DNA from: Synechococcus sp.
GTDB taxonomy: Bacteria > Cyanobacteriota > Cyanobacteriia > PCC-6307 > Cyanobiaceae
Direction of reading: 5' to 3'
Assembly (NCBI GenBank): GCA_047284725.1
Contig: JBJBEO010000001.1
Span: 1,048,203-1,112,202 of the forward strand
DNA length: 64,000 nt
The position numbers and the translations under genes were made by a program. The notes under the pieces are model-generated. The model was not told the origin of the DNA. It did no database searches and was given only the letters and a program-made list of their open reading frames with translations. Within the stretch, counting starts at the first letter, position 1. Every line of letters starts with the position of its first letter. Below are positions 1 to 64,000 of this stretch, one piece after another.

Positions 1-230
1 TCACGTTCCAGACATTCAATCCGCTTTTCACGCAAACAGTGGCGGCAGCCTCCGGTGGTTTGCAGGTGCTTTTCTGGGGTGATGCAGATCTGCTGCACGG
101 GATGCTTGCGGCAGCGAATCTTGATCGGGCTCTTGTAGCTGCGGTAATGAATCTCGCTGTAATCAAAACGGTCACCAAAACGCTGTTTGGCTCGTTCCAG
201 AAACAAGTCTTTGGTGATCCGTGCTCCCAT
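1..230 (-). CDS. Small Cys/His-rich protein resembling DUF723 / phage-endonuclease-associated Zn-binding modules (runs off the window edge; absent from ORF track)
   Basis: Manual translation from ATG at 230: MGARITKDLFLERAKQRFGDRFDYSEIHYRSYKSPIKIRCRKHPVQQICITPEKHLQTTGGCRHCLREKRIECLER..., open to position 1; F-x-E-R-A...G-D-R-F-D-Y-S...C-x-x-H...H-L...G-C-x-x-C pattern. Confidence 0.7.
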   Translation of the reverse strand, partial: MGARITKDLFLERAKQRFGDRFDYSEIHYRSYKSPIKIRCRKHPVQQICITPEKHLQTTGGCRHCLREKRIECLER

Positions 231-283
231 GGCCCGAATCTATGGGCCGGACCCCACTGATCCCAATGAGATGTAGTGCCTTG

Positions 284-1885
284 TTACGCGCTGGGTGGTG
301 GATTGAGGTGCTGTTGTAAAGCCTCCTGCACAGAAGCCAGTGGCGTCGATTCATCGACCTGCACCGTGCGTGCCCTCTCGTGGGCATTGAGTGGTTCCAG
401 CCAGTGTTGTTGTTGTTGCCTCACGCTGAAGTCGGCTTCTGAGGGGTCCTCGCCGCATTGCGCGCGTCGTGACAAACGCTCAAGGGCGGTGTCGTCGGAG
501 CAGCTGCAGTGCACGATCGCTGCCTTTCGATTGAGCCGAGCGGACAAATCCAGCATGGTTTGCCTCTCGTGCTGACGCAGGAACGTGGCATCCAGAATCA
601 CGGGGTAGCCGCTCATCAAGCAGCGTTCTGTGAGCATGGGTAGATGCTGATCGAACAGCCAGCGGCTGATCTCGGCGCGATACGGATCCCCTGTGAACCT
701 GGCTGGTGCTGCGCCTGAGGGCGCAAAGGCACGAAGGCGTTCACGATCGGAACGGATCCGCACCGCCTCCAGGCTGATGCAGAGCCGCGCACTCAGGGTT
801 GATTTACCGCTGCCGCTCAGGCCGTGCATCAGCACGAGACCTCCCGATGCAGGGGCCTCATTGCCAGAGGCGGTTTGCAGGTACCGGTTCAGGTCTCGCC
901 GTAGGCGCTGCGTGGTGTGGTTCGACGGGGTTTGCTCCGCCTGCAGGGCGCACACCTTGGCGCGCACCATGGCGCGGTAGGCGTGATACCAGCGCCAGAG
1001 ATCCATGCCTGCATAGGCACCTGTGCATTCCAGCCAGGCATTGAGGGTTGTCATCGCCAGGGGCCTGGCGTTGTGCATCTGCAGGTCCATCACCAGGAAG
1101 GCCATTTCGCTGATCGGGTCGATCCAGCGCAGGTCGGGATTGAAGTCGATGGCATCGAATACCTCCAACTCCCCCTGGGAGGTGAAACGGATATTGCCGC
1201 AATGCAGATCACCGTGGCATTCACGGATCTCACCGTTCTGGTGGCGTGCTTCAAAACGTGCCGAGAGCTTTTGTTGTTGCTCCTGTGTCCATCGCCAATG
1301 CCGGTGCAGTTGTTCGCGCTGAGCGGGATCGCTGATCAGTCGATCCAGCACCGACAGGTTGGTGGAGACCGGTTCGCTTACCTGAGGGGGCGTTCCGAAG
1401 CTTTGTTCTCGTGAGGCGGCCGGCGCCTGCTGGTGAAATCGACCAAGGGACCAAGCCAGGTTGTTGAGTGCAGAGGCCTCGACGCTTCGCTGGGCCAATG
1501 TTGTGCTCAGCAGGTGTTCGGGCGGAAACTGACGCATCTTCACTGCCGCTTCAAGCATGCGTTGCCCCTGGGGCAGATGCAGGCTCTCAAGCATGCAGGC
1601 CTGCTCGACAGGGCCAATCACGGCCACAACCCCCAGATAGAGGTCGGCCGCCAGCCGTCGGTTGAGGCGTATCTCCTCGTGGCAGTAGTGCAGTCGTTGC
1701 TGCAGGGACGCCGCCTGCACGAAGCCCAGGTTGATCGGCTTCTTGATCTTGTAGGCGAAGGTTCCTGTGAGCAGAACCCAGGAGATATGCGTTTCGATCA
1801 GTTCCACCGTCTGCACGGGGTGGGGGTAGGCCTCAGGACGCATCAGGGCCTGGATCAGTGCTGGTGGCTCTGCAGTCGCGCCCAT
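284..1885 (-). CDS. Bifunctional aminoglycoside-phosphotransferase-like / AAA_33 P-loop kinase protein
   Basis: ETHISWV, YKIKKP and ECHGDLH kinase-like motifs; C-terminal Walker A GLSGSGKS and DATF. Confidence 0.9.
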   Translation of the reverse strand: MGATAEPPALIQALMRPEAYPHPVQTVELIETHISWVLLTGTFAYKIKKPINLGFVQAASLQQRLHYCHEEIRLNRRLAADLYLGVVAVIGPVEQACMLESLHLPQGQRMLEAAVKMRQFPPEHLLSTTLAQRSVEASALNNLAWSLGRFHQQAPAASREQSFGTPPQVSEPVSTNLSVLDRLISDPAQREQLHRHWRWTQEQQQKLSARFEARHQNGEIRECHGDLHCGNIRFTSQGELEVFDAIDFNPDLRWIDPISEMAFLVMDLQMHNARPLAMTTLNAWLECTGAYAGMDLWRWYHAYRAMVRAKVCALQAEQTPSNHTTQRLRRDLNRYLQTASGNEAPASGGLVLMHGLSGSGKSTLSARLCISLEAVRIRSDRERLRAFAPSGAAPARFTGDPYRAEISRWLFDQHLPMLTERCLMSGYPVILDATFLRQHERQTMLDLSARLNRKAAIVHCSCSDDTALERLSRRAQCGEDPSEADFSVRQQQQHWLEPLNAHERARTVQVDESTPLASVQEALQQHLNPPPSA

Positions 1886-1939
1886 CACGCATTGATCGCC
1901 TCAGCCTTCAGCATGGCGACAAGTCCGAGTGCCTGATTC

Positions 1940-2623
1940 ATGTCTGGCCTGCCCTGGAGCCACCACAGCGCCTGGTTGTCGCCCGCGGAGGCTTGCCGCT
2001 GGCAACAAGCTCTCACCGAGAAGCTGGTTTTTGATCAACCGCAGGTGTTGGTGTTCGGTCAACGCCATCTCACACCTCGGTTGGCTGCGTTTCTGGCGGA
2101 CCCTTCGGTGACTTACCGGTACAGCGGTGTCGAGCATCGGGGCCAGGGGTGGCCCGATTGGTTTGCGCCGTTGCTGCATCAAGTGAATGACCGTTGTGGC
2201 GTGTCGTTTAACGGATGTCTGTGCAATCTCTATCGCGACGGTCACGACCGGATGGGATGGCATGCCGACGATGAACCTGAAATCGACGCCAACCAGCCGA
2301 TCGCTTCCCTGTCACTGGGGGCGACCCGTTGTTTTCAGCTCCGTCGTCGTGATGGGTCCGATCGCCAGTCCCTGGACCTCGCTGATGGAGATCTGTTGGT
2401 GATGACCCCCCCTTGCCAGCAGGAATGGGTGCATGGCCTGCCCGTGCGCAAGCAGATCCGCACGGTCCGTCTCAATCTCACGTTCCGGGTGTTCAGAGTC
2501 CCTGCAGCACCATCCACCACATGGGAACACTCACCAAAGCCAACAGGGTGCTGCGAAGAATCAATCGAGCGGCCAGATCGGCATCTCGACCAGCATGCTC
2601 CGCCATCAGCAGGACGGAAATAG
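1940..2623 (+). CDS. alkB: AlkB-family 2OG-Fe(II) dioxygenase (alkylated DNA repair)
   Basis: NLYRDGHDRMGWHADDE (HxD), IASLSLGA, WVHGLP, RLNLTFR; C-terminal tail overlaps the convergent gene. Confidence 0.88.
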   Translation: MSGLPWSHHSAWLSPAEACRWQQALTEKLVFDQPQVLVFGQRHLTPRLAAFLADPSVTYRYSGVEHRGQGWPDWFAPLLHQVNDRCGVSFNGCLCNLYRDGHDRMGWHADDEPEIDANQPIASLSLGATRCFQLRRRDGSDRQSLDLADGDLLVMTPPCQQEWVHGLPVRKQIRTVRLNLTFRVFRVPAAPSTTWEHSPKPTGCCEESIERPDRHLDQHAPPSAGRK

Positions 2624-3476
2624 CTGCCGGAGCTGCCCCTTGCAGCACCAGGGCCTGACGACTCAGTGCCGTGATGGGGAGAAGGCTGCACACCATCCAG
2701 ACCCAGCAGGGAAAAAGCAGCAATTTACTGATCAGTGCCGCACGGATCTGCTTCGGTGGTGTGACTCTGGAGAGCAGGTCAGCCTTGGTTGGTTCCGCTG
2801 TCGCGTTCGTGTCTTGGCTCTCTGCCTGCGTGGATGGCAGAGCCCCAAGGCGCATGCCGACCACCACCAGGGCCAGCACAATCACAACTCGCGAGGGCAG
2901 CCATAACGCGGATGCGATGGCGTCGCTCCACGGGGTTGCCTGCACGATCCAGGCACCGACCAGCCCACGCGTGGCGGGGCTTGCTGCCACCTGCATCAGT
3001 AAATCCCTCACCACGGCTGGCTGCCCCCTGGCCTGATCGTTCTGGCGCTGTAACCAGAAGAGGCCAAGACTCCAGGCCAGCAGCGTGGCCCCAAGGTCGT
3101 AGCCGATGCTGATCGGCAAGGCCTCGGCCGGCAGCAGAGCCAGGGCGACGGGGATGCCGAAATAAGCTGTGTTCCCAAGGGCGCAGCCAATCTGGAGGGT
3201 GGGGCTGACCACCCTTTGCCAGGGTTTCGGCAGCTGCTGCATCACCAGCATCCAAAGGGCGATGGCCAGGGCTGCAGTGAGGGCCATGCCGGCCAGATTC
3301 CATGACAAGCCCCCTTTGAGCAGCAAGCCCATCACGCTCACGGGGACGCCGTAACGCACGAGGGGGGTGGCGAGCGGTCGTGTCCAGTGGGGCCTGGCCC
3401 TGCCGATCCAGAGTCCCAGTGCGAGCGAGGGGACTAATTCCGCGACCAGGCGGATGATGGGAGCAACGGGATGCAT
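2493..3476 (-). CDS. AEC-family (auxin efflux carrier / malate permease-like) transporter
   Basis: Multiple hydrophobic segments; GNTAYFGIP and LQGAAPAA motifs; start uncertain (3476-3500). Confidence 0.85.
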   Translation of the reverse strand: MHPVAPIIRLVAELVPSLALGLWIGRARPHWTRPLATPLVRYGVPVSVMGLLLKGGLSWNLAGMALTAALAIALWMLVMQQLPKPWQRVVSPTLQIGCALGNTAYFGIPVALALLPAEALPISIGYDLGATLLAWSLGLFWLQRQNDQARGQPAVVRDLLMQVAASPATRGLVGAWIVQATPWSDAIASALWLPSRVVIVLALVVVGMRLGALPSTQAESQDTNATAEPTKADLLSRVTPPKQIRAALISKLLLFPCWVWMVCSLLPITALSRQALVLQGAAPAAISVLLMAEHAGRDADLAARLILRSTLLALVSVPMWWMVLQGL

Positions 3477-3548
3477 CCTCGAAACAGTAAGCACAAACAC
3501 CGCTCTCGCCTTGTGCCAAAGTGGCTACTGTCTATTGATGGAATCGCT

Positions 3549-3758
3549 ATGGCTTTTGCTGCGGCGCCTTCGTGTTCGATTCCGCTGCGCGTTCTGCAGT
3601 TGCGTTCCTCTCTGCGCAGGCGGTTGGATCAGCTGCGGCTCAAGCTGTCGCATCAGGTGGAAACGCTTCCGTTTGGCAATGAAAGTTGGCTGCAGACGGA
3701 GAGAGAGTTGCTCGCCGCCGAGAAGGCTTTGCGTTCTCTTTCCATCGCGGATCGTTGA
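3549..3758 (+). CDS. Small hypothetical coiled-coil protein
   Basis: ATG at 3549 in frame of ORF 3471..3758; fills the intergenic gap; LSHQVETLPFGNESWLQTERELLAAEKAL looks protein-like. Confidence 0.6.
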   Translation: MAFAAAPSCSIPLRVLQLRSSLRRRLDQLRLKLSHQVETLPFGNESWLQTERELLAAEKALRSLSIADR

Positions 3759-3822
3759 TCGAGCGCTTCCCTTGCTTGATGTTTTCTGGGCGTTATAACA
3801 ATTTGGTTGCGTTTAACTTTTG

Positions 3823-4188
3823 ATGCTGACTGGTGCTGAGCTCCTCGCCAAGGTGAAGGAGATGGGGGATGCCTCGAAGACCGATCTGGCGACGGCTTGT
3901 GGCTATGTCTCCCAGAAAAAGGATGGCTCCGACCGCGTTAATTTCACGGCGTTTTATGAGGCTCTGCTCAACGCCAAGGGCATTGACCTGGGCAGTGGTG
4001 GTGCCGGCATTGGCAAGGCAGGTCGGAAGCTGTCCTACATTGCGAAGGTGCAAGGCAATGGCAATCTGTTGATCGGCAAGGCCTATACCGCCATGCTGGA
4101 TCTCAAGCCTGGTGACAATTTTGAAATCAAGCTTGGCCGTAAGGTGATTCGTCTTGTTCCCGAAGGAGGCCTTGACGGCGAGGAGTGA
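3823..4188 (+). CDS. Cyanobacterial AbrB-like transcriptional regulator (cyAbrB)
   Basis: LTGAELLAKVKE, ACGY, FYEALLNAKG, VQGNGNLLIGKAYT, FEIKLGRKVIRL. Confidence 0.93.
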   Translation: MLTGAELLAKVKEMGDASKTDLATACGYVSQKKDGSDRVNFTAFYEALLNAKGIDLGSGGAGIGKAGRKLSYIAKVQGNGNLLIGKAYTAMLDLKPGDNFEIKLGRKVIRLVPEGGLDGEE

Positions 4189-4217
4189 TCGTTGTGTTCG
4201 ATCAAGCTTGAGGCGAT

Positions 4218-4985
4218 TTAATTGATCTGACTGAGAAAGCGCCGTGTTCGCTCTTCCCGGGCCTGCGTGAAGAACGTTTCCGGATCGGCGCTTTCAATCA
4301 CCCGTCCCCCGTCCATGAACAGGACGCGATCAGCGACATCGCGCGCAAACCCCAGTTCATGGGTGACGACAACCATGGTCATGCCCTGGCTGGCCAGAGT
4401 GCGCATCGCATCGAGCACTTCTTTGATCCGCTCCGGATCGAGAGCGCTGGTGGGCTCATCAAACAGCATCACCTCCGGCTTCAGCGCCAACGCGCGAGCG
4501 ATGGCGACTCGCTGTTGCTGGCCGCCGCTCAGTTGGGCAGGATATTTGTTGGCTTGCTCCGCAATTCCCATCTGCTCAAGCAACTGCAGGGCTCGCTCTT
4601 CCGCGAGCTCACGCTTCTGGTGCTGCACGCGCACCGGAGCCAGGGTGATGTTGTCGAGGATGGAGAGATGGGGAAACAGGTTGAACTGCTGAAACACCAT
4701 GCCCACGCGTTTACGGATCCGCTGAATTCGTCGCGGCTCAGCATCGCGATCGAGGCCGATGTCGAGCACGCGCAGCTCCCCTGAGTCGATGCTTTCCAAG
4801 CCATTGAAGGTGCGAATCAGCGTGCTTTTGCCAGAGCCGGATGGGCCCATCACCACCAGCACTTCACCATGGGCGACCTCCATGCAGACATCATCGAGAG
4901 CGCGGTGGCCAGCTCCGAAGGTCTTGCAAACGTGGCGGGCTTCGATGGCAGCGTGCATGGGATCGAACCGGGACGAGGAATGCAT
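4218..4985 (-). CDS. Polar amino-acid ABC transporter ATP-binding subunit
   Basis: GPSGSGKS, LSGGQQQRVAIAR, FDEPTSALDPE, VTHE. Confidence 0.95.
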   Translation of the reverse strand: MHSSSRFDPMHAAIEARHVCKTFGAGHRALDDVCMEVAHGEVLVVMGPSGSGKSTLIRTFNGLESIDSGELRVLDIGLDRDAEPRRIQRIRKRVGMVFQQFNLFPHLSILDNITLAPVRVQHQKRELAEERALQLLEQMGIAEQANKYPAQLSGGQQQRVAIARALALKPEVMLFDEPTSALDPERIKEVLDAMRTLASQGMTMVVVTHELGFARDVADRVLFMDGGRVIESADPETFFTQAREERTRRFLSQIN

Positions 4986-6007
4986 CAGCGGGTATGGCCA
5001 CCGAGAGGAGGTCCGCTCAGCTCAAGTTTGCGCGCCAGCAGGGCCATGGCAGTACAGAACAGCCAGTAGAGAGCGCCCAGCCAGACATACACCTCAAGGT
5101 GACGTCCGATGAATGCGGGGTTGGCCAGGAGACTGCGGCCGATTCCGAGAAGCTCAACCAGGCCGAGAAGAGCCATCAGGCTGGTGTTCTGCAGCAACCC
5201 GATCGCCTGGTTTGTGAGGGCTGGAATGGCGATGCGCATGGTCTGGGGCAAAATCACCAGCTGCAAACTCTGCAAGGGTGAGAGACCAAGCGCTGCTGCC
5301 GCCTCAGTCTGGGTGGCGGGGATGGCCTGAAGTCCGCCGCGCACATCTTCGGCGACGTAGGCCGCTGCAAAGAGAGCAAAGGCGACAATGGCCCGCAGCA
5401 CCCTGTTGATTTCAAGCTCCACCGGCAGGAACAGGGGAATGAGGAGCTGGCCGAAGAACAGCACAGCAATGAGGGGAACCGCTCGCATCAGGTCGATGTA
5501 GAGCCTGCTGAAACTGCGGATCACCGGGAGTTCACTGCGCCGACCGAGCGCCAGCAGAATGCCGATCGGCAGGGCCAGGGCCCCACTGCAGGTCGTGAGC
5601 AGAAGGGTGAGGCTGAGTCCACCCCAGGCACGGCTGGGCACTGCAGTGAGGCCTAGGACACCTGCGAGCAGACCAACACCCAGGGGAATCATCATGATCC
5701 AGCACCAGGGCAGGATCAGCCGAAACCAGCGCACGGGTCTGCCGGTGGTGGGCAGGAACAGCGTGGCGACGGCGCACAGAATCAGTGCGATGAACCACAC
5801 CATCGGCCGCCAGCGTTCTGGCGCGGGATAACTGCCTGCGGCGAAGAGGGGGAGATTGCTGTGCACCACCGACCAGTCGGCTGCGCTGAACACCCAAACG
5901 CCACTCGCCCAAACGGCCCAGCCGATCAACCCGATCACCATCAGGCTTGCAACGCTGTCGATCGGATGGCGCCGGCAATGACGTCGGAGCGAAGTCCAGA
6001 GGTTCAT
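4985..6007 (-). CDS. Amino-acid ABC transporter permease (AapM/NatH-like)
   Basis: AAYVAEDVRGGLQAIP EAA loop; multiple TM segments; translationally coupled to neighbours. Confidence 0.92.
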   Translation of the reverse strand: MNLWTSLRRHCRRHPIDSVASLMVIGLIGWAVWASGVWVFSAADWSVVHSNLPLFAAGSYPAPERWRPMVWFIALILCAVATLFLPTTGRPVRWFRLILPWCWIMMIPLGVGLLAGVLGLTAVPSRAWGGLSLTLLLTTCSGALALPIGILLALGRRSELPVIRSFSRLYIDLMRAVPLIAVLFFGQLLIPLFLPVELEINRVLRAIVAFALFAAAYVAEDVRGGLQAIPATQTEAAAALGLSPLQSLQLVILPQTMRIAIPALTNQAIGLLQNTSLMALLGLVELLGIGRSLLANPAFIGRHLEVYVWLGALYWLFCTAMALLARKLELSGPPLGGHTR

Positions 6008-6513
6008 CAGGCGGAGGGAGGTGCCGAGGCATCAGCTCGAAACAGATTGAGTGCTGTCATGAACAAGCCCACGCCGAACAGGGTGCCGAGAGCCCAGACA
6101 CTGTCACTGGGCCATTCGAGCAACAGAAAAAGGCCCAGAACAGACGTGATCAGACCGTCCACAATCACAATGCCGCCGGTTTGCTTGCCCGCACTGGCCC
6201 CCGCCGCCAGCTCCATCACGCCATTCACCAGCAGCAGCACGCCGGCAAACAGCGTCAGGCTCACCTCACTGTCGATCGGGTCCACCAGGACCCAAAGGGC
6301 TGCAGAGCAATAGAGAATTCCCGACAATGCCAGGAAGACTTTGGCGGTCATGCCATCAGGTCCCCCCAGGCGAAGCAGCTGACCGATGCCGGCAGCGAAT
6401 GCGATCCCGCCAAGGCCCACGGTGAGCAGCGTGGCCGAAAGAAACGGCAGCACGATCGCTGCAATGGCGGCAAGGGTGAGCAGGATCGCTGCCATCGTGG
6501 ATTTGGCTGGCAT
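6007..6513 (-). CDS. HdeD/DUF308-family membrane protein
   Basis: About six TM helices, repeated G-x-L/P pattern, WPSDSVWALGTLFGV. Confidence 0.78.
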   Translation of the reverse strand: MPAKSTMAAILLTLAAIAAIVLPFLSATLLTVGLGGIAFAAGIGQLLRLGGPDGMTAKVFLALSGILYCSAALWVLVDPIDSEVSLTLFAGVLLLVNGVMELAAGASAGKQTGGIVIVDGLITSVLGLFLLLEWPSDSVWALGTLFGVGLFMTALNLFRADASAPPSA

Positions 6514-6537
6514 GGTGGCGTTGGATGTGTGAGGAGT

Positions 6538-7443
6538 TTAAGAACGCTGTCCACGCTGAATGATGGTTCTGTTCAACAGCTGCATGCCGGCATTGATGAT
6601 CAGATTGAGCAGAAGAAAGCTGAGCAGAAGCAACAGAAACCCTTCAATGGCCCGACCGGTTTGGGTGATGGTTGTGTCACTCACTGCATAGAGGTCTGCG
6701 TAGCCAACGGCAATGGCCAGGGTGCTGTTCTTGGCGAGGTTGAGGTACTGACTGCTGAGGCCGGGGATGATCGCTGGCAAGGCCTGGGGGAGCACAACGC
6801 GCCGTAACCCCATCCCTTCGCCCAGCCCCAGGCTTCGAAACGCTTCCCATTGGCCGCGGGGCACGGCATCGAGCCCTCCTCGAACGACTTCGGCGATGGA
6901 CGCTCCGGTGAACACACTCAACCCGAGCAGAACGGCGGTGAATTCAACGCTGAGGTGCACCCCCAGCACGGCGATGCCCTGATTGGTGAAACTGAGCAAT
7001 GATCCGAGAGGTGAGGGACTGCGCTGCGGCAGGCCAAGCAGGGCCACGAAATACCAGAACAGCAGTTGCAGCAGCAGTGGGATCTGCCTCACCAGGCCCA
7101 CATACAGAGCAGAGACTCCGCGTAGGAAGGGATTGACACTGCGTCGGGCAGCCCCCGCCAGCACACCGAGCACCGTGGCTGTGATCAGCCCCGCAATGAT
7201 CACCTTGAGGCTGTTCAGCCAACCGATCAACAGTGCCCAGGCGTAGCTGTCGGAGGGCTGGTACGGAAGGCTCGATTCAGCCAGGGCAAATCCAGCCGGT
7301 CGGCCCAGCCACTCAAAGCTCAATCCCAGGCCGGTGCGGATCAGATTCACGGCCAGGTTGTTCACCACAATCGCGCTCACGGTGAGCAATAGCGCCACAA
7401 CTCCGAGTTGGGCAACCAGCCGTTTCGTTGACCGTGGCATCAT
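6538..7443 (-). CDS. Amino-acid ABC transporter permease (AapQ/NatG-like)
   Basis: RQIPLLLQLLFWY, AEVVRGG, YLNLAKNSTLAIAVGY. Confidence 0.92.
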   Translation of the reverse strand: MMPRSTKRLVAQLGVVALLLTVSAIVVNNLAVNLIRTGLGLSFEWLGRPAGFALAESSLPYQPSDSYAWALLIGWLNSLKVIIAGLITATVLGVLAGAARRSVNPFLRGVSALYVGLVRQIPLLLQLLFWYFVALLGLPQRSPSPLGSLLSFTNQGIAVLGVHLSVEFTAVLLGLSVFTGASIAEVVRGGLDAVPRGQWEAFRSLGLGEGMGLRRVVLPQALPAIIPGLSSQYLNLAKNSTLAIAVGYADLYAVSDTTITQTGRAIEGFLLLLLSFLLLNLIINAGMQLLNRTIIQRGQRS

Positions 7444-7451
7444 AGTTCAGC

Positions 7452-8510
7452 TCACTGAAAGGGAGGCGCGGTCATGGCTCCTCCATCGCGATAGAGCTGA
7501 TTCATGCCCCTGGGGATTGGCACGGCACTGGTGGGACCGAGGTGGCGGTCATAGATCTCTCCGTAGTGGCCCGTGGCTTCGATGGCTCGCACCACAAAAT
7601 CATTGGCGAGGCCCAGTTTTTTGCCCAGTTCGCCTTCCACTCCTAGAAAACGACGTCGCTGTGTCAGTTCCGGCTGGGCTTTCGCTTCGGCCAGCTTGTC
7701 ACGCACATTGGCTTGCGTGATGCCGAGTTCTTCGGCGGTGATCAGGGCATAAACGACCCAGCGCATGGCATCGCCGAGCTGTTGATCCCCTCCCACAGAC
7801 AACGGCGCCAGGGGTTCTTTGCTCAGTACGCCTTCGAGAATGCGGTGCTGCTTGGGATTGTCGAAGCCTGAACGGGCTGCAGCCAGTTGGGAGCGGTCGG
7901 ACGTCATGGCGGCGCAGCGGCCCTGGAGATAACCCGCCACCACTTGATTGAGGTCCTGGTATTTGATCGGTTGATAGGGGATGCCTTGGCTTTCAAAGGC
8001 GTCGTTGAGGTTTTGCTCGGTGGTGGTGCCAGAGCCGACGCAAATGCTTTGACCGCTCAGGTCGGCGAGGGATCGGATGCCGCTGCTGGCCTTCACCATC
8101 AGCCCTTGACCGTCGTGGAACACCACTGGCGCGAAACTGACGCCGTTTCCACCTCCGGCATCACGACTGAGGTTGTTGGTGGTGTTGCGCGACAGCAAAT
8201 CGATTTCACCGGTGCGCAGAGCGGTAAAGCGTTCAGGCGCCGTCAAAGGGCGGTACTCAATGGCCTTGGCATCACCGACAAACGCTGCCGCGAAGGCTTT
8301 GCAGAGATCCACATCCAGCCCGGAATAAGTGCCATCAGCGCTGAGAAAGCTGAAACCAGGAATCTTGCCGCTGACGCCACAGCGCAGGCTCTGGCGTTGC
8401 TGGATCAGACCAAGGCGGGAGGCACCCCCATCTCCGAGGGATGCACATGACTGCAGCAGCAAGGTTCCTGCTGCAAGCAATCCACCAAGGATGCGGAGCT
8501 GCATGGTCAT
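7452..8510 (-). CDS. Amino-acid ABC transporter substrate-binding lipoprotein (AapJ/NatF-like)
   Basis: Lipobox-like LLLQSC, ERFTAL, LLSRNTT, GTTTEQN, SKEPL; start set at ATG 8510. Confidence 0.92.
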   Translation of the reverse strand: MTMQLRILGGLLAAGTLLLQSCASLGDGGASRLGLIQQRQSLRCGVSGKIPGFSFLSADGTYSGLDVDLCKAFAAAFVGDAKAIEYRPLTAPERFTALRTGEIDLLSRNTTNNLSRDAGGGNGVSFAPVVFHDGQGLMVKASSGIRSLADLSGQSICVGSGTTTEQNLNDAFESQGIPYQPIKYQDLNQVVAGYLQGRCAAMTSDRSQLAAARSGFDNPKQHRILEGVLSKEPLAPLSVGGDQQLGDAMRWVVYALITAEELGITQANVRDKLAEAKAQPELTQRRRFLGVEGELGKKLGLANDFVVRAIEATGHYGEIYDRHLGPTSAVPIPRGMNQLYRDGGAMTAPPFQ

Positions 8511-8617
8511 CTGTCGTTCCCCCAAGTGTCTCAAACCTTCGCGAACAAGACCTTCGGCAATGGATGGCTGGATCCGTGCACTGTCCTTAGGTTGGCCATG
8601 GCCGTTGAGCTGAAGAG

Positions 8618-8968
8618 ATGAATGGATGCCGTTGGATCGCCTTGTCCGCATCCCTCACCGCGTCATTGGCCGTTTCAGCAATGGCCTTGCCAGCTCCGCT
8701 CGTTGCAGCTCCCCAAGCCAACGAGGTAGAGGCCATGAGGCGGATCTACAACAACAAAATGGCGTTGATTGGAATCCTCCGAGAGAGTGCGAGGCAACGG
8801 GCGATGGCAGAGGGAGACCTGCAGACCCTTTGCTTGATTCTGGGGATTGGGCTTGATGTGACCGATCGATACCTCGATCAAGTTCCCGGCAATGCCGCTC
8901 TCAACACCCGTCGCCGTCTGATGGTCAAGGATCTGGAAACCTGCCGGAGGGGTTTGGAGGCAGGCTGA
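8618..8968 (+). CDS. Hypothetical exported protein
   Basis: Signal-peptide-like N-terminus, two Cys in the mature part; fills the intergenic gap. Confidence 0.6.
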   Translation: MNGCRWIALSASLTASLAVSAMALPAPLVAAPQANEVEAMRRIYNNKMALIGILRESARQRAMAEGDLQTLCLILGIGLDVTDRYLDQVPGNAALNTRRRLMVKDLETCRRGLEAG

Positions 8969-8993
8969 CCACCCGTTGACGCAGGCCAGGGAC

Positions 8994-10574
8994 TCAGCCG
9001 TGGGCAGCGTCGGGTTGGGTGCCGATGCGCTCGAGCAAGTTGTGACTCTCATGATTGAGCCCCTCGACGGTGACTGATGAGCCGCCCCGTTCCAGTTTGC
9101 GGGTGAGCTGATTGAGTGCGGCGACGCCGGTTTGATCCCAGATGTGCACCGCGCTCAGGTCGATCGTGACGCGGGCGGGGTGGTCGTGGACATCGAAACC
9201 CTGCAGGAAATACACCTTGCTCACGAAGAACAGCTGGCCGGTGACGACGTAGCGCCGGTGGTCCGGGCCCACGTCTTCCGCTTCCACCCGGATCACCTTG
9301 GCAACCTTGCGGCTGAAAAGCAGTGCTGCAAGGGCCACACCAGCCAGCACACCCAGTGCCAGGTTGTGGGGTGTGGTGAGCATGGTGACGGCGAAGGTCA
9401 TCAGCATCACGGCAGTGTCGCTCTTGGGGATTCTGGCGATCGCCCGCAGGCCGTTGAGATCGGCCGTGCTCACGGCAATGCTGATCATGACCGCCACCAG
9501 AGCAGCCATCGGGATCTGCTGGACCCATCCGCGTGCCAGCAGAATCATGGCCATCAGGCTGACGCCAGAGAACAGGGTGGAAAAGCGACCGCGCCCGCCG
9601 TTGTCGATGTTCATCACTGATTGCCCCACTAGGGCACATCCGGCCATTCCGCCGAAGAATGAAGACACGAGATTGGCGATTCCCTGACCGCGGGCTTCGG
9701 TGTTTTTGTTCGTTGTGCTGTCTGTTTTGTCGTCGAGGATGTCCTGGGTGAGAAAGGTTTCCATCAGGCCCACCAGGGAGATGGATAGAGCCGTCGGCAA
9801 CACGATTCCGAAGGTTTCAAGACTGAAGGGAACCTTGCCGTCGGCGAGGGAGCCGAAGGGCATCGTGGGAACGGGCAGCTGGCTCGGCAGTTCTCCCAGG
9901 CTTTTCACCGTGGGAATCTCCAGCCCGAGATTGACGCTGATCAGCGTCAGCACAACGATGGCCACCAGCTGCGAAGGGATCACGCGGGTGACCCTGGGCA
10001 GTGCGTAGATGATCACCAATCCGAGCAGCACCAGCAGCCACACCACCGGCATCTGAGCCGCAGGCAGGATGGTCTGCGCATCGTGGGCCGCCTTCTCCCC
10101 GAAGTGGAGGTTGATGCCGAGATTGGGAAGCTGCGCCTGGAAGATCAGCAGCGCCAGGGCATTCACGAATCCGCTGAGAACCCCCTGCGGCACGAAGCGC
10201 ATCTGATGGGCGAGGCGCAGATACCCCCAGAGGATCTGAAACACACCGGTCAGAACACCGGCAACGAGCAGATACTGCAGACCGAGACCGCTCACCCCCA
10301 GTTCACTGGAACGGGCATCTCCGAAGGCAACAATTCCCGTCATCAATAGGGCTGTCGAGCCTGTTGCCGACGTGATCATGGCGCTGCGGCCACCCACGAA
10401 CGCGATCGTGATCGAAAGGCAGAAGGCACCGAAGAGACCCACCTGAGGGTCCACTCCCGCGATCCCGGAGAAGGCGATCGCCTCCGGGATCATCGCGAAG
10501 GCCACCACCAGTCCGGACAACATTTCCTTGACCGGATTGTTAAACCACTGCCGCATCGGCTCACGGGCTGTCAT
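8994..10574 (-). CDS. SulP-family inorganic anion transporter with STAS domain
   Basis: [31 protein letters not shown]-terminal GQLFF...IWDQTG. Confidence 0.93.
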
Positions 10575-10634
10575 GGGGCGACCGTATCCCACTGCCCTGA
10601 CGATGGCGATGACGGCGTTGGTAGGAGGGATGCA

Positions 10635-11903
10635 TCAGAGGGAGGGGAGTCGTCCTTCCGGATCCAGCTCACGTTTGAGCTTGCGCAAGAACGGCAGCTG
10701 ATGGCCGAATGCTCCCTCCAGCGTTCGCTGGTGCCAGGGCAGGTGATCATGCAGCTGGGCCAGATGCACACCTGGGCAGTGCGGTTGGAGAAGGCCCCAC
10801 ACCTGCGCAAGCCATGCCAGGGACCGCACGCGGCCTTGCCGATCACCCGCTCGCCAGGCGGCCGTGATCCAGGGTTTCCATTCGGCCTGACGATGGATGA
10901 AGGCACTCTGGTTGGGCGCATGTCGGGCCACCGCCCCCCCCAGCTGCTGACTGGCGATGCTGCAACGGGGGTGGGGACGGCATGCCATGGCCTCAGCCAA
11001 GGCCTGGATCAAGGCTGTGGTGGCCTCACCCCAGCGGGGGCCCAGCACTCCCAGCACTTCCTGGTGGGGTGGTTCCTGCGGCCGTGGGTCCGTCGCCAAG
11101 GCCCCGAATGCCGGCAACCCATGCAGACCTTTGAGGGCGGTGCGGTGCCTGGCCGGGAGCTTGAACTCGCAGCTGAGTTGATCCAGTTGCGCCTGGCTGT
11201 GGGGATCATCGGCTCTGCTCACCAGCATCACTTCCCGTTCGCGTCCCCAGCACCATTGCAAACTCAGACCTTCCGGGAAGTGTTCAGCCTCCTGGATCAG
11301 CGTGGCCAGCTCGTCTGTGCTGAGACACCCCTGTTGCACGATCAGCGGCAGCAATGGGGTGGTGTTGAGTTCAAAGCTTTCCACCGCAGCCAGAAACAGA
11401 CCGGCTCCAAGCAGCCCCCTCCAGCCTGTATGGGCCGCTGCGCCAGGGTGGTCTCGACCGGTCGGTCTCTCCAGGCTGAACCGTGTGCCGTTGCCCCAGA
11501 GGCCTGTGACGGCCTGAAGGTGATCCATGGCCAGCCCCAGGCTTCGGCTGAGGGGCCCCATCCCTCCGCTGAGCAGAAACCCCGCCCCTGGCAGGCCGGA
11601 CAGGCCGGTGGGGATCATGCGGTGGCTCTTAGCCAGTTCGGCCTGGATCTCTCCCATCGTGAGCCCAGCGCCAAGACGAACCCGACTGCGGTCGGCATTG
11701 AGATGGATCGCCCGGTGCTCCAGGCTCAGATCAACGGTCCAGTGCTGATCAGCCGCGCAGCGGCTGGTGGTGCCTCCGCTGCAGATGCGCAGGGGAGACG
11801 ACTTGTCCTGCAGCGTCAGCAGTGCTTCGAGCTCTGCCGATGACGGGGTGATCACCCCAAGGCTCTGGCATCCAGCAGCAATGGCGTTATGGACTGGCGC
11901 CAA
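10635..11903 (-). CDS. FAD-binding oxidoreductase (FAD_binding_4-like)
   Basis: [28 protein letters not shown]-terminal LKRELDP. Confidence 0.8.
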
Positions 11904-11974
11904 CGGCGGGAGGACCTCTCCTTTGGATCATGGCGACATGGCGGCGATAGGGTCAGCTCAGGCGACTAATCACT

Positions 11975-13093
11975 GTGACGGCGGGTCTTTCGAAGCTCAA
12001 GGCAGAGGGGGTGGGGGTCTTGATCTGTGGTCATGGCAGCCGTAATCGACTCGCGGTGGAGGAGTTCGCTCGTCTGGTGGAGGGACTGCGCCCTCGGATG
12101 GGGGGGCTGCCGGTGGAGCATGGCTACCTGGAATTCGCCCAGCCAATCCTGCGCGATTCGCTCGATCGCCTGCGCGCCCAGGGCGTGCAGCGTGTGCTGG
12201 CGGTGCCGGCCATGTTGTTTGCTGCTGGTCACGCCAAAAACGACATCCCTTCAGTCCTGAACACCTACAGCGCTGAAACGGGTCTGTCGATTGAGTACGG
12301 TCGAGAACTGGGGGTGGATCGCCTGATGATCGGTGCCGCAGGTGCCCGCATCCGGAAGGCACTTGAGCAGTCATCACACGACGTGCCCCTGTCGGAAACC
12401 CTTCTGGTGGTTGTGGGTCGAGGCTCTTCAGATCCCGATGCCAACTCCAACGTGGCGAAGGTGACCCGGATGCTGGTGGAGGGGTTTGGTTTCGGCTGGG
12501 GTGAAACGGTCTATTCCGGCGTGACGTTTCCCCTGGTGGAGCCCGGTCTGCGGCACGTCGTACGACTTGGCTTCAAACGCATCGTCGTCTTTCCTTACTT
12601 TCTCTTCTCTGGGGTTCTGGTGAGCAGGATCCGTCAGCACACCGAGCTGGTGGCCGCAGATCATTCGGATGTGGAGTTCGTGTCGGCGCAGTATCTAGGA
12701 GATCACCCCCTGGTGCTCGACACCTTTGTGGAACGGGTGCAGGAAGTCGTCGGAGGAGAAACGGCGATGAACTGCTCGCTTTGCAAGTACCGCGCTCAGG
12801 TGCTCGGTTTTGAAGATGAGGTGGGGTTGGCTCAGGAGAGCCACCATCACCACGTGGAGGGGCTGACCGATGGCTGCGATCTCTGCGAGCGCGAGTGCAC
12901 CGGTGCCTGCCAACCGGATGGCATTCCCATCCCTCTGGGCGATCACCACCACGGCCACGAACAGCACGGGAATCGCCATGACCACAGCCATGAGCACCAC
13001 CACCACCCCTACCCGCACGCTGATCATCCGTTAGGTCCGGACACCCTTCGCAAAACAGCGCAACAAGATGAAGGACCTTCAACGCAAACCTGA
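11975..13093 (+). CDS. cbiX: Sirohydrochlorin cobaltochelatase, long form
   Basis: CGHGSR, GYLEFAQP, AGHAKNDIP, VGRGSSD, MNCSLC, His-rich tail. Confidence 0.92.
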   Translation: MTAGLSKLKAEGVGVLICGHGSRNRLAVEEFARLVEGLRPRMGGLPVEHGYLEFAQPILRDSLDRLRAQGVQRVLAVPAMLFAAGHAKNDIPSVLNTYSAETGLSIEYGRELGVDRLMIGAAGARIRKALEQSSHDVPLSETLLVVVGRGSSDPDANSNVAKVTRMLVEGFGFGWGETVYSGVTFPLVEPGLRHVVRLGFKRIVVFPYFLFSGVLVSRIRQHTELVAADHSDVEFVSAQYLGDHPLVLDTFVERVQEVVGGETAMNCSLCKYRAQVLGFEDEVGLAQESHHHHVEGLTDGCDLCERECTGACQPDGIPIPLGDHHHGHEQHGNRHDHSHEHHHHPYPHADHPLGPDTLRKTAQQDEGPSTQT

Positions 13094-13206
13094 AGAGATT
13101 GCGTCGAAACCAGCCCCCTCAAAAATCTCATTCTCGACCTGGACTCGAGAGACCAGGCAAGATAAGCAAGGCTTATCAGGCCACCGAGTGGGTTGATTTG
13201 GTGCCG

Positions 13207-13236
13207 TTTTCCACAGGCTTTGCGTCGTTTTCCACG
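13207..13236 (+). promoter_or_regulatory. Two tandem DnaA-box-like sites (TTTTCCACA; TTTTCCACG)
   Basis: 13207-13215 is an exact TTTTCCACA; 13228-13236 has one mismatch; 21-bp period; intergenic. Confidence 0.5.
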
Positions 13237-13443
13237 GGGGCTCTCCGTGGCGCAAGGGTGCTGGGGATTGTGTCTGATTTTCAGGGGTGTATCAGTGCCT
13301 TCTTGACAGGAGGTCGTGAAGTTGTCCTTGTCAGTCTTTCTGCGGTGACTTCGCGTTGGAATCTCTTGCACTGGCGTGAGTCTTGATTGAGATTGTTTGC
13401 GGTGGGGCTGGCTCGTTCCGGCTTTGACGCGGTCCCCTCAACG

Positions 13444-13758
13444 ATGGATTCTTGTCGGACAGACGGATCACAAGAGGCTTTGTTGGATCGCAATCAACTG
13501 GAACGGTGTGTGGAGGTTTCGGAGGAGTGTTCTCCTCTCGAGAGCGATGCTGCTTCCACGACGTACGTCAGCCTGGAAGCTGAAATCCCTGAGGTGCTGT
13601 ATCGCGGCATGAAGGATTTCATCGGCAGCAACGCCCATTGGGATCAATACCGGGTGATGAGTTCAGCTCTGGCGAACTTTCTGTTTCAGAACGGTTGCGG
13701 TGATCGTGCGGTGACCGAGCGTTATCTCGACGATCTGTTCAGCCGTTCCCAGCCCTGA
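13444..13758 (+). CDS. DUF2811-family protein
   Basis: EIPEVLYRGMKDFI...WDQYRVMSSALANFLFQNG; start uncertain. Confidence 0.8.
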   Translation: MDSCRTDGSQEALLDRNQLERCVEVSEECSPLESDAASTTYVSLEAEIPEVLYRGMKDFIGSNAHWDQYRVMSSALANFLFQNGCGDRAVTERYLDDLFSRSQP

Positions 13759-15376
13759 CCGCTTCCTGGCAGGCCCTGCGGGTCAGCGCCATCATCGTGA
13801 GTGTGGGGCTTTGCCAGGCCGACGTCGGCCAACAGGCTCCATCCACAACCAAGACGTTGGTGCAGCGCCAGAGTCGGTTGAAACGATCGACAACGCTGCT
13901 GGATTCGTGGGTTCCCATGGCAGCGCCACCCACTTCATGGATGTAGTAGCCCGGAGGTGGGGCCTGATCGTTGGTGGCAGCACTGGCGGTCACCAGCGGT
14001 TCGATCAGGGGCAGATGAATCAGATCCTGCAGTGGTCGAGGTTCTCCGCCCGCAGCGCTGATGGCCGACAGCATCGTTGTGTGCATGTGGTCCACCATGG
14101 CTTGCTCATTCGCTCCCCAGCGGCAGTCGATATGGGGGATGGGTCGACCCCACGCATCGGTTTGGGACGAAAGGCTCACGTGGTTGTCGTGACGGGCCAG
14201 CACCTCACCGTGGCCGATCAGGAAGCCCAGGCGGCAATCCCGTTGCCGCTTGAGAGCCGCAGGAGGATCAAAGCGATTGATGCCGCCCCAAAGCCCATAG
14301 CCCCTGAGGAAGTCGACGGAGCCGGTGCTTTCGAGGCAGGATCCGAAGGGGATGAAAAAGCTGCCTGCCCCCGATAACTTCGCTGGATTCACCGCCTCAG
14401 ATTCAGATGGCATCGCGAAGAAGCGGCACGTGGACACGTGGTCCATCAGGGCCTTGCCCAGACGACCCGAGGGGTCGTCGAAGCCATCCGCCGTGTGCTG
14501 CTGTTCTGATTGCAGAAGAATGCGCAGGGTTTGAATGGTGGAGGCACAAAGCACGATCAGGGGCGCTTCCAGTCGATGCCGGTTGCCATCGCTGAGCTTG
14601 ATGGCAATCGCACCTGCTGCCCGCTGCCGGTCTGGCGTCATCAGCAGTCGTTCGACCATCAGACCGCTGCAAAGCTCGACGCGCCCTGTCGCGAGTGCCC
14701 GCTTCATGGTGCTGCCGAGACTGCTGGAACGAGGCCAGGGGCTGTCTGGGCTGGTCGCAGGCAATTCGAAGCCCCTCGAGCGGATCCAGGGGTAGCCGAG
14801 CTGGTGAGTGACGGCGTCGCTGAAACGCTTCTCCTCAGCGGTCGAGGGCAGCGCGGTGGAACACCAGCCATCGGGGACTTGAAGCAGCCCGTTGCGTTCT
14901 CCATGAACGGCCAGCAGTTGCTCGAGGGCGGTGTAGTGCGGAGCGAGATCGTCATGGCAGATCGGCCAGTTCGCCCCGTGCCCGTCGTGGTCAGCCGCTT
15001 TGAATTCTCTGTCTGACAGCCTCAGTGTGATCCCCCCCCAGGTGAGGCTGCGGCCCCCTGCCTGATGGCCTCGGGTCCAGAGGAAGGGGCGATCAGGGGG
15101 ATGACTGTAGGGATGCTGCTTTTCGTCGATGTAAAGCAGCGGATTCTGTTTCCAGTAGCCAGGGTGCTGAGCTTGCTGGTGATGGCGCCCGCTGAGCAGG
15201 CCTTCGACCCGACGGATGCTGTTGCCAGGCTCTCCTCCGAGGGCTTGCTGGGGCGTGAGCTCAGGCCCCGCTTCGAGCACCAGCACACGCAATCCGGCGT
15301 CCGCCAGCGTCATGGCGGCCACGCCCCCTGTGGCGCCCGACCCCACCACGATTGCCTCGAAGGGATGCTTGTTCAC
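13739..15376 (-). CDS. GMC-family oxidoreductase
   Basis: VVGSGATGG Rossmann motif, GGRSLTWGG, LMDH, HEVGGAAMG, VVDGACW; start set at GTG 15376. Confidence 0.92.
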   Translation of the reverse strand: MNKHPFEAIVVGSGATGGVAAMTLADAGLRVLVLEAGPELTPQQALGGEPGNSIRRVEGLLSGRHHQQAQHPGYWKQNPLLYIDEKQHPYSHPPDRPFLWTRGHQAGGRSLTWGGITLRLSDREFKAADHDGHGANWPICHDDLAPHYTALEQLLAVHGERNGLLQVPDGWCSTALPSTAEEKRFSDAVTHQLGYPWIRSRGFELPATSPDSPWPRSSSLGSTMKRALATGRVELCSGLMVERLLMTPDRQRAAGAIAIKLSDGNRHRLEAPLIVLCASTIQTLRILLQSEQQHTADGFDDPSGRLGKALMDHVSTCRFFAMPSESEAVNPAKLSGAGSFFIPFGSCLESTGSVDFLRGYGLWGGINRFDPPAALKRQRDCRLGFLIGHGEVLARHDNHVSLSSQTDAWGRPIPHIDCRWGANEQAMVDHMHTTMLSAISAAGGEPRPLQDLIHLPLIEPLVTASAATNDQAPPPGYYIHEVGGAAMGTHESSSVVDRFNRLWRCTNVLVVDGACWPTSAWQSPTLTMMALTRRACQEAVRAGNG

Positions 15377-15605
15377 GGTCTTCACTGAACACAAAGCCGT
15401 TGAAAGATTGCTGTCTCCTGAAGAAAGTCTGCCTTAATTCGGTCAATAACAATCTCCCAATCTTGCTTCTCACCTCAGAGGTCTGGATGGGCGGAGATTG
15501 ACGTTCCAAAGCTTCGGGTGCGGGCCATGGGGCGACTCCCATCGCTGCTAGACCAGAACAACATCGTCTGTTGGACGGAGTGACGACACCGATGCCGTTT
15601 CGCTG

Positions 15606-16949
15606 ATGCCCGCCGCTCCTCCGCTGGCCTTCCTGCCCCCCCGCTTTGATCGCCGCGTGCTCGCACTGAGCCGGCTGCTGCTCCCGATCGGGCTCAGGAC
15701 GGTCGCTGACATCCGAGAGCTGAAGGTGACTGGGGGCGACCGGCTCGTGTCGTCGATGGCCTCCTTCGAAGCGGGAGAGAGCAGGCTGATGCTGGCATTC
15801 CGCCATCCCAGCATCAGTGACCCGCTCTGCCTAGCGTCACTTCTCTGGCGTGAACTCCCTCGTCAGGACCGGCAACGGGGTCGGCGCTTGCGCGGCATCC
15901 CCCACAGCTTCTTTCTCTATGACCGTGGGATCCCGCTCTGGGCAGGTGCGCCACTGGGCTGGCTGCTGCAGCGGTTGGGAGGCACCTCGATTCAGCGCGG
16001 GAAACTGGATACCGCAGCCTTGCGGTCTGCCCGAGCACTCCTCCTGGATGGTTCGTTTCCGTTTGCGGCAGCGCCGGAGGGAGCGACGAATGGACACAAC
16101 GAGTTGGTCAGTCCTCTCGAGCCGGGTATCGCCCAACTGGCGTTCTGGACTGCCGAAGACTTGGCTCGCTCAGCGCGACACGAGCGGATGATCATTCTTC
16201 CGATCGGCCTGCAATACAGCTGGTGCGAGCCGATCTGGGGGGGGATCGATGGCTTGTTGTGCGATATGGAGCGCAACGCTGGTCTTTCTCCGCCAACGGC
16301 TGGACGCCTGGACCCCGACCTGCTCTACGGACGTCTGTTGGTCTTGGCTGAACGGATGCTGGAGTTGTTGGAACAGTTCTATCGGCGTGCTTACCAACGC
16401 GACCTGCCCGAGCTCTCCGGACTTGTCCCACGGCTTGAGCGTTTACTGACCACAGCCCTTGAGGTCGTGGAGGAGTCGTTGGGAGTCCGTTCTGCCGGCA
16501 GCCTCGATGAGCGCTGTCGGCGTCTTGAACAGGCTGCATGGGAACGGCTCTATCCGCCTGCAGGTGAGGCTGAAAGCCAGTGCCAGCTTCAGCGAGGTTT
16601 GGCCGATCGGCTGGCGGATGAAACCGAGGGACGCCTGTGGCACATGCGCATGGTGGAAAGCTTCACAGCCGTTAGTGGCAGTTATGTAAGAGAGCGTCCC
16701 AGTCAGGAGCGATTTGCCGACACGCTGCTGTTGCTTTGGGACACCCAATGCCGACTGCTTGGCACCAACCCGGCTCGACGCCCCCGTCTGGGCCCAAGGA
16801 GGGTGCAGATCACCATGGGCGCGCCGATCGCTGTTGAGGAGAGACTGGCCGAGTACCGCAAGAATCGTCGACAGGCCGTCGCCGCTCTCACCTCTGATCT
16901 GCAAAGGGCTCTGGAGGGGCTGATCAGACCCTCTGAGCTTCCTGGTTAG
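15606..16949 (+). CDS. PlsC-superfamily glycerolipid acyltransferase
   Basis: FRHPSISDP (HX4D), SIQRG, APEG motifs. Confidence 0.85.
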   Translation: MPAAPPLAFLPPRFDRRVLALSRLLLPIGLRTVADIRELKVTGGDRLVSSMASFEAGESRLMLAFRHPSISDPLCLASLLWRELPRQDRQRGRRLRGIPHSFFLYDRGIPLWAGAPLGWLLQRLGGTSIQRGKLDTAALRSARALLLDGSFPFAAAPEGATNGHNELVSPLEPGIAQLAFWTAEDLARSARHERMIILPIGLQYSWCEPIWGGIDGLLCDMERNAGLSPPTAGRLDPDLLYGRLLVLAERMLELLEQFYRRAYQRDLPELSGLVPRLERLLTTALEVVEESLGVRSAGSLDERCRRLEQAAWERLYPPAGEAESQCQLQRGLADRLADETEGRLWHMRMVESFTAVSGSYVRERPSQERFADTLLLLWDTQCRLLGTNPARRPRLGPRRVQITMGAPIAVEERLAEYRKNRRQAVAALTSDLQRALEGLIRPSELPG

Positions 16950-17037
16950 ACAGCGAGGTGTCGCACGACCAACCAACGTCCCTGACGCCTTGTCTGCTCC
17001 GCGCTCCCATTCGAGCGGCGGCGGTGGCCGATCCATC

Positions 17038-17071
17038 AAAAAGCCCCCTGACATTTTTAATGCCAGGGGGG
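17038..17071 (-). terminator. Intrinsic terminator downstream of tRNA-Met
   Basis: CCCCCTG/CAGGGGG stem followed on the minus strand by a T run. Confidence 0.7.
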
Positions 17072-17077
17072 TCGATT

Positions 17078-17154
<77 letters not shown>

Positions 17155-17214
17155 GCGCTAGGCCGCGTTCGCGACTCGACAACTATACACAGAGGTTTGT
17201 GCACAGCGGGGAGG

Positions 17215-18183
17215 TCATGTCCGCAGTTCACCCTCCACTTCCAGCAGTACGCCAGGGTTGAGCATCAGCACCTGCGCCTCAAGTTCTTCCAGTCCACTGG
17301 GGGTCAGCCAGTCGAGTTGCCTGAGCAGGTGAAGCGCCACGGCGTGCTTCGCCCGGCGGGCCCCGTCTTCCACTTTGATGGCTACACCAAGGCCCTCTCC
17401 AATCCGGCTGAGGCATTGAATGCCCTCGGCGCCGCCTTTGCTCAGCACCTGGCCATGACTGCGCTGCATCAGCTCGGTGTCGAATTTCCCTTCGCCTGCG
17501 ATCAGATGGGGATGGCCCAGCATGGCTCTGCAGATCTGTTCGAGTTCCGCCTGGGTTGAGGCTCCGAGGTGGGCATAGAGCAGCGCCATCTGCGCCAGCT
17601 GCAGGCGAAGGGTGGGAGCACCGCAATCGTCGCGCGCCGCAATCAGTTCGTCTGTCGGCAGGCCGAGCAGTTCGGCAACGCGGCGATTGACCTCCTTCTG
17701 CACGGGGTGGTCGTTGTGGAGGTAGCTCTCCGTTGGCCAGGCCATTTTTCGGCAGGTGGCCAGAAATGCAGCATGTTTGCCTGAACAGTTGTGCTCGAGG
17801 GGGCTGCTGCCACCTTCAGGCACGGGACACTGCAGCTGCGATGCCTCGAGTTCGGCATTCCAGAGGATTTTGAAGGCTTCCCGGGCATGGCCGGCTGTGC
17901 CGGCATGGGAGGCGCAGCTGATGGCCAGACCCCTCTCCCCGCAATCCACCTGAGCGGCCGCTCCACTGCTGAGGAAGGGAAGGGCCTGGAACGGCTTCAG
18001 TGCAGAGCGGATGAACGATTCAAAGTCAGGTTGACCAGCTCGCATCAGGATGCGTCCCTTCTGGTCGCACACCACAGCGTGAACCCGATGCACCGATTCA
18101 AGGCTCGAATCACGTTTGAGCCTCACCTCCAAGGGAGGGGTGGCCAAGGACGCGCCGCCACTGAGGCTGGAAGGCAAGGCCAT
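17215..18183 (-). CDS. L-asparaginase II family protein
   Basis: RSALKPFQA, HNCSGKH, DDCGAP, SKGGAEG, KVEDG. Confidence 0.9.
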   Translation of the reverse strand: MALPSSLSGGASLATPPLEVRLKRDSSLESVHRVHAVVCDQKGRILMRAGQPDFESFIRSALKPFQALPFLSSGAAAQVDCGERGLAISCASHAGTAGHAREAFKILWNAELEASQLQCPVPEGGSSPLEHNCSGKHAAFLATCRKMAWPTESYLHNDHPVQKEVNRRVAELLGLPTDELIAARDDCGAPTLRLQLAQMALLYAHLGASTQAELEQICRAMLGHPHLIAGEGKFDTELMQRSHGQVLSKGGAEGIQCLSRIGEGLGVAIKVEDGARRAKHAVALHLLRQLDWLTPSGLEELEAQVLMLNPGVLLEVEGELRT

Positions 18184-18205
18184 GAATGCTCGAAGGCGGT
18201 GCTGC

Positions 18206-18703
18206 TCAGAGAGCCTGACAGAGACTCGCCCCGCCCAGCATCAGGCCTGCCGTCCAGGCCATCGCCCGGGCCAGGCGTCCGAGAATGGGCCTCACCTCGT
18301 GGCGTGCCATCAACAGATCACGCTCTCGCCAAGCCAAGGGTTTTTCCCAGACCTGGCCGTCGTACCAGCCAGATTCTTCGTACTCCACCTGTTCCGACAG
18401 CAGGCGTTTGTGCACGTAACTCCAGCCGAGCCATTGCCTCACCAGCAGCAGCATCGGAAGAACGAGTGCCGCGACAGCACCAGCCGCGAACAGGCGAGGG
18501 AGATCATTGCGCAGGGTCCAACTGCCACTGGCCACCAGCACCGTGACAGGGAGGATGCCCAACCAACTGATCAACAGGGCTTGATCAAGCTTGGTCTGCG
18601 AGGCGGTGGGCCAGGTGAAGAACCAGGAGTCGCAGAGTTGCTGAAATTCTTCCTGGGGGCGTTGTTCTGGAGGAACGGGGCAGGCAACGGTGCTGGCCAT
18701 CAA
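18206..18703 (-). CDS. CGLD27/Ycf36-family membrane protein
   Basis: CPVPPEQRP, LGWSYV, YEESGWYDGQVWEKP. Confidence 0.9.
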   Translation of the reverse strand: MMASTVACPVPPEQRPQEEFQQLCDSWFFTWPTASQTKLDQALLISWLGILPVTVLVASGSWTLRNDLPRLFAAGAVAALVLPMLLLVRQWLGWSYVHKRLLSEQVEYEESGWYDGQVWEKPLAWRERDLLMARHEVRPILGRLARAMAWTAGLMLGGASLCQAL

Positions 18704-18709
18704 TGTGGA

Positions 18710-19102
18710 TCAGGGAGCCTGTTCGTCTCCAGACGCTACGAAGCTTCGGCGTTCTCCGTGACCCCAGAAGGCCTCGAGGTCGTAATAGCTCCGCTCCCCG
18801 GGCTGGAGGATGTGAACGATCAACTCGCCGTAATCCAGCAACGCCCAACGAGCTTCATTCAATCCCTCGCGGCGGATGGGAAGACGACCGGTCACCTCCT
18901 CGACTTTGTCCTGTACGGAGCGGGCAATGGCCCTGACCTGTACATCGGTGTGTCCACCTGCGATCACCATCCAGTCGGCAAGGCTGGACACCTCATCAAC
19001 GCGGATGAGTTCAATGCCGGTGGCTTTGCGGTCGTCGCAGGCGTCAGCGGCGAGTTCCGCTAACTGCAGGCTGCTGAGCTCGGTTTGATCGGCGTCAGCC
19101 AT
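18710..19102 (-). CDS. rsfS: Ribosome silencing factor (Iojap)
   Basis: DDRKA, QVRAIA, WALLDYG, RSYYDLEAFW; ATG at 19102 overlaps the upstream stop. Confidence 0.93.
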   Translation of the reverse strand: MADADQTELSSLQLAELAADACDDRKATGIELIRVDEVSSLADWMVIAGGHTDVQVRAIARSVQDKVEEVTGRLPIRREGLNEARWALLDYGELIVHILQPGERSYYDLEAFWGHGERRSFVASGDEQAP

Positions 19103-19730
19103 AGACGTTCTCACTGGTGACGGATTCCCGCGATCCCTGCTGTTGCGCCATTTCCGCTCTGGCTTTGCTGGCACTCTTGCGCAGCGCTTCCAGGCGATCT
19201 TCGTAGAAGCTGCGCTTTTTCTTCTTGCGGGTCTTTTCCACCAGCTCCTTCAGCGCGCCACCCAGGCTTTTGTAGGCATTGGGAACGCTGTAGCCGAACC
19301 GACAGGCCAGATCGATGGCCCGTTCGTCAGCGGTGATGGCGTCCTGCAGTCGCTTTTCGGAATTGTTCTTGAGATAGAGCCGATAGCCAGCAAAACCGGA
19401 CAGGCCCAGCGCCATCATCAGCAGGAGTCCGTCCTGGACCCAAAGCTCACCGATGGCTCCGCCCAGGCCGATGGCCAGGGCAGCCATTTCCCATCCATCC
19501 CGCGGGATGGTGTCGTTCTGAATGCGACCGACCTCGTGCCAGAACAACAGGTTGCGGTGGTCAAGCGCGAGGTTGTCCCACTGCTCAAGGTCCACCTGGA
19601 TCTCGACTTCATCCCGACCGATCTCCTCAAGGGTGATCAAGGGGGGATCAATGGCAGCCGCAGCCTCCACGAACACCCAGCTCTGCATTTCCGGTGGCAG
19701 CAGCCCCTTGAGGCGCTGGAGCTCACTCAT
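19095..19730 (-). CDS. DUF3318-family protein
   Basis: ELQRLKGLLP, RNLLFWHEVGRIQ, AIGLGGAIGELWVQD. Confidence 0.85.
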   Translation of the reverse strand: MSELQRLKGLLPPEMQSWVFVEAAAAIDPPLITLEEIGRDEVEIQVDLEQWDNLALDHRNLLFWHEVGRIQNDTIPRDGWEMAALAIGLGGAIGELWVQDGLLLMMALGLSGFAGYRLYLKNNSEKRLQDAITADERAIDLACRFGYSVPNAYKSLGGALKELVEKTRKKKKRSFYEDRLEALRKSASKARAEMAQQQGSRESVTSENVYG

Positions 19731-19844
19731 GGTCGTTCGAGGATCTTCCAGATCGCTTTAAACTAGCGACTCACGCCTCTGGGACGAAAGTTCGTGGGCC
19801 TGCCGCATGGGAGGCTTAACAGGTTTGGCTACGTTCAGAAGCCC

Positions 19845-22800
19845 ATGCCGCGGCGGTCAGATCTTCGACGCATTCTTTTGCTGGGTTCTGGTCCGATCGT
19901 GATCGGACAGGCCTGTGAGTTCGATTACTCAGGAACCCAGGCTTGCAAGGCTCTTCGCGCCGACGGTTATGAGGTGGTGTTGGTGAATTCCAACCCTGCG
20001 TCGATCATGACCGATCCGGAGCTGGCAGATCGCACCTATATCGAGCCCCTCACCCCTGAGGTGGTGACCCGCGTCATTGAGCAGGAGCGCCCTGATGCCC
20101 TCTTGCCCACCATGGGTGGACAGACGGCCCTCAACCTCGCTGTTGCCCTGGCTGAAAACGGCACCCTTGAGAAGTACGGGGTGGCGTTGATCGGTGCCGA
20201 TCTCCCCGCCATTCGCAAGGCCGAAGATCGCCAGCTGTTCAAACAGGCGATGGAGCGGATCGGCGTGAAGGTCTGTCCTTCGGGGATCGCATCCAGCCAG
20301 GAGGAGGCTCAGGCCGTGGGGGCTGCCATCGGCACGTTCCCGCGGATCATCCGGCCGGCGTTCACGCTGGGCGGTAGTGGCGGTGGCATTGCCTACAACC
20401 CCGAGGAATACGCTGCGATCTGCAAGAGCGGGCTGGAAGCCAGTCCGGTCTCGCAGATTCTGATCGAACAATCCCTGATCGGCTGGAAAGAATTCGAGCT
20501 GGAGGTGATGCGCGATCAGGTCGACAACGTCGTGATCGTCTGCAGCATTGAGAATCTCGATCCGATGGGGGTGCATACCGGTGACTCCATCACCGTGGCG
20601 CCTGCCCAGACCCTCACCGATCGGGAGTACCAGCGCCTCCGGGATCAATCGATCGCGATCATCCGTGAGATCGGTGTCGCCACCGGTGGCAGCAATATCC
20701 AGTTCGCCATCAACCCCGCCGATGGTGAGGTGGTGGTGATTGAAATGAACCCCAGGGTGAGCCGCTCCTCTGCACTGGCGAGCAAGGCCACTGGGTTTCC
20801 GATTGCCAAGATCGCCGCACGACTTGCGGTTGGCTACACCCTCGACGAAATCCTCAACGACATCACCGGCAAGACGCCTGCCTGCTTCGAGCCCACGATT
20901 GATTACGTCGTCACCAAGATTCCACGGTTCGCCTTTGAGAAATTCCGCGGTTCACCGGCGGTTCTGACAACGGCGATGAAGTCGGTGGGTGAGGCGATGG
21001 CGATTGGCCGTTGTTTTGAGGAGTCGTTTCAGAAGGCTCTGCGCTCCCTCGAGACCGGCCTGTCCGGTTGGGGCTGTGATCGACCCGATCCCCCGGTGGT
21101 CTCGGCAGAGCTGGAACGCAGCTTGCGCACCCCTTCGCCTGAGCGCATTCTCGCGGTGCGGGCCGCCATGGTGGATGGCCGCAGCGATGAGGAGATCCAC
21201 GATCTCAGTCGGATTGATCCCTGGTTTCTGGCCAAGCTGCGCACGCTAATCAACTGTGAGGCTGAGATCCTGCGTGGACGGGCGTTGAACCAGCTCAGCG
21301 CCGACGATCTGCTGCGTCTGAAACAACTGGGGTACGCCGACCGTCAGATCGCCTGGGCCACCAACACCGATGAATTGTCGGTGCGTCGCTACCGCCAGGA
21401 GAAGGGCATTGTCTCTGTCTTCAAAACAGTGGATACCTGTGCGGCGGAATTCGCTTCGTCCACTCCATATCACTATTCAACGTACGAGCGGCCGGTGTGC
21501 CGGCTCAATGCCGCGGGTGATCTTGAGCCGTTGCAGCCCGCTTCGGAAGTGCAGACGGACGATCGCCGCAAGGTAATGATTCTGGGTGGTGGGCCGAATC
21601 GGATCGGTCAGGGCATCGAATTCGATTACTGCTGCTGCCACGCGTCGTTCTCTGCTCAGGACAGGGGCTTCGCCACGGTGATGGTGAACAGCAACCCGGA
21701 AACGGTCTCCACCGACTACGACACCAGTGATCGCCTGTATTTCGAGCCCCTCACCCTTGAGGACGTGCTCAACGTGATCGAAGCGGAGCGTCCGGAGGGG
21801 GTGATTGTTCAGTTCGGCGGTCAAACCCCGCTCAAGCTGGCGTTGCCGTTGCTGCGCTGGCTCAAGAGTGACGACGGCCTTCAGACAGGCACGCGCATCC
21901 TGGGCACGTCGCCGGACTCCATCGACCGGGCTGAAGATCGTGAACAGTTCGAGGCGATCCTGCGCCAGCTCGACATCCGTCAGCCCCGCAATGGCCTGGC
22001 CCGCAGTGAAGAGGAGGCCCGTGCCGTGGCCACCCGCGTGGGGTATCCGGTGGTGGTGCGTCCTTCCTATGTGCTGGGGGGGCGTGCGATGGAGGTGGTG
22101 TTCGACGAGCAGGAACTCAACCGTTACATGGTGGAGGCCGTGCAGGTGGAGCCCGACCATCCGGTTCTGATCGACCAGTACCTGGAAAACGCCGTCGAGG
22201 TTGACGTGGATGCCCTCTGCGATCGCGAAGGGGTGGTGGTGATCGGTGGCTTGATGGAGCACATCGAGCCCGCCGGCATTCACTCCGGTGATTCAGCCTG
22301 CTGTCTCCCGGCTGTGTCGCTGGGTGATCAGGCCCTCGCGTTGATTCGACGCTGGACCGAATCCCTGGCACTGGCGTTGGAGGTGCAGGGCCTGATCAAT
22401 CTGCAGTTCGCCGTGCAGCGTGATTCGTCCGGTGCGGAGGTTGTGTACATCATCGAAGCCAATCCCCGTGCCTCTCGCACCGTGCCGTTTGTGGCCAAGG
22501 CCACCGGTGTTCCCCTTGCCCGTGTCGCCACGCGCCTGATGACGGGTGAGACGCTGCAGGAGGTGGGCCTCACCGAGGAACCCAGGCCGCCCCTCCAGGC
22601 GGTGAAGGAGGCCGTGTTGCCCTTCCGCCGTTTCCCAGGCGCTGATTCGGTGTTGGGACCTGAAATGCGCTCCACCGGGGAAGTGATGGGCTCGGCGCAA
22701 GAGTTCGGCATGGCCTACGCCAAGGCAGAGCTGGCGGCTGGCGATGCTCTGCCCACGGCGGGACGGGTGTTCCTCTCGACCCATGATCGCGATAAGCAAG

Positions 22801-23153
22801 CGCTCGTGCCCGTGGCCCGCCGCCTGATTGAGCTCGGTTTTGAACTCACCGCCACGGTTGGCACCGCCAAAGTGCTGGAACACGAAGGGCTGGCGGTGAC
22901 ATCGGTGCTGAAGGTGCACGAGGGACGACCGAACATCGAGGATCTGATCCGTTCCGGTGGGGTCCAACTGGCGATCAACACGCCCATCGGTCGCCAGGCG
23001 GCCCATGACGATCGCTACCTCCGCAGGGCCGCTCTTGATTATTCGGTGCCGACGGTCACCACCCTGGCCGGTGCACGGGCCGCAGTGGAGGCGATCGCCG
23101 CTCTGCAGGCTGAAAGTCTCTCCATCCATGCTCTGCAGGATGTCCATCCCTGA
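19845..23153 (+). CDS. carB: Carbamoyl-phosphate synthase large subunit
   Basis: MPRRSDL...[17 protein letters not shown]; duplicated ATP-grasp halves; MGS domain. Confidence 0.99.
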
Positions 23154-23179
23154 CAGGCAAGCCACTAGGGTTTCAGAGA

Positions 23180-23866
23180 TTGTTCGAGCCTTCGGTTGTG
23201 ACTCAGGCCATCACTGCCTCGATTGCCCCAGGGACTGATTGCCGTGAGGCTTTCCGCGCTGCTTACGAGAATCGCTACACCTGGGAACCCGCGTTCGCTG
23301 GCTACCGCGGGCGCTGCATCTGGCAGCAGGGAGACCGACGGGTGGAAGGCACCTTCACGGTGGGGGCTGATCTGAAAGCGTCTGTGGAGGGTGTGGATGA
23401 GGCCGAGGTGCAGAAAGCGATTGCATCACAGCTGTGGGAAGTGGCTATTCATCGGGTGCGCCGCGGTTTTGAACAGGTGCACGGCGAGAACACCTTCACC
23501 GCTGGGGACACGACGGATCAAGGTCTGGAGGTGTTGATCGGTGGCAAAGGCGAGGGCGACCGCTATCGCATCAAGGATGACGTGGTGACGATGGTGCATC
23601 GACACATCCATGGAACCGTTGTGACCATCCACACCGGCAGTACCACCGATACCGGTGCTGGCTATCTGAGCCACACCTACAGCAGTCAGTATTCCGACCC
23701 TGAAACCGGTGCTGCGCGCGGTGGGGAAAGTCAGTTTGAGGACAGCTTTGCGCCTCTCAACGACGGTGGTCCCTGGGTGCTTGAGCAGCGCGTGATCACC
23801 AGCACGGATGCAGACGGGCAGCTGGGCCGGCAAGTGTTCCAATTCGTTGATTTGGCCACCTGCTGA
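23180..23866 (+). CDS. DUF3386-family protein
   Basis: FRAAYENRYTW, LWEVAIHRVRR, HGENTF; start may be GTG 23198. Confidence 0.82.
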   Translation: MFEPSVVTQAITASIAPGTDCREAFRAAYENRYTWEPAFAGYRGRCIWQQGDRRVEGTFTVGADLKASVEGVDEAEVQKAIASQLWEVAIHRVRRGFEQVHGENTFTAGDTTDQGLEVLIGGKGEGDRYRIKDDVVTMVHRHIHGTVVTIHTGSTTDTGAGYLSHTYSSQYSDPETGAARGGESQFEDSFAPLNDGGPWVLEQRVITSTDADGQLGRQVFQFVDLATC

Positions 23867-23915
23867 GTAACCGCCATTGACGCATCGGTTTTCATGGTGG
23901 TGATTTCGACCGTCC

Positions 23916-25295
23916 TTGATGGTTTTCGCTACCACGCAATCAGGCTTTGACAGGCTGGTCACCTCCATCAACGGACCGATTAACGCGTTCGCATGGGGGT
24001 GGCCGACCGTTGGCCTGATTTCGATCACAGGAATCGTCCTGATGATCGGTCTGGGTTTCATGCCGATTCTGCGCCTCAGGTACGGCGCCAGAATCATGTT
24101 GTCAGCGCCTGAGGCGGTCGCGGAAGGCGATATTTCTCCGTTTCAGGCGTTGATGACGTCCTTGGCGGCGACGGTCGGGACGGGAAACATCGCAGGAGTC
24201 GCCGGTGCCATCGCTGTGGGTGGCCCCGGAGCTGTGTTCTGGATGTGGTTGATCGCCTTCTTCGGCATCGCTACCAAGTACGCCGAGGCGGTGTTGGCGG
24301 TTCACTACCGCGAGGTCGATGAACTCGGGAACCATGTCGGTGGTCCGATGTATTACATCGCCAAAGGCCTGGGGTCAGGCTGGGCCTGGCTTGGCGGTGT
24401 GTTTGCCCTGTTCGGCATGCTCGCTGGCTTCGGCATCGGCAATGGTGTTCAGTGCTTTGAGGTCTCCAGTGCCCTTGAAGGGCTGGGTATTCCGCGTGAG
24501 ATCACAGCCATTGTTCTTGGACTGCTCGTCTTCGCCGTCATCATCGGCGGTGTGCAGCGAATCTCCAAGGCAGCATCTGCGATTGTTCCCTTCATGGCGA
24601 TCGCCTATGTGCTGGGTTGCGTGTTTATCCTTCTCGCCAATGCGTCGAAACTGGATACCGCCATTGAACTGATCTTTTCCAATGCTTTCACCGGGAAAGC
24701 GGCTGCCACTGGCACCCTTGTGCAGGTGATTCTGATGGGCTTCAAGCGTGGCATCTTCTCGAATGAAGCCGGCCTTGGCAGTGCTCCGATTGCCCATGCA
24801 GCCGCGCGGACCAACGATCCAGTCCGTCAGGGGACCGTGGCCATGCTCGGCACCTTCATCGACACCTGGATCATCTGCACCCTGACCGCCATGGTGATTC
24901 TTGTCAGCGGGGTTTACGACGGTGGCTTGTCAGGTTCTGAACTGTCGATCGCAGCGTTCAATCAGGCGGTTCAGGGATCGGGTTGGCTGGTGACCTTCGG
25001 TCTGCTTGTGTTCGCCTTCACCACTGTTCTGGGTTGGAGTTTTTATGGCGAGCGCTGCACTGAATATCTCTTCGGTGTGAAGGCGATTCTTCCTTTCCGT
25101 GTGGTCTGGGTGTCTGTTGTGGTGATCGGTTCCCTTGTCGGCGATCGCGGTGTGGTCTGGGGCGTCGCCGATACCCTCAACGGATTGATGGCGATCCCCA
25201 ACCTGATTGGTCTGCTCTTGCTCTCCCCCGTGGTGTTCCGCCTGACTCGCGCCTACGACTTCCGATCGGCAGGCCCGACGCACTTGGACTCCTGA
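23916..25295 (+). CDS. Alanine/glycine:cation (Na+) symporter
   Basis: GTGNIAGVA, GGPGAVFWMW, GGPMYY, RGIFSNEAGLGSAPIAHA. Confidence 0.95.
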   Translation: MMVFATTQSGFDRLVTSINGPINAFAWGWPTVGLISITGIVLMIGLGFMPILRLRYGARIMLSAPEAVAEGDISPFQALMTSLAATVGTGNIAGVAGAIAVGGPGAVFWMWLIAFFGIATKYAEAVLAVHYREVDELGNHVGGPMYYIAKGLGSGWAWLGGVFALFGMLAGFGIGNGVQCFEVSSALEGLGIPREITAIVLGLLVFAVIIGGVQRISKAASAIVPFMAIAYVLGCVFILLANASKLDTAIELIFSNAFTGKAAATGTLVQVILMGFKRGIFSNEAGLGSAPIAHAAARTNDPVRQGTVAMLGTFIDTWIICTLTAMVILVSGVYDGGLSGSELSIAAFNQAVQGSGWLVTFGLLVFAFTTVLGWSFYGERCTEYLFGVKAILPFRVVWVSVVVIGSLVGDRGVVWGVADTLNGLMAIPNLIGLLLLSPVVFRLTRAYDFRSAGPTHLDS

Positions 25296-25327
25296 GGCTG
25301 GTCCGACCATCCTCCCCAAGACAGCAT

Positions 25328-25365
25328 CAAAAAAAGCCTCCTGGATTGTCCAGGAGGCTTTCTTG
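25328..25365. terminator. Bidirectional intrinsic terminator
   Basis: AAAAAAAGCCTCCTGGA-TTG-TCCAGGAGGCTTTCTT between convergent genes. Confidence 0.85.
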
Positions 25366-25415
25366 TTGGGATCCGGCGTTGCGGGGTGCTCGCGCCTCAA
25401 TCTCAACGACAAGTC

Positions 25416-25643
25416 TCAACCGGCATCAGGCAGAGGCGTGACGTTCTTCAGGCGCTCATTCAATTGTGAGGCCATCGACTGACGGCCCACGGCAAGCACC
25501 TTGAGGGTGTCTTCGTGCATGCGTAATTGGGCATCAGCCACCTGCATCCCTCGCACCAGTTCCTTCAGTTCGTTGGGAAGGGTATTGAGGTCGTAGCGCT
25601 TGCCTTCAAAGGTGAGAATCGGATTCTGTTCCTGTTCTGCCAT
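25416..25643 (-). CDS. Small coiled-coil protein (DUF6447-like)
   Basis: LTFEGKRYDLNTLP followed by a long amphipathic helix. Confidence 0.7.
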   Translation of the reverse strand: MAEQEQNPILTFEGKRYDLNTLPNELKELVRGMQVADAQLRMHEDTLKVLAVGRQSMASQLNERLKNVTPLPDAG

Positions 25644-25657
25644 GGAGCTGATGTTGA

Positions 25658-26089
25658 TCAGTTTTGCTTCGATTGAATCGTATCGTCTTTATCGTGCATT
25701 GTTGATTGCTTCGGGTCGGTTGACGCTGCTGGTTGTGGAACGGCAAGTCGCTTGAAGAAAAACATCAGCAATCCCCCCACCTGACAGGTTTCCACCAGCT
25801 CCCAGCCTTCATTGCCCAGCAGATTGAGAAAGTGCTGCAGTTGTGCAGCCGGATGTTTTTGTTGGTTGGATTGTTGTTGATACAGCTGCGGGAATTCACG
25901 TTTGATGAATTCCGGGCTGAGGGACCCCTGCAGTTTCTTGCTGGCCGCTTCCGCTGTTGCCGGTTTCGAGGGCGTGTCGTTGTTGATGTTGATGTGAACG
26001 ACGCGGTATTCCCATTGCTGCATCGGTGTGGCTGATGGCGTTGCTTCAGCCTGTGCTGGTCGGTTGGGAGGTGTTGGTTGTTCCGTCAT
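25658..26089 (-). CDS. Hypothetical protein with split DUF4177-like motif
   Basis: QWEYRVV ... LNLLGNEGWELV ... FFFKR. Confidence 0.7.
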   Translation of the reverse strand: MTEQPTPPNRPAQAEATPSATPMQQWEYRVVHININNDTPSKPATAEAASKKLQGSLSPEFIKREFPQLYQQQSNQQKHPAAQLQHFLNLLGNEGWELVETCQVGGLLMFFFKRLAVPQPAASTDPKQSTMHDKDDTIQSKQN

Positions 26090-27840
26090 GACACCCTCGC
26101 TTCAGTATTTACGCGGATGAACTGCCGTTCACACAGCTCGCGATAACGCCCGTTGTTCGCCATCAGTTGGTCGTGGCTGCCCTGTTCGCTGATGTGGCCT
26201 CGATCCAGCACGACAATCAGATCCGCTTCCTGCACTGTGGCAAGACGGTGAGCAATCACAAGCACCGTGCGCCCATGCATGGCTTGCTTCAGCCCCACCT
26301 GCACCGCTGCTTCCGCTTCAGCGTCCAGGGCACTGGTGGCTTCATCGAGGAGCAGAACGGCGGGATTGCCGAGCACGGCTCTGGCGATGGCAATGCGCTG
26401 CAGTTGGCCACCTGAGACATTGGTGCCCCGCTCCTCGAGTTGGGTGTCGTAACCCTGCGGCAACCCCATGATGAAGTCGTGGGCGTTGGCCAGTTGTGCG
26501 GCTTGGATTAGTTGGCTGTGGCTTGCCTGCCGCCCGAAGCGAATCGCCTCGGCAATGCTGCCTGAAAACACTGTGGTCCGTTGGGGCACCAGCGCCATTT
26601 GCTTGCGGAGTTCCCTGGCCTTGACCTGACTGAGATCCTTGCCATCGAGCGCAATCGTGCCCGATTGGGCGGTGTTGAAACGCAGCAGCAGCGAAAACAG
26701 GGTGCTTTTGCCTGCACCGGAGGGACCCACCAAGGCCACCACCTGCCCGGCCGCAATGCTCAGATCGATGGCGTGGAGAACGGGATCTGCGTTGTTGTAA
26801 GCGAAATTAACCTGCTCCAGCTTCAGGTTCCCCCGGGGCCGTCCAAGCGGCAGCGCCTGCACAGGGTCTGCCGGTTCCTGAGGCTCTTTCTCGATCTGTC
26901 GGAGTCGCCTCAGGGACGCCTGGCCCTGCTGGAATTCATTGAAGTTGTTAGTGACGTGGGCGATCGGATCGATCAGAACCACCAATCCTGTGAGATAGCT
27001 GCTGAGGCCGGCAATGCTGAGATCGTTGCTCTGGATCCGCCAGGCCGCGAGGCCGAGCACGGAAAAGAGACCCACCACCTCGATCATTCCCACCACGGGA
27101 TGTTGCAGGGCCACGAGGTTGTAGGAGCGGTGACGGGCCTGACGGTGTTGGTCGATTTCGTCTTCAAATCGACCCTGTAACCAGGGCTCGGCGGCAAATG
27201 CCCGCACGAGGGGCAAGCCCTCAATCGCTTCACCCAGCAGGCCGGCCAATTCGCTCACCTTCTGCTGACTGCGTTCGGTGGCCACCATCACGCGAGCACC
27301 AAAGAGGCTGATCAGCCAGATGATCACCGGTGCGAGCAGCAGGATGGAGGCGGTGAGCTTCCAGTCGAGCCAGAGCATGTAGCCCAGCACTGCCGCCAGT
27401 TGCAGCACACTCGGCACCGTGTCGTGCACTGTCTTGTAGAGCACCTCGCTGACGCGGTCGGCGTCTTCCGTGAGCCGGTAGGTGAGGTCACCGGCAGAAA
27501 GTTTCTCCAACGCCCCGAGTTCCACCGTCTGCAGACGGCTGAACAGGTTGCTGCGCAGCGTTTGGCTCACCTGGAGCGCCGGCCCTGCGAGCAGCGAATC
27601 CTGGCCGAACTGGGCCAGCTTCTGCACCGCGAAGATCAGCACCCCTTGCCCGATCAACGCCAGCACCCTTGCCAGATCCTTGGATCCAAGGGCAGGAAAC
27701 AGGTCACCCGCCAGTCGCAGCAACAGCAGGAAACTGCTCACATAGATGAGCATGCAGACGAGACCGGCGATCAGCTGGCGCAGATGGGGACGGAGCAGGG
27801 GCAACAGCCTGCGGAAGCCTGCGTCGGACGGTTTCAGCAT
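26086..27840 (-). CDS. ABC exporter, fused permease/ATPase (MsbA-like)
   Basis: TMD plus GPSGAGKS, VSGGQLQR, LLLDEATSALD, IAHRL. Confidence 0.95.
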   Translation of the reverse strand: MLKPSDAGFRRLLPLLRPHLRQLIAGLVCMLIYVSSFLLLLRLAGDLFPALGSKDLARVLALIGQGVLIFAVQKLAQFGQDSLLAGPALQVSQTLRSNLFSRLQTVELGALEKLSAGDLTYRLTEDADRVSEVLYKTVHDTVPSVLQLAAVLGYMLWLDWKLTASILLLAPVIIWLISLFGARVMVATERSQQKVSELAGLLGEAIEGLPLVRAFAAEPWLQGRFEDEIDQHRQARHRSYNLVALQHPVVGMIEVVGLFSVLGLAAWRIQSNDLSIAGLSSYLTGLVVLIDPIAHVTNNFNEFQQGQASLRRLRQIEKEPQEPADPVQALPLGRPRGNLKLEQVNFAYNNADPVLHAIDLSIAAGQVVALVGPSGAGKSTLFSLLLRFNTAQSGTIALDGKDLSQVKARELRKQMALVPQRTTVFSGSIAEAIRFGRQASHSQLIQAAQLANAHDFIMGLPQGYDTQLEERGTNVSGGQLQRIAIARAVLGNPAVLLLDEATSALDAEAEAAVQVGLKQAMHGRTVLVIAHRLATVQEADLIVVLDRGHISEQGSHDQLMANNGRYRELCERQFIRVNTEARVS

Positions 27841-27881
27841 GGCGTCACACTATCAATGGTCTCTGGTGTTCTTTCCCGCCG

Positions 27882-28064
27882 ATGCGGCTTGATCAATTCC
27901 TGAAATGGCAAGGCTGGGTGGCCACCGGAGGGGAGGCCAAGATGCGGATTCAGGCCGGCGAGGTGCACGTGAACGGAGTGGAAGAGTTGCGACGGGGCCG
28001 CCAGCTACAGATCGGTGACATCGTGGCGATGGGCGGAGATCAGGCGGACGTCACTAAGGTCTGA
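27882..28064 (+). CDS. S4-domain RNA-binding protein (YaaA/YbcJ-like)
   Basis: RLDQFLK...TGGEAK...[12 protein letters not shown]. Confidence 0.9.
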
Positions 28065-28125
28065 GGGCCGAACGCGCTGCCTGGACCGTAAGTTGGCTGC
28101 TGCTGACCGTCTGAGGGACTCGAGC

Positions 28126-28857
28126 GTGCACAAACCGGTGATCGCTGGCAACTGGAAGATGCACATGACCTGTGCAGAGGCCAAAGCGTGGATGGCCGCC
28201 TTCCTGCCTCTGATTGCCGAGACCCCTGACGACCGACATCTGGTGGTGGCACCGCCCTTCACGGCGATTGCAACCATGGCTGAGCAGGCGCAGGGATCCA
28301 AGCTTGAGTTGTCAAGCCAGAACGTGCACTGGGAGGGGCACGGCGCCTACACCGCTGAAATCTCCCCGGCGATGCTTCAGGAGCATGGGGTGAAGTACGC
28401 GATCGTCGGGCACAGCGAACCTCGCAAGTACTTCAGCGAAAGCGACGAGCAGATCAACCACAGGGCCAGGTCGGCTCAGTCGAGCGACCTCATTCCCATC
28501 GTCTGCGTCGGGGAGAGCGATGAACAGCGTTCCCGCGGCGAGGCTGAGCGGGTGATCCGACGTCAGGTGGAGCAGGGCCTTGAAGGCCTGGATCCCTCCA
28601 GGTTGATCGTTGCCTATGAGCCCATCTGGGCGATCGGTACGGGCAAGACCTGTGAATCCGCTGAAGCCAACCGCATCTGTGGTCTGATTCGCAGCTGGCT
28701 TGGCTCTCCTGATCTGATCATCCAGTACGGAGGCTCCGTGAAGCCAGGCAATATCGATGAACTGATGTCGATGAGCGATATCGACGGTGTGCTGGTGGGT
28801 GGAGCCTCCCTTGAAGCGGAGAGCTTCGCCCGGATCGCGAACTATCAGCCCGTCTGA
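28126..28857 (+). CDS. tpiA: Triosephosphate isomerase
   Basis: [38 protein letters not shown] start at 28126. Confidence 0.98.
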
Positions 28858-28861
28858 CGAT

Positions 28862-29710
28862 GTGACCCAGCAGCATCGACCGCTCTGGCCCGATGACTGG
28901 GGGCAACGCACGGCGGTGATGGGGGTGATCAACCTCACCCCCGATTCCTTCAGCGACGGAGGCCTGTTCAACTCCCCGGAACGGGCCATGCGACAGGCGA
29001 CCCGTCAGCTCGCGGCAGGCGCTTCCATCCTTGATCTTGGGGCCCAGAGCACCCGACCGGGAGCCGATGAGGTCGGCGTTGAGGAGGAGATCGGCAGGCT
29101 GATGCCCGCCCTGGAGGCCATCAGGGCGGCCTGCCCGCAGGCGTTGATTTCTGTGGACACCTACTGGGCTGCTGTGGCCGAAGCCGCTCTGGAGGCAGGA
29201 GCGGACTGGATCAATGATGTGAGTGGCGGGCGCCGTGATCCGGCCATGCTGGCGTTGATCGCGCAGGCGGGCTGCCCGTATGTGCTGATGCACAGCCGCG
29301 GCGACAGCCAAACGATGGACGGGCTCACCGACTATGGAATGGATGTGGTGGGGGCTGTGCTGGAGGCTCTTGAGAAGGACAGTGCCCGCGCCCTGGAGGC
29401 CGGCGTGAGCCGTGATCAGCTGATCTGGGATCCAGGCCTTGGCTTCGCGAAGACAACGGAGCAGAATCTGACCCTGCTTCAGGGCCTGGAACGGTTGATC
29501 GACCCCGGGATCCCCGTTCTTGTGGGCCCGTCACGCAAGCGATTCATTGGTGCGGTGCTTGAGGAGCCGCGCGCGAAGGCCCGACTGTGGGGGACGGCAG
29601 CGGTCTGTTGCAGGGCGGTGGCGGCAGGGGCCGCCGTCCTTCGCGTTCATGACGTGGCACCGATCCGTCAGGTGGTGCAGATGGCCTCAACGCTCTGGCC
29701 CATGGGCTAG
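28862..29710 (+). CDS. folP: Dihydropteroate synthase
   Basis: MGVINLTPDSFSDGG, STRPGA, DPGLGFAK, SRKRF, LRVHDV. Confidence 0.97.
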   Translation: MTQQHRPLWPDDWGQRTAVMGVINLTPDSFSDGGLFNSPERAMRQATRQLAAGASILDLGAQSTRPGADEVGVEEEIGRLMPALEAIRAACPQALISVDTYWAAVAEAALEAGADWINDVSGGRRDPAMLALIAQAGCPYVLMHSRGDSQTMDGLTDYGMDVVGAVLEALEKDSARALEAGVSRDQLIWDPGLGFAKTTEQNLTLLQGLERLIDPGIPVLVGPSRKRFIGAVLEEPRAKARLWGTAAVCCRAVAAGAAVLRVHDVAPIRQVVQMASTLWPMG

Positions 29711-29733
29711 AACCGGAGCTCTGCAGGTCTGCG

Positions 29734-30141
29734 TTGACCACGTATCCGATTGCTTTGACCCTGCTCTACGACGGAGGCTGTCCGCTTTGCCTGCGCGAGG
29801 TGTCGTTTCTGCGACAACGGGACCGTAGGGGGCAGATTCAATTCGTGGATGTGGATGCCGCCGACTATGCCCCCGAGGACTGGGGTGGGATCACGTATCG
29901 CCAGGCGATGGCCCGCATCCATGCCATCGGCGCGGATGGAACAGTGCTGACCGACGTGGCCGTGTTCCGTGCCGCCTACCGCCTGATCGGACTGGGATGG
30001 GTCTACGCCCCAACAACCTGGCCCATGCTCGGGATGCTGGTGGACCGTATGTACGGCCTGTGGGCGACCCACCGCCTACGCCTGACAGGACGCGCTGACC
30101 TGGATCAGCTCTGTGCAGATCGCTGTTCCAGGCAACGTTGA
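29734..30141 (+). CDS. DCC-family thiol-disulfide oxidoreductase (DUF393)
   Basis: LLYDGGCPLC (DxxCxxC), RIHAI, WATHRLRLTGR. Confidence 0.88.
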   Translation: MTTYPIALTLLYDGGCPLCLREVSFLRQRDRRGQIQFVDVDAADYAPEDWGGITYRQAMARIHAIGADGTVLTDVAVFRAAYRLIGLGWVYAPTTWPMLGMLVDRMYGLWATHRLRLTGRADLDQLCADRCSRQR

Positions 30142-30157
30142 GTCTGCGACGAATGGC

Positions 30158-30841
30158 TCAAGCGCCCTGGCTTGCCTGCAGATTCCCATCCTCCGACACC
30201 ATCAGCTTCGAGAAAAAATCGGCTTGTTCGGGTTTGATGGCACCCATGGAGACGAGCACATCGCCGATGCGAGGTCTGGTGGCCATGCGCGCTTGCTTGG
30301 CTGTGGCTTCCTTGAGACTGTCTTCGTCAATCAGACCCATGGCAATCAGACGTTCTCCCAGTCGTTTGCTGTTGAACTGGTGCAGGTCTTCCGAGGACAG
30401 CCCCAGCATGAAATCGATCACCTTGTGGGGCAGACACATCTTCAGCTTCAGGAATTCACCAAAGCGTTGAGAGCCGGAGAAGGGAATGTATTCCTGTAGA
30501 AGTTCATCCAGTTCGTCCTGGCTGAGCAGCCCTGACACCACAAGTTTCTGACCTAACTCGAGTTTTTCGAAGGCCTTGTCTGGATTGTGGGCCGTGGTAT
30601 CGAGGCTGCCCTGAATCAGTTCGGGCGCACCAAAAACTTTCTGCACCCATTCATTGGCGTTGAGAAAGCTCAGCAGTTCAGTCGGCTGGGGAGACCTCTC
30701 ACCAAAGGCATCCTGAACCAGTTCTTCAACAAAGGCCACCTGAGGGGCGGAGCCGAAATAGGTGTAGCGCAGATAGGAGCCTGACCCATGGCCTGCGATC
30801 TCAACGCGTGCAGACCCGGAACGGAGTTCAATCGTCAGCAT
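30158..30841 (-). CDS. Stand-alone protein with tandem MshEN-like c-di-GMP-binding motifs
   Basis: Residues 160-183 RLGERLIAMGLIDEDSLKEATAKQ fit RLGxxLxxxGxxxxxxLxxxLxxQ except Thr for the last Leu; then RIGDVLVSMGAI; a more degenerate pair (ELGQKLVVSGLL / RFGEFL) lies at residues 95-149. Confidence 0.8.
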   Translation of the reverse strand: MLTIELRSGSARVEIAGHGSGSYLRYTYFGSAPQVAFVEELVQDAFGERSPQPTELLSFLNANEWVQKVFGAPELIQGSLDTTAHNPDKAFEKLELGQKLVVSGLLSQDELDELLQEYIPFSGSQRFGEFLKLKMCLPHKVIDFMLGLSSEDLHQFNSKRLGERLIAMGLIDEDSLKEATAKQARMATRPRIGDVLVSMGAIKPEQADFFSKLMVSEDGNLQASQGA

Positions 30842-30864
30842 TGATCGTGGCGCCGTATCAGCAC

Positions 30865-30878
30865 TTGATAGCTATCAA
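30865..30878. promoter_or_regulatory. Perfect 14-bp palindrome in divergent promoter (candidate operator)
   Basis: TTGATAGCTATCAA is its own reverse complement; lies between the MshEN gene and the T1SS operon. Confidence 0.5.
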
Positions 30879-30983
30879 CGATAAGACGACTCAAGGCTGT
30901 CGCCAAGTGTTACATCGTTGTTGACGCTTGTCTTCATGCCTAAGTTGCGGGTGTTTAAAACCAGTCGTGGGCTTTCTTCGGCG

Positions 30984-32702
30984 ATGACTGCATCAGTGAA
31001 TCAGCACGCGCGATCGTTCTGGGGCAACAGCGTCAGCAGGGTTCAGCGCACCTATGCGAACTGCCGTGAGCTCTGGCAGGAGCTCATCAGTCATCGCTAT
31101 TTTCAGAGTATTCGATCCTTCGATTGGCACAGCATTCAGCTGGGGCAGATTCTTGTCGCGTCGGCGTTGATCAATCTGCTTGAGCTGTCAACGCCGCTCT
31201 ACATCAATATCGTCTACACGTCGATTCTTCCCAAACGTGCCAACGACAGCCTGATCCTGCTCACGGTGCTTGTGGTGCTGGCCATGGCGGCAGGGGGATG
31301 GCTGAAAGCGCTTCGGCTGTCGCTGGTCGGTCGGGAGAGTGCCCAGATCGAGCACCGCAAGCGTCTGGATGCCTATGCGCGCTTTGTGAACACCCCTGTT
31401 GGTCGCTTTCTGGCCAACAATGCATCGGTTCATCTATCCAGGCTGAACAGTATCAATCTGCTGCGCGATGAAAGTGCGGTGCAAACCCTCACGGTGGCCG
31501 TTGATCTCGCCTTCTCGCTGCTGTTCATCCTTGTGTTCATGCTTCTCGGTGGCATCCTCGTGCTGCCGGTGGTGATTGGAATCGCCATTTACTTCTTCAA
31601 GTCGCTCGCATTCTCCCGCGAATTTGAAGCTCTCAATCGCGACAAGGACAAGCTGGACATCGAGCGGCAGCATTATCAGTCGCAGGTGCTTGATTCCGTT
31701 GATCTGATCAAAACCAACGGTCTCAACAATCAGTTTCTTGTTGATGGTGAGCCGCTTCAGGAGCGTTGGTCCTGGCAGCGCATGACCAACGCCACCGCGA
31801 TTGGCAATTATCAGGCGTTAGGCAGCTACATCAGCCAGGTGACCTTTGCCTGTGTGGTCACGATGGGAGCTCTGATGATCATTGGCGACCGTCTCCTGGT
31901 CGGTGCCCTTGCGGCCTGTCTGCTCCTGGTAGGCAAGATTTTCAGCCCCTGGCAGCAGGCGATGACCTTCTGGAACAGTTTCCGGCGCCTCGGCCATTCG
32001 TTTGATGAATACGAAGCGTTGATGGAGGAGCCAGAGGAGCTTCCCAGTGGCTCCACAACCTTCATGCCGGCTGTTCAGGAGCGACTGGAACTGCTGGTCG
32101 GCCCATCCGTTGCGCTCTCGTGTCCCTACGGACAAGCGATGCTGGTGCGTGATCAGGAGTACGGCAATCACGTCAAGGACCTGTTCGTGAAGCTGATCCG
32201 CGCCGATCGAGACGACGGGATCGTTCTTGACGGCCAGAACCTTTCCAGCTACAGCACTGACTCGCTGCGTGAGGCGTTTGCCTATTGCGCCCCCTCGTCG
32301 CAGTTCTTTGAGGGGACCATCCTGCAGAACATCTGCAAATTCCAGCCCAGTCGCTATCAGAAATCCGCCTATTTCTGGTCGGTGCTGCTGGGAGTGGACT
32401 CCGAGATCCGAGCCTTGCCCGGTGGCTACGACACCACCATTGGCACGGCCAAGCCCAGTGGTCTCTCGATCGATTCGCAGTATCTGCTGCAGGTGATCGC
32501 AGCCCTGTCGGGAACGGCGTCGGTCGTGCTTCTCGATCTCAGTGATTGTTCCTTCGGCAAGCGCTTTGTCGAGGGCCTGGAACTGATCCTTCAACGCTGC
32601 GCAGGACGCAAGACGATTCTGGTGAATGGCAGTGGTCGTGTTCTGGAACGGCTGATTGCGAACCAATCGACCCTCGTGCTGTCGCCCGCATCGGGGGGAT
32701 GA
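30984..32702 (+). CDS. Type I secretion ABC subunit 1 (TMD plus degenerate NBD)
   Basis: HlyB/PrtD-like TMD (ASALINLLELSTPLY, VGALAACLLL); FFEGTILQNI and LPGGYDTTIG retained but no Walker A; start 30918-30984. Confidence 0.85.
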   Translation: MTASVNQHARSFWGNSVSRVQRTYANCRELWQELISHRYFQSIRSFDWHSIQLGQILVASALINLLELSTPLYINIVYTSILPKRANDSLILLTVLVVLAMAAGGWLKALRLSLVGRESAQIEHRKRLDAYARFVNTPVGRFLANNASVHLSRLNSINLLRDESAVQTLTVAVDLAFSLLFILVFMLLGGILVLPVVIGIAIYFFKSLAFSREFEALNRDKDKLDIERQHYQSQVLDSVDLIKTNGLNNQFLVDGEPLQERWSWQRMTNATAIGNYQALGSYISQVTFACVVTMGALMIIGDRLLVGALAACLLLVGKIFSPWQQAMTFWNSFRRLGHSFDEYEALMEEPEELPSGSTTFMPAVQERLELLVGPSVALSCPYGQAMLVRDQEYGNHVKDLFVKLIRADRDDGIVLDGQNLSSYSTDSLREAFAYCAPSSQFFEGTILQNICKFQPSRYQKSAYFWSVLLGVDSEIRALPGGYDTTIGTAKPSGLSIDSQYLLQVIAALSGTASVVLLDLSDCSFGKRFVEGLELILQRCAGRKTILVNGSGRVLERLIANQSTLVLSPASGG

Positions 32703-32752
32703 AGGCCTGATCCCTTCACGTCTTTGACGATCGCATTTCCTTTCCTGCTGCC

Positions 32753-34885
32753 ATGACTCTTTCCCGTTCTCTGACCCGCGACCTGACGCTCAGCTCGGAG
32801 GCTCCCCTCGCCTTCTGTCTGCGCTTGTTTCTGCAGAGCCTGCAATGGACCGGTCAAAGCTCTGATTTCGCCAGTGTGATGGGGCGCGATCCCCGCAGCC
32901 TCGACCTGGTGGATGCACGCAATGTTCTGCTCAGGCTTGGTTACAACACACGTTTATTGCAGATCAATGATTTCAACGACCTGAAAACCACACTGCTGCC
33001 GGCCCTCTACGTCTCGCCTGACGACCAACCGTTTGTGCTGCAGAACGGCCCGGACGAAGGCCTTCAGGTGGTCAACGCCAGTGGTGTGTTCCCCCTCGAC
33101 GCCGTCGCGCCGGGTGGATGGATTCTGGTGCTGGACGACACGGAGCTGAATCAGCGTTCATCCTTCATTGAGATTCTGTTGCTTCGCTTCTCCACGAAGA
33201 TCAGAACGCTCTATCTGATCAGCTTTGCGATCGCATTGCTGTCATTGGCGCTGCCTTTTTACATTCGCGCTGTTTACAACATCGCCATTCCAGCCCGCAG
33301 TCTGAGCTCCACCTTCTGGCTGCTGATCGGTGGTGCCTTCGTGTTCACCCTCGATCTGAATTTAAGGCAGTGGCGCGTGAAGCTGCTCTCCAATCTGGGC
33401 GGCCGATTGGATGTGTTGTTTGGCCTCAAGTTGCTGCAGAAATTTCTGGGTCTTGATTTCCGGCAACTGGAAATGATGGGCTACGGAGGCTTCAGCAGTC
33501 GCTCGCGCAATCTCGAGTCGATTCTTGCCTATGCGCAGGGGCCTCTGGCTCTGGCCTTGCTCGATTCCCCCTTTGTCTTCCTCTATCTGCTGGCGATCTG
33601 GTGGCTTGGCGGTGCGCTTGTGCTCGTGCCGATTGTGATCATGGTCTTGAGCGGCGTGTTGATTGCCTTCCTCTCGCGCTACTACAGCAGTGCGCAGGAA
33701 TTGAACATCACCACGGGCATCAGTCTGTTCCAGGCACAGCAGGAACTGGTGCGCCGCTTTCTGGAGGTGCGTCTCTCCAATCTGGAGTGGGTGTGGTTCC
33801 AGCGTCTGCGTGGACTGTCGGGTCAAAGCACCTCCACCAGCCTGACGATCAACGAACAGGTGGGCCGACTTCAGGTGATCTCCTCCACCGCCTCGCAGCT
33901 GGCCGGTGTGATCACCTTGGGCGTGGGGTGCTGGTTTGCCTTCCAGTCCCAGGACCCCAAGGTGTACGGAAACCTGATCGCCGCCATGTTCCTGGTGTGG
34001 CGTGTGTTCACGCCGTTCCAGTACTTCATGAGTGCTCTGCTGCGCTTTGAGGCGGTGCGCCGTCAGTACGACCAGTTCGATCAGTTCATGCGTCTTAAGA
34101 CCGGTGATCGTCCCACCAATCTGTCGACCTACGAGGGATTCCGTTTCTCCGGCTACATCGAAATGACGGCTGTCTCCTGCCGCCTGGCTTACGACTCCTC
34201 CTTGCAGCTGACCCGTTGTTCGATGCGGGCGACGCCCGGGGAAATTCTTGCTCTGACGGGCAAATCCGGATCCGGCAAGTCGGTGGCGCTGCGGGTGATT
34301 GATCAGTTGTATCCGGTAAGCAGCGGCACGCTGCTGTTTGACGGCAAGGATCACCGGCAGTTCTCAGCCGATGCGATTCAGCGCAACATCGCCTATGTGT
34401 TGCCGTCACCCCAATTTCTGCCCGGCACCATCTGGGACAACCTTGTTGCCATGAACCCGGATGCCCGTTTTGACGATGTGCAACGGGTTTGCGATCAACT
34501 CGAACTCACCGCCTTCATCGCCTCGTTCCCCGATGGTTATGAATCGATCATCGATCACCAGGCGCTCTATCAGATCCCGATCGGCATCCGCCGATTGTTG
34601 TCGCTCGCGCAGGCCCTGATCAAGGATGCACCGATCCTGCTGATCGATGACATCACGCAGGGATTGACTCCAGAGCAGTTTGAGGTGGTGGCGAAGGTGG
34701 TGCCCACCTTGTCGCAATCCCACTTCAGCCATCAGAAGCGCACGGTGATTCTCTCGACCGATAACGCCATGCTGCTGGATCTTGCCGACAGGATCTGCAT
34801 CCTTGATAAGGGCGTGACCGCTTTTGAAGGCACCCAGGACGAACTCAAGCAGAGTTTGCAGAAGAACAGCGCGATGCCGGGATGA
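32753..34885 (+). CDS. Type I secretion ABC subunit 2 (C39-like N-domain, TMD, NBD)
   Basis: N-terminal ~130-aa CLD-like region, TMD, Walker A GKSGSGKS, GTIWDNL, ILLIDD. Confidence 0.88.
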   Translation: MTLSRSLTRDLTLSSEAPLAFCLRLFLQSLQWTGQSSDFASVMGRDPRSLDLVDARNVLLRLGYNTRLLQINDFNDLKTTLLPALYVSPDDQPFVLQNGPDEGLQVVNASGVFPLDAVAPGGWILVLDDTELNQRSSFIEILLLRFSTKIRTLYLISFAIALLSLALPFYIRAVYNIAIPARSLSSTFWLLIGGAFVFTLDLNLRQWRVKLLSNLGGRLDVLFGLKLLQKFLGLDFRQLEMMGYGGFSSRSRNLESILAYAQGPLALALLDSPFVFLYLLAIWWLGGALVLVPIVIMVLSGVLIAFLSRYYSSAQELNITTGISLFQAQQELVRRFLEVRLSNLEWVWFQRLRGLSGQSTSTSLTINEQVGRLQVISSTASQLAGVITLGVGCWFAFQSQDPKVYGNLIAAMFLVWRVFTPFQYFMSALLRFEAVRRQYDQFDQFMRLKTGDRPTNLSTYEGFRFSGYIEMTAVSCRLAYDSSLQLTRCSMRATPGEILALTGKSGSGKSVALRVIDQLYPVSSGTLLFDGKDHRQFSADAIQRNIAYVLPSPQFLPGTIWDNLVAMNPDARFDDVQRVCDQLELTAFIASFPDGYESIIDHQALYQIPIGIRRLLSLAQALIKDAPILLIDDITQGLTPEQFEVVAKVVPTLSQSHFSHQKRTVILSTDNAMLLDLADRICILDKGVTAFEGTQDELKQSLQKNSAMPG

Positions 34886-34953
34886 CCTGACGCCCCCGAG
34901 CCGTCTGCTTGCTGTCAACCACGTTTCTTCCACTCTCTTTCCTCTTAAACGTC

Positions 34954-36339
34954 ATGACCACCACCTCCGCTTCCTCCTCCACTCCCTCCAACAACAGCTC
35001 CAGCCTGTCAACCGACAGTCTGCTCAGCTCCTTCTCTTCCCTGACCACGTCCGACACCTCGGCGTTGATCGGTCGCAATCGCCTCAATCAGGCCCTCGAA
35101 CTCGAAGAACCGCGCGACAATAAATTCCTGCGGCGAACACTGTTCGGTCTGGGCGGGGCGGCGCTGATTTTCTTCCCCTGGGCGCTGCTCACACCGATCA
35201 CGCAGGTGGTGCAAGCGTCCGGTGAGGTGGTTCCCAAGGGTTCGGTGAGTGTTCTCCAGCACCTGGAAGGCGGGATCGTTTCGAATGTGTCGGTGCAGAA
35301 CGGCCAGACTGTGAGCAAAGGCGATGTGCTTCTGACGCTCAATCCCAAACTGGTTGGCAGTGAATATGCGGCGATGCAGGCCAAGCTGGAAGCGTTGCTG
35401 CTGCAACAGCAACAGCTCCAGGCCGCCATCCGTGGTGATGGAAAGCTTCCAGAGGACACGGTTGGATCCGGTGAGCCTGCCAACGCCAAGATTGCTGAGG
35501 CTCAGCAGGCACTGCTCGATAGCCGTTTGAGCAACACTGCCGATCAGGTGGAGGCATCCAAAGCGATCGTGGCTGAAAAAGAGGCTGAGGTGGCTGGTCT
35601 GTCCGACCAGTTGCGCCTCACCATTGAGGAACGTGAGATGTGGGGGCAGCTCACCGATTCCGGTGCAGCGTCACAACTGCAGTACCTCACGGCCAGAGCC
35701 AAGGTGGCTGAAACCCGCACGGCTTTGAATGAGTCTCGCAAGGCACTCAGTCAGGCCAAGGCGAATCTGCGCGGTCTGAATTCAGGCCTTGTGTTTGAGC
35801 AGAATTCCCAGATTGCCCAGCTCGTCAATGAAGAGCAGGTGGTGGCTGAAAACATCCAGAAGATCAAGTTTCAGCTGGATCGCACCAAAGTCACCGCACC
35901 GGTGGATGGTGTGGTGAGTGACCTGCGTTTCCATGCCCCTGGCGCTGTGGTGGGTCCTGGTGCTGTGGTGGGGGCCGTGGTGCCTGCCGGCAGCAACAAG
36001 CTGGCGGAGATCCGCATTCCTTCCCAGGACATCGGCTTTGTCAAGGTGGGGCAGGACGTGAAGGTGAACCTTGCGCCCTATGACTCCTCGGTGTATGGAT
36101 CGATTCCTGGTCAGTTGGTGAGTATTTCCGGCGACACAGTGCAGGATCCGGATAACCGCCAGTTTTATTACATCGGTCAGGTGCAGCTCGAGCGCCAGAC
36201 CGTACATCCCTCAGGCAAGAAATACCCGATTCAGGTGGGTATGCCTGTGGTGGCTGATATCCAGGGCCAGCGCAGCAATGTGTTGCGTTATCTGTTCCAG
36301 CCGTTTGTGCGCACGATGGGCGGTGCTCTGAGGGAGTGA
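34954..36339 (+). CDS. HlyD-family type I secretion periplasmic adaptor
   Basis: Single TM, ASGEVVP...LQHLEGGIV, coiled coil, APVDGVV, DIGFVKVGQ, GMPVVADI. Confidence 0.95.
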   Translation: MTTTSASSSTPSNNSSSLSTDSLLSSFSSLTTSDTSALIGRNRLNQALELEEPRDNKFLRRTLFGLGGAALIFFPWALLTPITQVVQASGEVVPKGSVSVLQHLEGGIVSNVSVQNGQTVSKGDVLLTLNPKLVGSEYAAMQAKLEALLLQQQQLQAAIRGDGKLPEDTVGSGEPANAKIAEAQQALLDSRLSNTADQVEASKAIVAEKEAEVAGLSDQLRLTIEEREMWGQLTDSGAASQLQYLTARAKVAETRTALNESRKALSQAKANLRGLNSGLVFEQNSQIAQLVNEEQVVAENIQKIKFQLDRTKVTAPVDGVVSDLRFHAPGAVVGPGAVVGAVVPAGSNKLAEIRIPSQDIGFVKVGQDVKVNLAPYDSSVYGSIPGQLVSISGDTVQDPDNRQFYYIGQVQLERQTVHPSGKKYPIQVGMPVVADIQGQRSNVLRYLFQPFVRTMGGALRE

Positions 36340-36380
36340 TCACCGGCGTTTCGCGCCGCCTCTCAGTTTGCATTCAGGTT

Positions 36381-36407
36381 CAAACCCCCTGCGCTGCAGG
36401 GGGTTTG
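36381..36407. terminator. Perfect 12-bp-stem hairpin after the T1SS operon
   Basis: CAAACCCCCTGC-GCT-GCAGGGGGTTTG. Confidence 0.7.
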
Positions 36408-36527
36408 CTGTTATCAGCGTATTCTCAGGGTTCTAGAGGTTCGTCCCTCAGTGACTGAATCCTGTTTTGCAAGAGAAGCGGAATAACTTGAAAACATCAC
36501 CTAGTAGTGCCTTCAGGACGACGAACG

Positions 36528-39500
36528 ATGGTTGACGAAAATCTCACCTCTGATCAAACCGGTTTTGATGCTGCTGGTACCGATGAGCAGACCAAACAGG
36601 TTGTCCAGGCTTCTGAGCAGCAAGTTCACGTGCCCGGTGGCCGTACAGCTCCAGTTGAGGGCAATACAGAGGTCCCTGATGTGCCCTATGAGGGCGAACC
36701 CGAGACGGTGAATCCGGGGAAGCCCCCAGCCAATGCAGTGGGTCCTGAGATTGAGGTGCAGACCCAACCCCAAGGCCTCGGCGGGGGCGTCACTCTTGCT
36801 TCTGAAGAGCCGGTTGAGGCGGATGAGCCTGAAACGCTACAACTTCTTGAATCTCCTGTTCCTACGGCGGATCCAATCATCACGGAAACAGTCGATGAAG
36901 GGGTCGCTCCTGCCATTGAGCCCGAGCCGGAGCCGGAGCCGGATCCAGAGCCTCAGCTCGAATTTTCGTTGGATGATCCACAGCTGGTGACGCCTGATGC
37001 AGGTACACCAGATGGTTCAGCACCGGTGGCGGTTGGTGATAACACCGATCAATCTCCTGTGAGTGTGACGACACGGGTTGCGACTCCCGTGCCTGGTCAA
37101 CTTGATTTTGACCTGAATCTCACATCTGGCAGTCCGATAACTATTCGGGACTCACTGACCGGCCAAACTGTTCAATTAAGAATTGACCGGGTCGATGGTG
37201 AGGATGTTGTTGTTGGATTTATTGGTAGTGGTGCCAATGAAACAACAGTTTTTACTGTTTCCGGCAATGAGCTTGATGGAACCATCACGCTGACTCAGTT
37301 CCGGTCGGTTCTGCATGGAGATCCACAAACCGATCCTAATACGAATGATCGTGTTGGCCTGTTTGGTCAAAATCCTGATAACGAGACTCCACCAGCGGGC
37401 TCTGAGCGCATTGTGCTTGTTGGTACATTGACCCAAGCTGACGGCCAGTCAGTTACGCAAGAAATTGATATCACGAATGCCATTGTTTTTACTGATGATG
37501 AGCCTGAGGTCAATGTTGAGGGTTCAGACATTGAGGGTTTGTTTGTCACGTATGATGGAAATACTTCCCTCGATGGTAATTTTCAAGGCTCTTCGAATGG
37601 AGATGTGCCTGCTGCTGGAACAGATTCTGATTCAGTTGTGATACCTGCTGCTTCGATTGAAGCTGCTTTCGTTTCTTCTGTTGATTACAATGCAGATGGA
37701 CCTGCTGCATCGGATATATCGCCTACTGGCGAACCTTCACCAGTTGTATCTGATTACCAGCTAGTTTTATTCGAAGACATCGTATCTGGAGTCACCCCTG
37801 TTCGAGATGATGACGGCTCTATTTGGCGCAGTCAGGGTGAGGAAGTCATATGGTTTGAAGTTTTAGGAGTCAATGGAGACCTTCTCAAGGTTGAAGGGCG
37901 AATTGATTTGGCTGGCGAGCAGATTGTTGTTTTTGATGTTGTTATTAATTCTGATCCCGCCGAGCCCGATGTTTTCGGCGATCTTGTCTTTACGCAATAC
38001 GAACAGTTGGATCATCTTGTTCCAACTTCGTCCGACTACACTTCCGATGAAAGAACACTTGGTAATAATCAGCTCTTTGTCGAGCAGCAAATAACTGCTA
38101 CAGATGCAGATTTTGATACTGATACGGCTACGGCTCGTATTGATCTTGGCAATAATTTGATTGTTGGTGATGACGGCCCAGCGATTGGCGAACTTGGCGA
38201 GGTTGATCTGAGTCAGATCACGCTGGTGACATCGGATGCAGCAGCAGCTGGTGGTAACTACACCGGCGGGTTTAGCGCCAGTGCGGATGCTGATTTTGAT
38301 GCAGCGTTTGAAGCCGTTGTGAGTGCTGCAGTGCTTGCAGGGGAGATTGATTTTGGAGCGGATATTGGAGGGACTGAGACTGCGGATGTCTCGAACTACA
38401 AGTTGGAGCTTGGTGATCTCGTTGGGGTCGGTGGTGTAACGGGGCTAACGAGTGAGGAACCCGGAACGGAAGGCGATCCCATTTATGTGTTCCTGAATGC
38501 TGCTGGAACGCAGTTGGTTGGTAGTACGAATGCTGGATATGACATTGCGGTCGATGGGATCGATGGAACGGTTGCATTCACGGTTGACCTGACGGGTGTG
38601 AATGACGTCGGCAATGTGGAGCTGACGCAGTATCAGGCTGTGACTCAGCCTGTTGCTCAAACGGATCCGGCTGCTCCGAACGATCCAATCACGGGTTATC
38701 CGAGTGATGAGGTGACGCTGGACGGTCTGGTGAAGTTGTCAGGAACAGTGACAGCGACAGACAGTGATGGAGACAAGGCGACGACAACACTGAGCACCGA
38801 CATTGGCGACAGTCTGGAACTGCGTGATGACGGCCCAGCGATTGGCGAACTTGGCGAGGTTGATCTGAGTCAGATCACGCTGGTGACATCGGATGCAGCA
38901 GCAGCTGGTGGTAACTACACCGGCGGGTTTAGCGCCAGTGCGGATGCTGATTTTGATGCAGCGTTTGAAGCCGTTGTGAGTGCTGCAGTGCTTGCAGGGG
39001 AGATTGATTTTGGAGCGGATATTGGAGGGACTGAGACTGCGGATGTCTCGAACTACAAGTTGGAGCTTGGTGATCTCGTTGGGGTCGGTGGTGTAACGGG
39101 GCTAACGAGTGAGGAACCCGGAACGGAAGGCGATCCCATTTATGTGTTCCTGAATGCTGCTGGAACGCAGTTGGTTGGTAGTACGAATGCTGGATATGAC
39201 ATTGCGGTCGATGGGATCGATGGAACGGTTGCATTCACGGTTGACCTGACGGGTGTGAATGACGTCGGCAATGTGGAGCTGACGCAGTATCAGGCTGTGA
39301 CTCAGCCTGTTGCTCAAACGGATCCGGCTGCTCCGAACGATCCAATCACGGGTTATCCGAGTGATGAGGTGACGCTGGACGGTCTGGTGAAGTTGTCAGG
39401 AACAGTGACAGCGACAGACAGTGATGGAGACAAGGCGACGACAACACTGAGCACCGACATTGGCGACAGTCTGGAACTGCGTGATGACGGCCCAGCGATT

Positions 39501-42500
39501 GGCGAACTTGGCGAGGTTGATCTGAGTCAGATCACGCTGGTGACATCGGATGCAGCAGCAGCTGGTGGTAACTACACCGGCGGGTTTAGCGCCAGTGCGG
39601 ATGCTGATTTTGATGCAGCGTTTGAAGCCGTTGTGAGTGCTGCAGTGCTTGCAGGGGAGATTGATTTTGGAGCGGATATTGGAGGGACTGAGACTGCGGA
39701 TGTCTCGAACTACAAGTTGGAGCTTGGTGATCTCGTTGGGGTCGGTGGTGTAACGGGGCTAACGAGTGAGGAACCCGGAACGGAAGGCGATCCCATTTAT
39801 GTGTTCCTGAATGCTGCTGGAACGCAGTTGGTTGGTAGTACGAATGCTGGATATGACATTGCGGTCGATGGGATCGATGGAACGGTTGCATTCACGGTTG
39901 ACCTGACGGGTGTGAATGACGTCGGCAATGTGGAGCTGACGCAGTATCAGGCTGTGACTCAGCCTGTTGCTCAAACGGATCCGGCTGCTCCGAACGATCC
40001 AATCACGGGTTATCCGAGTGATGAGGTGACGCTGGACGGTCTGGTGAAGTTGTCAGGAACAGTGACAGCGACAGACAGTGATGGAGACAAGGCGACGACA
40101 ACACTGAGCACCGACATTGGCGACAGTCTGGAACTGCGTGATGACGGCCCAGCGATTGGCGAACTTGGCGAGGTTGATCTGAGTCAGATCACGCTGGTGA
40201 CATCGGATGCAGCAGCAGCTGGTGGTAACTACACCGGCGGGTTTAGCGCCAGTGCGGATGCTGATTTTGATGCAGCGTTTGAAGCCGTTGTGAGTGCTGC
40301 AGTGCTTGCAGGGGAGATTGATTTTGGAGCGGATATTGGAGGGACTGAGACTGCGGATGTCTCGAACTACAAGTTGGAGCTTGGTGATCTCGTTGGGGTC
40401 GGTGGTGTAACGGGGCTAACGAGTGAGGAACCCGGAACGGAAGGCGATCCCATTTATGTGTTCCTGAATGCTGCTGGAACGCAGTTGGTTGGTAGTACGA
40501 ATGCTGGATATGACATTGCGGTCGATGGGATCGATGGAACGGTTGCATTCACGGTTGACCTGACGGGTGTGAATGACGTCGGCAATGTGGAGCTGACGCA
40601 GTATCAGGCTGTGACTCAGCCTGTTGCTCAAACGGATCCGGCTGCTCCGAACGATCCAATCACGGGTTATCCGAGTGATGAGGTGACGCTGGACGGTCTG
40701 GTGAAGTTGTCAGGAACAGTGACAGCGACAGACAGTGATGGAGACAAGGCGACGACAACACTGAGCACCGACATTGGCGACAGTCTGGAACTGCGTGATG
40801 ACGGCCCAGCGATTGGCGAACTTGGCGAGGTTGATCTGAGTCAGATCACGCTGGTGACATCGGATGCAGCAGCAGCTGGTGGTAACTACACCGGCGGGTT
40901 TAGCGCCAGTGCGGATGCTGATTTTGATGCAGCGTTTGAAGCCGTTGTGAGTGCTGCAGTGCTTGCAGGGGAGATTGATTTTGGAGCGGATATTGGAGGG
41001 ACTGAGACTGCGGATGTCTCGAACTACAAGTTGGAGCTTGGTGATCTCGTTGGGGTCGGTGGTGTAACGGGGCTAACGAGTGAGGAACCCGGAACGGAAG
41101 GCGATCCCATTTATGTGTTCCTGAATGCTGCTGGAACGCAGTTGGTTGGTAGTACGAATGCTGGATATGACATTGCGGTCGATGGGATCGATGGAACGGT
41201 TGCATTCACGGTTGACCTGACGGGTGTGAATGACGTCGGCAATGTGGAGCTGACGCAGTATCAGGCTGTGACTCAGCCTGTTGCTCAAACGGATCCGGCT
41301 GCTCCGAACGATCCAATCACGGGTTATCCGAGTGATGAGGTGACGCTGGACGGTCTGGTGAAGTTGTCAGGAACAGTGACAGCGACAGACAGTGATGGAG
41401 ACAAGGCGACGACAACACTGAGCACCGACATTGGCGACAGTCTGGAACTGCGTGATGACGGCCCAGCGATTGGCGAACTTGGCGAGGTTGATCTGAGTCA
41501 GATCACGCTGGTGACATCGGATGCAGCAGCAGCTGGTGGTAACTACACCGGCGGGTTTAGCGCCAGTGCGGATGCTGATTTTGATGCAGCGTTTGAAGCC
41601 GTTGTGAGTGCTGCAGTGCTTGCAGGGGAGATTGATTTTGGAGCGGATATTGGAGGGACTGAGACTGCGGATGTCTCGAACTACAAGTTGGAGCTTGGTG
41701 ATCTCGTTGGGGTCGGTGGTGTAACGGGGCTAACGAGTGAGGAACCCGGAACGGAAGGCGATCCCATTTATGTGTTCCTGAATGCTGCTGGAACGCAGTT
41801 GGTTGGTAGTACGAATGCTGGATATGACATTGCGGTCGATGGGATCGATGGAACGGTTGCATTCACGGTTGACCTGACGGGTGTGAATGACGTCGGCAAT
41901 GTGGAGCTGACGCAGTATCAGGCTGTGACTCAGCCTGTTGCTCAAACGGATCCGGCTGCTCCGAACGATCCAATCACGGGTTATCCGAGTGATGAGGTGA
42001 CGCTGGACGGTCTGGTGAAGTTGTCAGGAACAGTGACAGCGACAGACAGTGATGGAGACAAGGCGACGACAACACTGAGCACCGACATTGGCGACAGTCT
42101 GGAACTGCGTGATGACGGCCCAGCGATTGGCGAACTTGGCGAGGTTGATCTGAGTCAGATCACGCTGGTGACATCGGATGCAGCAGCAGCTGGTGGTAAC
42201 TACACCGGCGGGTTTAGCGCCAGTGCGGATGCTGATTTTGATGCAGCGTTTGAAGCCGTTGTGAGTGCTGCAGTGCTTGCAGGGGAGATTGATTTTGGAG
42301 CGGATATTGGAGGGACTGAGACTGCGGATGTCTCGAACTACAAGTTGGAGCTTGGTGATCTCGTTGGGGTCGGTGGTGTAACGGGGCTAACGAGTGAGGA
42401 ACCCGGAACGGAAGGCGATCCCATTTATGTGTTCCTGAATGCTGCTGGAACGCAGTTGGTTGGTAGTACGAATGCTGGATATGACATTGCGGTCGATGGG

Positions 42501-45500
42501 ATCGATGGAACGGTTGCATTCACGGTTGACCTGACGGGTGTGAATGACGTCGGCAATGTGGAGCTGACGCAGTATCAGGCTGTGACTCAGCCTGTTGCTC
42601 AAACGGATCCGGCTGCTCCGAACGATCCAATCACGGGTTATCCGAGTGATGAGGTGACGCTGGACGGTCTGGTGAAGTTGTCAGGAACAGTGACAGCGAC
42701 AGACAGTGATGGAGACAAGGCGACGACAACACTGAGCACCGACATTGGCGACAGTCTGGAACTGCGTGATGACGGCCCAGCGATTGGCGAACTTGGCGAG
42801 GTTGATCTGAGTCAGATCACGCTGGTGACATCGGATGCAGCAGCAGCTGGTGGTAACTACACCGGCGGGTTTAGCGCCAGTGCGGATGCTGATTTTGATG
42901 CAGCGTTTGAAGCCGTTGTGAGTGCTGCAGTGCTTGCAGGGGAGATTGATTTTGGAGCGGATATTGGAGGGACTGAGACTGCGGATGTCTCGAACTACAA
43001 GTTGGAGCTTGGTGATCTCGTTGGGGTCGGTGGTGTAACGGGGCTAACGAGTGAGGAACCCGGAACGGAAGGCGATCCCATTTATGTGTTCCTGAATGCT
43101 GCTGGAACGCAGTTGGTTGGTAGTACGAATGCTGGATATGACATTGCGGTCGATGGGATCGATGGAACGGTTGCATTCACGGTTGACCTGACGGGTGTGA
43201 ATGACGTCGGCAATGTGGAGCTGACGCAGTATCAGGCTGTGACTCAGCCTGTTGCTCAAACGGATCCGGCTGCTCCGAACGATCCAATCACGGGTTATCC
43301 GAGTGATGAGGTGACGCTGGACGGTCTGGTGAAGTTGTCAGGAACAGTGACAGCGACAGACAGTGATGGAGACAAGGCGACGACAACACTGAGCACCGAC
43401 ATTGGCGACAGTCTGGAACTGCGTGATGACGGCCCAGCGATTGGCGAACTTGGCGAGGTTGATCTGAGTCAGATCACGCTGGTGACATCGGATGCAGCAG
43501 CAGCTGGTGGTAACTACACCGGCGGGTTTAGCGCCAGTGCGGATGCTGATTTTGATGCAGCGTTTGAAGCCGTTGTGAGTGCTGCAGTGCTTGCAGGGGA
43601 GATTGATTTTGGAGCGGATATTGGAGGGACTGAGACTGCGGATGTCTCGAACTACAAGTTGGAGCTTGGTGATCTCGTTGGGGTCGGTGGTGTAACGGGG
43701 CTAACGAGTGAGGAACCCGGAACGGAAGGCGATCCCATTTATGTGTTCCTGAATGCTGCTGGAACGCAGTTGGTTGGTAGTACGAATGCTGGATATGACA
43801 TTGCGGTCGATGGGATCGATGGAACGGTTGCATTCACGGTTGACCTGACGGGTGTGAATGACGTCGGCAATGTGGAGCTGACGCAGTATCAGGCTGTGAC
43901 TCAGCCTGTTGCTCAAACGGATCCGGCTGCTCCGAACGATCCAATCACGGGTTATCCGAGTGATGAGGTGACGCTGGACGGTCTGGTGAAGTTGTCAGGA
44001 ACAGTGACAGCGACAGACAGTGATGGAGACAAGGCGACGACAACACTGAGCACCGACATTGGCGACAGTCTGGAACTGCGTGATGACGGCCCAGCGATTG
44101 GCGAACTTGGCGAGGTTGATCTGAGTCAGATCACGCTGGTGACATCGGATGCAGCAGCAGCTGGTGGTAACTACACCGGCGGGTTTAGCGCCAGTGCGGA
44201 TGCTGATTTTGATGCAGCGTTTGAAGCCGTTGTGAGTGCTGCAGTGCTTGCAGGGGAGATTGATTTTGGAGCGGATATTGGAGGGACTGAGACTGCGGAT
44301 GTCTCGAACTACAAGTTGGAGCTTGGTGATCTCGTTGGGGTCGGTGGTGTAACGGGGCTAACGAGTGAGGAACCCGGAACGGAAGGCGATCCCATTTATG
44401 TGTTCCTGAATGCTGCTGGAACGCAGTTGGTTGGTAGTACGAATGCTGGATATGACATTGCGGTCGATGGGATCGATGGAACGGTTGCATTCACGGTTGA
44501 CCTGACGGGTGTGAATGACGTCGGCAATGTGGAGCTGACGCAGTATCAGGCTGTGACTCAGCCTGTTGCTCAAACGGATCCGGCTGCTCCGAACGATCCA
44601 ATCACGGGTTATCCGAGTGATGAGGTGACGCTGGACGGTCTGGTGAAGTTGTCAGGAACAGTGACAGCGACAGACAGTGATGGAGACAAGGCGACGACAA
44701 CACTGAGCACCGACATTGGCGACAGTCTGGAACTGCGTGATGACGGCCCAGCGATTGGCGAACTTGGCGAGGTTGATCTGAGTCAGATCACGCTGGTGAC
44801 ATCGGATGCAGCAGCAGCTGGTGGTAACTACACCGGCGGGTTTAGCGCCAGTGCGGATGCTGATTTTGATGCAGCGTTTGAAGCCGTTGTGAGTGCTGCA
44901 GTGCTTGCAGGGGAGATTGATTTTGGAGCGGATATTGGAGGGACTGAGACTGCGGATGTCTCGAACTACAAGTTGGAGCTTGGTGATCTCGTTGGGGTCG
45001 GTGGTGTAACGGGGCTAACGAGTGAGGAACCCGGAACGGAAGGCGATCCCATTTATGTGTTCCTGAATGCTGCTGGAACGCAGTTGGTTGGTAGTACGAA
45101 TGCTGGATATGACATTGCGGTCGATGGGATCGATGGAACGGTTGCATTCACGGTTGACCTGACGGGTGTGAATGACGTCGGCAATGTGGAGCTGACGCAG
45201 TATCAGGCTGTGACTCAGCCTGTTGCTCAAACGGATCCGGCTGCTCCGAACGATCCAATCACGGGTTATCCGAGTGATGAGGTGACGCTGGACGGTCTGG
45301 TGAAGTTGTCAGGAACAGTGACAGCGACAGACAGTGATGGAGACAAGGCGACGACAACACTGAGCACCGACATTGGCGACAGTCTGGAACTGCGTGATGA
45401 CGGCCCAGCGATTGGCGAACTTGGCGAGGTTGATCTGAGTCAGATCACGCTGGTGACATCGGATGCAGCAGCAGCTGGTGGTAACTACACCGGCGGGTTT

Positions 45501-48500
45501 AGCGCCAGTGCGGATGCTGATTTTGATGCAGCGTTTGAAGCCGTTGTGAGTGCTGCAGTGCTTGCAGGGGAGATTGATTTTGGAGCGGATATTGGAGGGA
45601 CTGAGACTGCGGATGTCTCGAACTACAAGTTGGAGCTTGGTGATCTCGTTGGGGTCGGTGGTGTAACGGGGCTAACGAGTGAGGAACCCGGAACGGAAGG
45701 CGATCCCATTTATGTGTTCCTGAATGCTGCTGGAACGCAGTTGGTTGGTAGTACGAATGCTGGATATGACATTGCGGTCGATGGGATCGATGGAACGGTT
45801 GCATTCACGGTTGACCTGACGGGTGTGAATGACGTCGGCAATGTGGAGCTGACGCAGTATCAGGCTGTGACTCAGCCTGTTGCTCAAACGGATCCGGCTG
45901 CTCCGAACGATCCAATCACGGGTTATCCGAGTGATGAGGTGACGCTGGACGGTCTGGTGAAGTTGTCAGGAACAGTGACAGCGACAGACAGTGATGGAGA
46001 CAAGGCGACGACAACACTGAGCACCGACATTGGCGACAGTCTGGAACTGCGTGATGACGGCCCAGCGATTGGCGAACTTGGCGAGGTTGATCTGAGTCAG
46101 ATCACGCTGGTGACATCGGATGCAGCAGCAGCTGGTGGTAACTACACCGGCGGGTTTAGCGCCAGTGCGGATGCTGATTTTGATGCAGCGTTTGAAGCCG
46201 TTGTGAGTGCTGCAGTGCTTGCAGGGGAGATTGATTTTGGAGCGGATATTGGAGGGACTGAGACTGCGGATGTCTCGAACTACAAGTTGGAGCTTGGTGA
46301 TCTCGTTGGGGTCGGTGGTGTAACGGGGCTAACGAGTGAGGAACCCGGAACGGAAGGCGATCCCATTTATGTGTTCCTGAATGCTGCTGGAACGCAGTTG
46401 GTTGGTAGTACGAATGCTGGATATGACATTGCGGTCGATGGGATCGATGGAACGGTTGCATTCACGGTTGACCTGACGGGTGTGAATGACGTCGGCAATG
46501 TGGAGCTGACGCAGTATCAGGCTGTGACTCAGCCTGTTGCTCAAACGGATCCGGCTGCTCCGAACGATCCAATCACGGGTTATCCGAGTGATGAGGTGAC
46601 GCTGGACGGTCTGGTGAAGTTGTCAGGAACAGTGACAGCGACAGACAGTGATGGAGACAAGGCGACGACAACACTGAGCACCGACATTGGCGACAGTCTG
46701 GAACTGCGTGATGACGGCCCAGCGATTGGCGAACTTGGCGAGGTTGATCTGAGTCAGATCACGCTGGTGACATCGGATGCAGCAGCAGCTGGTGGTAACT
46801 ACACCGGCGGGTTTAGCGCCAGTGCGGATGCTGATTTTGATGCAGCGTTTGAAGCCGTTGTGAGTGCTGCAGTGCTTGCAGGGGAGATTGATTTTGGAGC
46901 GGATATTGGAGGGACTGAGACTGCGGATGTCTCGAACTACAAGTTGGAGCTTGGTGATCTCGTTGGGGTCGGTGGTGTAACGGGGCTAACGAGTGAGGAA
47001 CCCGGAACGGAAGGCGATCCCATTTATGTGTTCCTGAATGCTGCTGGAACGCAGTTGGTTGGTAGTACGAATGCTGGATATGACATTGCGGTCGATGGGA
47101 TCGATGGAACGGTTGCATTCACGGTTGACCTGACGGGTGTGAATGACGTCGGCAATGTGGAGCTGACGCAGTATCAGGCTGTGACTCAGCCTGTTGCTCA
47201 AACGGATCCGGCTGCTCCGAACGATCCAATCACGGGTTATCCGAGTGATGAGGTGACGCTGGACGGTCTGGTGAAGTTGTCAGGAACAGTGACAGCGACA
47301 GACAGTGATGGAGACAAGGCGACGACAACACTGAGCACCGACATTGGCGACAGTCTGGAACTGCGTGATGACGGCCCAGCGATTGGCGAACTTGGCGAGG
47401 TTGATCTGAGTCAGATCACGCTGGTGACATCGGATGCAGCAGCAGCTGGTGGTAACTACACCGGCGGGTTTAGCGCCAGTGCGGATGCTGATTTTGATGC
47501 AGCGTTTGAAGCCGTTGTGAGTGCTGCAGTGCTTGCAGGGGAGATTGATTTTGGAGCGGATATTGGAGGGACTGAGACTGCGGATGTCTCGAACTACAAG
47601 TTGGAGCTTGGTGATCTCGTTGGGGTCGGTGGTGTAACGGGGCTAACGAGTGAGGAACCCGGAACGGAAGGCGATCCCATTTATGTGTTCCTGAATGCTG
47701 CTGGAACGCAGTTGGTTGGTAGTACGAATGCTGGATATGACATTGCGGTCGATGGGATCGATGGAACGGTTGCATTCACGGTTGACCTGACGGGTGTGAA
47801 TGACGTCGGCAATGTGGAGCTGACGCAGTATCAGGCTGTGACTCAGCCTGTTGCTCAAACGGATCCGGCTGCTCCGAACGATCCAATCACGGGTTATCCG
47901 AGTGATGAGGTGACGCTGGACGGTCTGGTGAAGTTGTCAGGAACAGTGACAGCGACAGACAGTGATGGAGACAAGGCGACGACAACACTGAGCACCGACA
48001 TTGGCGACAGTCTGGAACTGCGTGATGACGGCCCAGCGATTGGCGAACTTGGCGAGGTTGATCTGAGTCAGATCACGCTGGTGACATCGGATGCAGCAGC
48101 AGCTGGTGGTAACTACACCGGCGGGTTTAGCGCCAGTGCGGATGCTGATTTTGATGCAGCGTTTGAAGCCGTTGTGAGTGCTGCAGTGCTTGCAGGGGAG
48201 ATTGATTTTGGAGCGGATATTGGAGGGACTGAGACTGCGGATGTCTCGAACTACAAGTTGGAGCTTGGTGATCTCGTTGGGGTCGGTGGTGTAACGGGGC
48301 TAACGAGTGAGGAACCCGGAACGGAAGGCGATCCCATTTATGTGTTCCTGAATGCTGCTGGAACGCAGTTGGTTGGTAGTACGAATGCTGGATATGACAT
48401 TGCGGTCGATGGGATCGATGGAACGGTTGCATTCACGGTTGACCTGACGGGTGTGAATGACGTCGGCAATGTGGAGCTGACGCAGTATCAGGCTGTGACT

Positions 48501-50837
48501 CAGCCTGTTGCTCAAACGGATCCGGCTGCTCCGAACGATCCAATCACGGGTTATCCGAGTGATGAGGTGACGCTGGACGGTCTGGTGAAGTTGTCAGGAA
48601 CAGTGACAGCGACAGACAGTGATGGAGACAAGGCGACGACAACACTGAGCACCGACATTGGCGACAGTCTGGAACTGCGTGATGACGGCCCAGCGATCAC
48701 AAATCAAGATGGAACAAGCACGACCAATCTGAATCTTGCCTATGTCACGACGCCTACTAATCAAACTCTAGATCTTCTCCAATGGGATTTTGGTGCTGAT
48801 AATGGAGGTGATGTCTATCTCACTACCAATGATGGTTTTGTGCCAATTTCTGTTTCTACCTCAACAGATGGTTTTTCTATCGATACTGATAGTGTTGCCT
48901 ACGATCCTGTTTCTGGAGTTTATGGTTTCAATGTCATCTATGATGAAACAGGAGAAGTGATAACCAGTTACTCATTGAATCCTGATTCAGGTGTTAATGA
49001 TGCTGTTATTTGGTATCAAGTTCCTGGTGAGACCACTTTCATTGATGTTCCTGGTTCCGCTTCTCAGGGAGGAAACACCGATTTCCTGTCGAGTGACATA
49101 CAGGACGGCGATGATACATTCACGATTATCACTGTTGCGTCTCGGGACTCAAGTCAGACAGATTTCTCTGCCACTGTATATACAGATCCTGTCTGGGTTG
49201 AAAACGAAGATACTGTTAATGGCAGTACTTCTGGTTGGGGCGCTGGCAGTAATAATTTTACGGCTGGTTCTTCCATATCATTTTTGTTTTATCAGGAAGG
49301 AACAGCGACTGTCAGCATTGTCCCAAACTTTGCTCCCCTTACTGATGATACGTTACAGGTTACTGGTAATGATTATCTTGTAGACGGCTTCGCTATCTCT
49401 TTGGAGAGTGTGACTGGTTCTGCTGCCTACTCTCTGACAGTTAAGGTTAATTATGTAACTACTGATGGAATTACCGACTTCAACCAGTACACCGAATACG
49501 TCTTCACAAATGTGATTCCTTCCTTGCCTGGGAGTCAAAGCTATATTGCTGTTCTAACTGCAGAAGGAGTCTCCATTTATGGTGAAACTGATTACAATGC
49601 CAATGGCGATTCTGCGACAGTCATTGTTTCTGTGGCAGCTCCTGCGCTAGATCCTGGTGAAACATTCCTTGGCATATCATCCGTTTCTTATTTCAACAAT
49701 GATCCTGAAGGTAACCAGTACAAGCTTAACAGGCCCAATATTCTTACTGAAAATGTTGATCGTCCTGATCTTAGCTACCAATTAGATTTTGAAATTACAG
49801 ATGGTGACTTCGATAACAGCACGTTCACGATGTCTGTCTTGATGGATGGCAACGATGCAGGTGATGTTGTCACCTCTGCTTCTTATGTGGCCCCTGTGGC
49901 GATTGATCTTGATGGGGACGGAATGGTCTCTTATCAATCTGATTTCAATCTAAATGTTCTTGATTCATCAATCGTCTACGCCGCGTTTGTTGCTCCTGTA
50001 GATGGTTTACTGGCTTATGATTACAATCAAGATGGAATTCTTGATGAGTCTCGTGAAATTAATTTCATGATGTGGGGTGATGATCCATCGGTCTTGACCG
50101 ACGTTCAGGCTTTGGCTGCTTACTTCGATTCCAATGGCGATGGAGTTCTAGACTCCAATGATTCCACCTTTGCTGATTTTGGTGTCTGGTCTGATCTCAA
50201 TCTCGATGGTCAGCAGCAGGAGGGAGAGTTTTATGGCTTGAATGAATTGGGCATTGAGTCCATTTCGCTAGAATATTCGTACGATTCTTCGGCTCTGCAG
50301 TCATCTGCTGATGGTGGTGTCATTGTTTATGGACAGGTGGAGGTGGAATATGAAGACGGCTCCACTGGCCTTGCTGAAGATGTCGCGTTTGCTGTTCAGT
50401 CATCTCCTGATGAGTTAGCTTCAGCGCAGGAGGGTGATCCAACCACTGAGGATGCCATGAGTTCCAGTCCGCTGATTGATGAGTTGGTGTCGGGTTATCT
50501 CGATACGATGCAGGCCTCGGGAGATACGGATGGCGATGGTCATGTCAGCCAGGTCGAGTTGGCCTACGGTCTGGATGAGGCGGTCAGCAACTTCCTCGAC
50601 AGCAATGGCCTCTCTGCCGATGAGTTCCACTCCATTCAGCAGGAAGTCTTCAATGAGCTGGCTGATCAACTCAGTGACCTGGATACAGACGCCTCCATCG
50701 GCAGTGTGGCTGATGCCGCAGGTGATGCGGATGCGGCCTCTGTGCTGGCGGCTTTGGAATCCAATCTCGACGACCTGGTCGTTGCCAACCATCTCGAGCA
50801 CGACGATTACTCCTCGGAAGCCTCGGCGATGGTTTGA
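36528..50837 (+). CDS. Giant acidic repetitive surface protein / putative T1SS-secreted adhesin (~4,770 aa; DUF5801/T1SS-143-like repeats)
   Basis: Single open frame of 14.3 kb; DDGP domain junctions, LTQY and TATDSDGD motifs; C-terminal DxDGDG Ca-binding loops; no signal peptide; directly downstream of T1SS genes. Confidence 0.92.
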   Translation: MVDENLTSDQTGFDAAGTDEQTKQVVQASEQQVHVPGGRTAPVEGNTEVPDVPYEGEPETVNPGKPPANAVGPEIEVQTQPQGLGGGVTLASEEPVEADEPETLQLLESPVPTADPIITETVDEGVAPAIEPEPEPEPDPEPQLEFSLDDPQLVTPDAGTPDGSAPVAVGDNTDQSPVSVTTRVATPVPGQLDFDLNLTSGSPITIRDSLTGQTVQLRIDRVDGEDVVVGFIGSGANETTVFTVSGNELDGTITLTQFRSVLHGDPQTDPNTNDRVGLFGQNPDNETPPAGSERIVLVGTLTQADGQSVTQEIDITNAIVFTDDEPEVNVEGSDIEGLFVTYDGNTSLDGNFQGSSNGDVPAAGTDSDSVVIPAASIEAAFVSSVDYNADGPAASDISPTGEPSPVVSDYQLVLFEDIVSGVTPVRDDDGSIWRSQGEEVIWFEVLGVNGDLLKVEGRIDLAGEQIVVFDVVINSDPAEPDVFGDLVFTQYEQLDHLVPTSSDYTSDERTLGNNQLFVEQQITATDADFDTDTATARIDLGNNLIVGDDGPAIGELGEVDLSQITLVTSDAAAAGGNYTGGFSASADADFDAAFEAVVSAAVLAGEIDFGADIGGTETADVSNYKLELGDLVGVGGVTGLTSEEPGTEGDPIYVFLNAAGTQLVGSTNAGYDIAVDGIDGTVAFTVDLTGVNDVGNVELTQYQAVTQPVAQTDPAAPNDPITGYPSDEVTLDGLVKLSGTVTATDSDGDKATTTLSTDIGDSLELRDDGPAIGELGEVDLSQITLVTSDAAAAGGNYTGGFSASADADFDAAFEAVVSAAVLAGEIDFGADIGGTETADVSNYKLELGDLVGVGGVTGLTSEEPGTEGDPIYVFLNAAGTQLVGSTNAGYDIAVDGIDGTVAFTVDLTGVNDVGNVELTQYQAVTQPVAQTDPAAPNDPITGYPSDEVTLDGLVKLSGTVTATDSDGDKATTTLSTDIGDSLELRDDGPAIGELGEVDLSQITLVTSDAAAAGGNYTGGFSASADADFDAAFEAVVSAAVLAGEIDFGADIGGTETADVSNYKLELGDLVGVGGVTGLTSEEPGTEGDPIYVFLNAAGTQLVGSTNAGYDIAVDGIDGTVAFTVDLTGVNDVGNVELTQYQAVTQPVAQTDPAAPNDPITGYPSDEVTLDGLVKLSGTVTATDSDGDKATTTLSTDIGDSLELRDDGPAIGELGEVDLSQITLVTSDAAAAGGNYTGGFSASADADFDAAFEAVVSAAVLAGEIDFGADIGGTETADVSNYKLELGDLVGVGGVTGLTSEEPGTEGDPIYVFLNAAGTQLVGSTNAGYDIAVDGIDGTVAFTVDLTGVNDVGNVELTQYQAVTQPVAQTDPAAPNDPITGYPSDEVTLDGLVKLSGTVTATDSDGDKATTTLSTDIGDSLELRDDGPAIGELGEVDLSQITLVTSDAAAAGGNYTGGFSASADADFDAAFEAVVSAAVLAGEIDFGADIGGTETADVSNYKLELGDLVGVGGVTGLTSEEPGTEGDPIYVFLNAAGTQLVGSTNAGYDIAVDGIDGTVAFTVDLTGVNDVGNVELTQYQAVTQPVAQTDPAAPNDPITGYPSDEVTLDGLVKLSGTVTATDSDGDKATTTLSTDIGDSLELRDDGPAIGELGEVDLSQITLVTSDAAAAGGNYTGGFSASADADFDAAFEAVVSAAVLAGEIDFGADIGGTETADVSNYKLELGDLVGVGGVTGLTSEEPGTEGDPIYVFLNAAGTQLVGSTNAGYDIAVDGIDGTVAFTVDLTGVNDVGNVELTQYQAVTQPVAQTDPAAPNDPITGYPSDEVTLDGLVKLSGTVTATDSDGDKATTTLSTDIGDSLELRDDGPAIGELGEVDLSQITLVTSDAAAAGGNYTGGFSASADADFDAAFEAVVSAAVLAGEIDFGADIGGTETADVSNYKLELGDLVGVGGVTGLTSEEPGTEGDPIYVFLNAAGTQLVGSTNAGYDIAVDGIDGTVAFTVDLTGVNDVGNVELTQYQAVTQPVAQTDPAAPNDPITGYPSDEVTLDGLVKLSGTVTATDSDGDKATTTLSTDIGDSLELRDDGPAIGELGEVDLSQITLVTSDAAAAGGNYTGGFSASADADFDAAFEAVVSAAVLAGEIDFGADIGGTETADVSNYKLELGDLVGVGGVTGLTSEEPGTEGDPIYVFLNAAGTQLVGSTNAGYDIAVDGIDGTVAFTVDLTGVNDVGNVELTQYQAVTQPVAQTDPAAPNDPITGYPSDEVTLDGLVKLSGTVTATDSDGDKATTTLSTDIGDSLELRDDGPAIGELGEVDLSQITLVTSDAAAAGGNYTGGFSASADADFDAAFEAVVSAAVLAGEIDFGADIGGTETADVSNYKLELGDLVGVGGVTGLTSEEPGTEGDPIYVFLNAAGTQLVGSTNAGYDIAVDGIDGTVAFTVDLTGVNDVGNVELTQYQAVTQPVAQTDPAAPNDPITGYPSDEVTLDGLVKLSGTVTATDSDGDKATTTLSTDIGDSLELRDDGPAIGELGEVDLSQITLVTSDAAAAGGNYTGGFSASADADFDAAFEAVVSAAVLAGEIDFGADIGGTETADVSNYKLELGDLVGVGGVTGLTSEEPGTEGDPIYVFLNAAGTQLVGSTNAGYDIAVDGIDGTVAFTVDLTGVNDVGNVELTQYQAVTQPVAQTDPAAPNDPITGYPSDEVTLDGLVKLSGTVTATDSDGDKATTTLSTDIGDSLELRDDGPAIGELGEVDLSQITLVTSDAAAAGGNYTGGFSASADADFDAAFEAVVSAAVLAGEIDFGADIGGTETADVSNYKLELGDLVGVGGVTGLTSEEPGTEGDPIYVFLNAAGTQLVGSTNAGYDIAVDGIDGTVAFTVDLTGVNDVGNVELTQYQAVTQPVAQTDPAAPNDPITGYPSDEVTLDGLVKLSGTVTATDSDGDKATTTLSTDIGDSLELRDDGPAIGELGEVDLSQITLVTSDAAAAGGNYTGGFSASADADFDAAFEAVVSAAVLAGEIDFGADIGGTETADVSNYKLELGDLVGVGGVTGLTSEEPGTEGDPIYVFLNAAGTQLVGSTNAGYDIAVDGIDGTVAFTVDLTGVNDVGNVELTQYQAVTQPVAQTDPAAPNDPITGYPSDEVTLDGLVKLSGTVTATDSDGDKATTTLSTDIGDSLELRDDGPAIGELGEVDLSQITLVTSDAAAAGGNYTGGFSASADADFDAAFEAVVSAAVLAGEIDFGADIGGTETADVSNYKLELGDLVGVGGVTGLTSEEPGTEGDPIYVFLNAAGTQLVGSTNAGYDIAVDGIDGTVAFTVDLTGVNDVGNVELTQYQAVTQPVAQTDPAAPNDPITGYPSDEVTLDGLVKLSGTVTATDSDGDKATTTLSTDIGDSLELRDDGPAIGELGEVDLSQITLVTSDAAAAGGNYTGGFSASADADFDAAFEAVVSAAVLAGEIDFGADIGGTETADVSNYKLELGDLVGVGGVTGLTSEEPGTEGDPIYVFLNAAGTQLVGSTNAGYDIAVDGIDGTVAFTVDLTGVNDVGNVELTQYQAVTQPVAQTDPAAPNDPITGYPSDEVTLDGLVKLSGTVTATDSDGDKATTTLSTDIGDSLELRDDGPAIGELGEVDLSQITLVTSDAAAAGGNYTGGFSASADADFDAAFEAVVSAAVLAGEIDFGADIGGTETADVSNYKLELGDLVGVGGVTGLTSEEPGTEGDPIYVFLNAAGTQLVGSTNAGYDIAVDGIDGTVAFTVDLTGVNDVGNVELTQYQAVTQPVAQTDPAAPNDPITGYPSDEVTLDGLVKLSGTVTATDSDGDKATTTLSTDIGDSLELRDDGPAIGELGEVDLSQITLVTSDAAAAGGNYTGGFSASADADFDAAFEAVVSAAVLAGEIDFGADIGGTETADVSNYKLELGDLVGVGGVTGLTSEEPGTEGDPIYVFLNAAGTQLVGSTNAGYDIAVDGIDGTVAFTVDLTGVNDVGNVELTQYQAVTQPVAQTDPAAPNDPITGYPSDEVTLDGLVKLSGTVTATDSDGDKATTTLSTDIGDSLELRDDGPAITNQDGTSTTNLNLAYVTTPTNQTLDLLQWDFGADNGGDVYLTTNDGFVPISVSTSTDGFSIDTDSVAYDPVSGVYGFNVIYDETGEVITSYSLNPDSGVNDAVIWYQVPGETTFIDVPGSASQGGNTDFLSSDIQDGDDTFTIITVASRDSSQTDFSATVYTDPVWVENEDTVNGSTSGWGAGSNNFTAGSSISFLFYQEGTATVSIVPNFAPLTDDTLQVTGNDYLVDGFAISLESVTGSAAYSLTVKVNYVTTDGITDFNQYTEYVFTNVIPSLPGSQSYIAVLTAEGVSIYGETDYNANGDSATVIVSVAAPALDPGETFLGISSVSYFNNDPEGNQYKLNRPNILTENVDRPDLSYQLDFEITDGDFDNSTFTMSVLMDGNDAGDVVTSASYVAPVAIDLDGDGMVSYQSDFNLNVLDSSIVYAAFVAPVDGLLAYDYNQDGILDESREINFMMWGDDPSVLTDVQALAAYFDSNGDGVLDSNDSTFADFGVWSDLNLDGQQQEGEFYGLNELGIESISLEYSYDSSALQSSADGGVIVYGQVEVEYEDGSTGLAEDVAFAVQSSPDELASAQEGDPTTEDAMSSSPLIDELVSGYLDTMQASGDTDGDGHVSQVELAYGLDEAVSNFLDSNGLSADEFHSIQQEVFNELADQLSDLDTDASIGSVADAAGDADAASVLAALESNLDDLVVANHLEHDDYSSEASAMV
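36918..36953 (+). repeat. Hexamer microrepeat encoding EPEPEPEPDPEP
   Basis: GAGCCC GAGCCG GAGCCG GAGCCG GATCCA GAGCCT. Confidence 0.85.
38167..48697 (+). repeat. Tandem array of 16 x 657 bp (219 aa) plus a 19-bp partial unit
   Basis: Unit start GTGATGACGGCCCAGCGAT recurs at 38167, 38824 ... 48679 (=38167+16x657); 16 identical antisense ORFs at 657-bp spacing in the ORF track. Confidence 0.98.
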
Positions 50838-50860
50838 GGTCTGATGCCAACAGCGTGATG

Positions 50861-50896
50861 AAGAAGACGCCTGAGTCCAGGGCGTCTTCTTTTTTT
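50861..50896 (+). terminator. Intrinsic terminator of the giant gene
   Basis: AAGAAGACGCC...GGCGTCTTCTT stem with T tract. Confidence 0.85.
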
Positions 50897-50915
50897 GTCA
50901 TGAGTCACTTTATGA

Positions 50916-51647
50916 TTGGATTGGGTTAATCAAGAGCCTGTGCAGGATCGTCTGCTTCTTATTGCTGATACTGGCTCCGATCAAGATCTTCTTCGTAAGC
51001 ATCTTGAAGCGAGAGGATTTTTTGTAGTTCGTGTTGATTCTGTTCAGGCGGCGCTAGACCATCTGCCTCACGGCGATGTTTCGCTCGTTCTTCTCGCTCT
51101 CAGTGAAGACGCCTTAACGCTTGAAAATAAGGATCGTTTTCTCCTCCATCAGCAGTTCCAGGCCGATCGTCTGACCATTCCCCTGTTTCACCTGCTTGAT
51201 GACGACAATTTTTCACTCCGCTCGGCGTCTCTGAAGGCAGGCGCCGATGACGTGTTGTCGCGTCCCTTTGCCTGGGAAGAGCTGGACGCACGAATCATGG
51301 CGTTGTTGCGTCGCGTGCGGATGGGGCAGTCCCATGCCGACGGAGACCTTCTCAGCCTTGATAACCTTGAATTCAACATCAAGACCCGAGAAGTCTGTCG
51401 AAATGACAGCAAAGCGAAACTGACGGTGAAGGAATTCGATCTGCTTAAATTCCTGTTTCATAATCTCGATCAGGTCGTATCTCGCCAGTCAATCCTGCAT
51501 GGTGTGTGGGGTCAGAGCTGGACTGGTGATGACAACCTTCTCGATGTGTACATCCGTTATCTCCGCAAGAAAATTGAACGGGAGGGGCAGCCTCAACTGA
51601 TTCAAACCGTAAAAGGTGTGGGTTACATCCTCAAAACGCCCACCTAA
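50916..51647 (+). CDS. OmpR-family regulator with atypical (pseudo) receiver, NblR-like
   Basis: wHTH LTVKEFDLL...WG...DVYIRYLRKKIE...IQTVKGVGY; receiver lacks the phospho-Asp and conserved Lys; start TTG 50916 or GTG 50940. Confidence 0.88.
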   Translation: MDWVNQEPVQDRLLLIADTGSDQDLLRKHLEARGFFVVRVDSVQAALDHLPHGDVSLVLLALSEDALTLENKDRFLLHQQFQADRLTIPLFHLLDDDNFSLRSASLKAGADDVLSRPFAWEELDARIMALLRRVRMGQSHADGDLLSLDNLEFNIKTREVCRNDSKAKLTVKEFDLLKFLFHNLDQVVSRQSILHGVWGQSWTGDDNLLDVYIRYLRKKIEREGQPQLIQTVKGVGYILKTPT

Positions 51648-51706
51648 AAAACGCTGGTCAGGCAATGAAAGCGTTGTGAGGTGATCTCTGATCTTTCGTT
51701 AACTGG

Positions 51707-54700
51707 TCAGGCCACTCCTTCGATGCGATCCTCCACTTCCTGATACAGCTCCTGCAGCTGCTGGATGTTTTCGTCGGAGGTTTCCCAGTAGCCACGGCCA
51801 TTCACCTCCAGCAGGGTGCCGACGATGCGGCGGAAACTGTGCGGGTTGAGCTCCAGCAGACGCTTGCGCATCTCTGGATCGTTGATGAACGTTTCGTTGG
51901 CTTCTTCATACACGAAGTTATCAACAGACCCGCTGGTGGCACTCCAGCCCAGAGTGAAATTGAGCCGTTTGGCCACTTCCCGTACGCCCTCATAGCCCGA
52001 ATCCAGCATGCCTTCGTACCACTTGGGATTGAGCAGCTTCGTTCGGGAGTCGAGCCGGATTGTCTCACTGAGGGAGCGCACCTGGGCATTGGCCGTGGTG
52101 GTGTCGGCGATGTAACTGGTCGGTGCCTTGCCGTCGTCCCGCAGACCCTTGATCAGGTTGGTGGGGTCACTGTCGAAGTAGTGGCTCACATCGGTGAGGG
52201 AGATCTCGGCCGAATCCAGGTTCTGGAAGGTGACATCGGCGGTTTTCATCGCCGATTCAAACACCTCACGCTTCTGGTTCATCTCACCGGGGTTGTCGGC
52301 GTTGAAGGCAAAGGTCTTGCGCGATAGATACATCTCCTGCAGTTCACCTTCTTCCTCCCAGGTGCTGTTCTCCACCGCCAGATTCACATTAGAGCTGTAG
52401 CTGCCACTGGCGTTGGAGAACACCCGGCAGGCGGCATCGCGGAGGCTGGTGCCATCCTTCTCGGCCTGCTCCAGGGAGTGCTTGCGCACGAAGTTCTGCT
52501 CCAGCGGCTCCTCTGCTTCGGCGGCCATCTTCACGCCCTGGTCGATCAAGGCCATCTGGTTGATGAACAGATCGCGGAACACACCCGAGCAGTTCACCAC
52601 CACATCGATGCGGGGACGCCCCAGTTCCTCAAGTGGAATCAGCTCCAGCTTGTTGACCCGGCCGAGGGAGTCGGGCACCGGACGCACGCCGATGAACCAG
52701 AGGATCTGGGCCAGGGACTCGCCGTAGGTCTTGATGTTGTCGGTGCCCCACAGCACGCAGGCGATGGTTTCCGGCCAGGTGCCCTGCTCCTGTTTCTGGC
52801 GCTCGATCAGTTTGTCGACCACACCCTTGGCCGCTGCCACGGCAGCGCGGGTGGGAATGGCCTGGGGATCGAGCGCGTGAATGTTCTTGCCACTGGGCAG
52901 AACGCCGGGGTTGCGGATCGGATCGCCACCGGGGCCTGGCAGCACATATTCACCGTCCAGTGCCCGCAGCAGGCTCTCCATCTCCATGTCGGCGCAGACC
53001 TGCTCAAGGCAGAAGCGCAGGTAGGCGAACAGTTTGTCGAGCTCCACCGAATCAACGCTGGTGAAACCGGCCGAACAACAGGCCCGTAGCCAGGGGGTGG
53101 GCAGCTTGAAACCGACCTTGGTCAGCCAATCCATCAGCCAGCCGAAGTTGCCGCGCAGGTTGACGCGACCATCGAGGCCGGTGAGGGAGCGCACCATCGA
53201 GCCGATCGCAGACCGGCTGGTCTCGGTGATCGTGCGGTTCAGCTCCACGTCGGCGAGCACGCCGTCGTCGTTGCCCTTGTAGACATCGTCGATGCTGCGG
53301 CCAATGGCCTCGGCCAGCAGACCAGGAAGGGACCTCAGGCCGTCTTCTTCCCGTTCCAGCGCCGCGATGTTCACCAGGGTGGCAATCGCTTCTTCTGCCG
53401 TGGGCGGCTTGCCGATGGTGTGCAGTCCGCAGGGCAGCAACCGGCTTTCGATCTCCATCAACTGGCGGTAGACCGAACCCACCAGCGCATCCCGCCCTTC
53501 CAGATCAAGCGTGGAGGAGTCGTCGTTAGGCAGGTCAACGTCTTTATCGAGATTGCACTGGCGCGCGGTCTCCACGATCGTGTTCACGATCTGCACACCG
53601 CGGCCCCCCTCCCGCAGCTGTTGGTAGGAACCCACCAGTTCCCCCAGTTCCTTCAGTCCCTTGTAGAGGCCGGCGTTCTCAGCCGGAGGTGTGAGGTAGC
53701 TGATGGTGGAGGCATAGCCACGGCGCTTGGCGATGGTGGCCTCCGACGGGTTGTTGGCGGCGTAGTAATAGAGGTTGGGCAGGGCGCCGATCAGGGAATC
53801 CGGGTAGCAGGTTTCGCTCATGCCCATCTGTTTGCCAGGCATGAACTCCAGCGAGCCATGGGTGCCGAAATGCAGAACGGCGTCGGCTTTCCAGATTTTT
53901 TCGAGGTAGGTGTAGTAAGCCGCAAACCCGTGGTGGGGGCTGGCGCTGCGGGAATAGAGCAGACGCATCGGGTCGCCTTCGTAGCCGAAGGTGGGCTGAA
54001 CGCCGACAAAGACGTTGCCGAAGTGGCGGCCGTAGATCAGCAGGTTCTGGCCATCACTGTTGAGGTTGCCGGGGGGCTTGCCCCAGTTCTCTTCCAGTCG
54101 CTCGGAGTAGGGCGTGAGCCTCTCGTATTCCTCCACGCTCATGCGATGGGCGATCGACAGCTCAGGCGCTCCCTGCATGGCCTCGGGATCATTGATCACC
54201 GCCTCCATCAGGGTCTTGGCATCACGGGGAAGGTTCTGCACGTCGTAGCCCTTGGCCTTCATCTCCTCGAGCACCCGGTGGATCGAACCGAACACGTCGA
54301 GATAGGCGGCCGTTCCTACATTCCCCTTGTCGGGGGGGAAGCTGAACACTGTGATGGCTAGTTTCTTGGTTTGTCTCGGCTTGATCCGCAGGGACGACCA
54401 GCGGATCGCCCGTTCGGCGATGGCATCCACCCGATCCTGCAGGGTGTGAGCCTTGCCGGTGGCGTCATCCCGCCCGGAGAGCACGATGGGTTCGATCGCA
54501 CCATCCAGTTCGGGAATGGCGATCTGCAACGCCACCTGAACAGGGTGAAGGCCGAGATCGCTGTCTTCCCACTCCTGGGTGGTCTGGAAGACCAGGGGCA
54601 GCGCCACCATGTAGGGACGGTTCAGTCGCTTCAGGGCCTCCACGGCTTTGGGATGGTCCTGGCGTGCAGGACCGCCGACGAGGGCAAAGCCCGTCAGCGA

Positions 54701-55717
54701 CACCACGCCATCGACCAGGGGCTGCTCCGGATTGAGCGGGTCGTAGAAGAAGGCGTTGACCGGCTTGGAGAAGTCGAGACCGCCGCAGAAGATCGGCAGC
54801 ACCCGGGCACCACGGAACTCCAGCTCCTGGATCACCGCCACGTAGTGAGCATCGTCACCGGTGACGATGTGACTGCGTTGCAGCACCAGACCGATCAACG
54901 GGCCCTGGCGCGCTTCATTGCTGAGGTCGTTTCGGCTGGCCGTCCAGTTGAGGTATTCCTTCAGGTCCTCGAACATCGAGGGGGCCAGGGGATGCCAGAT
55001 GCCCAGATCGGGGAACACCTCTGGATCGGCCACCTCCATGGCAGGGCGATCAGTGCTGTCCGACGCTGGGAAGACGTACTTGTCCGCCAGCATCAGCAGG
55101 AAGTTGCGCAGGTTATCCGGTGTGCCTCCCAGCCAGTACTGGAAGCTGAGCATGAAGCTGCGAGCATCCTGCGCCTTTTCCACGGGCAGGTACTTCAACA
55201 CCGTGGGCAGCGTGTTGAGGAGTTTGAGCATCGCGTCCTGGAAGCCGGCGCCGCCGGACTCCTTCCGCTTCTTCATGAAGCCGGCGATGGCGCTCTTGCT
55301 CTGCCCCAGCTGGGCCATCGAGAAGCTGCCCAGTTTGTTCAGGCGCATCACCTCGGGCATGGAGGGGAAGACCACAGCAGCCTTGAGGCGATCGCGATGG
55401 GGCGTGACGGCATCCACCACTTTCTGGGCCAGATCTTCAATGAAGATCAGCGAGGCCACAAACACATCGGCGGCAGCCACATCCGCCTGAAAGTCAGCGT
55501 AATTATCCGGATCCCGCAGTTCTTCAATCAGATAACCGCTCAGCTCAATCCCAAGCGGACCGTTCTGGGCATTGAGGCTTGTGGCCGCCTGGGTGAGAGC
55601 GTTCTGATACTGAGGCTCAAGCACCACGTACACAGCCTTCATCACTGACTGGTGGTTGTTGGGCTCAGCAGGAACAACCCGGCGATCGGCGGAGCGAACC
55701 TGCGTGAACATCGGCAT
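51707..55717 (-). CDS. chlH: Magnesium chelatase subunit H
   Basis: [54 protein letters not shown]. Confidence 0.99.
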
Positions 55718-55913
55718 GCATTGAGCTATGTGAAGAAGCCTACGAGAATGCAGGCACTGGCGTGGGTTTCAGCCGTGTTGCGTTACATAGAGCCGGAATC
55801 TGATCCGCATCACGGCGTCATCTCTGTGCCGTCATCACGCCTGAATCCTTGCTGCAGGGCAAGTTGTCTGAGCTGGTGCCTGTTCTTAGCCTGAACTCAC
55901 AGGCGCTTGTCGG

Positions 55914-58811
55914 ATGCAGCGGATTCTGGGCAGACGGACCATCCCGCTCCGCTTCCTTCTGCTCCTCGTTTTTGTCCCGCTGGTGGCGGGAACAGGCCTG
56001 GCCGTGTCCTCGTTCATGGCCCAGAGATTGAGAACCCTGGCCCTGGCCGCCACCAGAGCCGAAATGAAAGCGCAGTGGGGCACGGTGCGGCATCGCTGGC
56101 AGCGGATCATGGATCCGGAGCGAAGCCTCAACCACCTTGCCGCTCTCGATGCCCTGGTCACAGCGATCCCCCAGATCGACGGTGAGGTCAGGCGTCAGCT
56201 CCTGATTGAGGCCTCAATGTTGTTTGAGGACGCGCCCCACCTGGCCTCGGTGAACGTGCTCAAGACCAATGGCCATTGGTTCCGTTTCCACAACACCAGG
56301 CTTCTGGCCGATCTCGCCCTTCCGGAGCGTTCCGCGTTGCTGGTGGAACGTCTTCAGCCCGGTCAGAGCACACCGACCTTTTATCTCTTTAATGAGGCGT
56401 TCAATCCTGTCGAGGGCTGGACGCCTGCCCAGGATCGATGGAACACGAAGCAGGACCCTCGGCAGCGCCGATCCCTGAGCGCTGCCCGTCAGTCCGGGAT
56501 GCAATCCGTGCTTTCCAACGATGACCGTCACCCGGTGCTCGGGCCGCTGATCACGCTGGGGCAACAGACGGCCACCGGCGATGTGGTGGAAATGTCGGTT
56601 CCACTCTCCGAACTGCGAGAGCTTCTCATCCAGCTCAGGCCGACCGAATCCTCGAGACTCAGTCTGATCGATCTCAAAGGGGGTGTGTGGCTCACTGATG
56701 AGGTGTCGCCTTCGGGTGCGATCGGCACACACCTCACCCAGTCCAGCGATCCCTTGCTGCGAGGCATCGCCCCCTTCCTGACGAAGCATCTACGGGCGTC
56801 CAATCACTCTTCGCGGCGAAGCGGTGATCAGGACCAGACAGCGCTCAACGAGCTCTACGACGGGGTCGACGTTCAGGAGGTGGTGATCGATGGCAGCCAC
56901 TGGCTGCTGAATGTGGCTGAAATCCCTGCGATCGGTGTTGACGACGAGGCCTCCCTTCTGGTGCTGGCCATCCCCTCGGAGGAGGTGTTCGCGGCGTCGC
57001 TCGCCTCGGTGCGTCAGGCCCAGTGGATCACCCTGGGCATGGTGCTGGCCACCTTGCCGCTGATCTGGCTGCTCACCCGATCCGTCACTGGGTCGCTGCT
57101 GGCCCTGAGGCGACAGGCACGGGCCATTCAGTCGTTTGACTTCTCTTCCGTTCCTCCCACCACCACACCGGTCACGGAGGTGAGGGATCTCAGTGTGGTG
57201 CTCGCCACCATGCGCGACACCATTCATCGCCTGCTGGAAGCATCGGAGGCCCTTGGCGGCGAGCCCGACCTGGATCAGTTGTTGCAACGCCTGCTCCAGC
57301 TGATGCTGGAGAGCAGCGATGCGTCGTCCGGCGTTCTCTATCTCAGGGATGACGACGATGCCGTGGATGGCCTGTTGCGTTCGCGCTTGCAACTGCCCAC
57401 CACGACGTTCCCTGCTGAGCTTAGTGACAAGGCTTTGGATGAGCCGTTTGACACCGATCAAGCCCTTCGTCTGCCGCTGCTGAGCCGCAGCGGTCAGCTG
57501 TTGGGACTGCTGGGGTTGCGTTTCGCCGAACCCCCTCAGGCGGAGAAGGTGGCGTTCTGCAGGGCGCTGGCGGGGTCCGCCTCGATCGCCCTCGAAACCC
57601 GCAGCCTGATCAGCGCCCAGAAAGCGTTGCTGGCGTCGATCATTGAACTGATGGCAGGGGCCATTGATGCCAAAAGCCCCTACACAGGAGGCCACTGTGC
57701 GCGCGTGCCCTTGCTGGCCAAAGCACTGGCAGACGCTGCCTGTGAAGCCACGGACGGACCCTACGCCGGATTTGCGCTGTCCGCCGAGGAACGGGAAGCC
57801 CTGCATGTGGCGTCGTGGCTGCACGATGTCGGCAAGGTCACCACGCCTGAATACGTGGTCGACAAGGCCACCAAACTCGAAACGATTCACAACCGCATCC
57901 ATGAGGTGCGGATGCGGTTTGAACTGCTGAAGGCCTGTGCGGAGATCGATCACTGGAAGGCAATCGCTGCCGGTGACGATCCCCTGCAGAGCCGCGCCCG
58001 CATGGAAGACCTCTGGCGTCAGCTGGATGATGACTTCGCGTTCGTGGCGGCCTGCAATCAGGGGGGTGAGCGTCTGGATCCTGAGGCGATCGATCGCCTC
58101 AACAGCCTGGCGTCGCGTCGCTGGCGGCGCACCCTCGATGATCGCCTGGGTCTGTCTCAGGAGGAGCTCCGCCAGGTGGCTGCTGAACCTGCGCCGCCAC
58201 TGCCCTGCGACGAGCCCCTGCTGGCCGATCGGCTCAGGCATCAGGTGGCCTGGCCCGCCAACAAGGCCATTGAGGCTGACAATCCCTGGGGGTTCACGCT
58301 TCTCGCCCCGCCGCTGCAGGCGAACCGAGGGGAACTGCACAACCTGAGCATCTCGCGGGGAACCCTCACCGATGAGGAGCGCTACACGATCAACCTTCAC
58401 ATTCTCGAGACGATCAAGATGCTCGAGGCGCTGCCGTTCCCGCGTCATCTCAAGGCGGTGCCCGAAATTGCCGGCGGCCACCACGAACGGATGGACGGCA
58501 AGGGCTACCCGCGCAGTCTTCGGGGCGATGAGATGAGCGCCCTGGCGCGCATGATGGCCATCGCCGATGTGTTCGAAGCCCTCACGGCGGCGGATCGCCC
58601 TTACAAATCAGCCAAGCCGTTGTCGGTCGCTCTGACGATCATGGCCTCGATGGTGCAGCAACATCATCTCGACCCTGATCTGTTCAGGCTGTTTGTGCGT
58701 GCAGGGGTGTATCGCCGCTACGCAGACGCGTGCCTCCGGCCCGAGCAGTGTGATGCCGTCGATGAAGAGGCTCTGCTCCAGGCCATCGGCGACGAGGCCC
58801 CCTCCACATAG
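55914..58811 (+). CDS. Membrane-anchored sensor-HAMP-GAF-HD-GYP cyclic-dinucleotide phosphodiesterase
   Basis: Two TM segments flanking a ~330-aa sensor; HAMP-like region; GAF-like region; [44 protein letters not shown]. Confidence 0.9.
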
Positions 58812-58836
58812 TCTTGGCGCAGGTGATCCAGGCCCC

Positions 58837-59685
58837 ATGACCTCAGCTTCCGGACCAATCTCCGTGGTGGTGGTGGGGGCCCTTGGTCGGATGGGCGCCG
58901 AGGTGGTCAAGACGGTGCAGGCGGCGCCGGATTGCCAGCTGGTGGGAGCGATCGATACGACCCCCGGCAAGGAAGGGGTGGATGTGGGGGAAGCCCTGGG
59001 CCTCGGCCTTCTGGATGTGGCGATCACGGCCGATCTCGAGGCCACGCTCTGCTCCGCCAGCCAGGCCGTGCGTGATCAGGGGCCCGGTGCGGGTGCGGTG
59101 ATGGTGGATTTCACGCACCCGTCGGTGGTGTATGCCAACACCAGGGCTGCGATCGCCTATGGCGTCCATCCTGTGATCGGCACCACCGGCCTCTCCCCGG
59201 AGCAGTTGCAGGATCTGCAGACCTTTTCCGCCAAAGCCTCCATCGGCGGGGCCGTGATCCCCAACTTCTCCGTGGGCATGGTGCTGCTGCAGCAGGCTGC
59301 GGCTGCAGCTGCCCGCTTCTACGACCACGCGGAGCTCACTGAATTGCACCACAACCGCAAGGCGGATGCCCCCAGTGGCACGTGCATCAAAACGGCCGAA
59401 CTGATGGAGGAGCTGGGCAAGAGCTTCAATCCATCGGAGGTGGATGAACACGAATCCCTGCAGGGAAGTCGCGGTGGTGTGCGCCCCAGTGGTCTGCGCC
59501 TGCACTCGTTGCGTCTGCCCGGCCTGGTGGCTCACCAGGAAGTGATGTTCGGTGCTCCCGGTGAGACCTACACCTTGCGTCACGACACGATTGATCGGTC
59601 CGCTTACATGCCTGGGGTGCTGCTCTGCATCCGCAAGGTTCGTCAGCTGGAGAGCCTGCAATACGGCCTCGAGCGCCTGCTCTGA
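58837..59685 (+). CDS. dapB: 4-hydroxy-tetrahydrodipicolinate reductase
   Basis: [30 protein letters not shown]. Confidence 0.97.
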
Positions 59686-59704
59686 TTCCCCGCGCCTTCT
59701 CTTC

Positions 59705-60364
59705 ATGCTCATTCCCCTGCGGCCCGGTGAGCTTCAGCGCCTGATTCCTGCGGTGGCCACCGGCACGCAGTTCGCTGCGGCGCTGGGCGATCCGCGCAAA
59801 ATTCTTCAGAGGGTGCTGATCGCCGCCATTGGAGGCGTGATCACACTGTTGATCAGCCAAAGCCAGTTCTCCAACCGCTGGGGCTCGGTCTGGTTGTTGA
59901 TCGGCGTTGCACTGCTTCTTTATGTGTTGTGGGGACCCATCCTTGAGGCGGGTCGCCGCAACGCCACGCTGCGGCGCTATCCCGCAGCCGCCTTGTTTGA
60001 TGGCGAGGTGGCGGATGCCTTCACCCAGGAGCGGGTGGAAAGCCGCCGGGAGCAGGCCAATCAGCGCGGTGATCTGGAACTGGTGGAGAACCGGCGCACC
60101 TGGCTGGTGCTGGAGCTGGCCGATGAAGACGGTTATCTCGGTCGCCTCAGCTTCCCGATGGCCAAGCCCCATGGTCAGATCCGTCCGGGAGCCCGGGTGC
60201 GTTGTCTGGTGCTCAGCGATCGCAAGGATTTTTCCCGTGTTGCCGCCCTGAGTGATGCCTGGATGCCTGGCCTGCGGCTCTGGGTGGGGGAGTACCCCTT
60301 CCTGTTGCGTCCGGCCTTTGAGGAACTGTGCCAACGGCGGTTGGCGACGCCCCGTCGCCGTTGA
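59705..60364 (+). CDS. Conserved cyanobacterial membrane protein
   Basis: MLIPL...LIPAVATGTQF, two TM helices, LWVGEYPFL. Confidence 0.8.
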   Translation: MLIPLRPGELQRLIPAVATGTQFAAALGDPRKILQRVLIAAIGGVITLLISQSQFSNRWGSVWLLIGVALLLYVLWGPILEAGRRNATLRRYPAAALFDGEVADAFTQERVESRREQANQRGDLELVENRRTWLVLELADEDGYLGRLSFPMAKPHGQIRPGARVRCLVLSDRKDFSRVAALSDAWMPGLRLWVGEYPFLLRPAFEELCQRRLATPRRR

Positions 60365-60368
60365 ATGC

Positions 60369-60673
<305 letters not shown>

Positions 60674-61966
60674 TTGGATGGGGGTGATGTGGCCTGCCAG
60701 CAGCTGAACCCCTCGCCCATGCGTGCTCCCATTGCGAGTTCCCACGAGCACGCCGAAGCCGACCGTGAGGTCCTCCGCTCACTGTCGATTTCGGTGCTGG
60801 GTGCCGGCCCGACCGGTGCCTTGCTGGCCCTTGGCCTGGCCCGTCTCGGCTGCAGGGTTCGTCTTCAGGATCCGCAAACCCTGCATGCACTGGCGTCGCG
60901 CAGCCGTGCTTACGCGATCACTCAGTCCTCTCGGCGGCTGCTGGACCATCTGGACCTGTGGGAGCCGCTGGCTTCCCATCTCGTGCCGTTCCGGCAGCTC
61001 CGTCTGGATGATCAGGCTGTGGCACCGTTCGTCTGGTTTCGGGTGCAGGATCTGGCCCCGCGCAATCGTGAGTCTGATGCCATCGGTTGGATTTTGGATC
61101 ACAAACCACTGATGCAGGTGCTGCTGCAGCGTTTGCAGCAACACGCCGCTGTGGAGCTCCAACTCGGGTCGCCACCACGATCCACTCCCACGGAGGAGTG
61201 GTCAGACGCTGATCTGACGATCGCCGCTGATGGACCCCGCTCCGCCCATCGCCAGGCCTGGGGATGGCGATTCTGGAGCGTTCCCTATCGCCAGGGTTGC
61301 CTCACCCTCAAGGTGAGTCTCCGTGGTGTGGCAGACGACGTGGCCCACGAATGTTTTCGTGCCGAGGGCCCGTTCGCTGTGCTGCCACTCGGTGGCAGCA
61401 CCTTTCAGCTCGTCTGGAGTGCTCCGTTGCCTCTGTGCCAACGGCGAGCGGCCCTGGCGCCAGCGGAACTGCTGGATCTGCTGGCCACGGTGCTCCCGCC
61501 TGGTCTCACTCCCGATGCGCTGCTGGATCAACCGGTGGCGGTGCCTCTGCAGTTGAGCCTTGCGCCATCGTTGGCCAGCGGAACGCGTCTGCTGGTCGGT
61601 GAAGCTGGCCATCGCTGCCACCCCGTGGGTGGTCAGGGCCTCAACCTCTGCTGGCGTGATGTGGCGGAACTGCTGCACCAGGTGGAGCGTTACCAGCGCG
61701 CGCCTCGGAGCGTTGGCAGGCGAAGCCTCGATCGTCTGGCGAGGCGTTATTCCCGCCATCGCCTGGTCGACCTGATCCTGATCGGTGTGGGCACCGATCT
61801 GTTGCTGCGGTTCTTCTCCAATCGCTTTTGGTGTCTGCTGCCAGTGCGCACCTTGGCCCTGACCCTGTTGAAACGGATGCCGCTGTTGCGTCGTTGCGCG
61901 CTCCAGGCCATGAGTGATGGCCCGATGACATTTATGGCAGCGCCGTCAGAGTGGACGCAGCGATGA
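60674..61966 (+). CDS. FAD-dependent monooxygenase, UbiH/COQ6 family
   Basis: VLGAGPTG, AADGPRS, GEAGHRCHPVGGQGLNL; start uncertain. Confidence 0.9.
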   Translation: MDGGDVACQQLNPSPMRAPIASSHEHAEADREVLRSLSISVLGAGPTGALLALGLARLGCRVRLQDPQTLHALASRSRAYAITQSSRRLLDHLDLWEPLASHLVPFRQLRLDDQAVAPFVWFRVQDLAPRNRESDAIGWILDHKPLMQVLLQRLQQHAAVELQLGSPPRSTPTEEWSDADLTIAADGPRSAHRQAWGWRFWSVPYRQGCLTLKVSLRGVADDVAHECFRAEGPFAVLPLGGSTFQLVWSAPLPLCQRRAALAPAELLDLLATVLPPGLTPDALLDQPVAVPLQLSLAPSLASGTRLLVGEAGHRCHPVGGQGLNLCWRDVAELLHQVERYQRAPRSVGRRSLDRLARRYSRHRLVDLILIGVGTDLLLRFFSNRFWCLLPVRTLALTLLKRMPLLRRCALQAMSDGPMTFMAAPSEWTQR

Positions 61967-61973
61967 GATCGCC

Positions 61974-62186
61974 ATGGTGCACAGCAGCGATCCCCAGCCT
62001 CCACCGTCGCCCCTTCTTCTCCAGTTCCTGCGTGAGCGGCTCGGTTTGAGTGACAAGGCCCTGCAGTTGGGTCAGCGTCAGGCTGAGCTCGAGCAGGCTC
62101 CTTTGCCCGTGGTGCTCTGGAGCTTTGGTTTGCTCAGCCTCCATCAGTATCAGCAGGTTCTCGACTGGATCAACGATCAGGAATAG
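61974..62186 (+). CDS. DUF2949-family protein
   Basis: FLRERLGL...[21 protein letters not shown]. Confidence 0.85.
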
Positions 62187-62728
62187 ATCACCAACGATTC
62201 CACCGGTGTGGCCTCAGGCAGCTTGCTACGACCCCCTAAACCAGCCAGTTCGATCACGAATCCACAGCCCACCAACGTACCGCCGGCCTGCTGGATCAGC
62301 TGCGATGCGGCCGCTGCGGTGCCGCCGGTGGCCAGCAGGTCATCCACCAGGAGCACTTTGGGGTTGTCGGCGAGGGCATCGTTGTGGATCTCAAGACGAT
62401 CGGTGCCGTATTCGAGGGCGTAATCAACCCCCAGCACCTCCCCTGGCAACTTGCCAGGTTTGCGAATGGGAACAAATCCCAGGCCGAGATCGGTGGCCAG
62501 TGCCGTGCCAACGATGAAGCCTCGCGACTCGATGCCCACGATCAGATCGGGTTGAAGCGTTTCGCAGATGGTGCCCATCCGCTTCATCACGGCTTTCCAG
62601 CCAACCGGATCACGCAGGAGCGGGCTGATGTCGCGGAAGAGGATTCCCGGCTTTGGAAAATCCGGAATGTCTCGAATGAGCGGTCGAAGATCCAACGAAG
62701 GGTGACGCGAAGGCCTGAGTGCTGGCAT
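62177..62728 (-). CDS. apt: Adenine phosphoribosyltransferase
   Basis: [39 protein letters not shown]. Confidence 0.97.
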
Positions 62729-62738
62729 CATCGCAGCC

Positions 62739-63314
62739 ATGACCGACGCTCTTGCCACCCCTGCTTTGGCCCCATCGTCTGGCCAGGGGGTCTCCAATCT
62801 GAAGACGGCACTCGATCGTCGTGGTCTTGAACGGCTGGATCTGCTCTTGCTCACCGTTGAGGCCCTGGATCTCAATGGCGGCGAAGCGATGCTCTGGGCC
62901 ACTCAGCAACTTGGATTCACCGCTCTCTTTCCCAATCGCGTTGAGCTGTGGAAACGGCGCTGCACGAACCCGTTGCGTCGTTCCACCCGCCGGACGGCCC
63001 TCACCTCCGCGGAGATCGAGGCACTGATCCGCATCGTCTGTGCCATGGCTGATCGTCTCTACCCCATGCTGCACCAGCTGTTGTCGAGTCGTGAGCCGGC
63101 GGCCTTGACCGATCAACGCTGGACCTTGGTCGGACAGCGCCTGAGGGATCTGGTGGCTGAGCGCTTGAACCTGCGGCGCGGTTCGGTGCAGAAGCTGTTG
63201 CAAGACGATCAGGGTGCCTCAATCCAGCGGCAGCTGGTGCTGACGCTGGCACTGGCCGCAGGGCCGGGTGGTGTCGATCGTTTGCGCGCCAGTCTGGAAG
63301 ACCCCACTCCCTGA
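62739..63314 (+). CDS. DUF3038-family protein
   Basis: [27 protein letters not shown]. Confidence 0.82.
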
Positions 63315-63361
63315 CCCGATCAGCCACCCTTCCCTTCCGCCTCGTTCCCTTTCCCTTCGGC

Positions 63362-64000
63362 ATGCTCAAGCTCTCCTACCGCTACGACCAGACGGCGGCC
63401 CGTCTGAAGGTGGAGGGACTTCCCGACATCTCCGCTGACCACGGTGACGGTGTGATCGGCATCCTCTCCACCTGGACCCTGCAGTTCGTGGGCTCGCCGG
63501 AAATGGAGGGCAAGCGTGAGCACCTTGAGGCGATGCTGGCGACGGTGCTGCCCTACGCCCGCTATCGCCTCTCCGGGGTGGCGCGACGTTGTGGTGACGA
63601 CACCTCACCGGTCTGCCTTTCCCCCGCCGATGGCGGGAGGCACCAACTGGAGTTGCGCAGTACCCAACCCGGTGTGGATCCGCTGATCATCAGCCTCGAC
63701 GATGCAGAACTGGCCGATCTTGTCCGCTGCCTTGATGCCATGCGCCTGGATCAGAGGGTGCAGATCAGTTGGCCCCTCCACATTGATCGTCCCCTGGCTC
63801 GACGCGAGCTCGCAGAGCGCGTGCCCTTGGTCAAACGCCTTGCACCGTCAGTCTTGGGCGGAGGGGCGTTCGTGGTGGTTGCTGCTCTGGCGTCGCTGCT
63901 GCCGATGCCTGACCTCCAGACGCCGAAGCCCGCCGTGGTCTCAACCGAACAGCCCGCCGCCGCCGACCCCACCAAGCCCGCCCCCTCAGAAGGGGAGTGA
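63362..64000 (+). CDS. DUF4335-family protein
   Basis: LKVEGLPD, EGKREHLEAM...YAR, LDDAELADLVRCLD. Confidence 0.82.
   Translation: MLKLSYRYDQTAARLKVEGLPDISADHGDGVIGILSTWTLQFVGSPEMEGKREHLEAMLATVLPYARYRLSGVARRCGDDTSPVCLSPADGGRHQLELRSTQPGVDPLIISLDDAELADLVRCLDAMRLDQRVQISWPLHIDRPLARRELAERVPLVKRLAPSVLGGGAFVVVAALASLLPMPDLQTPKPAVVSTEQPAAADPTKPAPSEGE

Follow-up and report, generated by a model that had tools for sequence, protein, structure and literature searches.

MshEN2, a protein of 227 amino acids encoded at positions 30158..30841 (minus strand, ORF with an ATG start) of the Synechococcus window (the whole 64,000-nucleotide stretch of DNA analyzed here), is a double MshEN_N protein associated with a type I secretion system (T1SS). 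The second of its two modules has the fold and the motif of the c-di-GMP-binding domain of MshE, the two modules reflect an internal duplication, the gene is tightly coupled to the T1SS across genomes, and its genomic context is one of c-di-GMP signaling. We rate as about even the chance that MshEN2 is a dedicated c-di-GMP-responsive accessory of the T1SS that exports a giant adhesin, and this is the explanation that we prefer. An earlier note, made from the sequence alone, had read the protein as a trans-acting c-di-GMP adaptor. The sequence observation behind that note is confirmed, and its interpretation is partly supported.

Architecture of MshEN2

MshEN2 is a soluble protein in which an alpha/beta N-terminus of about 80 residues is followed by two tandem MshEN_N-type four-helix modules; the AF2 model has a mean pLDDT of 91.1. 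The earlier note had described four RLG-like motifs in two tandem pairs with 7-residue linkers, and all of these can be seen in the translation. Pair 1 consists of E95-Y118 and R126-S149, separated by IPFSGSQ, and pair 2 of R160-Q183 and R191-M214, separated by ARMATRP. Profile comparison of the two pairs (hhalign) gave a probability of 98.2% and an E value of 3.6e-14, with 58 columns in register, and the pairs therefore represent an internal duplication. The absence of an ATPase, glycosyltransferase or DNA-binding domain, also claimed earlier, is borne out by scans of Pfam and NCBIfam, in which MshEN2 matched no such family.

The family of MshEN2 numbers 85 proteins of 139-270 amino acids, and those named by their source are all annotated as "hypothetical protein". 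Assignment to DUF4388 was rejected (17.1 bits against a cutoff of 25), the match being ascribed to a shared helical RLG-like motif. This helical motif is also present in distant multi-repeat proteins.

Module 2 is a near-canonical MshEN_N module

Module 2 (motifs 2a and 2b, residues 157-214; 30200..30373, minus strand) was identified as a near-canonical MshEN_N module of the c-di-GMP type by the NCBIfam profile NF053729 and by structural matches. NF053729 represents a cyclic di-GMP-binding domain-containing protein related to MshE, with a motif domain of 53 positions and a curated cutoff of 38 bits. MshEN2 scores 55.5 bits (E 3.5e-15) in two stretches, the better of which places residues 160-206 on profile positions 1-45, and a score so far above the cutoff indicates that the RLG-like motifs did not arise by chance. 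MshEN2 is the sole match to this profile when the entire 2.58-Mb genome is translated in six frames. Module 2 aligns to residues 7-54 of MshE, and its model superimposes on MshE with bound c-di-GMP (5HTL) with a Z of 9.2 and an rmsd of 1.9 A over 60 residues; Foldseek gave an rmsd of 1.1 A over 52 columns, at 35% identity. The c-di-GMP-bound PilF GSPII-B structure (8PDK) matched with a Z of 8.4, and the top five structural neighbors are all MshEN-type (MshE, PilF GSPII-B, PilF, PilB-N and XpsE-N). The model contains the N-terminal four-helix subdomain of MshEN with two 24-residue motifs, similar to the four helices built from two 24-residue RLG-type motifs that are described for Vibrio cholerae MshEN (5HTL; Wang et al. 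2016, PMC5013675).

The earlier assignment of the protein to MshEN was checked by profile and by structure, and stands with respect to NF053729 and the MshEN-type neighbors but not with respect to PF05157 or the C-terminal subdomain. Pfam PF05157 (gathering threshold 23.1 bits) gave no match to MshEN2, even at E values up to 1, nor did a whole-genome scan with this family give any match at the MshEN2 gene. MshEN2 ends 13 residues past motif 2b, with only two short strands there in the model, and the C-terminal alpha/beta subdomain (MshEN_C) is absent from the model. Given these results and the deviating second half of motif 2b, module 2 is not a complete MshEN domain.

Each motif was compared to the consensus sequence RLGxx(L/V/I)(L/V/I)xxG(L/V/I)(L/V/I)xxxxLxxxLxxQ (Wang 2016). 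Motif 2a fits at 10 of 11 specified positions, with T180 at L21, and because of T180 it satisfies neither of the published patterns, strict or relaxed; the strict motif I pattern is passed by 6 of 30 aligned family members. Over 52 unique family members, motif 2a has the canonical Arg in 42, Leu in 50, Gly in 49, L21 in 44 and Gln in 45. Motif 2b of MshEN2 fits at R191, I192, G193, L196, V197, G200, A201 and I202, and departs from the consensus where A207, S211 and M214 replace L17, L21 and Q24. The LxxxLxxQ portion of this motif is lacking throughout the family, with Ala at L17 in 45 of 52 members, L21 replaced by Ser or Ala in 49, and Gln24 kept in 9. The 7-residue spacer of pair 2 is found only in MshEN2's own subclade, most relatives having the canonical 5 residues.

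T180, A207, S211 and M214 correspond to L29, L54, L58 and Q61 of MshE, and these positions, together with the spacer, are those described as changed in XpsE, which fails to bind c-di-GMP (Wang 2016, PMC5013675). For Thermus thermophilus PilF, GSPII-A is reported to combine a well-matching motif I with a degenerate motif II and not to bind, even with the consensus restored (PMC12002112), whereas GSPII-B is reported to bind at 6 nM without either first Arg (PMC11731258, PMC12002112). The XpsE and PilF results mean that sequence alone cannot predict c-di-GMP binding; binding by module 2 is putative.

Module 1 and the N-terminal domain

Module 1 (motifs 1a and 1b, residues 93-148; 30398..30565, minus strand) is a degenerate MshEN_N-like four-helix module, recognized by its hhalign homology to module 2. 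The first Arg is never present in the 52 unique family members, being replaced by Thr, Pro, Ala or Glu, and the Gln24 position is occupied by Tyr (44 members) or Phe (7 members). Structural searches with module 1 returned generic helical matches alone, with a Z of about 4. Although degenerate, module 1 is among the most conserved parts of MshEN2, and L96, G97, L100, G104, L111, L115 and R126-F-G-E-F-L are nearly invariant. With Tyr for Gln and no leading Arg, it may constitute a second, non-canonical site for a nucleotide or for a partner.

This pattern of conservation bears on an alternative explanation that we consider unlikely, namely that MshEN2 is a nucleotide-independent docking protein or scaffold, whose modules bind no ligand and which tethers or assembles the T1SS or chaperones its giant substrate. 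The ligand-contact positions are altered in motif 2b and throughout module 1, and the strong conservation of module 1 would be in keeping with a surface for protein contacts. Among the structural neighbors of module 2 are N-domains with the MshEN fold from XpsE and PilB, including that of the PilB-N/PilZ complex 7LKM, and PilF GSPII-A is reported as a case in which motif conservation is no guarantee of binding (PMC12002112). A scaffold would also account equally well for the coupling of MshEN2 to the T1SS. However, retention of the Arg, Leu, Gly, L21 and Gln of motif 2a in 42 to 50 of 52 family members is hard to explain without a ligand, and the reported binding by GSPII-B indicates that some deviations are tolerated. 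Two further observations against a scaffold come from the distribution of GGDEF genes, described below.

The earlier note did not recognize an N-terminal domain of about 90 residues, and our searches of Pfam, NCBIfam and structures likewise found no family and no solved-fold match for the N-terminal 80 or so. The domain (residues 1-80; 30602..30841, minus strand) has the order beta-beta-beta-alpha-alpha-alpha-beta, and 15 of its columns are invariant among 16 orthologs. When folded alone it had a pLDDT of 84.8, and the best Foldseek match to that model had an E value of 0.22, with no usable match in the protein atlas. FANCL/RWD-like and YajQ-like folds were considered and rejected, neither resemblance being significant in VIA-align (best Z 4.3 and Z 4.1, respectively).

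The T1SS locus

ABC1, ABC2 and HlyD lie on the plus strand and MshEN2 on the minus strand, in agreement with the divergent arrangement noted earlier, and the gene starts of MshEN2 and ABC1 are separated by the intergenic region 30842..30917. The true start of ABC1 may lie further downstream, since its orthologs align only from about residue 40. A scan of positions 29900-31200 found no sigma-70-like promoter, and the 2 terminator-like hairpins that it found, against about 1 expected by chance, are uninformative. Short contigs in RNA-labelled libraries of two studies (at least 99%, or 95-99%, identical) overlap parts of MshEN2, ABC1 and ABC2; such contigs cannot show transcription, one of the studies is probably of DNA, and they were excluded from the evidence.

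ABC1 (30918..32702, plus strand) is a T1SS permease with a pseudo-NBD that lacks Walker A. Its only Pfam match is ABC_membrane, its matches to TIGR03375 and TIGR01842 are partial, and the degeneracy of its NBD is conserved in an alignment of 23 orthologs. ABC2 (32753..34885, plus strand), identified from Pfam, NCBIfam and an ortholog alignment as a T1SS permease/ATPase, retains an intact Walker A; its signature (LPxGV) is degenerate, its Walker B has Asp-Asp for Asp-Glu, and it lacks the H-loop His. Neither protein is a canonical T1SS ABC component, as both fall far below the cutoffs of TIGR03375, TIGR01842 and TIGR01846. The degenerate motifs of the two NBDs are conserved in 22-23 orthologs, which makes an external regulator of the pair plausible, and a conserved, doubly degenerate pair of this kind is, even by itself, an unusual transporter. 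The HlyD-family periplasmic adaptor (34909..36339, plus strand) scores 278.2 bits with TIGR01843, above the cutoff of 208.65.

Downstream lies the gene for a giant protein of 4776 amino acids (36507..50837, plus strand), in which a domain scan found 18 DUF5801 stretches and which is presumed to be the adhesin-like substrate of the T1SS. Its termini (the first 700 and last 799 residues) had no NCBIfam match. The substrates encoded at the loci of relatives carry LapA, DUF5801, VWA, Big_9, cadherin and RTX domains.

The next gene (50916..51647, plus strand) encodes an NblR/OmpR-like regulator with a Trans_reg_C domain (90.7 bits), a weak receiver domain (Response_reg, 24.1 bits, cutoff 30.2) and a score of 146 bits with the NblR model, under its cutoff of 300. 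The regulator belongs to the island in the window's genus; in 4 island-free genomes the best matches to it are 38-45% identical and occupy other places, distant from the DCC1-like gene in those genomes where this gene was detected. Its presence could not be judged at most freshwater loci, as the giant gene is longer than the 10-kb flanks. As a c-di-GMP-dependent transcriptional co-regulator, MshEN2 could in principle bind this regulator and act on the expression of the genes for the T1SS and the giant protein instead of on the transporter. The island membership of the regulator, its weak receiver domain and the divergent promoter region common to MshEN2 and the T1SS operon would suit such a role, and a 2026 preprint reports a cyanobacterial c-di-GMP receptor that acts through transcription factors. 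However, in genome G029 the regulator ortholog has an internal TAG and MshEN2 is intact, while in G026 the regulator is intact and MshEN2 is broken. We regard co-regulation as quite improbable.

Co-occurrence and linkage of MshEN2 with the T1SS

The association of MshEN2 with ABC1 across genomes is near-perfect. Among 395 genomes of the window's taxonomic family, each at least 90% complete, 35 carry both MshEN2 and ABC1, 358 carry neither, and one each carries only ABC1 (G399) or only MshEN2 (G026). The Fisher test p value of 8e-48 exaggerates the significance, as related genomes do not count as independent, and the pattern covers 11 genera. In G399, a 100-contig assembly, the T1SS and a PAS-GGDEF gene are present and MshEN2 is not detectable. 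G026 has lost the T1SS and the greater part of the giant gene by deletion, and its MshEN2 has a frameshift plus stop codons. MshEN2 is missing from 29 of the 34 genomes of the window's genus, and no member of the ABC1 lineage turned up in a sample of 270 genomes drawn from 39 further families of the class.

MshEN2 and ABC1 lie less than 400 bp apart in 32 of the 35 genomes with both, and linkage to the T1SS persists in three gene arrangements. In G375, MshEN2 lies downstream of HlyD on the same strand, as a result of an inversion or an IS-associated rearrangement, and in G398 and G400 it adjoins the giant gene at its 3' end, and the T1SS is on another contig. The island occupies a single conserved place in the chromosome, flanked by folP/tpi and by chlH, and part of the synteny is simply inherited, since the whole block stands at this site by folP and tpi. 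These data also address the notion that the function of MshEN2 is unrelated and that it merely hitch-hikes with the T1SS in a variable genomic island. Co-inheritance at a single site does inflate the co-occurrence figures; however, the linkage outlasts the rearrangement in G375 and the move to the opposite end of the cluster seen in G398 and G400, MshEN2 decays where the T1SS has been deleted, and the contrast of 35 genomes with both to 358 with neither extends over 11 genera. Hitch-hiking thus seems very improbable, and the tie to the T1SS proposed earlier is upheld by the co-occurrence with ABC1, the three arrangements and the decay in G026. A suggested link to other giant-protein loci finds no support: the paralogous DUF5801-giant/T1SS locus of the same genome has no MshEN2, and most genomes of the genus (29 of 34) are without the gene.

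c-di-GMP context

Within the window's genus, GGDEF genes are present in 5 of 5 MshEN2 carriers versus 4 of 29 non-carriers, and in each of the 3 genomes from genus g58 the gene adjacent to ABC1 on its upstream side, in the same orientation, encodes a PAS-GGDEF cyclase. Both the confinement of MshEN2 to genomes with GGDEF genes and the placement of a cyclase in the same operon as the T1SS argue against a nucleotide-independent scaffold. The window's genome has 22 GGDEF, 10 EAL and 2 HD-GYP matches, and its detectable c-di-GMP receptors comprise 4 PilZ matches and one MshE-type site, that of MshEN2; no ComFB was found in it. Searches of this 99.98%-complete genome for LapG (PF06035) and the LapD N-domain (PF16448) gave no match at E values up to 0.1, the PF16448 negative being the weaker because its control search reached the cutoff in 0 of 14 control genomes.

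A model for MshEN2 function and its relation to known systems

We propose that MshEN2 would be a cytoplasmic accessory subunit reserved for one T1SS lineage (ABC1/ABC2/HlyD), whose presumed cargo is a giant DUF5801 adhesin-like protein. Module 2 (R160-M214) would bind one c-di-GMP in the manner of MshE, and the resulting change would be relayed to the secretion machine by way of module 1, degenerate yet strongly conserved, and of the N-terminal domain peculiar to the family. The ABC1/ABC2 NBD heterodimer, with its conserved degenerate catalytic motifs, would be the likeliest docking partner, and binding would either license or block export. MshEN2 would then stand in for the LapD/LapG logic missing from these genomes. 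More tentatively, and with considerable doubt on our part, a stand-alone cytoplasmic MshEN_N receptor may gate a heterodimeric ABC exporter, both of whose ATP sites are conserved in degenerate form, and may in this way replace the periplasmic LapD/LapG proteolysis switch in controlling export of a giant adhesin and hence picocyanobacterial aggregation or attachment. Type I secretion would then be reached by c-di-GMP along a path not described before.

In the LapD/LapG (and DvhD/DvhG) systems, c-di-GMP decides the fate of a giant, T1SS-exported LapA-like adhesin. MshEN2 would likewise link c-di-GMP to a giant adhesin, and the substrates encoded by its relatives carry LapA, DUF5801 and VWA domains. 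LapD, however, is an inner-membrane protein with degenerate GGDEF-EAL domains, whereas MshEN2 is a soluble cytoplasmic candidate receptor, and Lap control is by periplasmic proteolysis, whereas MshEN2 would act before or during export. Among the papers that a search on c-di-GMP receptors and T1SS returned, those of relevance deal with Lap/Dvh systems (PMC6890996, PMC10990149, PMC13090378).

MshEN2 differs from MshE in lacking the C-terminal alpha/beta subdomain and the ATPase, in its spacer of 7 rather than 5 residues, and in carrying the module twice in tandem behind an unrelated N-terminal domain. The best PDB sequence match of MshEN2 is PilF (6F8L, E 1.1e-4). PilF GSPII-A, -B and -C are likewise described as tandem, diverged MshEN-type modules, of which some bind and some do not (PMC11731258, PMC12002112), and the third PilF domain has the same 7-residue spacing between its two motifs, in a gapless alignment. 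The PilF modules, however, are N-terminal parts of a pilus ATPase, each with a C-terminal subdomain, whereas those of MshEN2 are stand-alone and linked to a T1SS. The same fold serves as a partner-docking surface in GspE/XpsE N1 (2D28, Z 5.4) and in the PilB N-domain/PilZ complex (7LKM, Z 5.7); these domains sit in ATPases of type II secretion and type IV pili, whereas MshEN2 is a protein of its own, next to a type I system. YcgR and MapZ, single-domain PilZ adaptors, are small trans-acting c-di-GMP proteins that dock on a machine. The adaptor concept is alike, but the fold and motif are unrelated, and adaptors of the YcgR/MapZ type are not known to target a T1SS.

Implications for picocyanobacteria

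Cyanobacteria have many c-di-GMP enzymes and few known receptors. Literature searches for MshEN with type I secretion returned nothing beyond a review, those for Synechococcus c-di-GMP with type I secretion adhesins returned unrelated papers only, and the titles and abstract openings of papers on picocyanobacterial c-di-GMP mention nothing on MshEN2. A 2025 paper states that binding assays had until then been carried out on none of the cyanobacterial MshEN modules. If the explanation preferred here is correct, the MshEN2 family would be a concrete c-di-GMP output in coastal and freshwater picocyanobacteria, acting on how a giant surface protein, one with a probable role in governing attachment or aggregation, is exported. 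A further consequence would be a new control point for T1SS, a cytoplasmic adaptor at the transporter, where the known control by c-di-GMP is the periplasmic protease switch of the Lap/Dvh systems. The association of MshEN2 with the T1SS suggests a new way for tiny coastal and freshwater cyanobacteria to decide when to be sticky.

Motifs, fold and distribution of MshEN2

The ORF at window 30158-30841 (minus strand; 227 codons, ATG start), which we term MshEN2, encodes four RLG-type motifs of 24 residues arranged as two pairs. Motifs 1a (E95-Y118) and 1b (R126-S149) are separated by the spacer IPFSGSQ, and motifs 2a (R160-Q183) and 2b (R191-M214) by ARMATRP. The earlier note had described four RLG-like motifs in two tandem pairs, each with a 7-residue linker; the translation bears this out, and the motifs, which lie far beyond chance expectation, are also recovered by NCBIfam model NF053729 (53 positions, [quoted passage not shown]). 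This model matches two stretches of MshEN2, best over residues 160-206, with 55.5 bits (curated cutoff 38 bits) and an E value of 3.5e-15, and MshEN2 is the only place matched over the six frames of the whole 2.58-Mb genome. By sequence, MshEN2 qualifies for this motif-domain model. The proposed MshEN profile match thus held for NF053729 but not for Pfam, where no family exceeded threshold, the best match was a sub-threshold DUF4388 (17.1 bits) and PF05157 (MshEN) was absent even at E values up to 1. In several defining features MshEN2 falls short of a full MshEN/GSPII domain: it does not reach the Pfam threshold, has no C-terminal subdomain, deviates in motif II and, in the window's copy, differs in the spacer; we therefore regard MshEN2 as a protein containing MshEN_N modules rather than a member of the MshEN domain family. 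As the earlier note had maintained, Pfam and NCBIfam scans found no ATPase, glycosyltransferase or DNA-binding domain. When profiles of the two pairs were made from 30 family members, residues 90-150 and 155-215 aligned in register over 58 columns (probability 98.2%, E 3.6e-14), indicating at the sequence level that the pairs are an internal duplication.

AlphaFold2, run on an alignment of 30 sequences, gave a model (mean pLDDT 91.1, pTM 0.62) with an N-terminal domain (residues 1-80, beta-beta-beta-alpha-alpha-alpha-beta), a disordered linker and two four-helix modules, module 1 (residues 93-148) and module 2 (residues 157-214). The five best matches among about 48,000 PDB representatives are all MshEN-type modules, as had been anticipated, and all fall on residues ~150-226: V. 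cholerae MshE with c-di-GMP (5HTL; Z 9.2, rmsd 1.9 A over 60 residues), c-di-GMP-bound PilF GSPII-B (8PDK; Z 8.4), PilF (6F8L; Z 7.5), PilB-N complexed with PilZ (7LKM; Z 5.7) and XpsE-N (2D28; Z 5.4). In Foldseek, too, 5HTL is the top match, with 52 columns at rmsd 1.1 A, an identity of 35% and a probability of 1.00; its E value is only 0.27 because module 2 is so small. A search of PDB sequences aligns residues 158-207 with residues 7-54 of MshE, its ligand-binding stretch. Module 1 gave only generic helical matches among the PDB representatives (Z about 4). The N-terminal domain, folded alone (pLDDT 84.8), gave nothing above Z 4.3 or below a Foldseek E value of 0.22, and a protein atlas returned nothing for it; it remains, as first described, without a significant match in sequence or structure.

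A word-indexed search identified 85 family proteins of 139-270 aa; all those with a source name bear the label "hypothetical protein" and come from Cyanobium, Vulcanococcus, Synechococcus and Prochlorococcaceae records. Searched exhaustively, 1.84 billion cluster representatives yielded 178 matches with E values no higher than 0.001. Some ten of them span the full length, the others covering just residues ~90-213 within diverse multi-repeat proteins. MshEN2 occurs in 36 of 395 genomes and 11 of 36 genera of the taxonomic family (0/93 genomes in one genus, 1/80 in another). In the window's genus, 5 of the 34 genomes with completeness of 90% or more carry it.

The candidate c-di-GMP site

Key motif positions were tabulated across 52 unique family members. 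Motif 2a is canonical in most (Arg 42, Leu 50, Gly 49, G10 44, L17 45, L21 44, Gln24 45). Motif 2b keeps its first half alone, with conserved R-(I/L/V)-G, L6, G10 and I12; in its second half Ala stands at L17 in 45/52, Ser or Ala at L21 in 49/52 and Gln24 in only 9/52, and Phe-Phe at residues 209-210 is invariant. The leading Arg of module 1 is absent from every member and its Gln is replaced by Tyr (44) or Phe (7), and L96, G97, L100, G104, L111, L115 and R126-FGEFL are nearly invariant. The window's copy is among the more deviant members. It carries T180 at position 21 of motif 2a and therefore matches neither the strict nor the relaxed published pattern (the strict one is passed by 6 of 30 aligned members), and its pair 2 spacer has 7 residues versus 5 in most members. 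The initial grading of pair 1 as degenerate is thus upheld; that of pair 2 as near consensus applies family-wide to motif 2a, but not to the second half of 2b or to T180.

Precedents point both ways. PMC11731258 reports that PilF GSPII-B binds c-di-GMP at 6 nM without either leading Arg. Conversely, Wang 2016 (PMC5013675) includes L29, L54, L58 and Q61 among the changes that abolish XpsE binding, and sequence alignment to MshE places T180, A207, S211 and M214 of MshEN2 at these positions; PilF GSPII-A, whose motif I is good and whose motif II is degenerate, did not bind even with the consensus restored, according to PMC12002112. Binding by the MshEN2 family is thus predicted only; we consider it plausible and lean slightly towards it, and somewhat less so for the window's own copy. 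Alternatively, MshEN2 may be a docking or scaffold subunit that acts independently of the nucleotide. The deviation of motif 2b and module 1 from consensus would suit such a role, and MshEN-fold domains serving as docking surfaces exist (XpsE-N, PilB-N); we regard this as a lesser but real possibility.

Linkage to a type I secretion system

MshEN2 is divergent from an operon of ABC1 (window 30918-32702), ABC2 (32753-34885), HlyD (34909-36339), a giant gene (36507-50837) and a regulator (50916-51647), all on the plus strand; gene order and domain assignments confirm the divergence originally proposed. ABC1 has a recognised membrane domain and a nucleotide-binding domain (NBD) without Walker A. 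ABC2 has an intact Walker A, an LPxGV signature, a Walker B Asp-Asp and no H-loop His. HlyD is a T1SS adaptor (TIGR01843, 278 bits; cutoff 209), and the giant protein, of 4776 aa, contains 18 DUF5801 stretches. The regulator is NblR/OmpR-like; its nearest model is NblR, at 146 bits against an equivalog cutoff of 300, and its receiver domain scores under the Pfam threshold.

The degenerate NBD motifs of ABC1 and ABC2 (window 30918-34885) are conserved as such across 22-23 orthologues. The ABC1 signature is of the SGLSRD type and the ABC2 Asp-Asp replaces the usual Asp-Glu. Both composite ATP sites look non-canonical, an unusual state for a T1SS exporter. Within the giant-gene body (window 38000-48000) GC skew is uniformly and strongly positive (0.26-0.27) and GC content is about 0.55 versus about 0.61 in the flanks, a pattern in keeping with an extended array of almost identical DUF5801 repeats. 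Elsewhere in the genome (locus L044, about 818000-832000 of G000:C1) a paralogous DUF5801 giant gene, of more than 2564 aa and open at the locus end, is divergent from ABC1'-ABC2'-HlyD'; ABC1' is 29% identical to ABC1, and this locus has no MshEN2-like gene. In RNA-labelled libraries just short contigs cover the window's locus.

An ABC1 profile run over the same 395 genomes picked out 36 clear orthologues, none with an E value above 2.7e-249; the next match, at 9e-65, is a paralogue. A sample of 270 genomes spread over 39 other families in the class yielded no member of this lineage. Both genes occur in 35 genomes and neither in 358. One genome (G399, a 100-contig assembly) has ABC1 without MshEN2, and one (G026) a broken MshEN2 without ABC1. 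The Fisher probability of 8e-48 overstates the association, since related genomes are not independent. Going by their coordinates, the two genes lie within 400 bp of each other in 32 of the 35. We fetched 26 MshEN2 loci from named genome records; ABC1 is divergently adjacent in 20, 19 of which also show ABC2 and HlyD, and the remainder comprise 3 whose informative side is truncated by a contig end, 2 with another layout and 1 deletion case.

The linkage survives rearrangement. The complete genome G375 carries ABC1, ABC2, HlyD, a 3.8-kb gap and MshEN2 on one strand. In G398 and G400, MshEN2 lies at a contig end beside the 3' end of a giant gene, with the T1SS on another contig; in G398 its neighbour is a convergent VWA+RTX gene and the T1SS contig ends inside a giant gene. 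The layouts of these two genomes are consistent with one cluster split by repeats. The T1SS of G026 is gone, as is the giant gene save its last ~70 residues, and MshEN2 is frameshifted at about residue 60 and carries in-frame stops. Mere hitch-hiking in the island is hard to reconcile with a linkage that persists through rearrangements and a gene that decays after T1SS loss, and we think it very improbable. A c-di-GMP-dependent co-regulator of the island's NblR-like regulator also appears unlikely, if less so: G029 retains MshEN2 although a TAG lies inside its regulator orthologue, and the opposite holds in G026, where the regulator is intact and MshEN2 broken.

G375 is the one genome with the T1SS operon inverted relative to MshEN2, and a transposase-HTH ORF within its gap (L045 8271-8777, plus strand) suggests IS-mediated rearrangement. 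The G026 deletion scar (L018, contig C44, 1-3200) places chlH, the regulator, the giant-gene C-terminal remnant and the broken MshEN2 side by side.

c-di-GMP context and proposed role

In the genome that holds the window, 22 GGDEF matches exceed the cutoff, alongside 10 EAL and 2 HD-GYP matches. Its only detectable c-di-GMP receptors are 4 PilZ matches and the lone MshE-type site; searches of this genome for ComFB, LapG and the LapD N-domain found none of them. Within the genus, 9 of 34 genomes have GGDEF genes over cutoff, namely 5/5 MshEN2 carriers versus 4/29 non-carriers (p = 4.5e-4, related genomes not being independent). The most telling case is a related genus, g58: in all three of its genomes (G399, G398, G400) a PAS-GGDEF diguanylate cyclase gene lies directly upstream of ABC1 on the same strand, heading the orthologous T1SS operon (L046 7312-8349, minus strand; L048 7550-8425 and L049 3961-5037, plus strand). 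The G399 GGDEF domain scores 151 bits, and the copies in G398 and G400 are 74% and 82% identical to that of G399. This ties the T1SS lineage to c-di-GMP independently of the MshEN2 motif.

The other 25 genomes of the genus have no GGDEF match over cutoff, and judged by its domain content the c-di-GMP network of the 2.58-Mb genome is unusually rich for its group; several open-ocean Synechococcus strains are without c-di-GMP domains according to Agostoni et al. 2013. One of the two HD-GYP matches belongs to a 965-aa protein with HD-GYP (HD_5) and a sub-threshold HAMP match, likely a c-di-GMP phosphodiesterase, encoded at window 55914-58811 (plus strand) on the far side of chlH, some 4 kb from the regulator gene.

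Proteins of this general kind are already known, since Wang 2016 (PMC5013675) states that MshEN frequently occurs joined to domains that are uncharacterised. We did not find the MshEN2 architecture in print; the supplementary architecture tables of that paper, outside our search, may bear on it. Nor did we find a link between MshEN and type I secretion in the literature on MshEN, c-di-GMP receptors and picocyanobacteria, or a tested cyanobacterial MshEN module in print; a 2025 paper likewise states that none has yet been tested for binding.

We propose, at about even chances, that MshEN2 is a cytoplasmic, c-di-GMP-responsive accessory of the T1SS. c-di-GMP would be bound by module 2, and the conserved module 1 and N-terminal domain would form an output surface engaging the secretion machine, most plausibly at the ABC1/ABC2 NBD pair. 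The catalytic motifs of this pair are conserved in degenerate form, and the pair may therefore need an external activator or gate. The fold, the motif, the duplication, the genomic coupling and the c-di-GMP setting are observed; we infer ligand binding, the partner and the direction of effect. In the LapD/LapG system c-di-GMP controls the fate of a giant T1SS-exported adhesin by means of a protease. Here too c-di-GMP would decide the fate of a giant T1SS adhesin, but MshEN2 would do so through another receptor fold, in another compartment and with no protease.

Follow-up and report, generated by a model that had tools for sequence, protein, structure and literature searches.

A picocyanobacterial type I secretion locus with a dedicated MshEN-type protein, a candidate nucleotide-sensing partner of the exporter

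Introduction

The Lap system (LapD/LapG/LapA) of Pseudomonas fluorescens puts a giant adhesin, exported by a type I secretion system (T1SS), under the control of c-di-GMP. In classical systems of this type (HlyB-HlyD-TolC; LssB/PrtD) the ABC exporter is a homodimer, and the TolC gene is usually unlinked to the T1SS genes. The NHLP-type bacteriocin exporters (TIGR03796/TIGR03797 with TIGR03794) combine two distinct ABC proteins with an HlyD-like protein. In MshE, PilB and PilF, which carry an ATPase, the c-di-GMP-binding MshEN motif consists of two tandem 24-residue motifs, RLGxx(L/V/I)(L/V/I)xxG(L/V/I)(L/V/I)xxxxLxxxLxxQ, joined by a 5-residue spacer into a 53-residue unit (Wang et al. 2016, PMC5013675). 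Marine Synechococcus are described as exporting giant, strain-specific surface proteins (SwmB and others), to which a role in shielding the cell or in its interactions is attributed (Christie-Oleza et al. 2015, PMC4949707, in the portions drawn on here), and most of them are listed as lacking c-di-GMP enzymes (reviews PMC10124867 and PMC3747582, its Table 1).

Here we analyse a Synechococcus sp. locus within a window of 64,000 nt, that is, the whole stretch of DNA studied (GCA_047284725.1 JBJBEO010000001.1:1048203-1112202; coordinates are counted from its first letter). The locus resembles the Lap system in its giant repeat protein, its ABC/HlyD-type T1SS and the proposal that a second messenger decides the fate of the giant protein; it differs in that the window holds neither a LapD-like GGDEF-EAL receptor nor a LapG-type protease, and in that the candidate receptor is a soluble, cytoplasmic MshEN-type protein. 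Such a protein accompanying a giant-protein export cluster hints at messenger-controlled secretion, and the literature searched contains no report that links MshEN with type I secretion, in agreement with the first-pass annotation, which knew of no T1SS regulated by a stand-alone MshEN protein.

Results

A predicted type I secretion locus in the folP–chlH slot

ORF calls and profile searches recovered all eight genes listed in the first-pass annotation at or near where it had placed them, among them those for an MshEN-motif protein, two ABC proteins, an HlyD protein, an OmpR-type regulator, an HD-GYP protein and a repeat protein that had been put at ~4,770 aa and is 4,776 aa long. Atypical, island-like composition marks the genes for the MshEN-type, giant and OmpR-type proteins. 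For comparison, 28 loci were fetched, none of which extends beyond chlH; 25 of them have enough sequence upstream of the MshEN-type gene to be evaluated. The chromosomal slot between folP and chlH (51707..55717, minus strand; Pfam and NCBIfam profile matches) is unchanged in the loci with the linked arrangement described below, and the opposite flank of the MshEN-type gene is occupied by folP, tpiA and an ABC exporter in 23 of the 28. We read the region as a type I secretion locus of picocyanobacteria that is old and syntenic.

The exporter and its presumed substrate

Two T1SS-type half-transporters are encoded on the plus strand, ABC1 (30918..32702; 594 aa, Pfam ABC_membrane) and ABC2 (32753..34885; 710 aa, Pfam ABC_tran), followed by an HlyD-family periplasmic adaptor (34909..36339, plus strand; 476 aa, Pfam HlyD_3) that scores 278.2 bits against TIGR01843 (cutoff 208.65) and is thereby identified as a T1SS membrane fusion protein. 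The best NCBIfam match of ABC1 is to the T1SS family LssB/PrtD/HlyB, far below the family cutoffs; ABC2 reaches 272.6 bits against TIGR03375 (cutoff 693), and its N-terminal region aligns to the N-terminal domain of HlyB. Both genes are thus present, as first annotated, but the nucleotide-binding domain of ABC1 is degenerate: it lacks the Walker A GK[ST], the catalytic Glu and the H-loop His, its signature is altered, and it has Asp-Leu at Walker B. ABC2 has an intact Walker A, a degenerate signature, a Walker B Asp-Asp in which Asp replaces the catalytic Glu, and no H-loop His. These non-canonical motifs are conserved in alignments of 22 ABC1 and 19 ABC2 sequences, which suggests an unusual ABC heterodimer in which ABC1 contributes a dead nucleotide-binding domain, conserved as such, and ABC2 one non-canonical site. 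The HlyD match above cutoff, the T1SS best matches of the ABC proteins and the adjoining substrate gene are as in classical T1SS; two different ABC genes in place of a homodimer, catalytic motifs degenerate in both and scores far below the T1SS cutoffs set this exporter apart. It has two distinct ABC proteins and an HlyD-like protein in common with the NHLP type, whose models (TIGR03796, TIGR03797 and TIGR03794) give weaker matches, far below cutoffs; unlike that type it has no C39 peptidase domain by Pfam, and it is paired with a giant repeat protein as presumed substrate in place of a small peptide.

That presumed substrate (36507..50837, plus strand) is acidic and cysteine-free. Its gene contains 16 tandem 657-nt copies of 97-100% identity (DNA 38146-48657), each encoding a 219-aa unit, and the protein has 18 DUF5801 stretches and an 81.8-bit match to the T1SS-143 repeat model TIGR03660 (cutoff 66.05); no other NCBIfam model matches it at E <= 0.01. 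Over roughly its first 200 residues the protein is of low complexity, acidic and Pro-rich; at the other end, Asp-rich loops precede a conserved C-terminal module of about 110 aa that recurs in proteins adjoining HlyD in other loci. A predicted C-terminal targeting region together with T1SS-type repeats is what would be expected of a T1SS substrate, and we propose that the giant protein leaves the cell through the two ABC proteins and HlyD. Differences from classical systems are that RTX nonapeptides (GGxGxD) are absent from the protein and that TolC is unlinked. The earlier label 'adhesin' is not supported, the NCBIfam scan having given no match to a retention module or an adhesin family; in comparison with the Lap system, a match to an N-terminal retention-module family is lacking and the N-terminus is of low complexity. 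By description, the protein can be likened to SwmB-type proteins as a giant, presumably exported protein; for those, the portions of PMC4949707 drawn on here describe no regulator or messenger link. A terminator-like hairpin (50860..50892, plus strand; 13-bp stem and T run) is predicted to close the transcript of the giant gene ahead of the OmpR-type gene.

The MshEN-type gene is tied to the exporter genes

The MshEN-type gene (30158..30841, minus strand; 227 aa) is separated from ABC1 by a short divergent intergenic region (30842..30917). It stands head-to-head with ABC1 in 22 of the 25 evaluable loci, and in 21 of these 22 ABC2 and HlyD are there as well. In two of the three exceptions (L002 and L004) it lies tail-to-tail with a gene for a protein of >1,200 aa, which in L002 has VWA and RTX matches.

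Decay of the locus points the same way. In L001 the ABC and HlyD genes are absent, the MshEN-type gene is split into two frames and the regulator is intact; this frame break was seen only once, in a metagenome bin. In L019 the MshEN-type, ABC1, ABC2 and HlyD genes are all intact, the substrate gene is absent and the OmpR-type regulator is reduced to a 61-aa remnant. The decay of the MshEN-type gene and that of the exporter and regulator are thus reciprocal between the two loci, and the OmpR-type gene decays independently of the MshEN-type gene.

Divergence of the MshEN-type protein also tracks that of ABC1 and ABC2. With three core genes controlled for, partial rank correlations of pairwise distances over 16 taxa are 0.83 for MshEN-ABC1, 0.75 for MshEN-ABC2 and 0.36 for MshEN-HlyD, as compared with 0.91 for ABC1-ABC2 and 0.00 for tpiA-ABC1. 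Conserved divergent adjacency, reciprocal decay and co-divergence together tie the MshEN-type gene functionally to the T1SS locus, as had been proposed: the link between the two is real, and the locus has in the MshEN-type protein a dedicated, co-inherited component.

It should be noted that the co-divergence drops with gene distance (from 0.83 through 0.75 to 0.36) and that block recombination gives the same pattern without physical contact.

A c-di-GMP-type helical motif, drifted in the window copy

The small, cytoplasmic MshEN-type protein has an N-terminal alpha/beta domain outside known families, a degenerate helical pair covering approximately residues 95-150 and, at residues 160-214, an MshEN-like tandem motif. 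It belongs to a small family of proteins of about 225 aa. We found 85 relatives, none with a functional name; by identity they lie at 97%, then at 79-85%. The curated model NF053729 ('cyclic di-GMP-binding domain, MshE-related') matches residues 160-206 at 55.5 bits against a cutoff of 38. A profile of the family matches the c-di-GMP-binding helices of MshE (5htl, E 1.7e-8) and also PilF/PilB; the window copy alone reaches 5htl only at E 0.0079. In an AF2 model (pLDDT 86.7), the predicted four-helix arrangement superposes on ligand-bound MshE, with 52 columns aligned to 5htl_A/B by Foldseek at an rmsd of 0.9-1.1 A, 35-36% identity and a probability of 1.00, the E-value being just 0.34-0.55 because the match is short. 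Like MshE, PilB and PilF, the protein carries helical half-motifs of 24 residues in tandem, in agreement with 5htl in profile and fold; it differs in standing alone, without an ATPase, and in its private N-terminal domain and second, degenerate motif pair.

The MshEN motif that had been annotated stands at the level of the curated model, but the window copy fits the 24-residue pattern given by Wang et al. (2016) in neither its strict nor its relaxed form. Thr takes the place of a guanine-stacking Leu at motif position 21, and the spacer has 7 residues, the 2-residue insertion being visible against 5htl. Across the family, 11 of 56 members show the strict pattern at least once and 33 of 56 the relaxed pattern; the spacer is 5 residues long in 40 of the 47 members in which it could be measured and 7 in the other 7. 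Kept across the family are, in the first motif, Arg, Gly and Gln and, in the second, Arg/Leu-x-Gly; the C-terminal half of the second motif is altered throughout. Judging by the motifs, the freshwater relatives, in which they are near-canonical, probably bind c-di-GMP, and the marine-type window copy, in which they have drifted, may bind another ligand or depend on it to a different degree.

These features bear on whether the protein senses a nucleotide at all. If the helical motif were kept only as a fold, the protein would be a ligand-independent T1SS accessory, which could act as a scaffold, as a chaperone for the conserved C-terminal module of the substrate or as an aid to the catalytically unusual ABC pair. 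Linkage and co-divergence fit this reading equally, and it would account for the drift in the window's clade, the family-wide change in the second half-motif and the conservation of the substrate's C-terminal module across loci; it also sits well with reviews that portray marine relatives as generally poor in c-di-GMP enzymes (PMC10124867; PMC3747582, as far as their relevant parts go). We consider it unlikely in view of the family-wide retention of the residues just named, the score against the curated model and the superposition of the predicted helices on ligand-bound MshE at about 1 A. The best explanation overall, which we hold with middling confidence, is a T1SS locus whose dedicated MshEN-type protein would sense a nucleotide and regulate the exporter as its partner, most likely at the cytoplasmic face of ABC1/ABC2. 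In that position it would couple a cyclic dinucleotide signal to surface-protein secretion; gating by c-di-GMP itself is plausible. The drifted motif of the window copy, the reported lack of c-di-GMP enzymes in most marine Synechococcus and the absence of a cyclase from the window weigh against this explanation.

The divergent promoter region and the OmpR-type regulator

The OmpR-family protein encoded downstream of the giant gene (50916..51647, plus strand) has an intact winged helix (90.7 bits) and a receiver that scores 24.1 bits against a cutoff of 30.2. Compared with Mycobacterium tuberculosis PhoP (3r0j/9ji3), its phospho-acceptor Asp is replaced by Ala, the conserved Thr by Leu and the Lys by Arg, which bears out the earlier description as a pseudo-receiver; as judged from these residues, phosphorylation at the usual Asp is impossible. 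Its nearest relatives also lack a Pfam receiver call. The gene has an island-like GC3 of 0.52, and its relatives fall at 99% identity, then at 75-87% (five clusters) and then at 53% or lower, composition and ladder of relatives both arguing that it is a member of the island. We propose that it is an island-borne transcription factor for the locus.

A regulator that cannot be phosphorylated needs another input, which could be the MshEN-type protein; the latter would then control transcription, not export, and would act at the divergent promoter as the co-regulator of either the OmpR-type protein or a sigma factor. The arrangement is indeed divergent in all 22 linked cases (intergenic length 76 nt to 441 nt), the MshEN-type gene in L002 is divergent from a sigma-70 gene, with a like ORF layout in L004 (the sigma-70 scan covered L002), and cyanobacterial c-di-GMP receptors that act through transcription factors have been described (bioRxiv 10.64898/2026.03.27.713163, in the part drawn on here). 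Against this stand the intact MshEN-type gene in L019, where the regulator is 61 aa long, the broken one in L001, where the regulator is intact, and the lack of a DNA-binding domain in the MshEN-type protein in Pfam, NCBIfam and Foldseek searches. The intergenic region itself offers little: a 14-bp perfect palindrome at 30865-30878 is not conserved in a comparison with 21 loci, in which the sole recurring element, judged by eye, is a -10-like element upstream of the MshEN-type gene. Control of transcription by the MshEN-type protein is, in our assessment, very improbable. Divergent arrangements are, as a general observation, commoner for transcription regulators than for transporter subunits, a point against the reading of the MshEN-type protein as a partner of the exporter.

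The HD-GYP neighbour

On the far side of chlH, and divergent from it, lies the gene for a predicted membrane sensor HD-GYP phosphodiesterase (55914..58811, plus strand; 965 aa), followed by dapB. The gene occurs in 0 of the 28 fetched loci, whose sequences go no further than chlH. The protein combines a periplasmic domain, HAMP and a GAF-like region with an HD-GYP domain (HD_5, E 1.7e-45) into which about 160 aa are inserted, and dCache_1 and HAMP domains are found in its homologues. The translation shows the HD and HHExxDGxGYP motifs, as do alignments to 5z7c and 4mcw. Among solved relatives the V. cholerae 3'3'-cGAMP phosphodiesterase (5z7c, E 3.3e-25) ranks first, ahead of the c-di-GMP enzymes. 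Scans for GGDEF, EAL, LapD, LapG-type and TolC proteins in 33 further ORFs (from 150 aa upward in the 1-30 kb portion), for GGDEF, EAL, LapD or a transglutaminase-like protease domain in 41 ORFs across the 64-kb window and for riboswitches in the same window were negative, which agrees with the statement in the first-pass annotation that LapD, LapG, GGDEF and TolC are missing from it.

That annotation had joined six genes into one unit, in which the external-sensor HD-GYP protein lowers c-di-GMP, the MshEN protein reads it and export of the adhesin is gated. Catalytic motifs are intact in an HD-GYP gene 25 kb from the MshEN-type gene, relatives of this HD-GYP protein and the MshEN family occur together in Cyanobium PCC 7001, Vulcanococcus limneticus, Synechococcus CS-1328 and Aphanothece, and both kinds of gene are portrayed as rare in marine picocyanobacteria (PMC10124867; PMC3747582, in the parts drawn on here). 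However, the HD-GYP gene is a separate unit with a core-like composition (GC3 0.756, against the atypical island genes), its ladder of relatives (98%, then 54-55%) is unlike those of the MshEN-type and OmpR-type proteins, its closest solved relative is cGAMP-specific, no cyclase is seen in the window and the adhesin role of the giant protein is putative. The six-part circuit is thus only partly supported, in that the MshEN-type gene goes with the T1SS and the OmpR-type gene with the island; as a whole we regard it as quite unlikely. Against it also stands that freshwater genomes with both genes have many signalling genes in any case. The HD-GYP protein is a core-like neighbour that may set cellular dinucleotide levels.

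A stand-alone MshEN-type protein is linked to a type I exporter

The 227-residue MshEN-type protein (30158–30841, − strand) matches NF053729, the NCBI-curated model of the MshE-related c-di-GMP-binding motif, over residues 160–206 at 55.5 bits (cutoff 38). As seen in the ORF listing and family scans, the gene for the first ABC subunit, ABC1 (594 aa, 30918–32702, +), starts 76 nt away in head-to-head orientation and is followed by that for ABC2 (710 aa, 32753–34885, +), the pair spanning 30918–34885, by that for the HlyD adaptor (34909–36339, +; above the TIGR01843 cutoff) and, 168 nt past HlyD, by that for a giant protein of 4,776 aa (36507–50837, +) in which 18 DUF5801 stretches occur along with a T1SS-143 repeat that exceeds its cutoff. 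A hairpin (13 bp plus a T run) closes the giant gene, and beyond it lie an OmpR-type gene (50916–51647, +), chlH on the opposite strand, a gene for a 965-residue HD-GYP protein (55914–58811, +) divergent from chlH, and dapB; on the other flank are an ABC exporter, tpiA, folP and a DCC1-like gene. Each gene named in the first-pass annotation is present, and its remark that the window holds no LapD, LapG, GGDEF protein or TolC is borne out by a domain scan of 33 further ORFs, which returned no GGDEF, EAL, LapD, LapG-type or TolC domain.

A search of 5.8 billion clusters yielded 85 relatives of ∼225 aa; the named ones, all “hypothetical,” belong to genomes of Cyanobium, Vulcanococcus and Synechococcus-like organisms, and one of them to Cyanobium PCC 7001, a tractable relative that has the locus. 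Among the best 150 matches in a library of 1.84 billion representatives, 10 cover the whole profile, all of them proteins of 215–231 aa, so the family is small and without fused forms. No informative “Rosetta stone” fusion partner was found: longer proteins match the motif part only and carry Hpt, glycosyltransferase or TSP3/dockerin matches.

Scanning genome contigs with a profile built from 30 family members (alignment A1) gave 28 loci (L001–L028), on which synteny was scored by tblastn of the window proteins, 25 of them having enough upstream sequence (L022, L023 and L027 were excluded). ABC1 is divergently adjacent to the MshEN-type gene in 22 of the 25, and ABC1, ABC2 and HlyD occur together in 21 of these 22 linked loci, the remaining one being cut at a contig end. 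Since, in addition, folP, tpiA and the ABC exporter flank the other side in 23/28 loci, the whole arrangement is old and syntenic and not a recent insertion. Two of the three exceptions, both from lake Synechococcus bins, have the MshEN-type gene flanked on one side by a sigma-70 gene and on the other by the tail of a >1,200-aa protein (L002:8873–14306; L004:8863–14272), with bidirectional hydrogenase genes beyond the sigma-70 gene; in a Pfam search confined to L002, the long protein has VWA and RTX matches. It should be noted that three contigs with clear picocyanobacterial synteny (L001, L007 and L011) are filed as Salipiger, Chitinophaga and Acidovorax bins, which is likely to reflect bin contamination or mislabelling.

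Two decayed loci bear on which neighbor the MshEN-type gene belongs with. In L001, the closest relative of the window locus (ChlH fragment 99% identical, flank genes 81–91%), the ABC and HlyD genes are missing and the MshEN-type gene is broken into two reading frames (L001:2209–3151), while the regulator is intact and a 129-aa ORF equal to the C-terminal module of the giant protein is retained; the split could be a true pseudogene or a metagenome-bin error. L019 shows the opposite decay, with the MshEN-type gene, ABC1, ABC2 and HlyD all intact, no substrate gene and a regulator reduced to 61 aa. The MshEN-type gene therefore goes with the exporter and not with the regulator, each pattern resting on one locus in a metagenome bin. 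Co-divergence points the same way. For 16 taxa in which every protein is intact, pairwise distances were compared with the mean distance of three core neighbors as control, and MshEN-type distances still tracked those of ABC1 (partial rank correlation 0.83, permutation p = 0.0002) and ABC2 (0.75, p = 0.0002); the corresponding values are 0.36 (p = 0.0026) for MshEN-HlyD, 0.91 (p = 0.0002) for ABC1-ABC2 and 0.00 (p = 0.46) for tpiA-ABC1. As the values fall with gene distance, a recombination history common to the whole block could yield the same correlations, and co-divergence is thus supportive, short of proof, of a contact between the MshEN-type protein and the ABC subunits.

The link between the stand-alone MshEN-type protein and the type I secretion system is, in sum, real and conserved. 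The first-pass annotation had gone further, joining these genes into a circuit in which c-di-GMP gates export of a giant adhesin through an MshEN receptor in place of LapD/LapG; of this, the tie to the exporter is supported (22/25 loci, decay patterns, co-divergence), and c-di-GMP as ligand in this strain, an effect on export instead of on transcription, an adhesin function and a place for the HD-GYP protein in the circuit stay hypothetical. The arrangement is undescribed in the literature found on MshEN, c-di-GMP, type I secretion and giant proteins in cyanobacteria and picocyanobacteria; the supplementary architecture tables of Wang et al. (2016) might list the family. A small receptor-like protein so faithfully linked to an exporter provides a concrete, testable handle on how the export of giant surface proteins is controlled.

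The 76-nt divergent intergenic region contains a 14-bp perfect palindrome (30865–30878), which we considered as an operator shared by the MshEN-type gene and ABC1 and rejected, given that it is missing from the 21 other loci compared. An Rfam scan of the whole window found no c-di-GMP or other riboswitch; the sole match was a tRNA gene (17081–17154, −).

Both ABC subunits have lost canonical catalytic motifs

In ABC1 the Walker A Gly-Lys-Ser/Thr and the H-loop His are missing, the signature is altered and Walker B reads Asp-Leu, losses that are kept in 22 sequences (ABC1 alignment A2). ABC2 retains Walker A; Asp replaces the catalytic Glu, the signature is degenerate and the H-loop His is missing, a pattern again kept in 19 sequences (ABC2 alignment A3). 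From the motif alignments, neither composite site of an ABC1/ABC2 heterodimer is canonical and no consensus ATP-hydrolysis site is apparent, which is part of the case for suspecting that a partner in the cytoplasm is important. This conserved loss in both subunits also bears on the mechanics of ABC transporters.

The MshEN motif is well matched in the family and deviant in the window protein

The family profile matches MshE (PDB: 5htl, E = 1.7e-8), Thermus thermophilus PilF and several PilB proteins, in each case exactly at the binding helices, and an AlphaFold model of the MshEN-type protein (pLDDT 86.7) overlays the ligand-bound 5htl structure at ∼1.0 Å across 52 columns. The published motif consists of two 24-residue halves joined by a 5-residue spacer (PMC5013675). 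The strict published pattern occurs at least once in 11/56 family members and a relaxed one in 33/56, and the spacer has 5 residues in 40 of 47 measurable members; across the whole family, an invariant Phe-Phe marks the second half-motif, which lacks one residue. On profile matches and predicted fold, the case for the family as a whole being a putative c-di-GMP receptor is good.

Deviation is greatest in the window copy and the members closest to it. A Thr stands where the guanine-stacking Leu belongs, the spacer is 7 residues long, neither the strict nor the relaxed pattern is matched, and the single sequence reaches 5htl at only E = 0.0079. Reviews describe c-di-GMP enzymes as missing from most marine Synechococcus and from all Prochlorococcus, with five in the coastal strain CC9311 (PMC10124867; PMC3747582). 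With the window motif deviant and most marine Synechococcus said to lack such enzymes, c-di-GMP is no more than a candidate ligand in this strain. The N-terminal domain gave no credible Foldseek match in the PDB (best, unrelated ones at probability ≤0.33), and residues 1–92 no usable match in the ESM Atlas, where the whole protein finds unnamed cyanobacterial clusters only, at 0.77–0.80; Pfam returned no match for eight full-length family representatives.

The regulator gene is island-like in composition; the HD-GYP gene is core-like

The OmpR-type receiver has Ala, Leu and Arg at the phospho-acceptor Asp, Thr and Lys positions. Its relatives descend from 99% identity through five clusters at 75–87% to 53% or lower, the same ladder as for the MshEN-type protein (97%, five clusters at 79–85%, then 59% or lower); those of the HD-GYP protein drop from 98% straight down to 54–55%. 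Third-position GC is 0.63 in the MshEN-type gene, 0.38–0.67 in the giant gene and 0.52 in the OmpR-type gene, different from the 0.71–0.80 of the core neighbors, and this sets the three genes apart as an island; the HD-GYP gene, at 0.756, is core-like.

The HD-GYP protein has intact HD and HHExxDGxGYP motifs, with a ∼160-aa insert between the HD and HHE motifs of its catalytic domain (57600–58808), and its relatives have dCache and HAMP domains. Its closest solved relative is a Vibrio cholerae 3′3′-cGAMP phosphodiesterase (PDB: 5z7c, E = 3.3e-25), c-di-GMP enzymes ranking behind. Relatives of this protein also occur in named genomes with the MshEN-type family, which are signalling-rich freshwater strains; of the fetched loci, just L001 and L019 extend as far as chlH, and both end within it.

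A speculative and rather improbable reading would bring these features together: in picocyanobacteria, a type I secretion machine whose ABC pair is without canonical ATP-hydrolysis motifs would need the permission of a cytoplasmic MshEN-type protein dedicated to it, a stand-alone receptor for cyclic dinucleotides that in marine lineages would be retuned to, for example, cGAMP, matching the nearby cGAMP-like HD-GYP protein. If true, this would be a second route to second-messenger control of a giant type I-secreted surface protein, as with LapD/LapG but by a mechanistically unrelated receptor. In picocyanobacteria, giant surface proteins are believed to influence grazing, phage contact, aggregation and sinking. 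If a receptor role of the MshEN-type protein at the exporter were confirmed, type I secretion would join the machines under direct control of MshEN-type receptors and an unnamed protein family would gain a function; it could also account for an HD-GYP enzyme being kept in a lineage described as having few c-di-GMP genes.

The giant protein ends in a module that also stands alone

The giant protein is acidic, with Asp-rich loops at its end, and its sequence contains neither cysteine nor the GGxGxD nonapeptide. A repeat search identified 16 tandem 657-nt copies, 97–100% identical, at 38146–48657, an array to which Tandem Repeats Finder is blind because the period exceeds its limit; such arrays are prone to mis-assembly in their copy number, which may differ among strains. 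The final ∼110 residues (window ∼50500–50834) form a conserved helical module, a candidate secretion signal or candidate separate small substrate. The module also occurs as stand-alone ORFs of 129–166 aa in four other loci (L001:1804–2190; L005:1394–1882; L006:140–607; L015:2954–3451), adjoining HlyD in all of them except L001, which has no HlyD.
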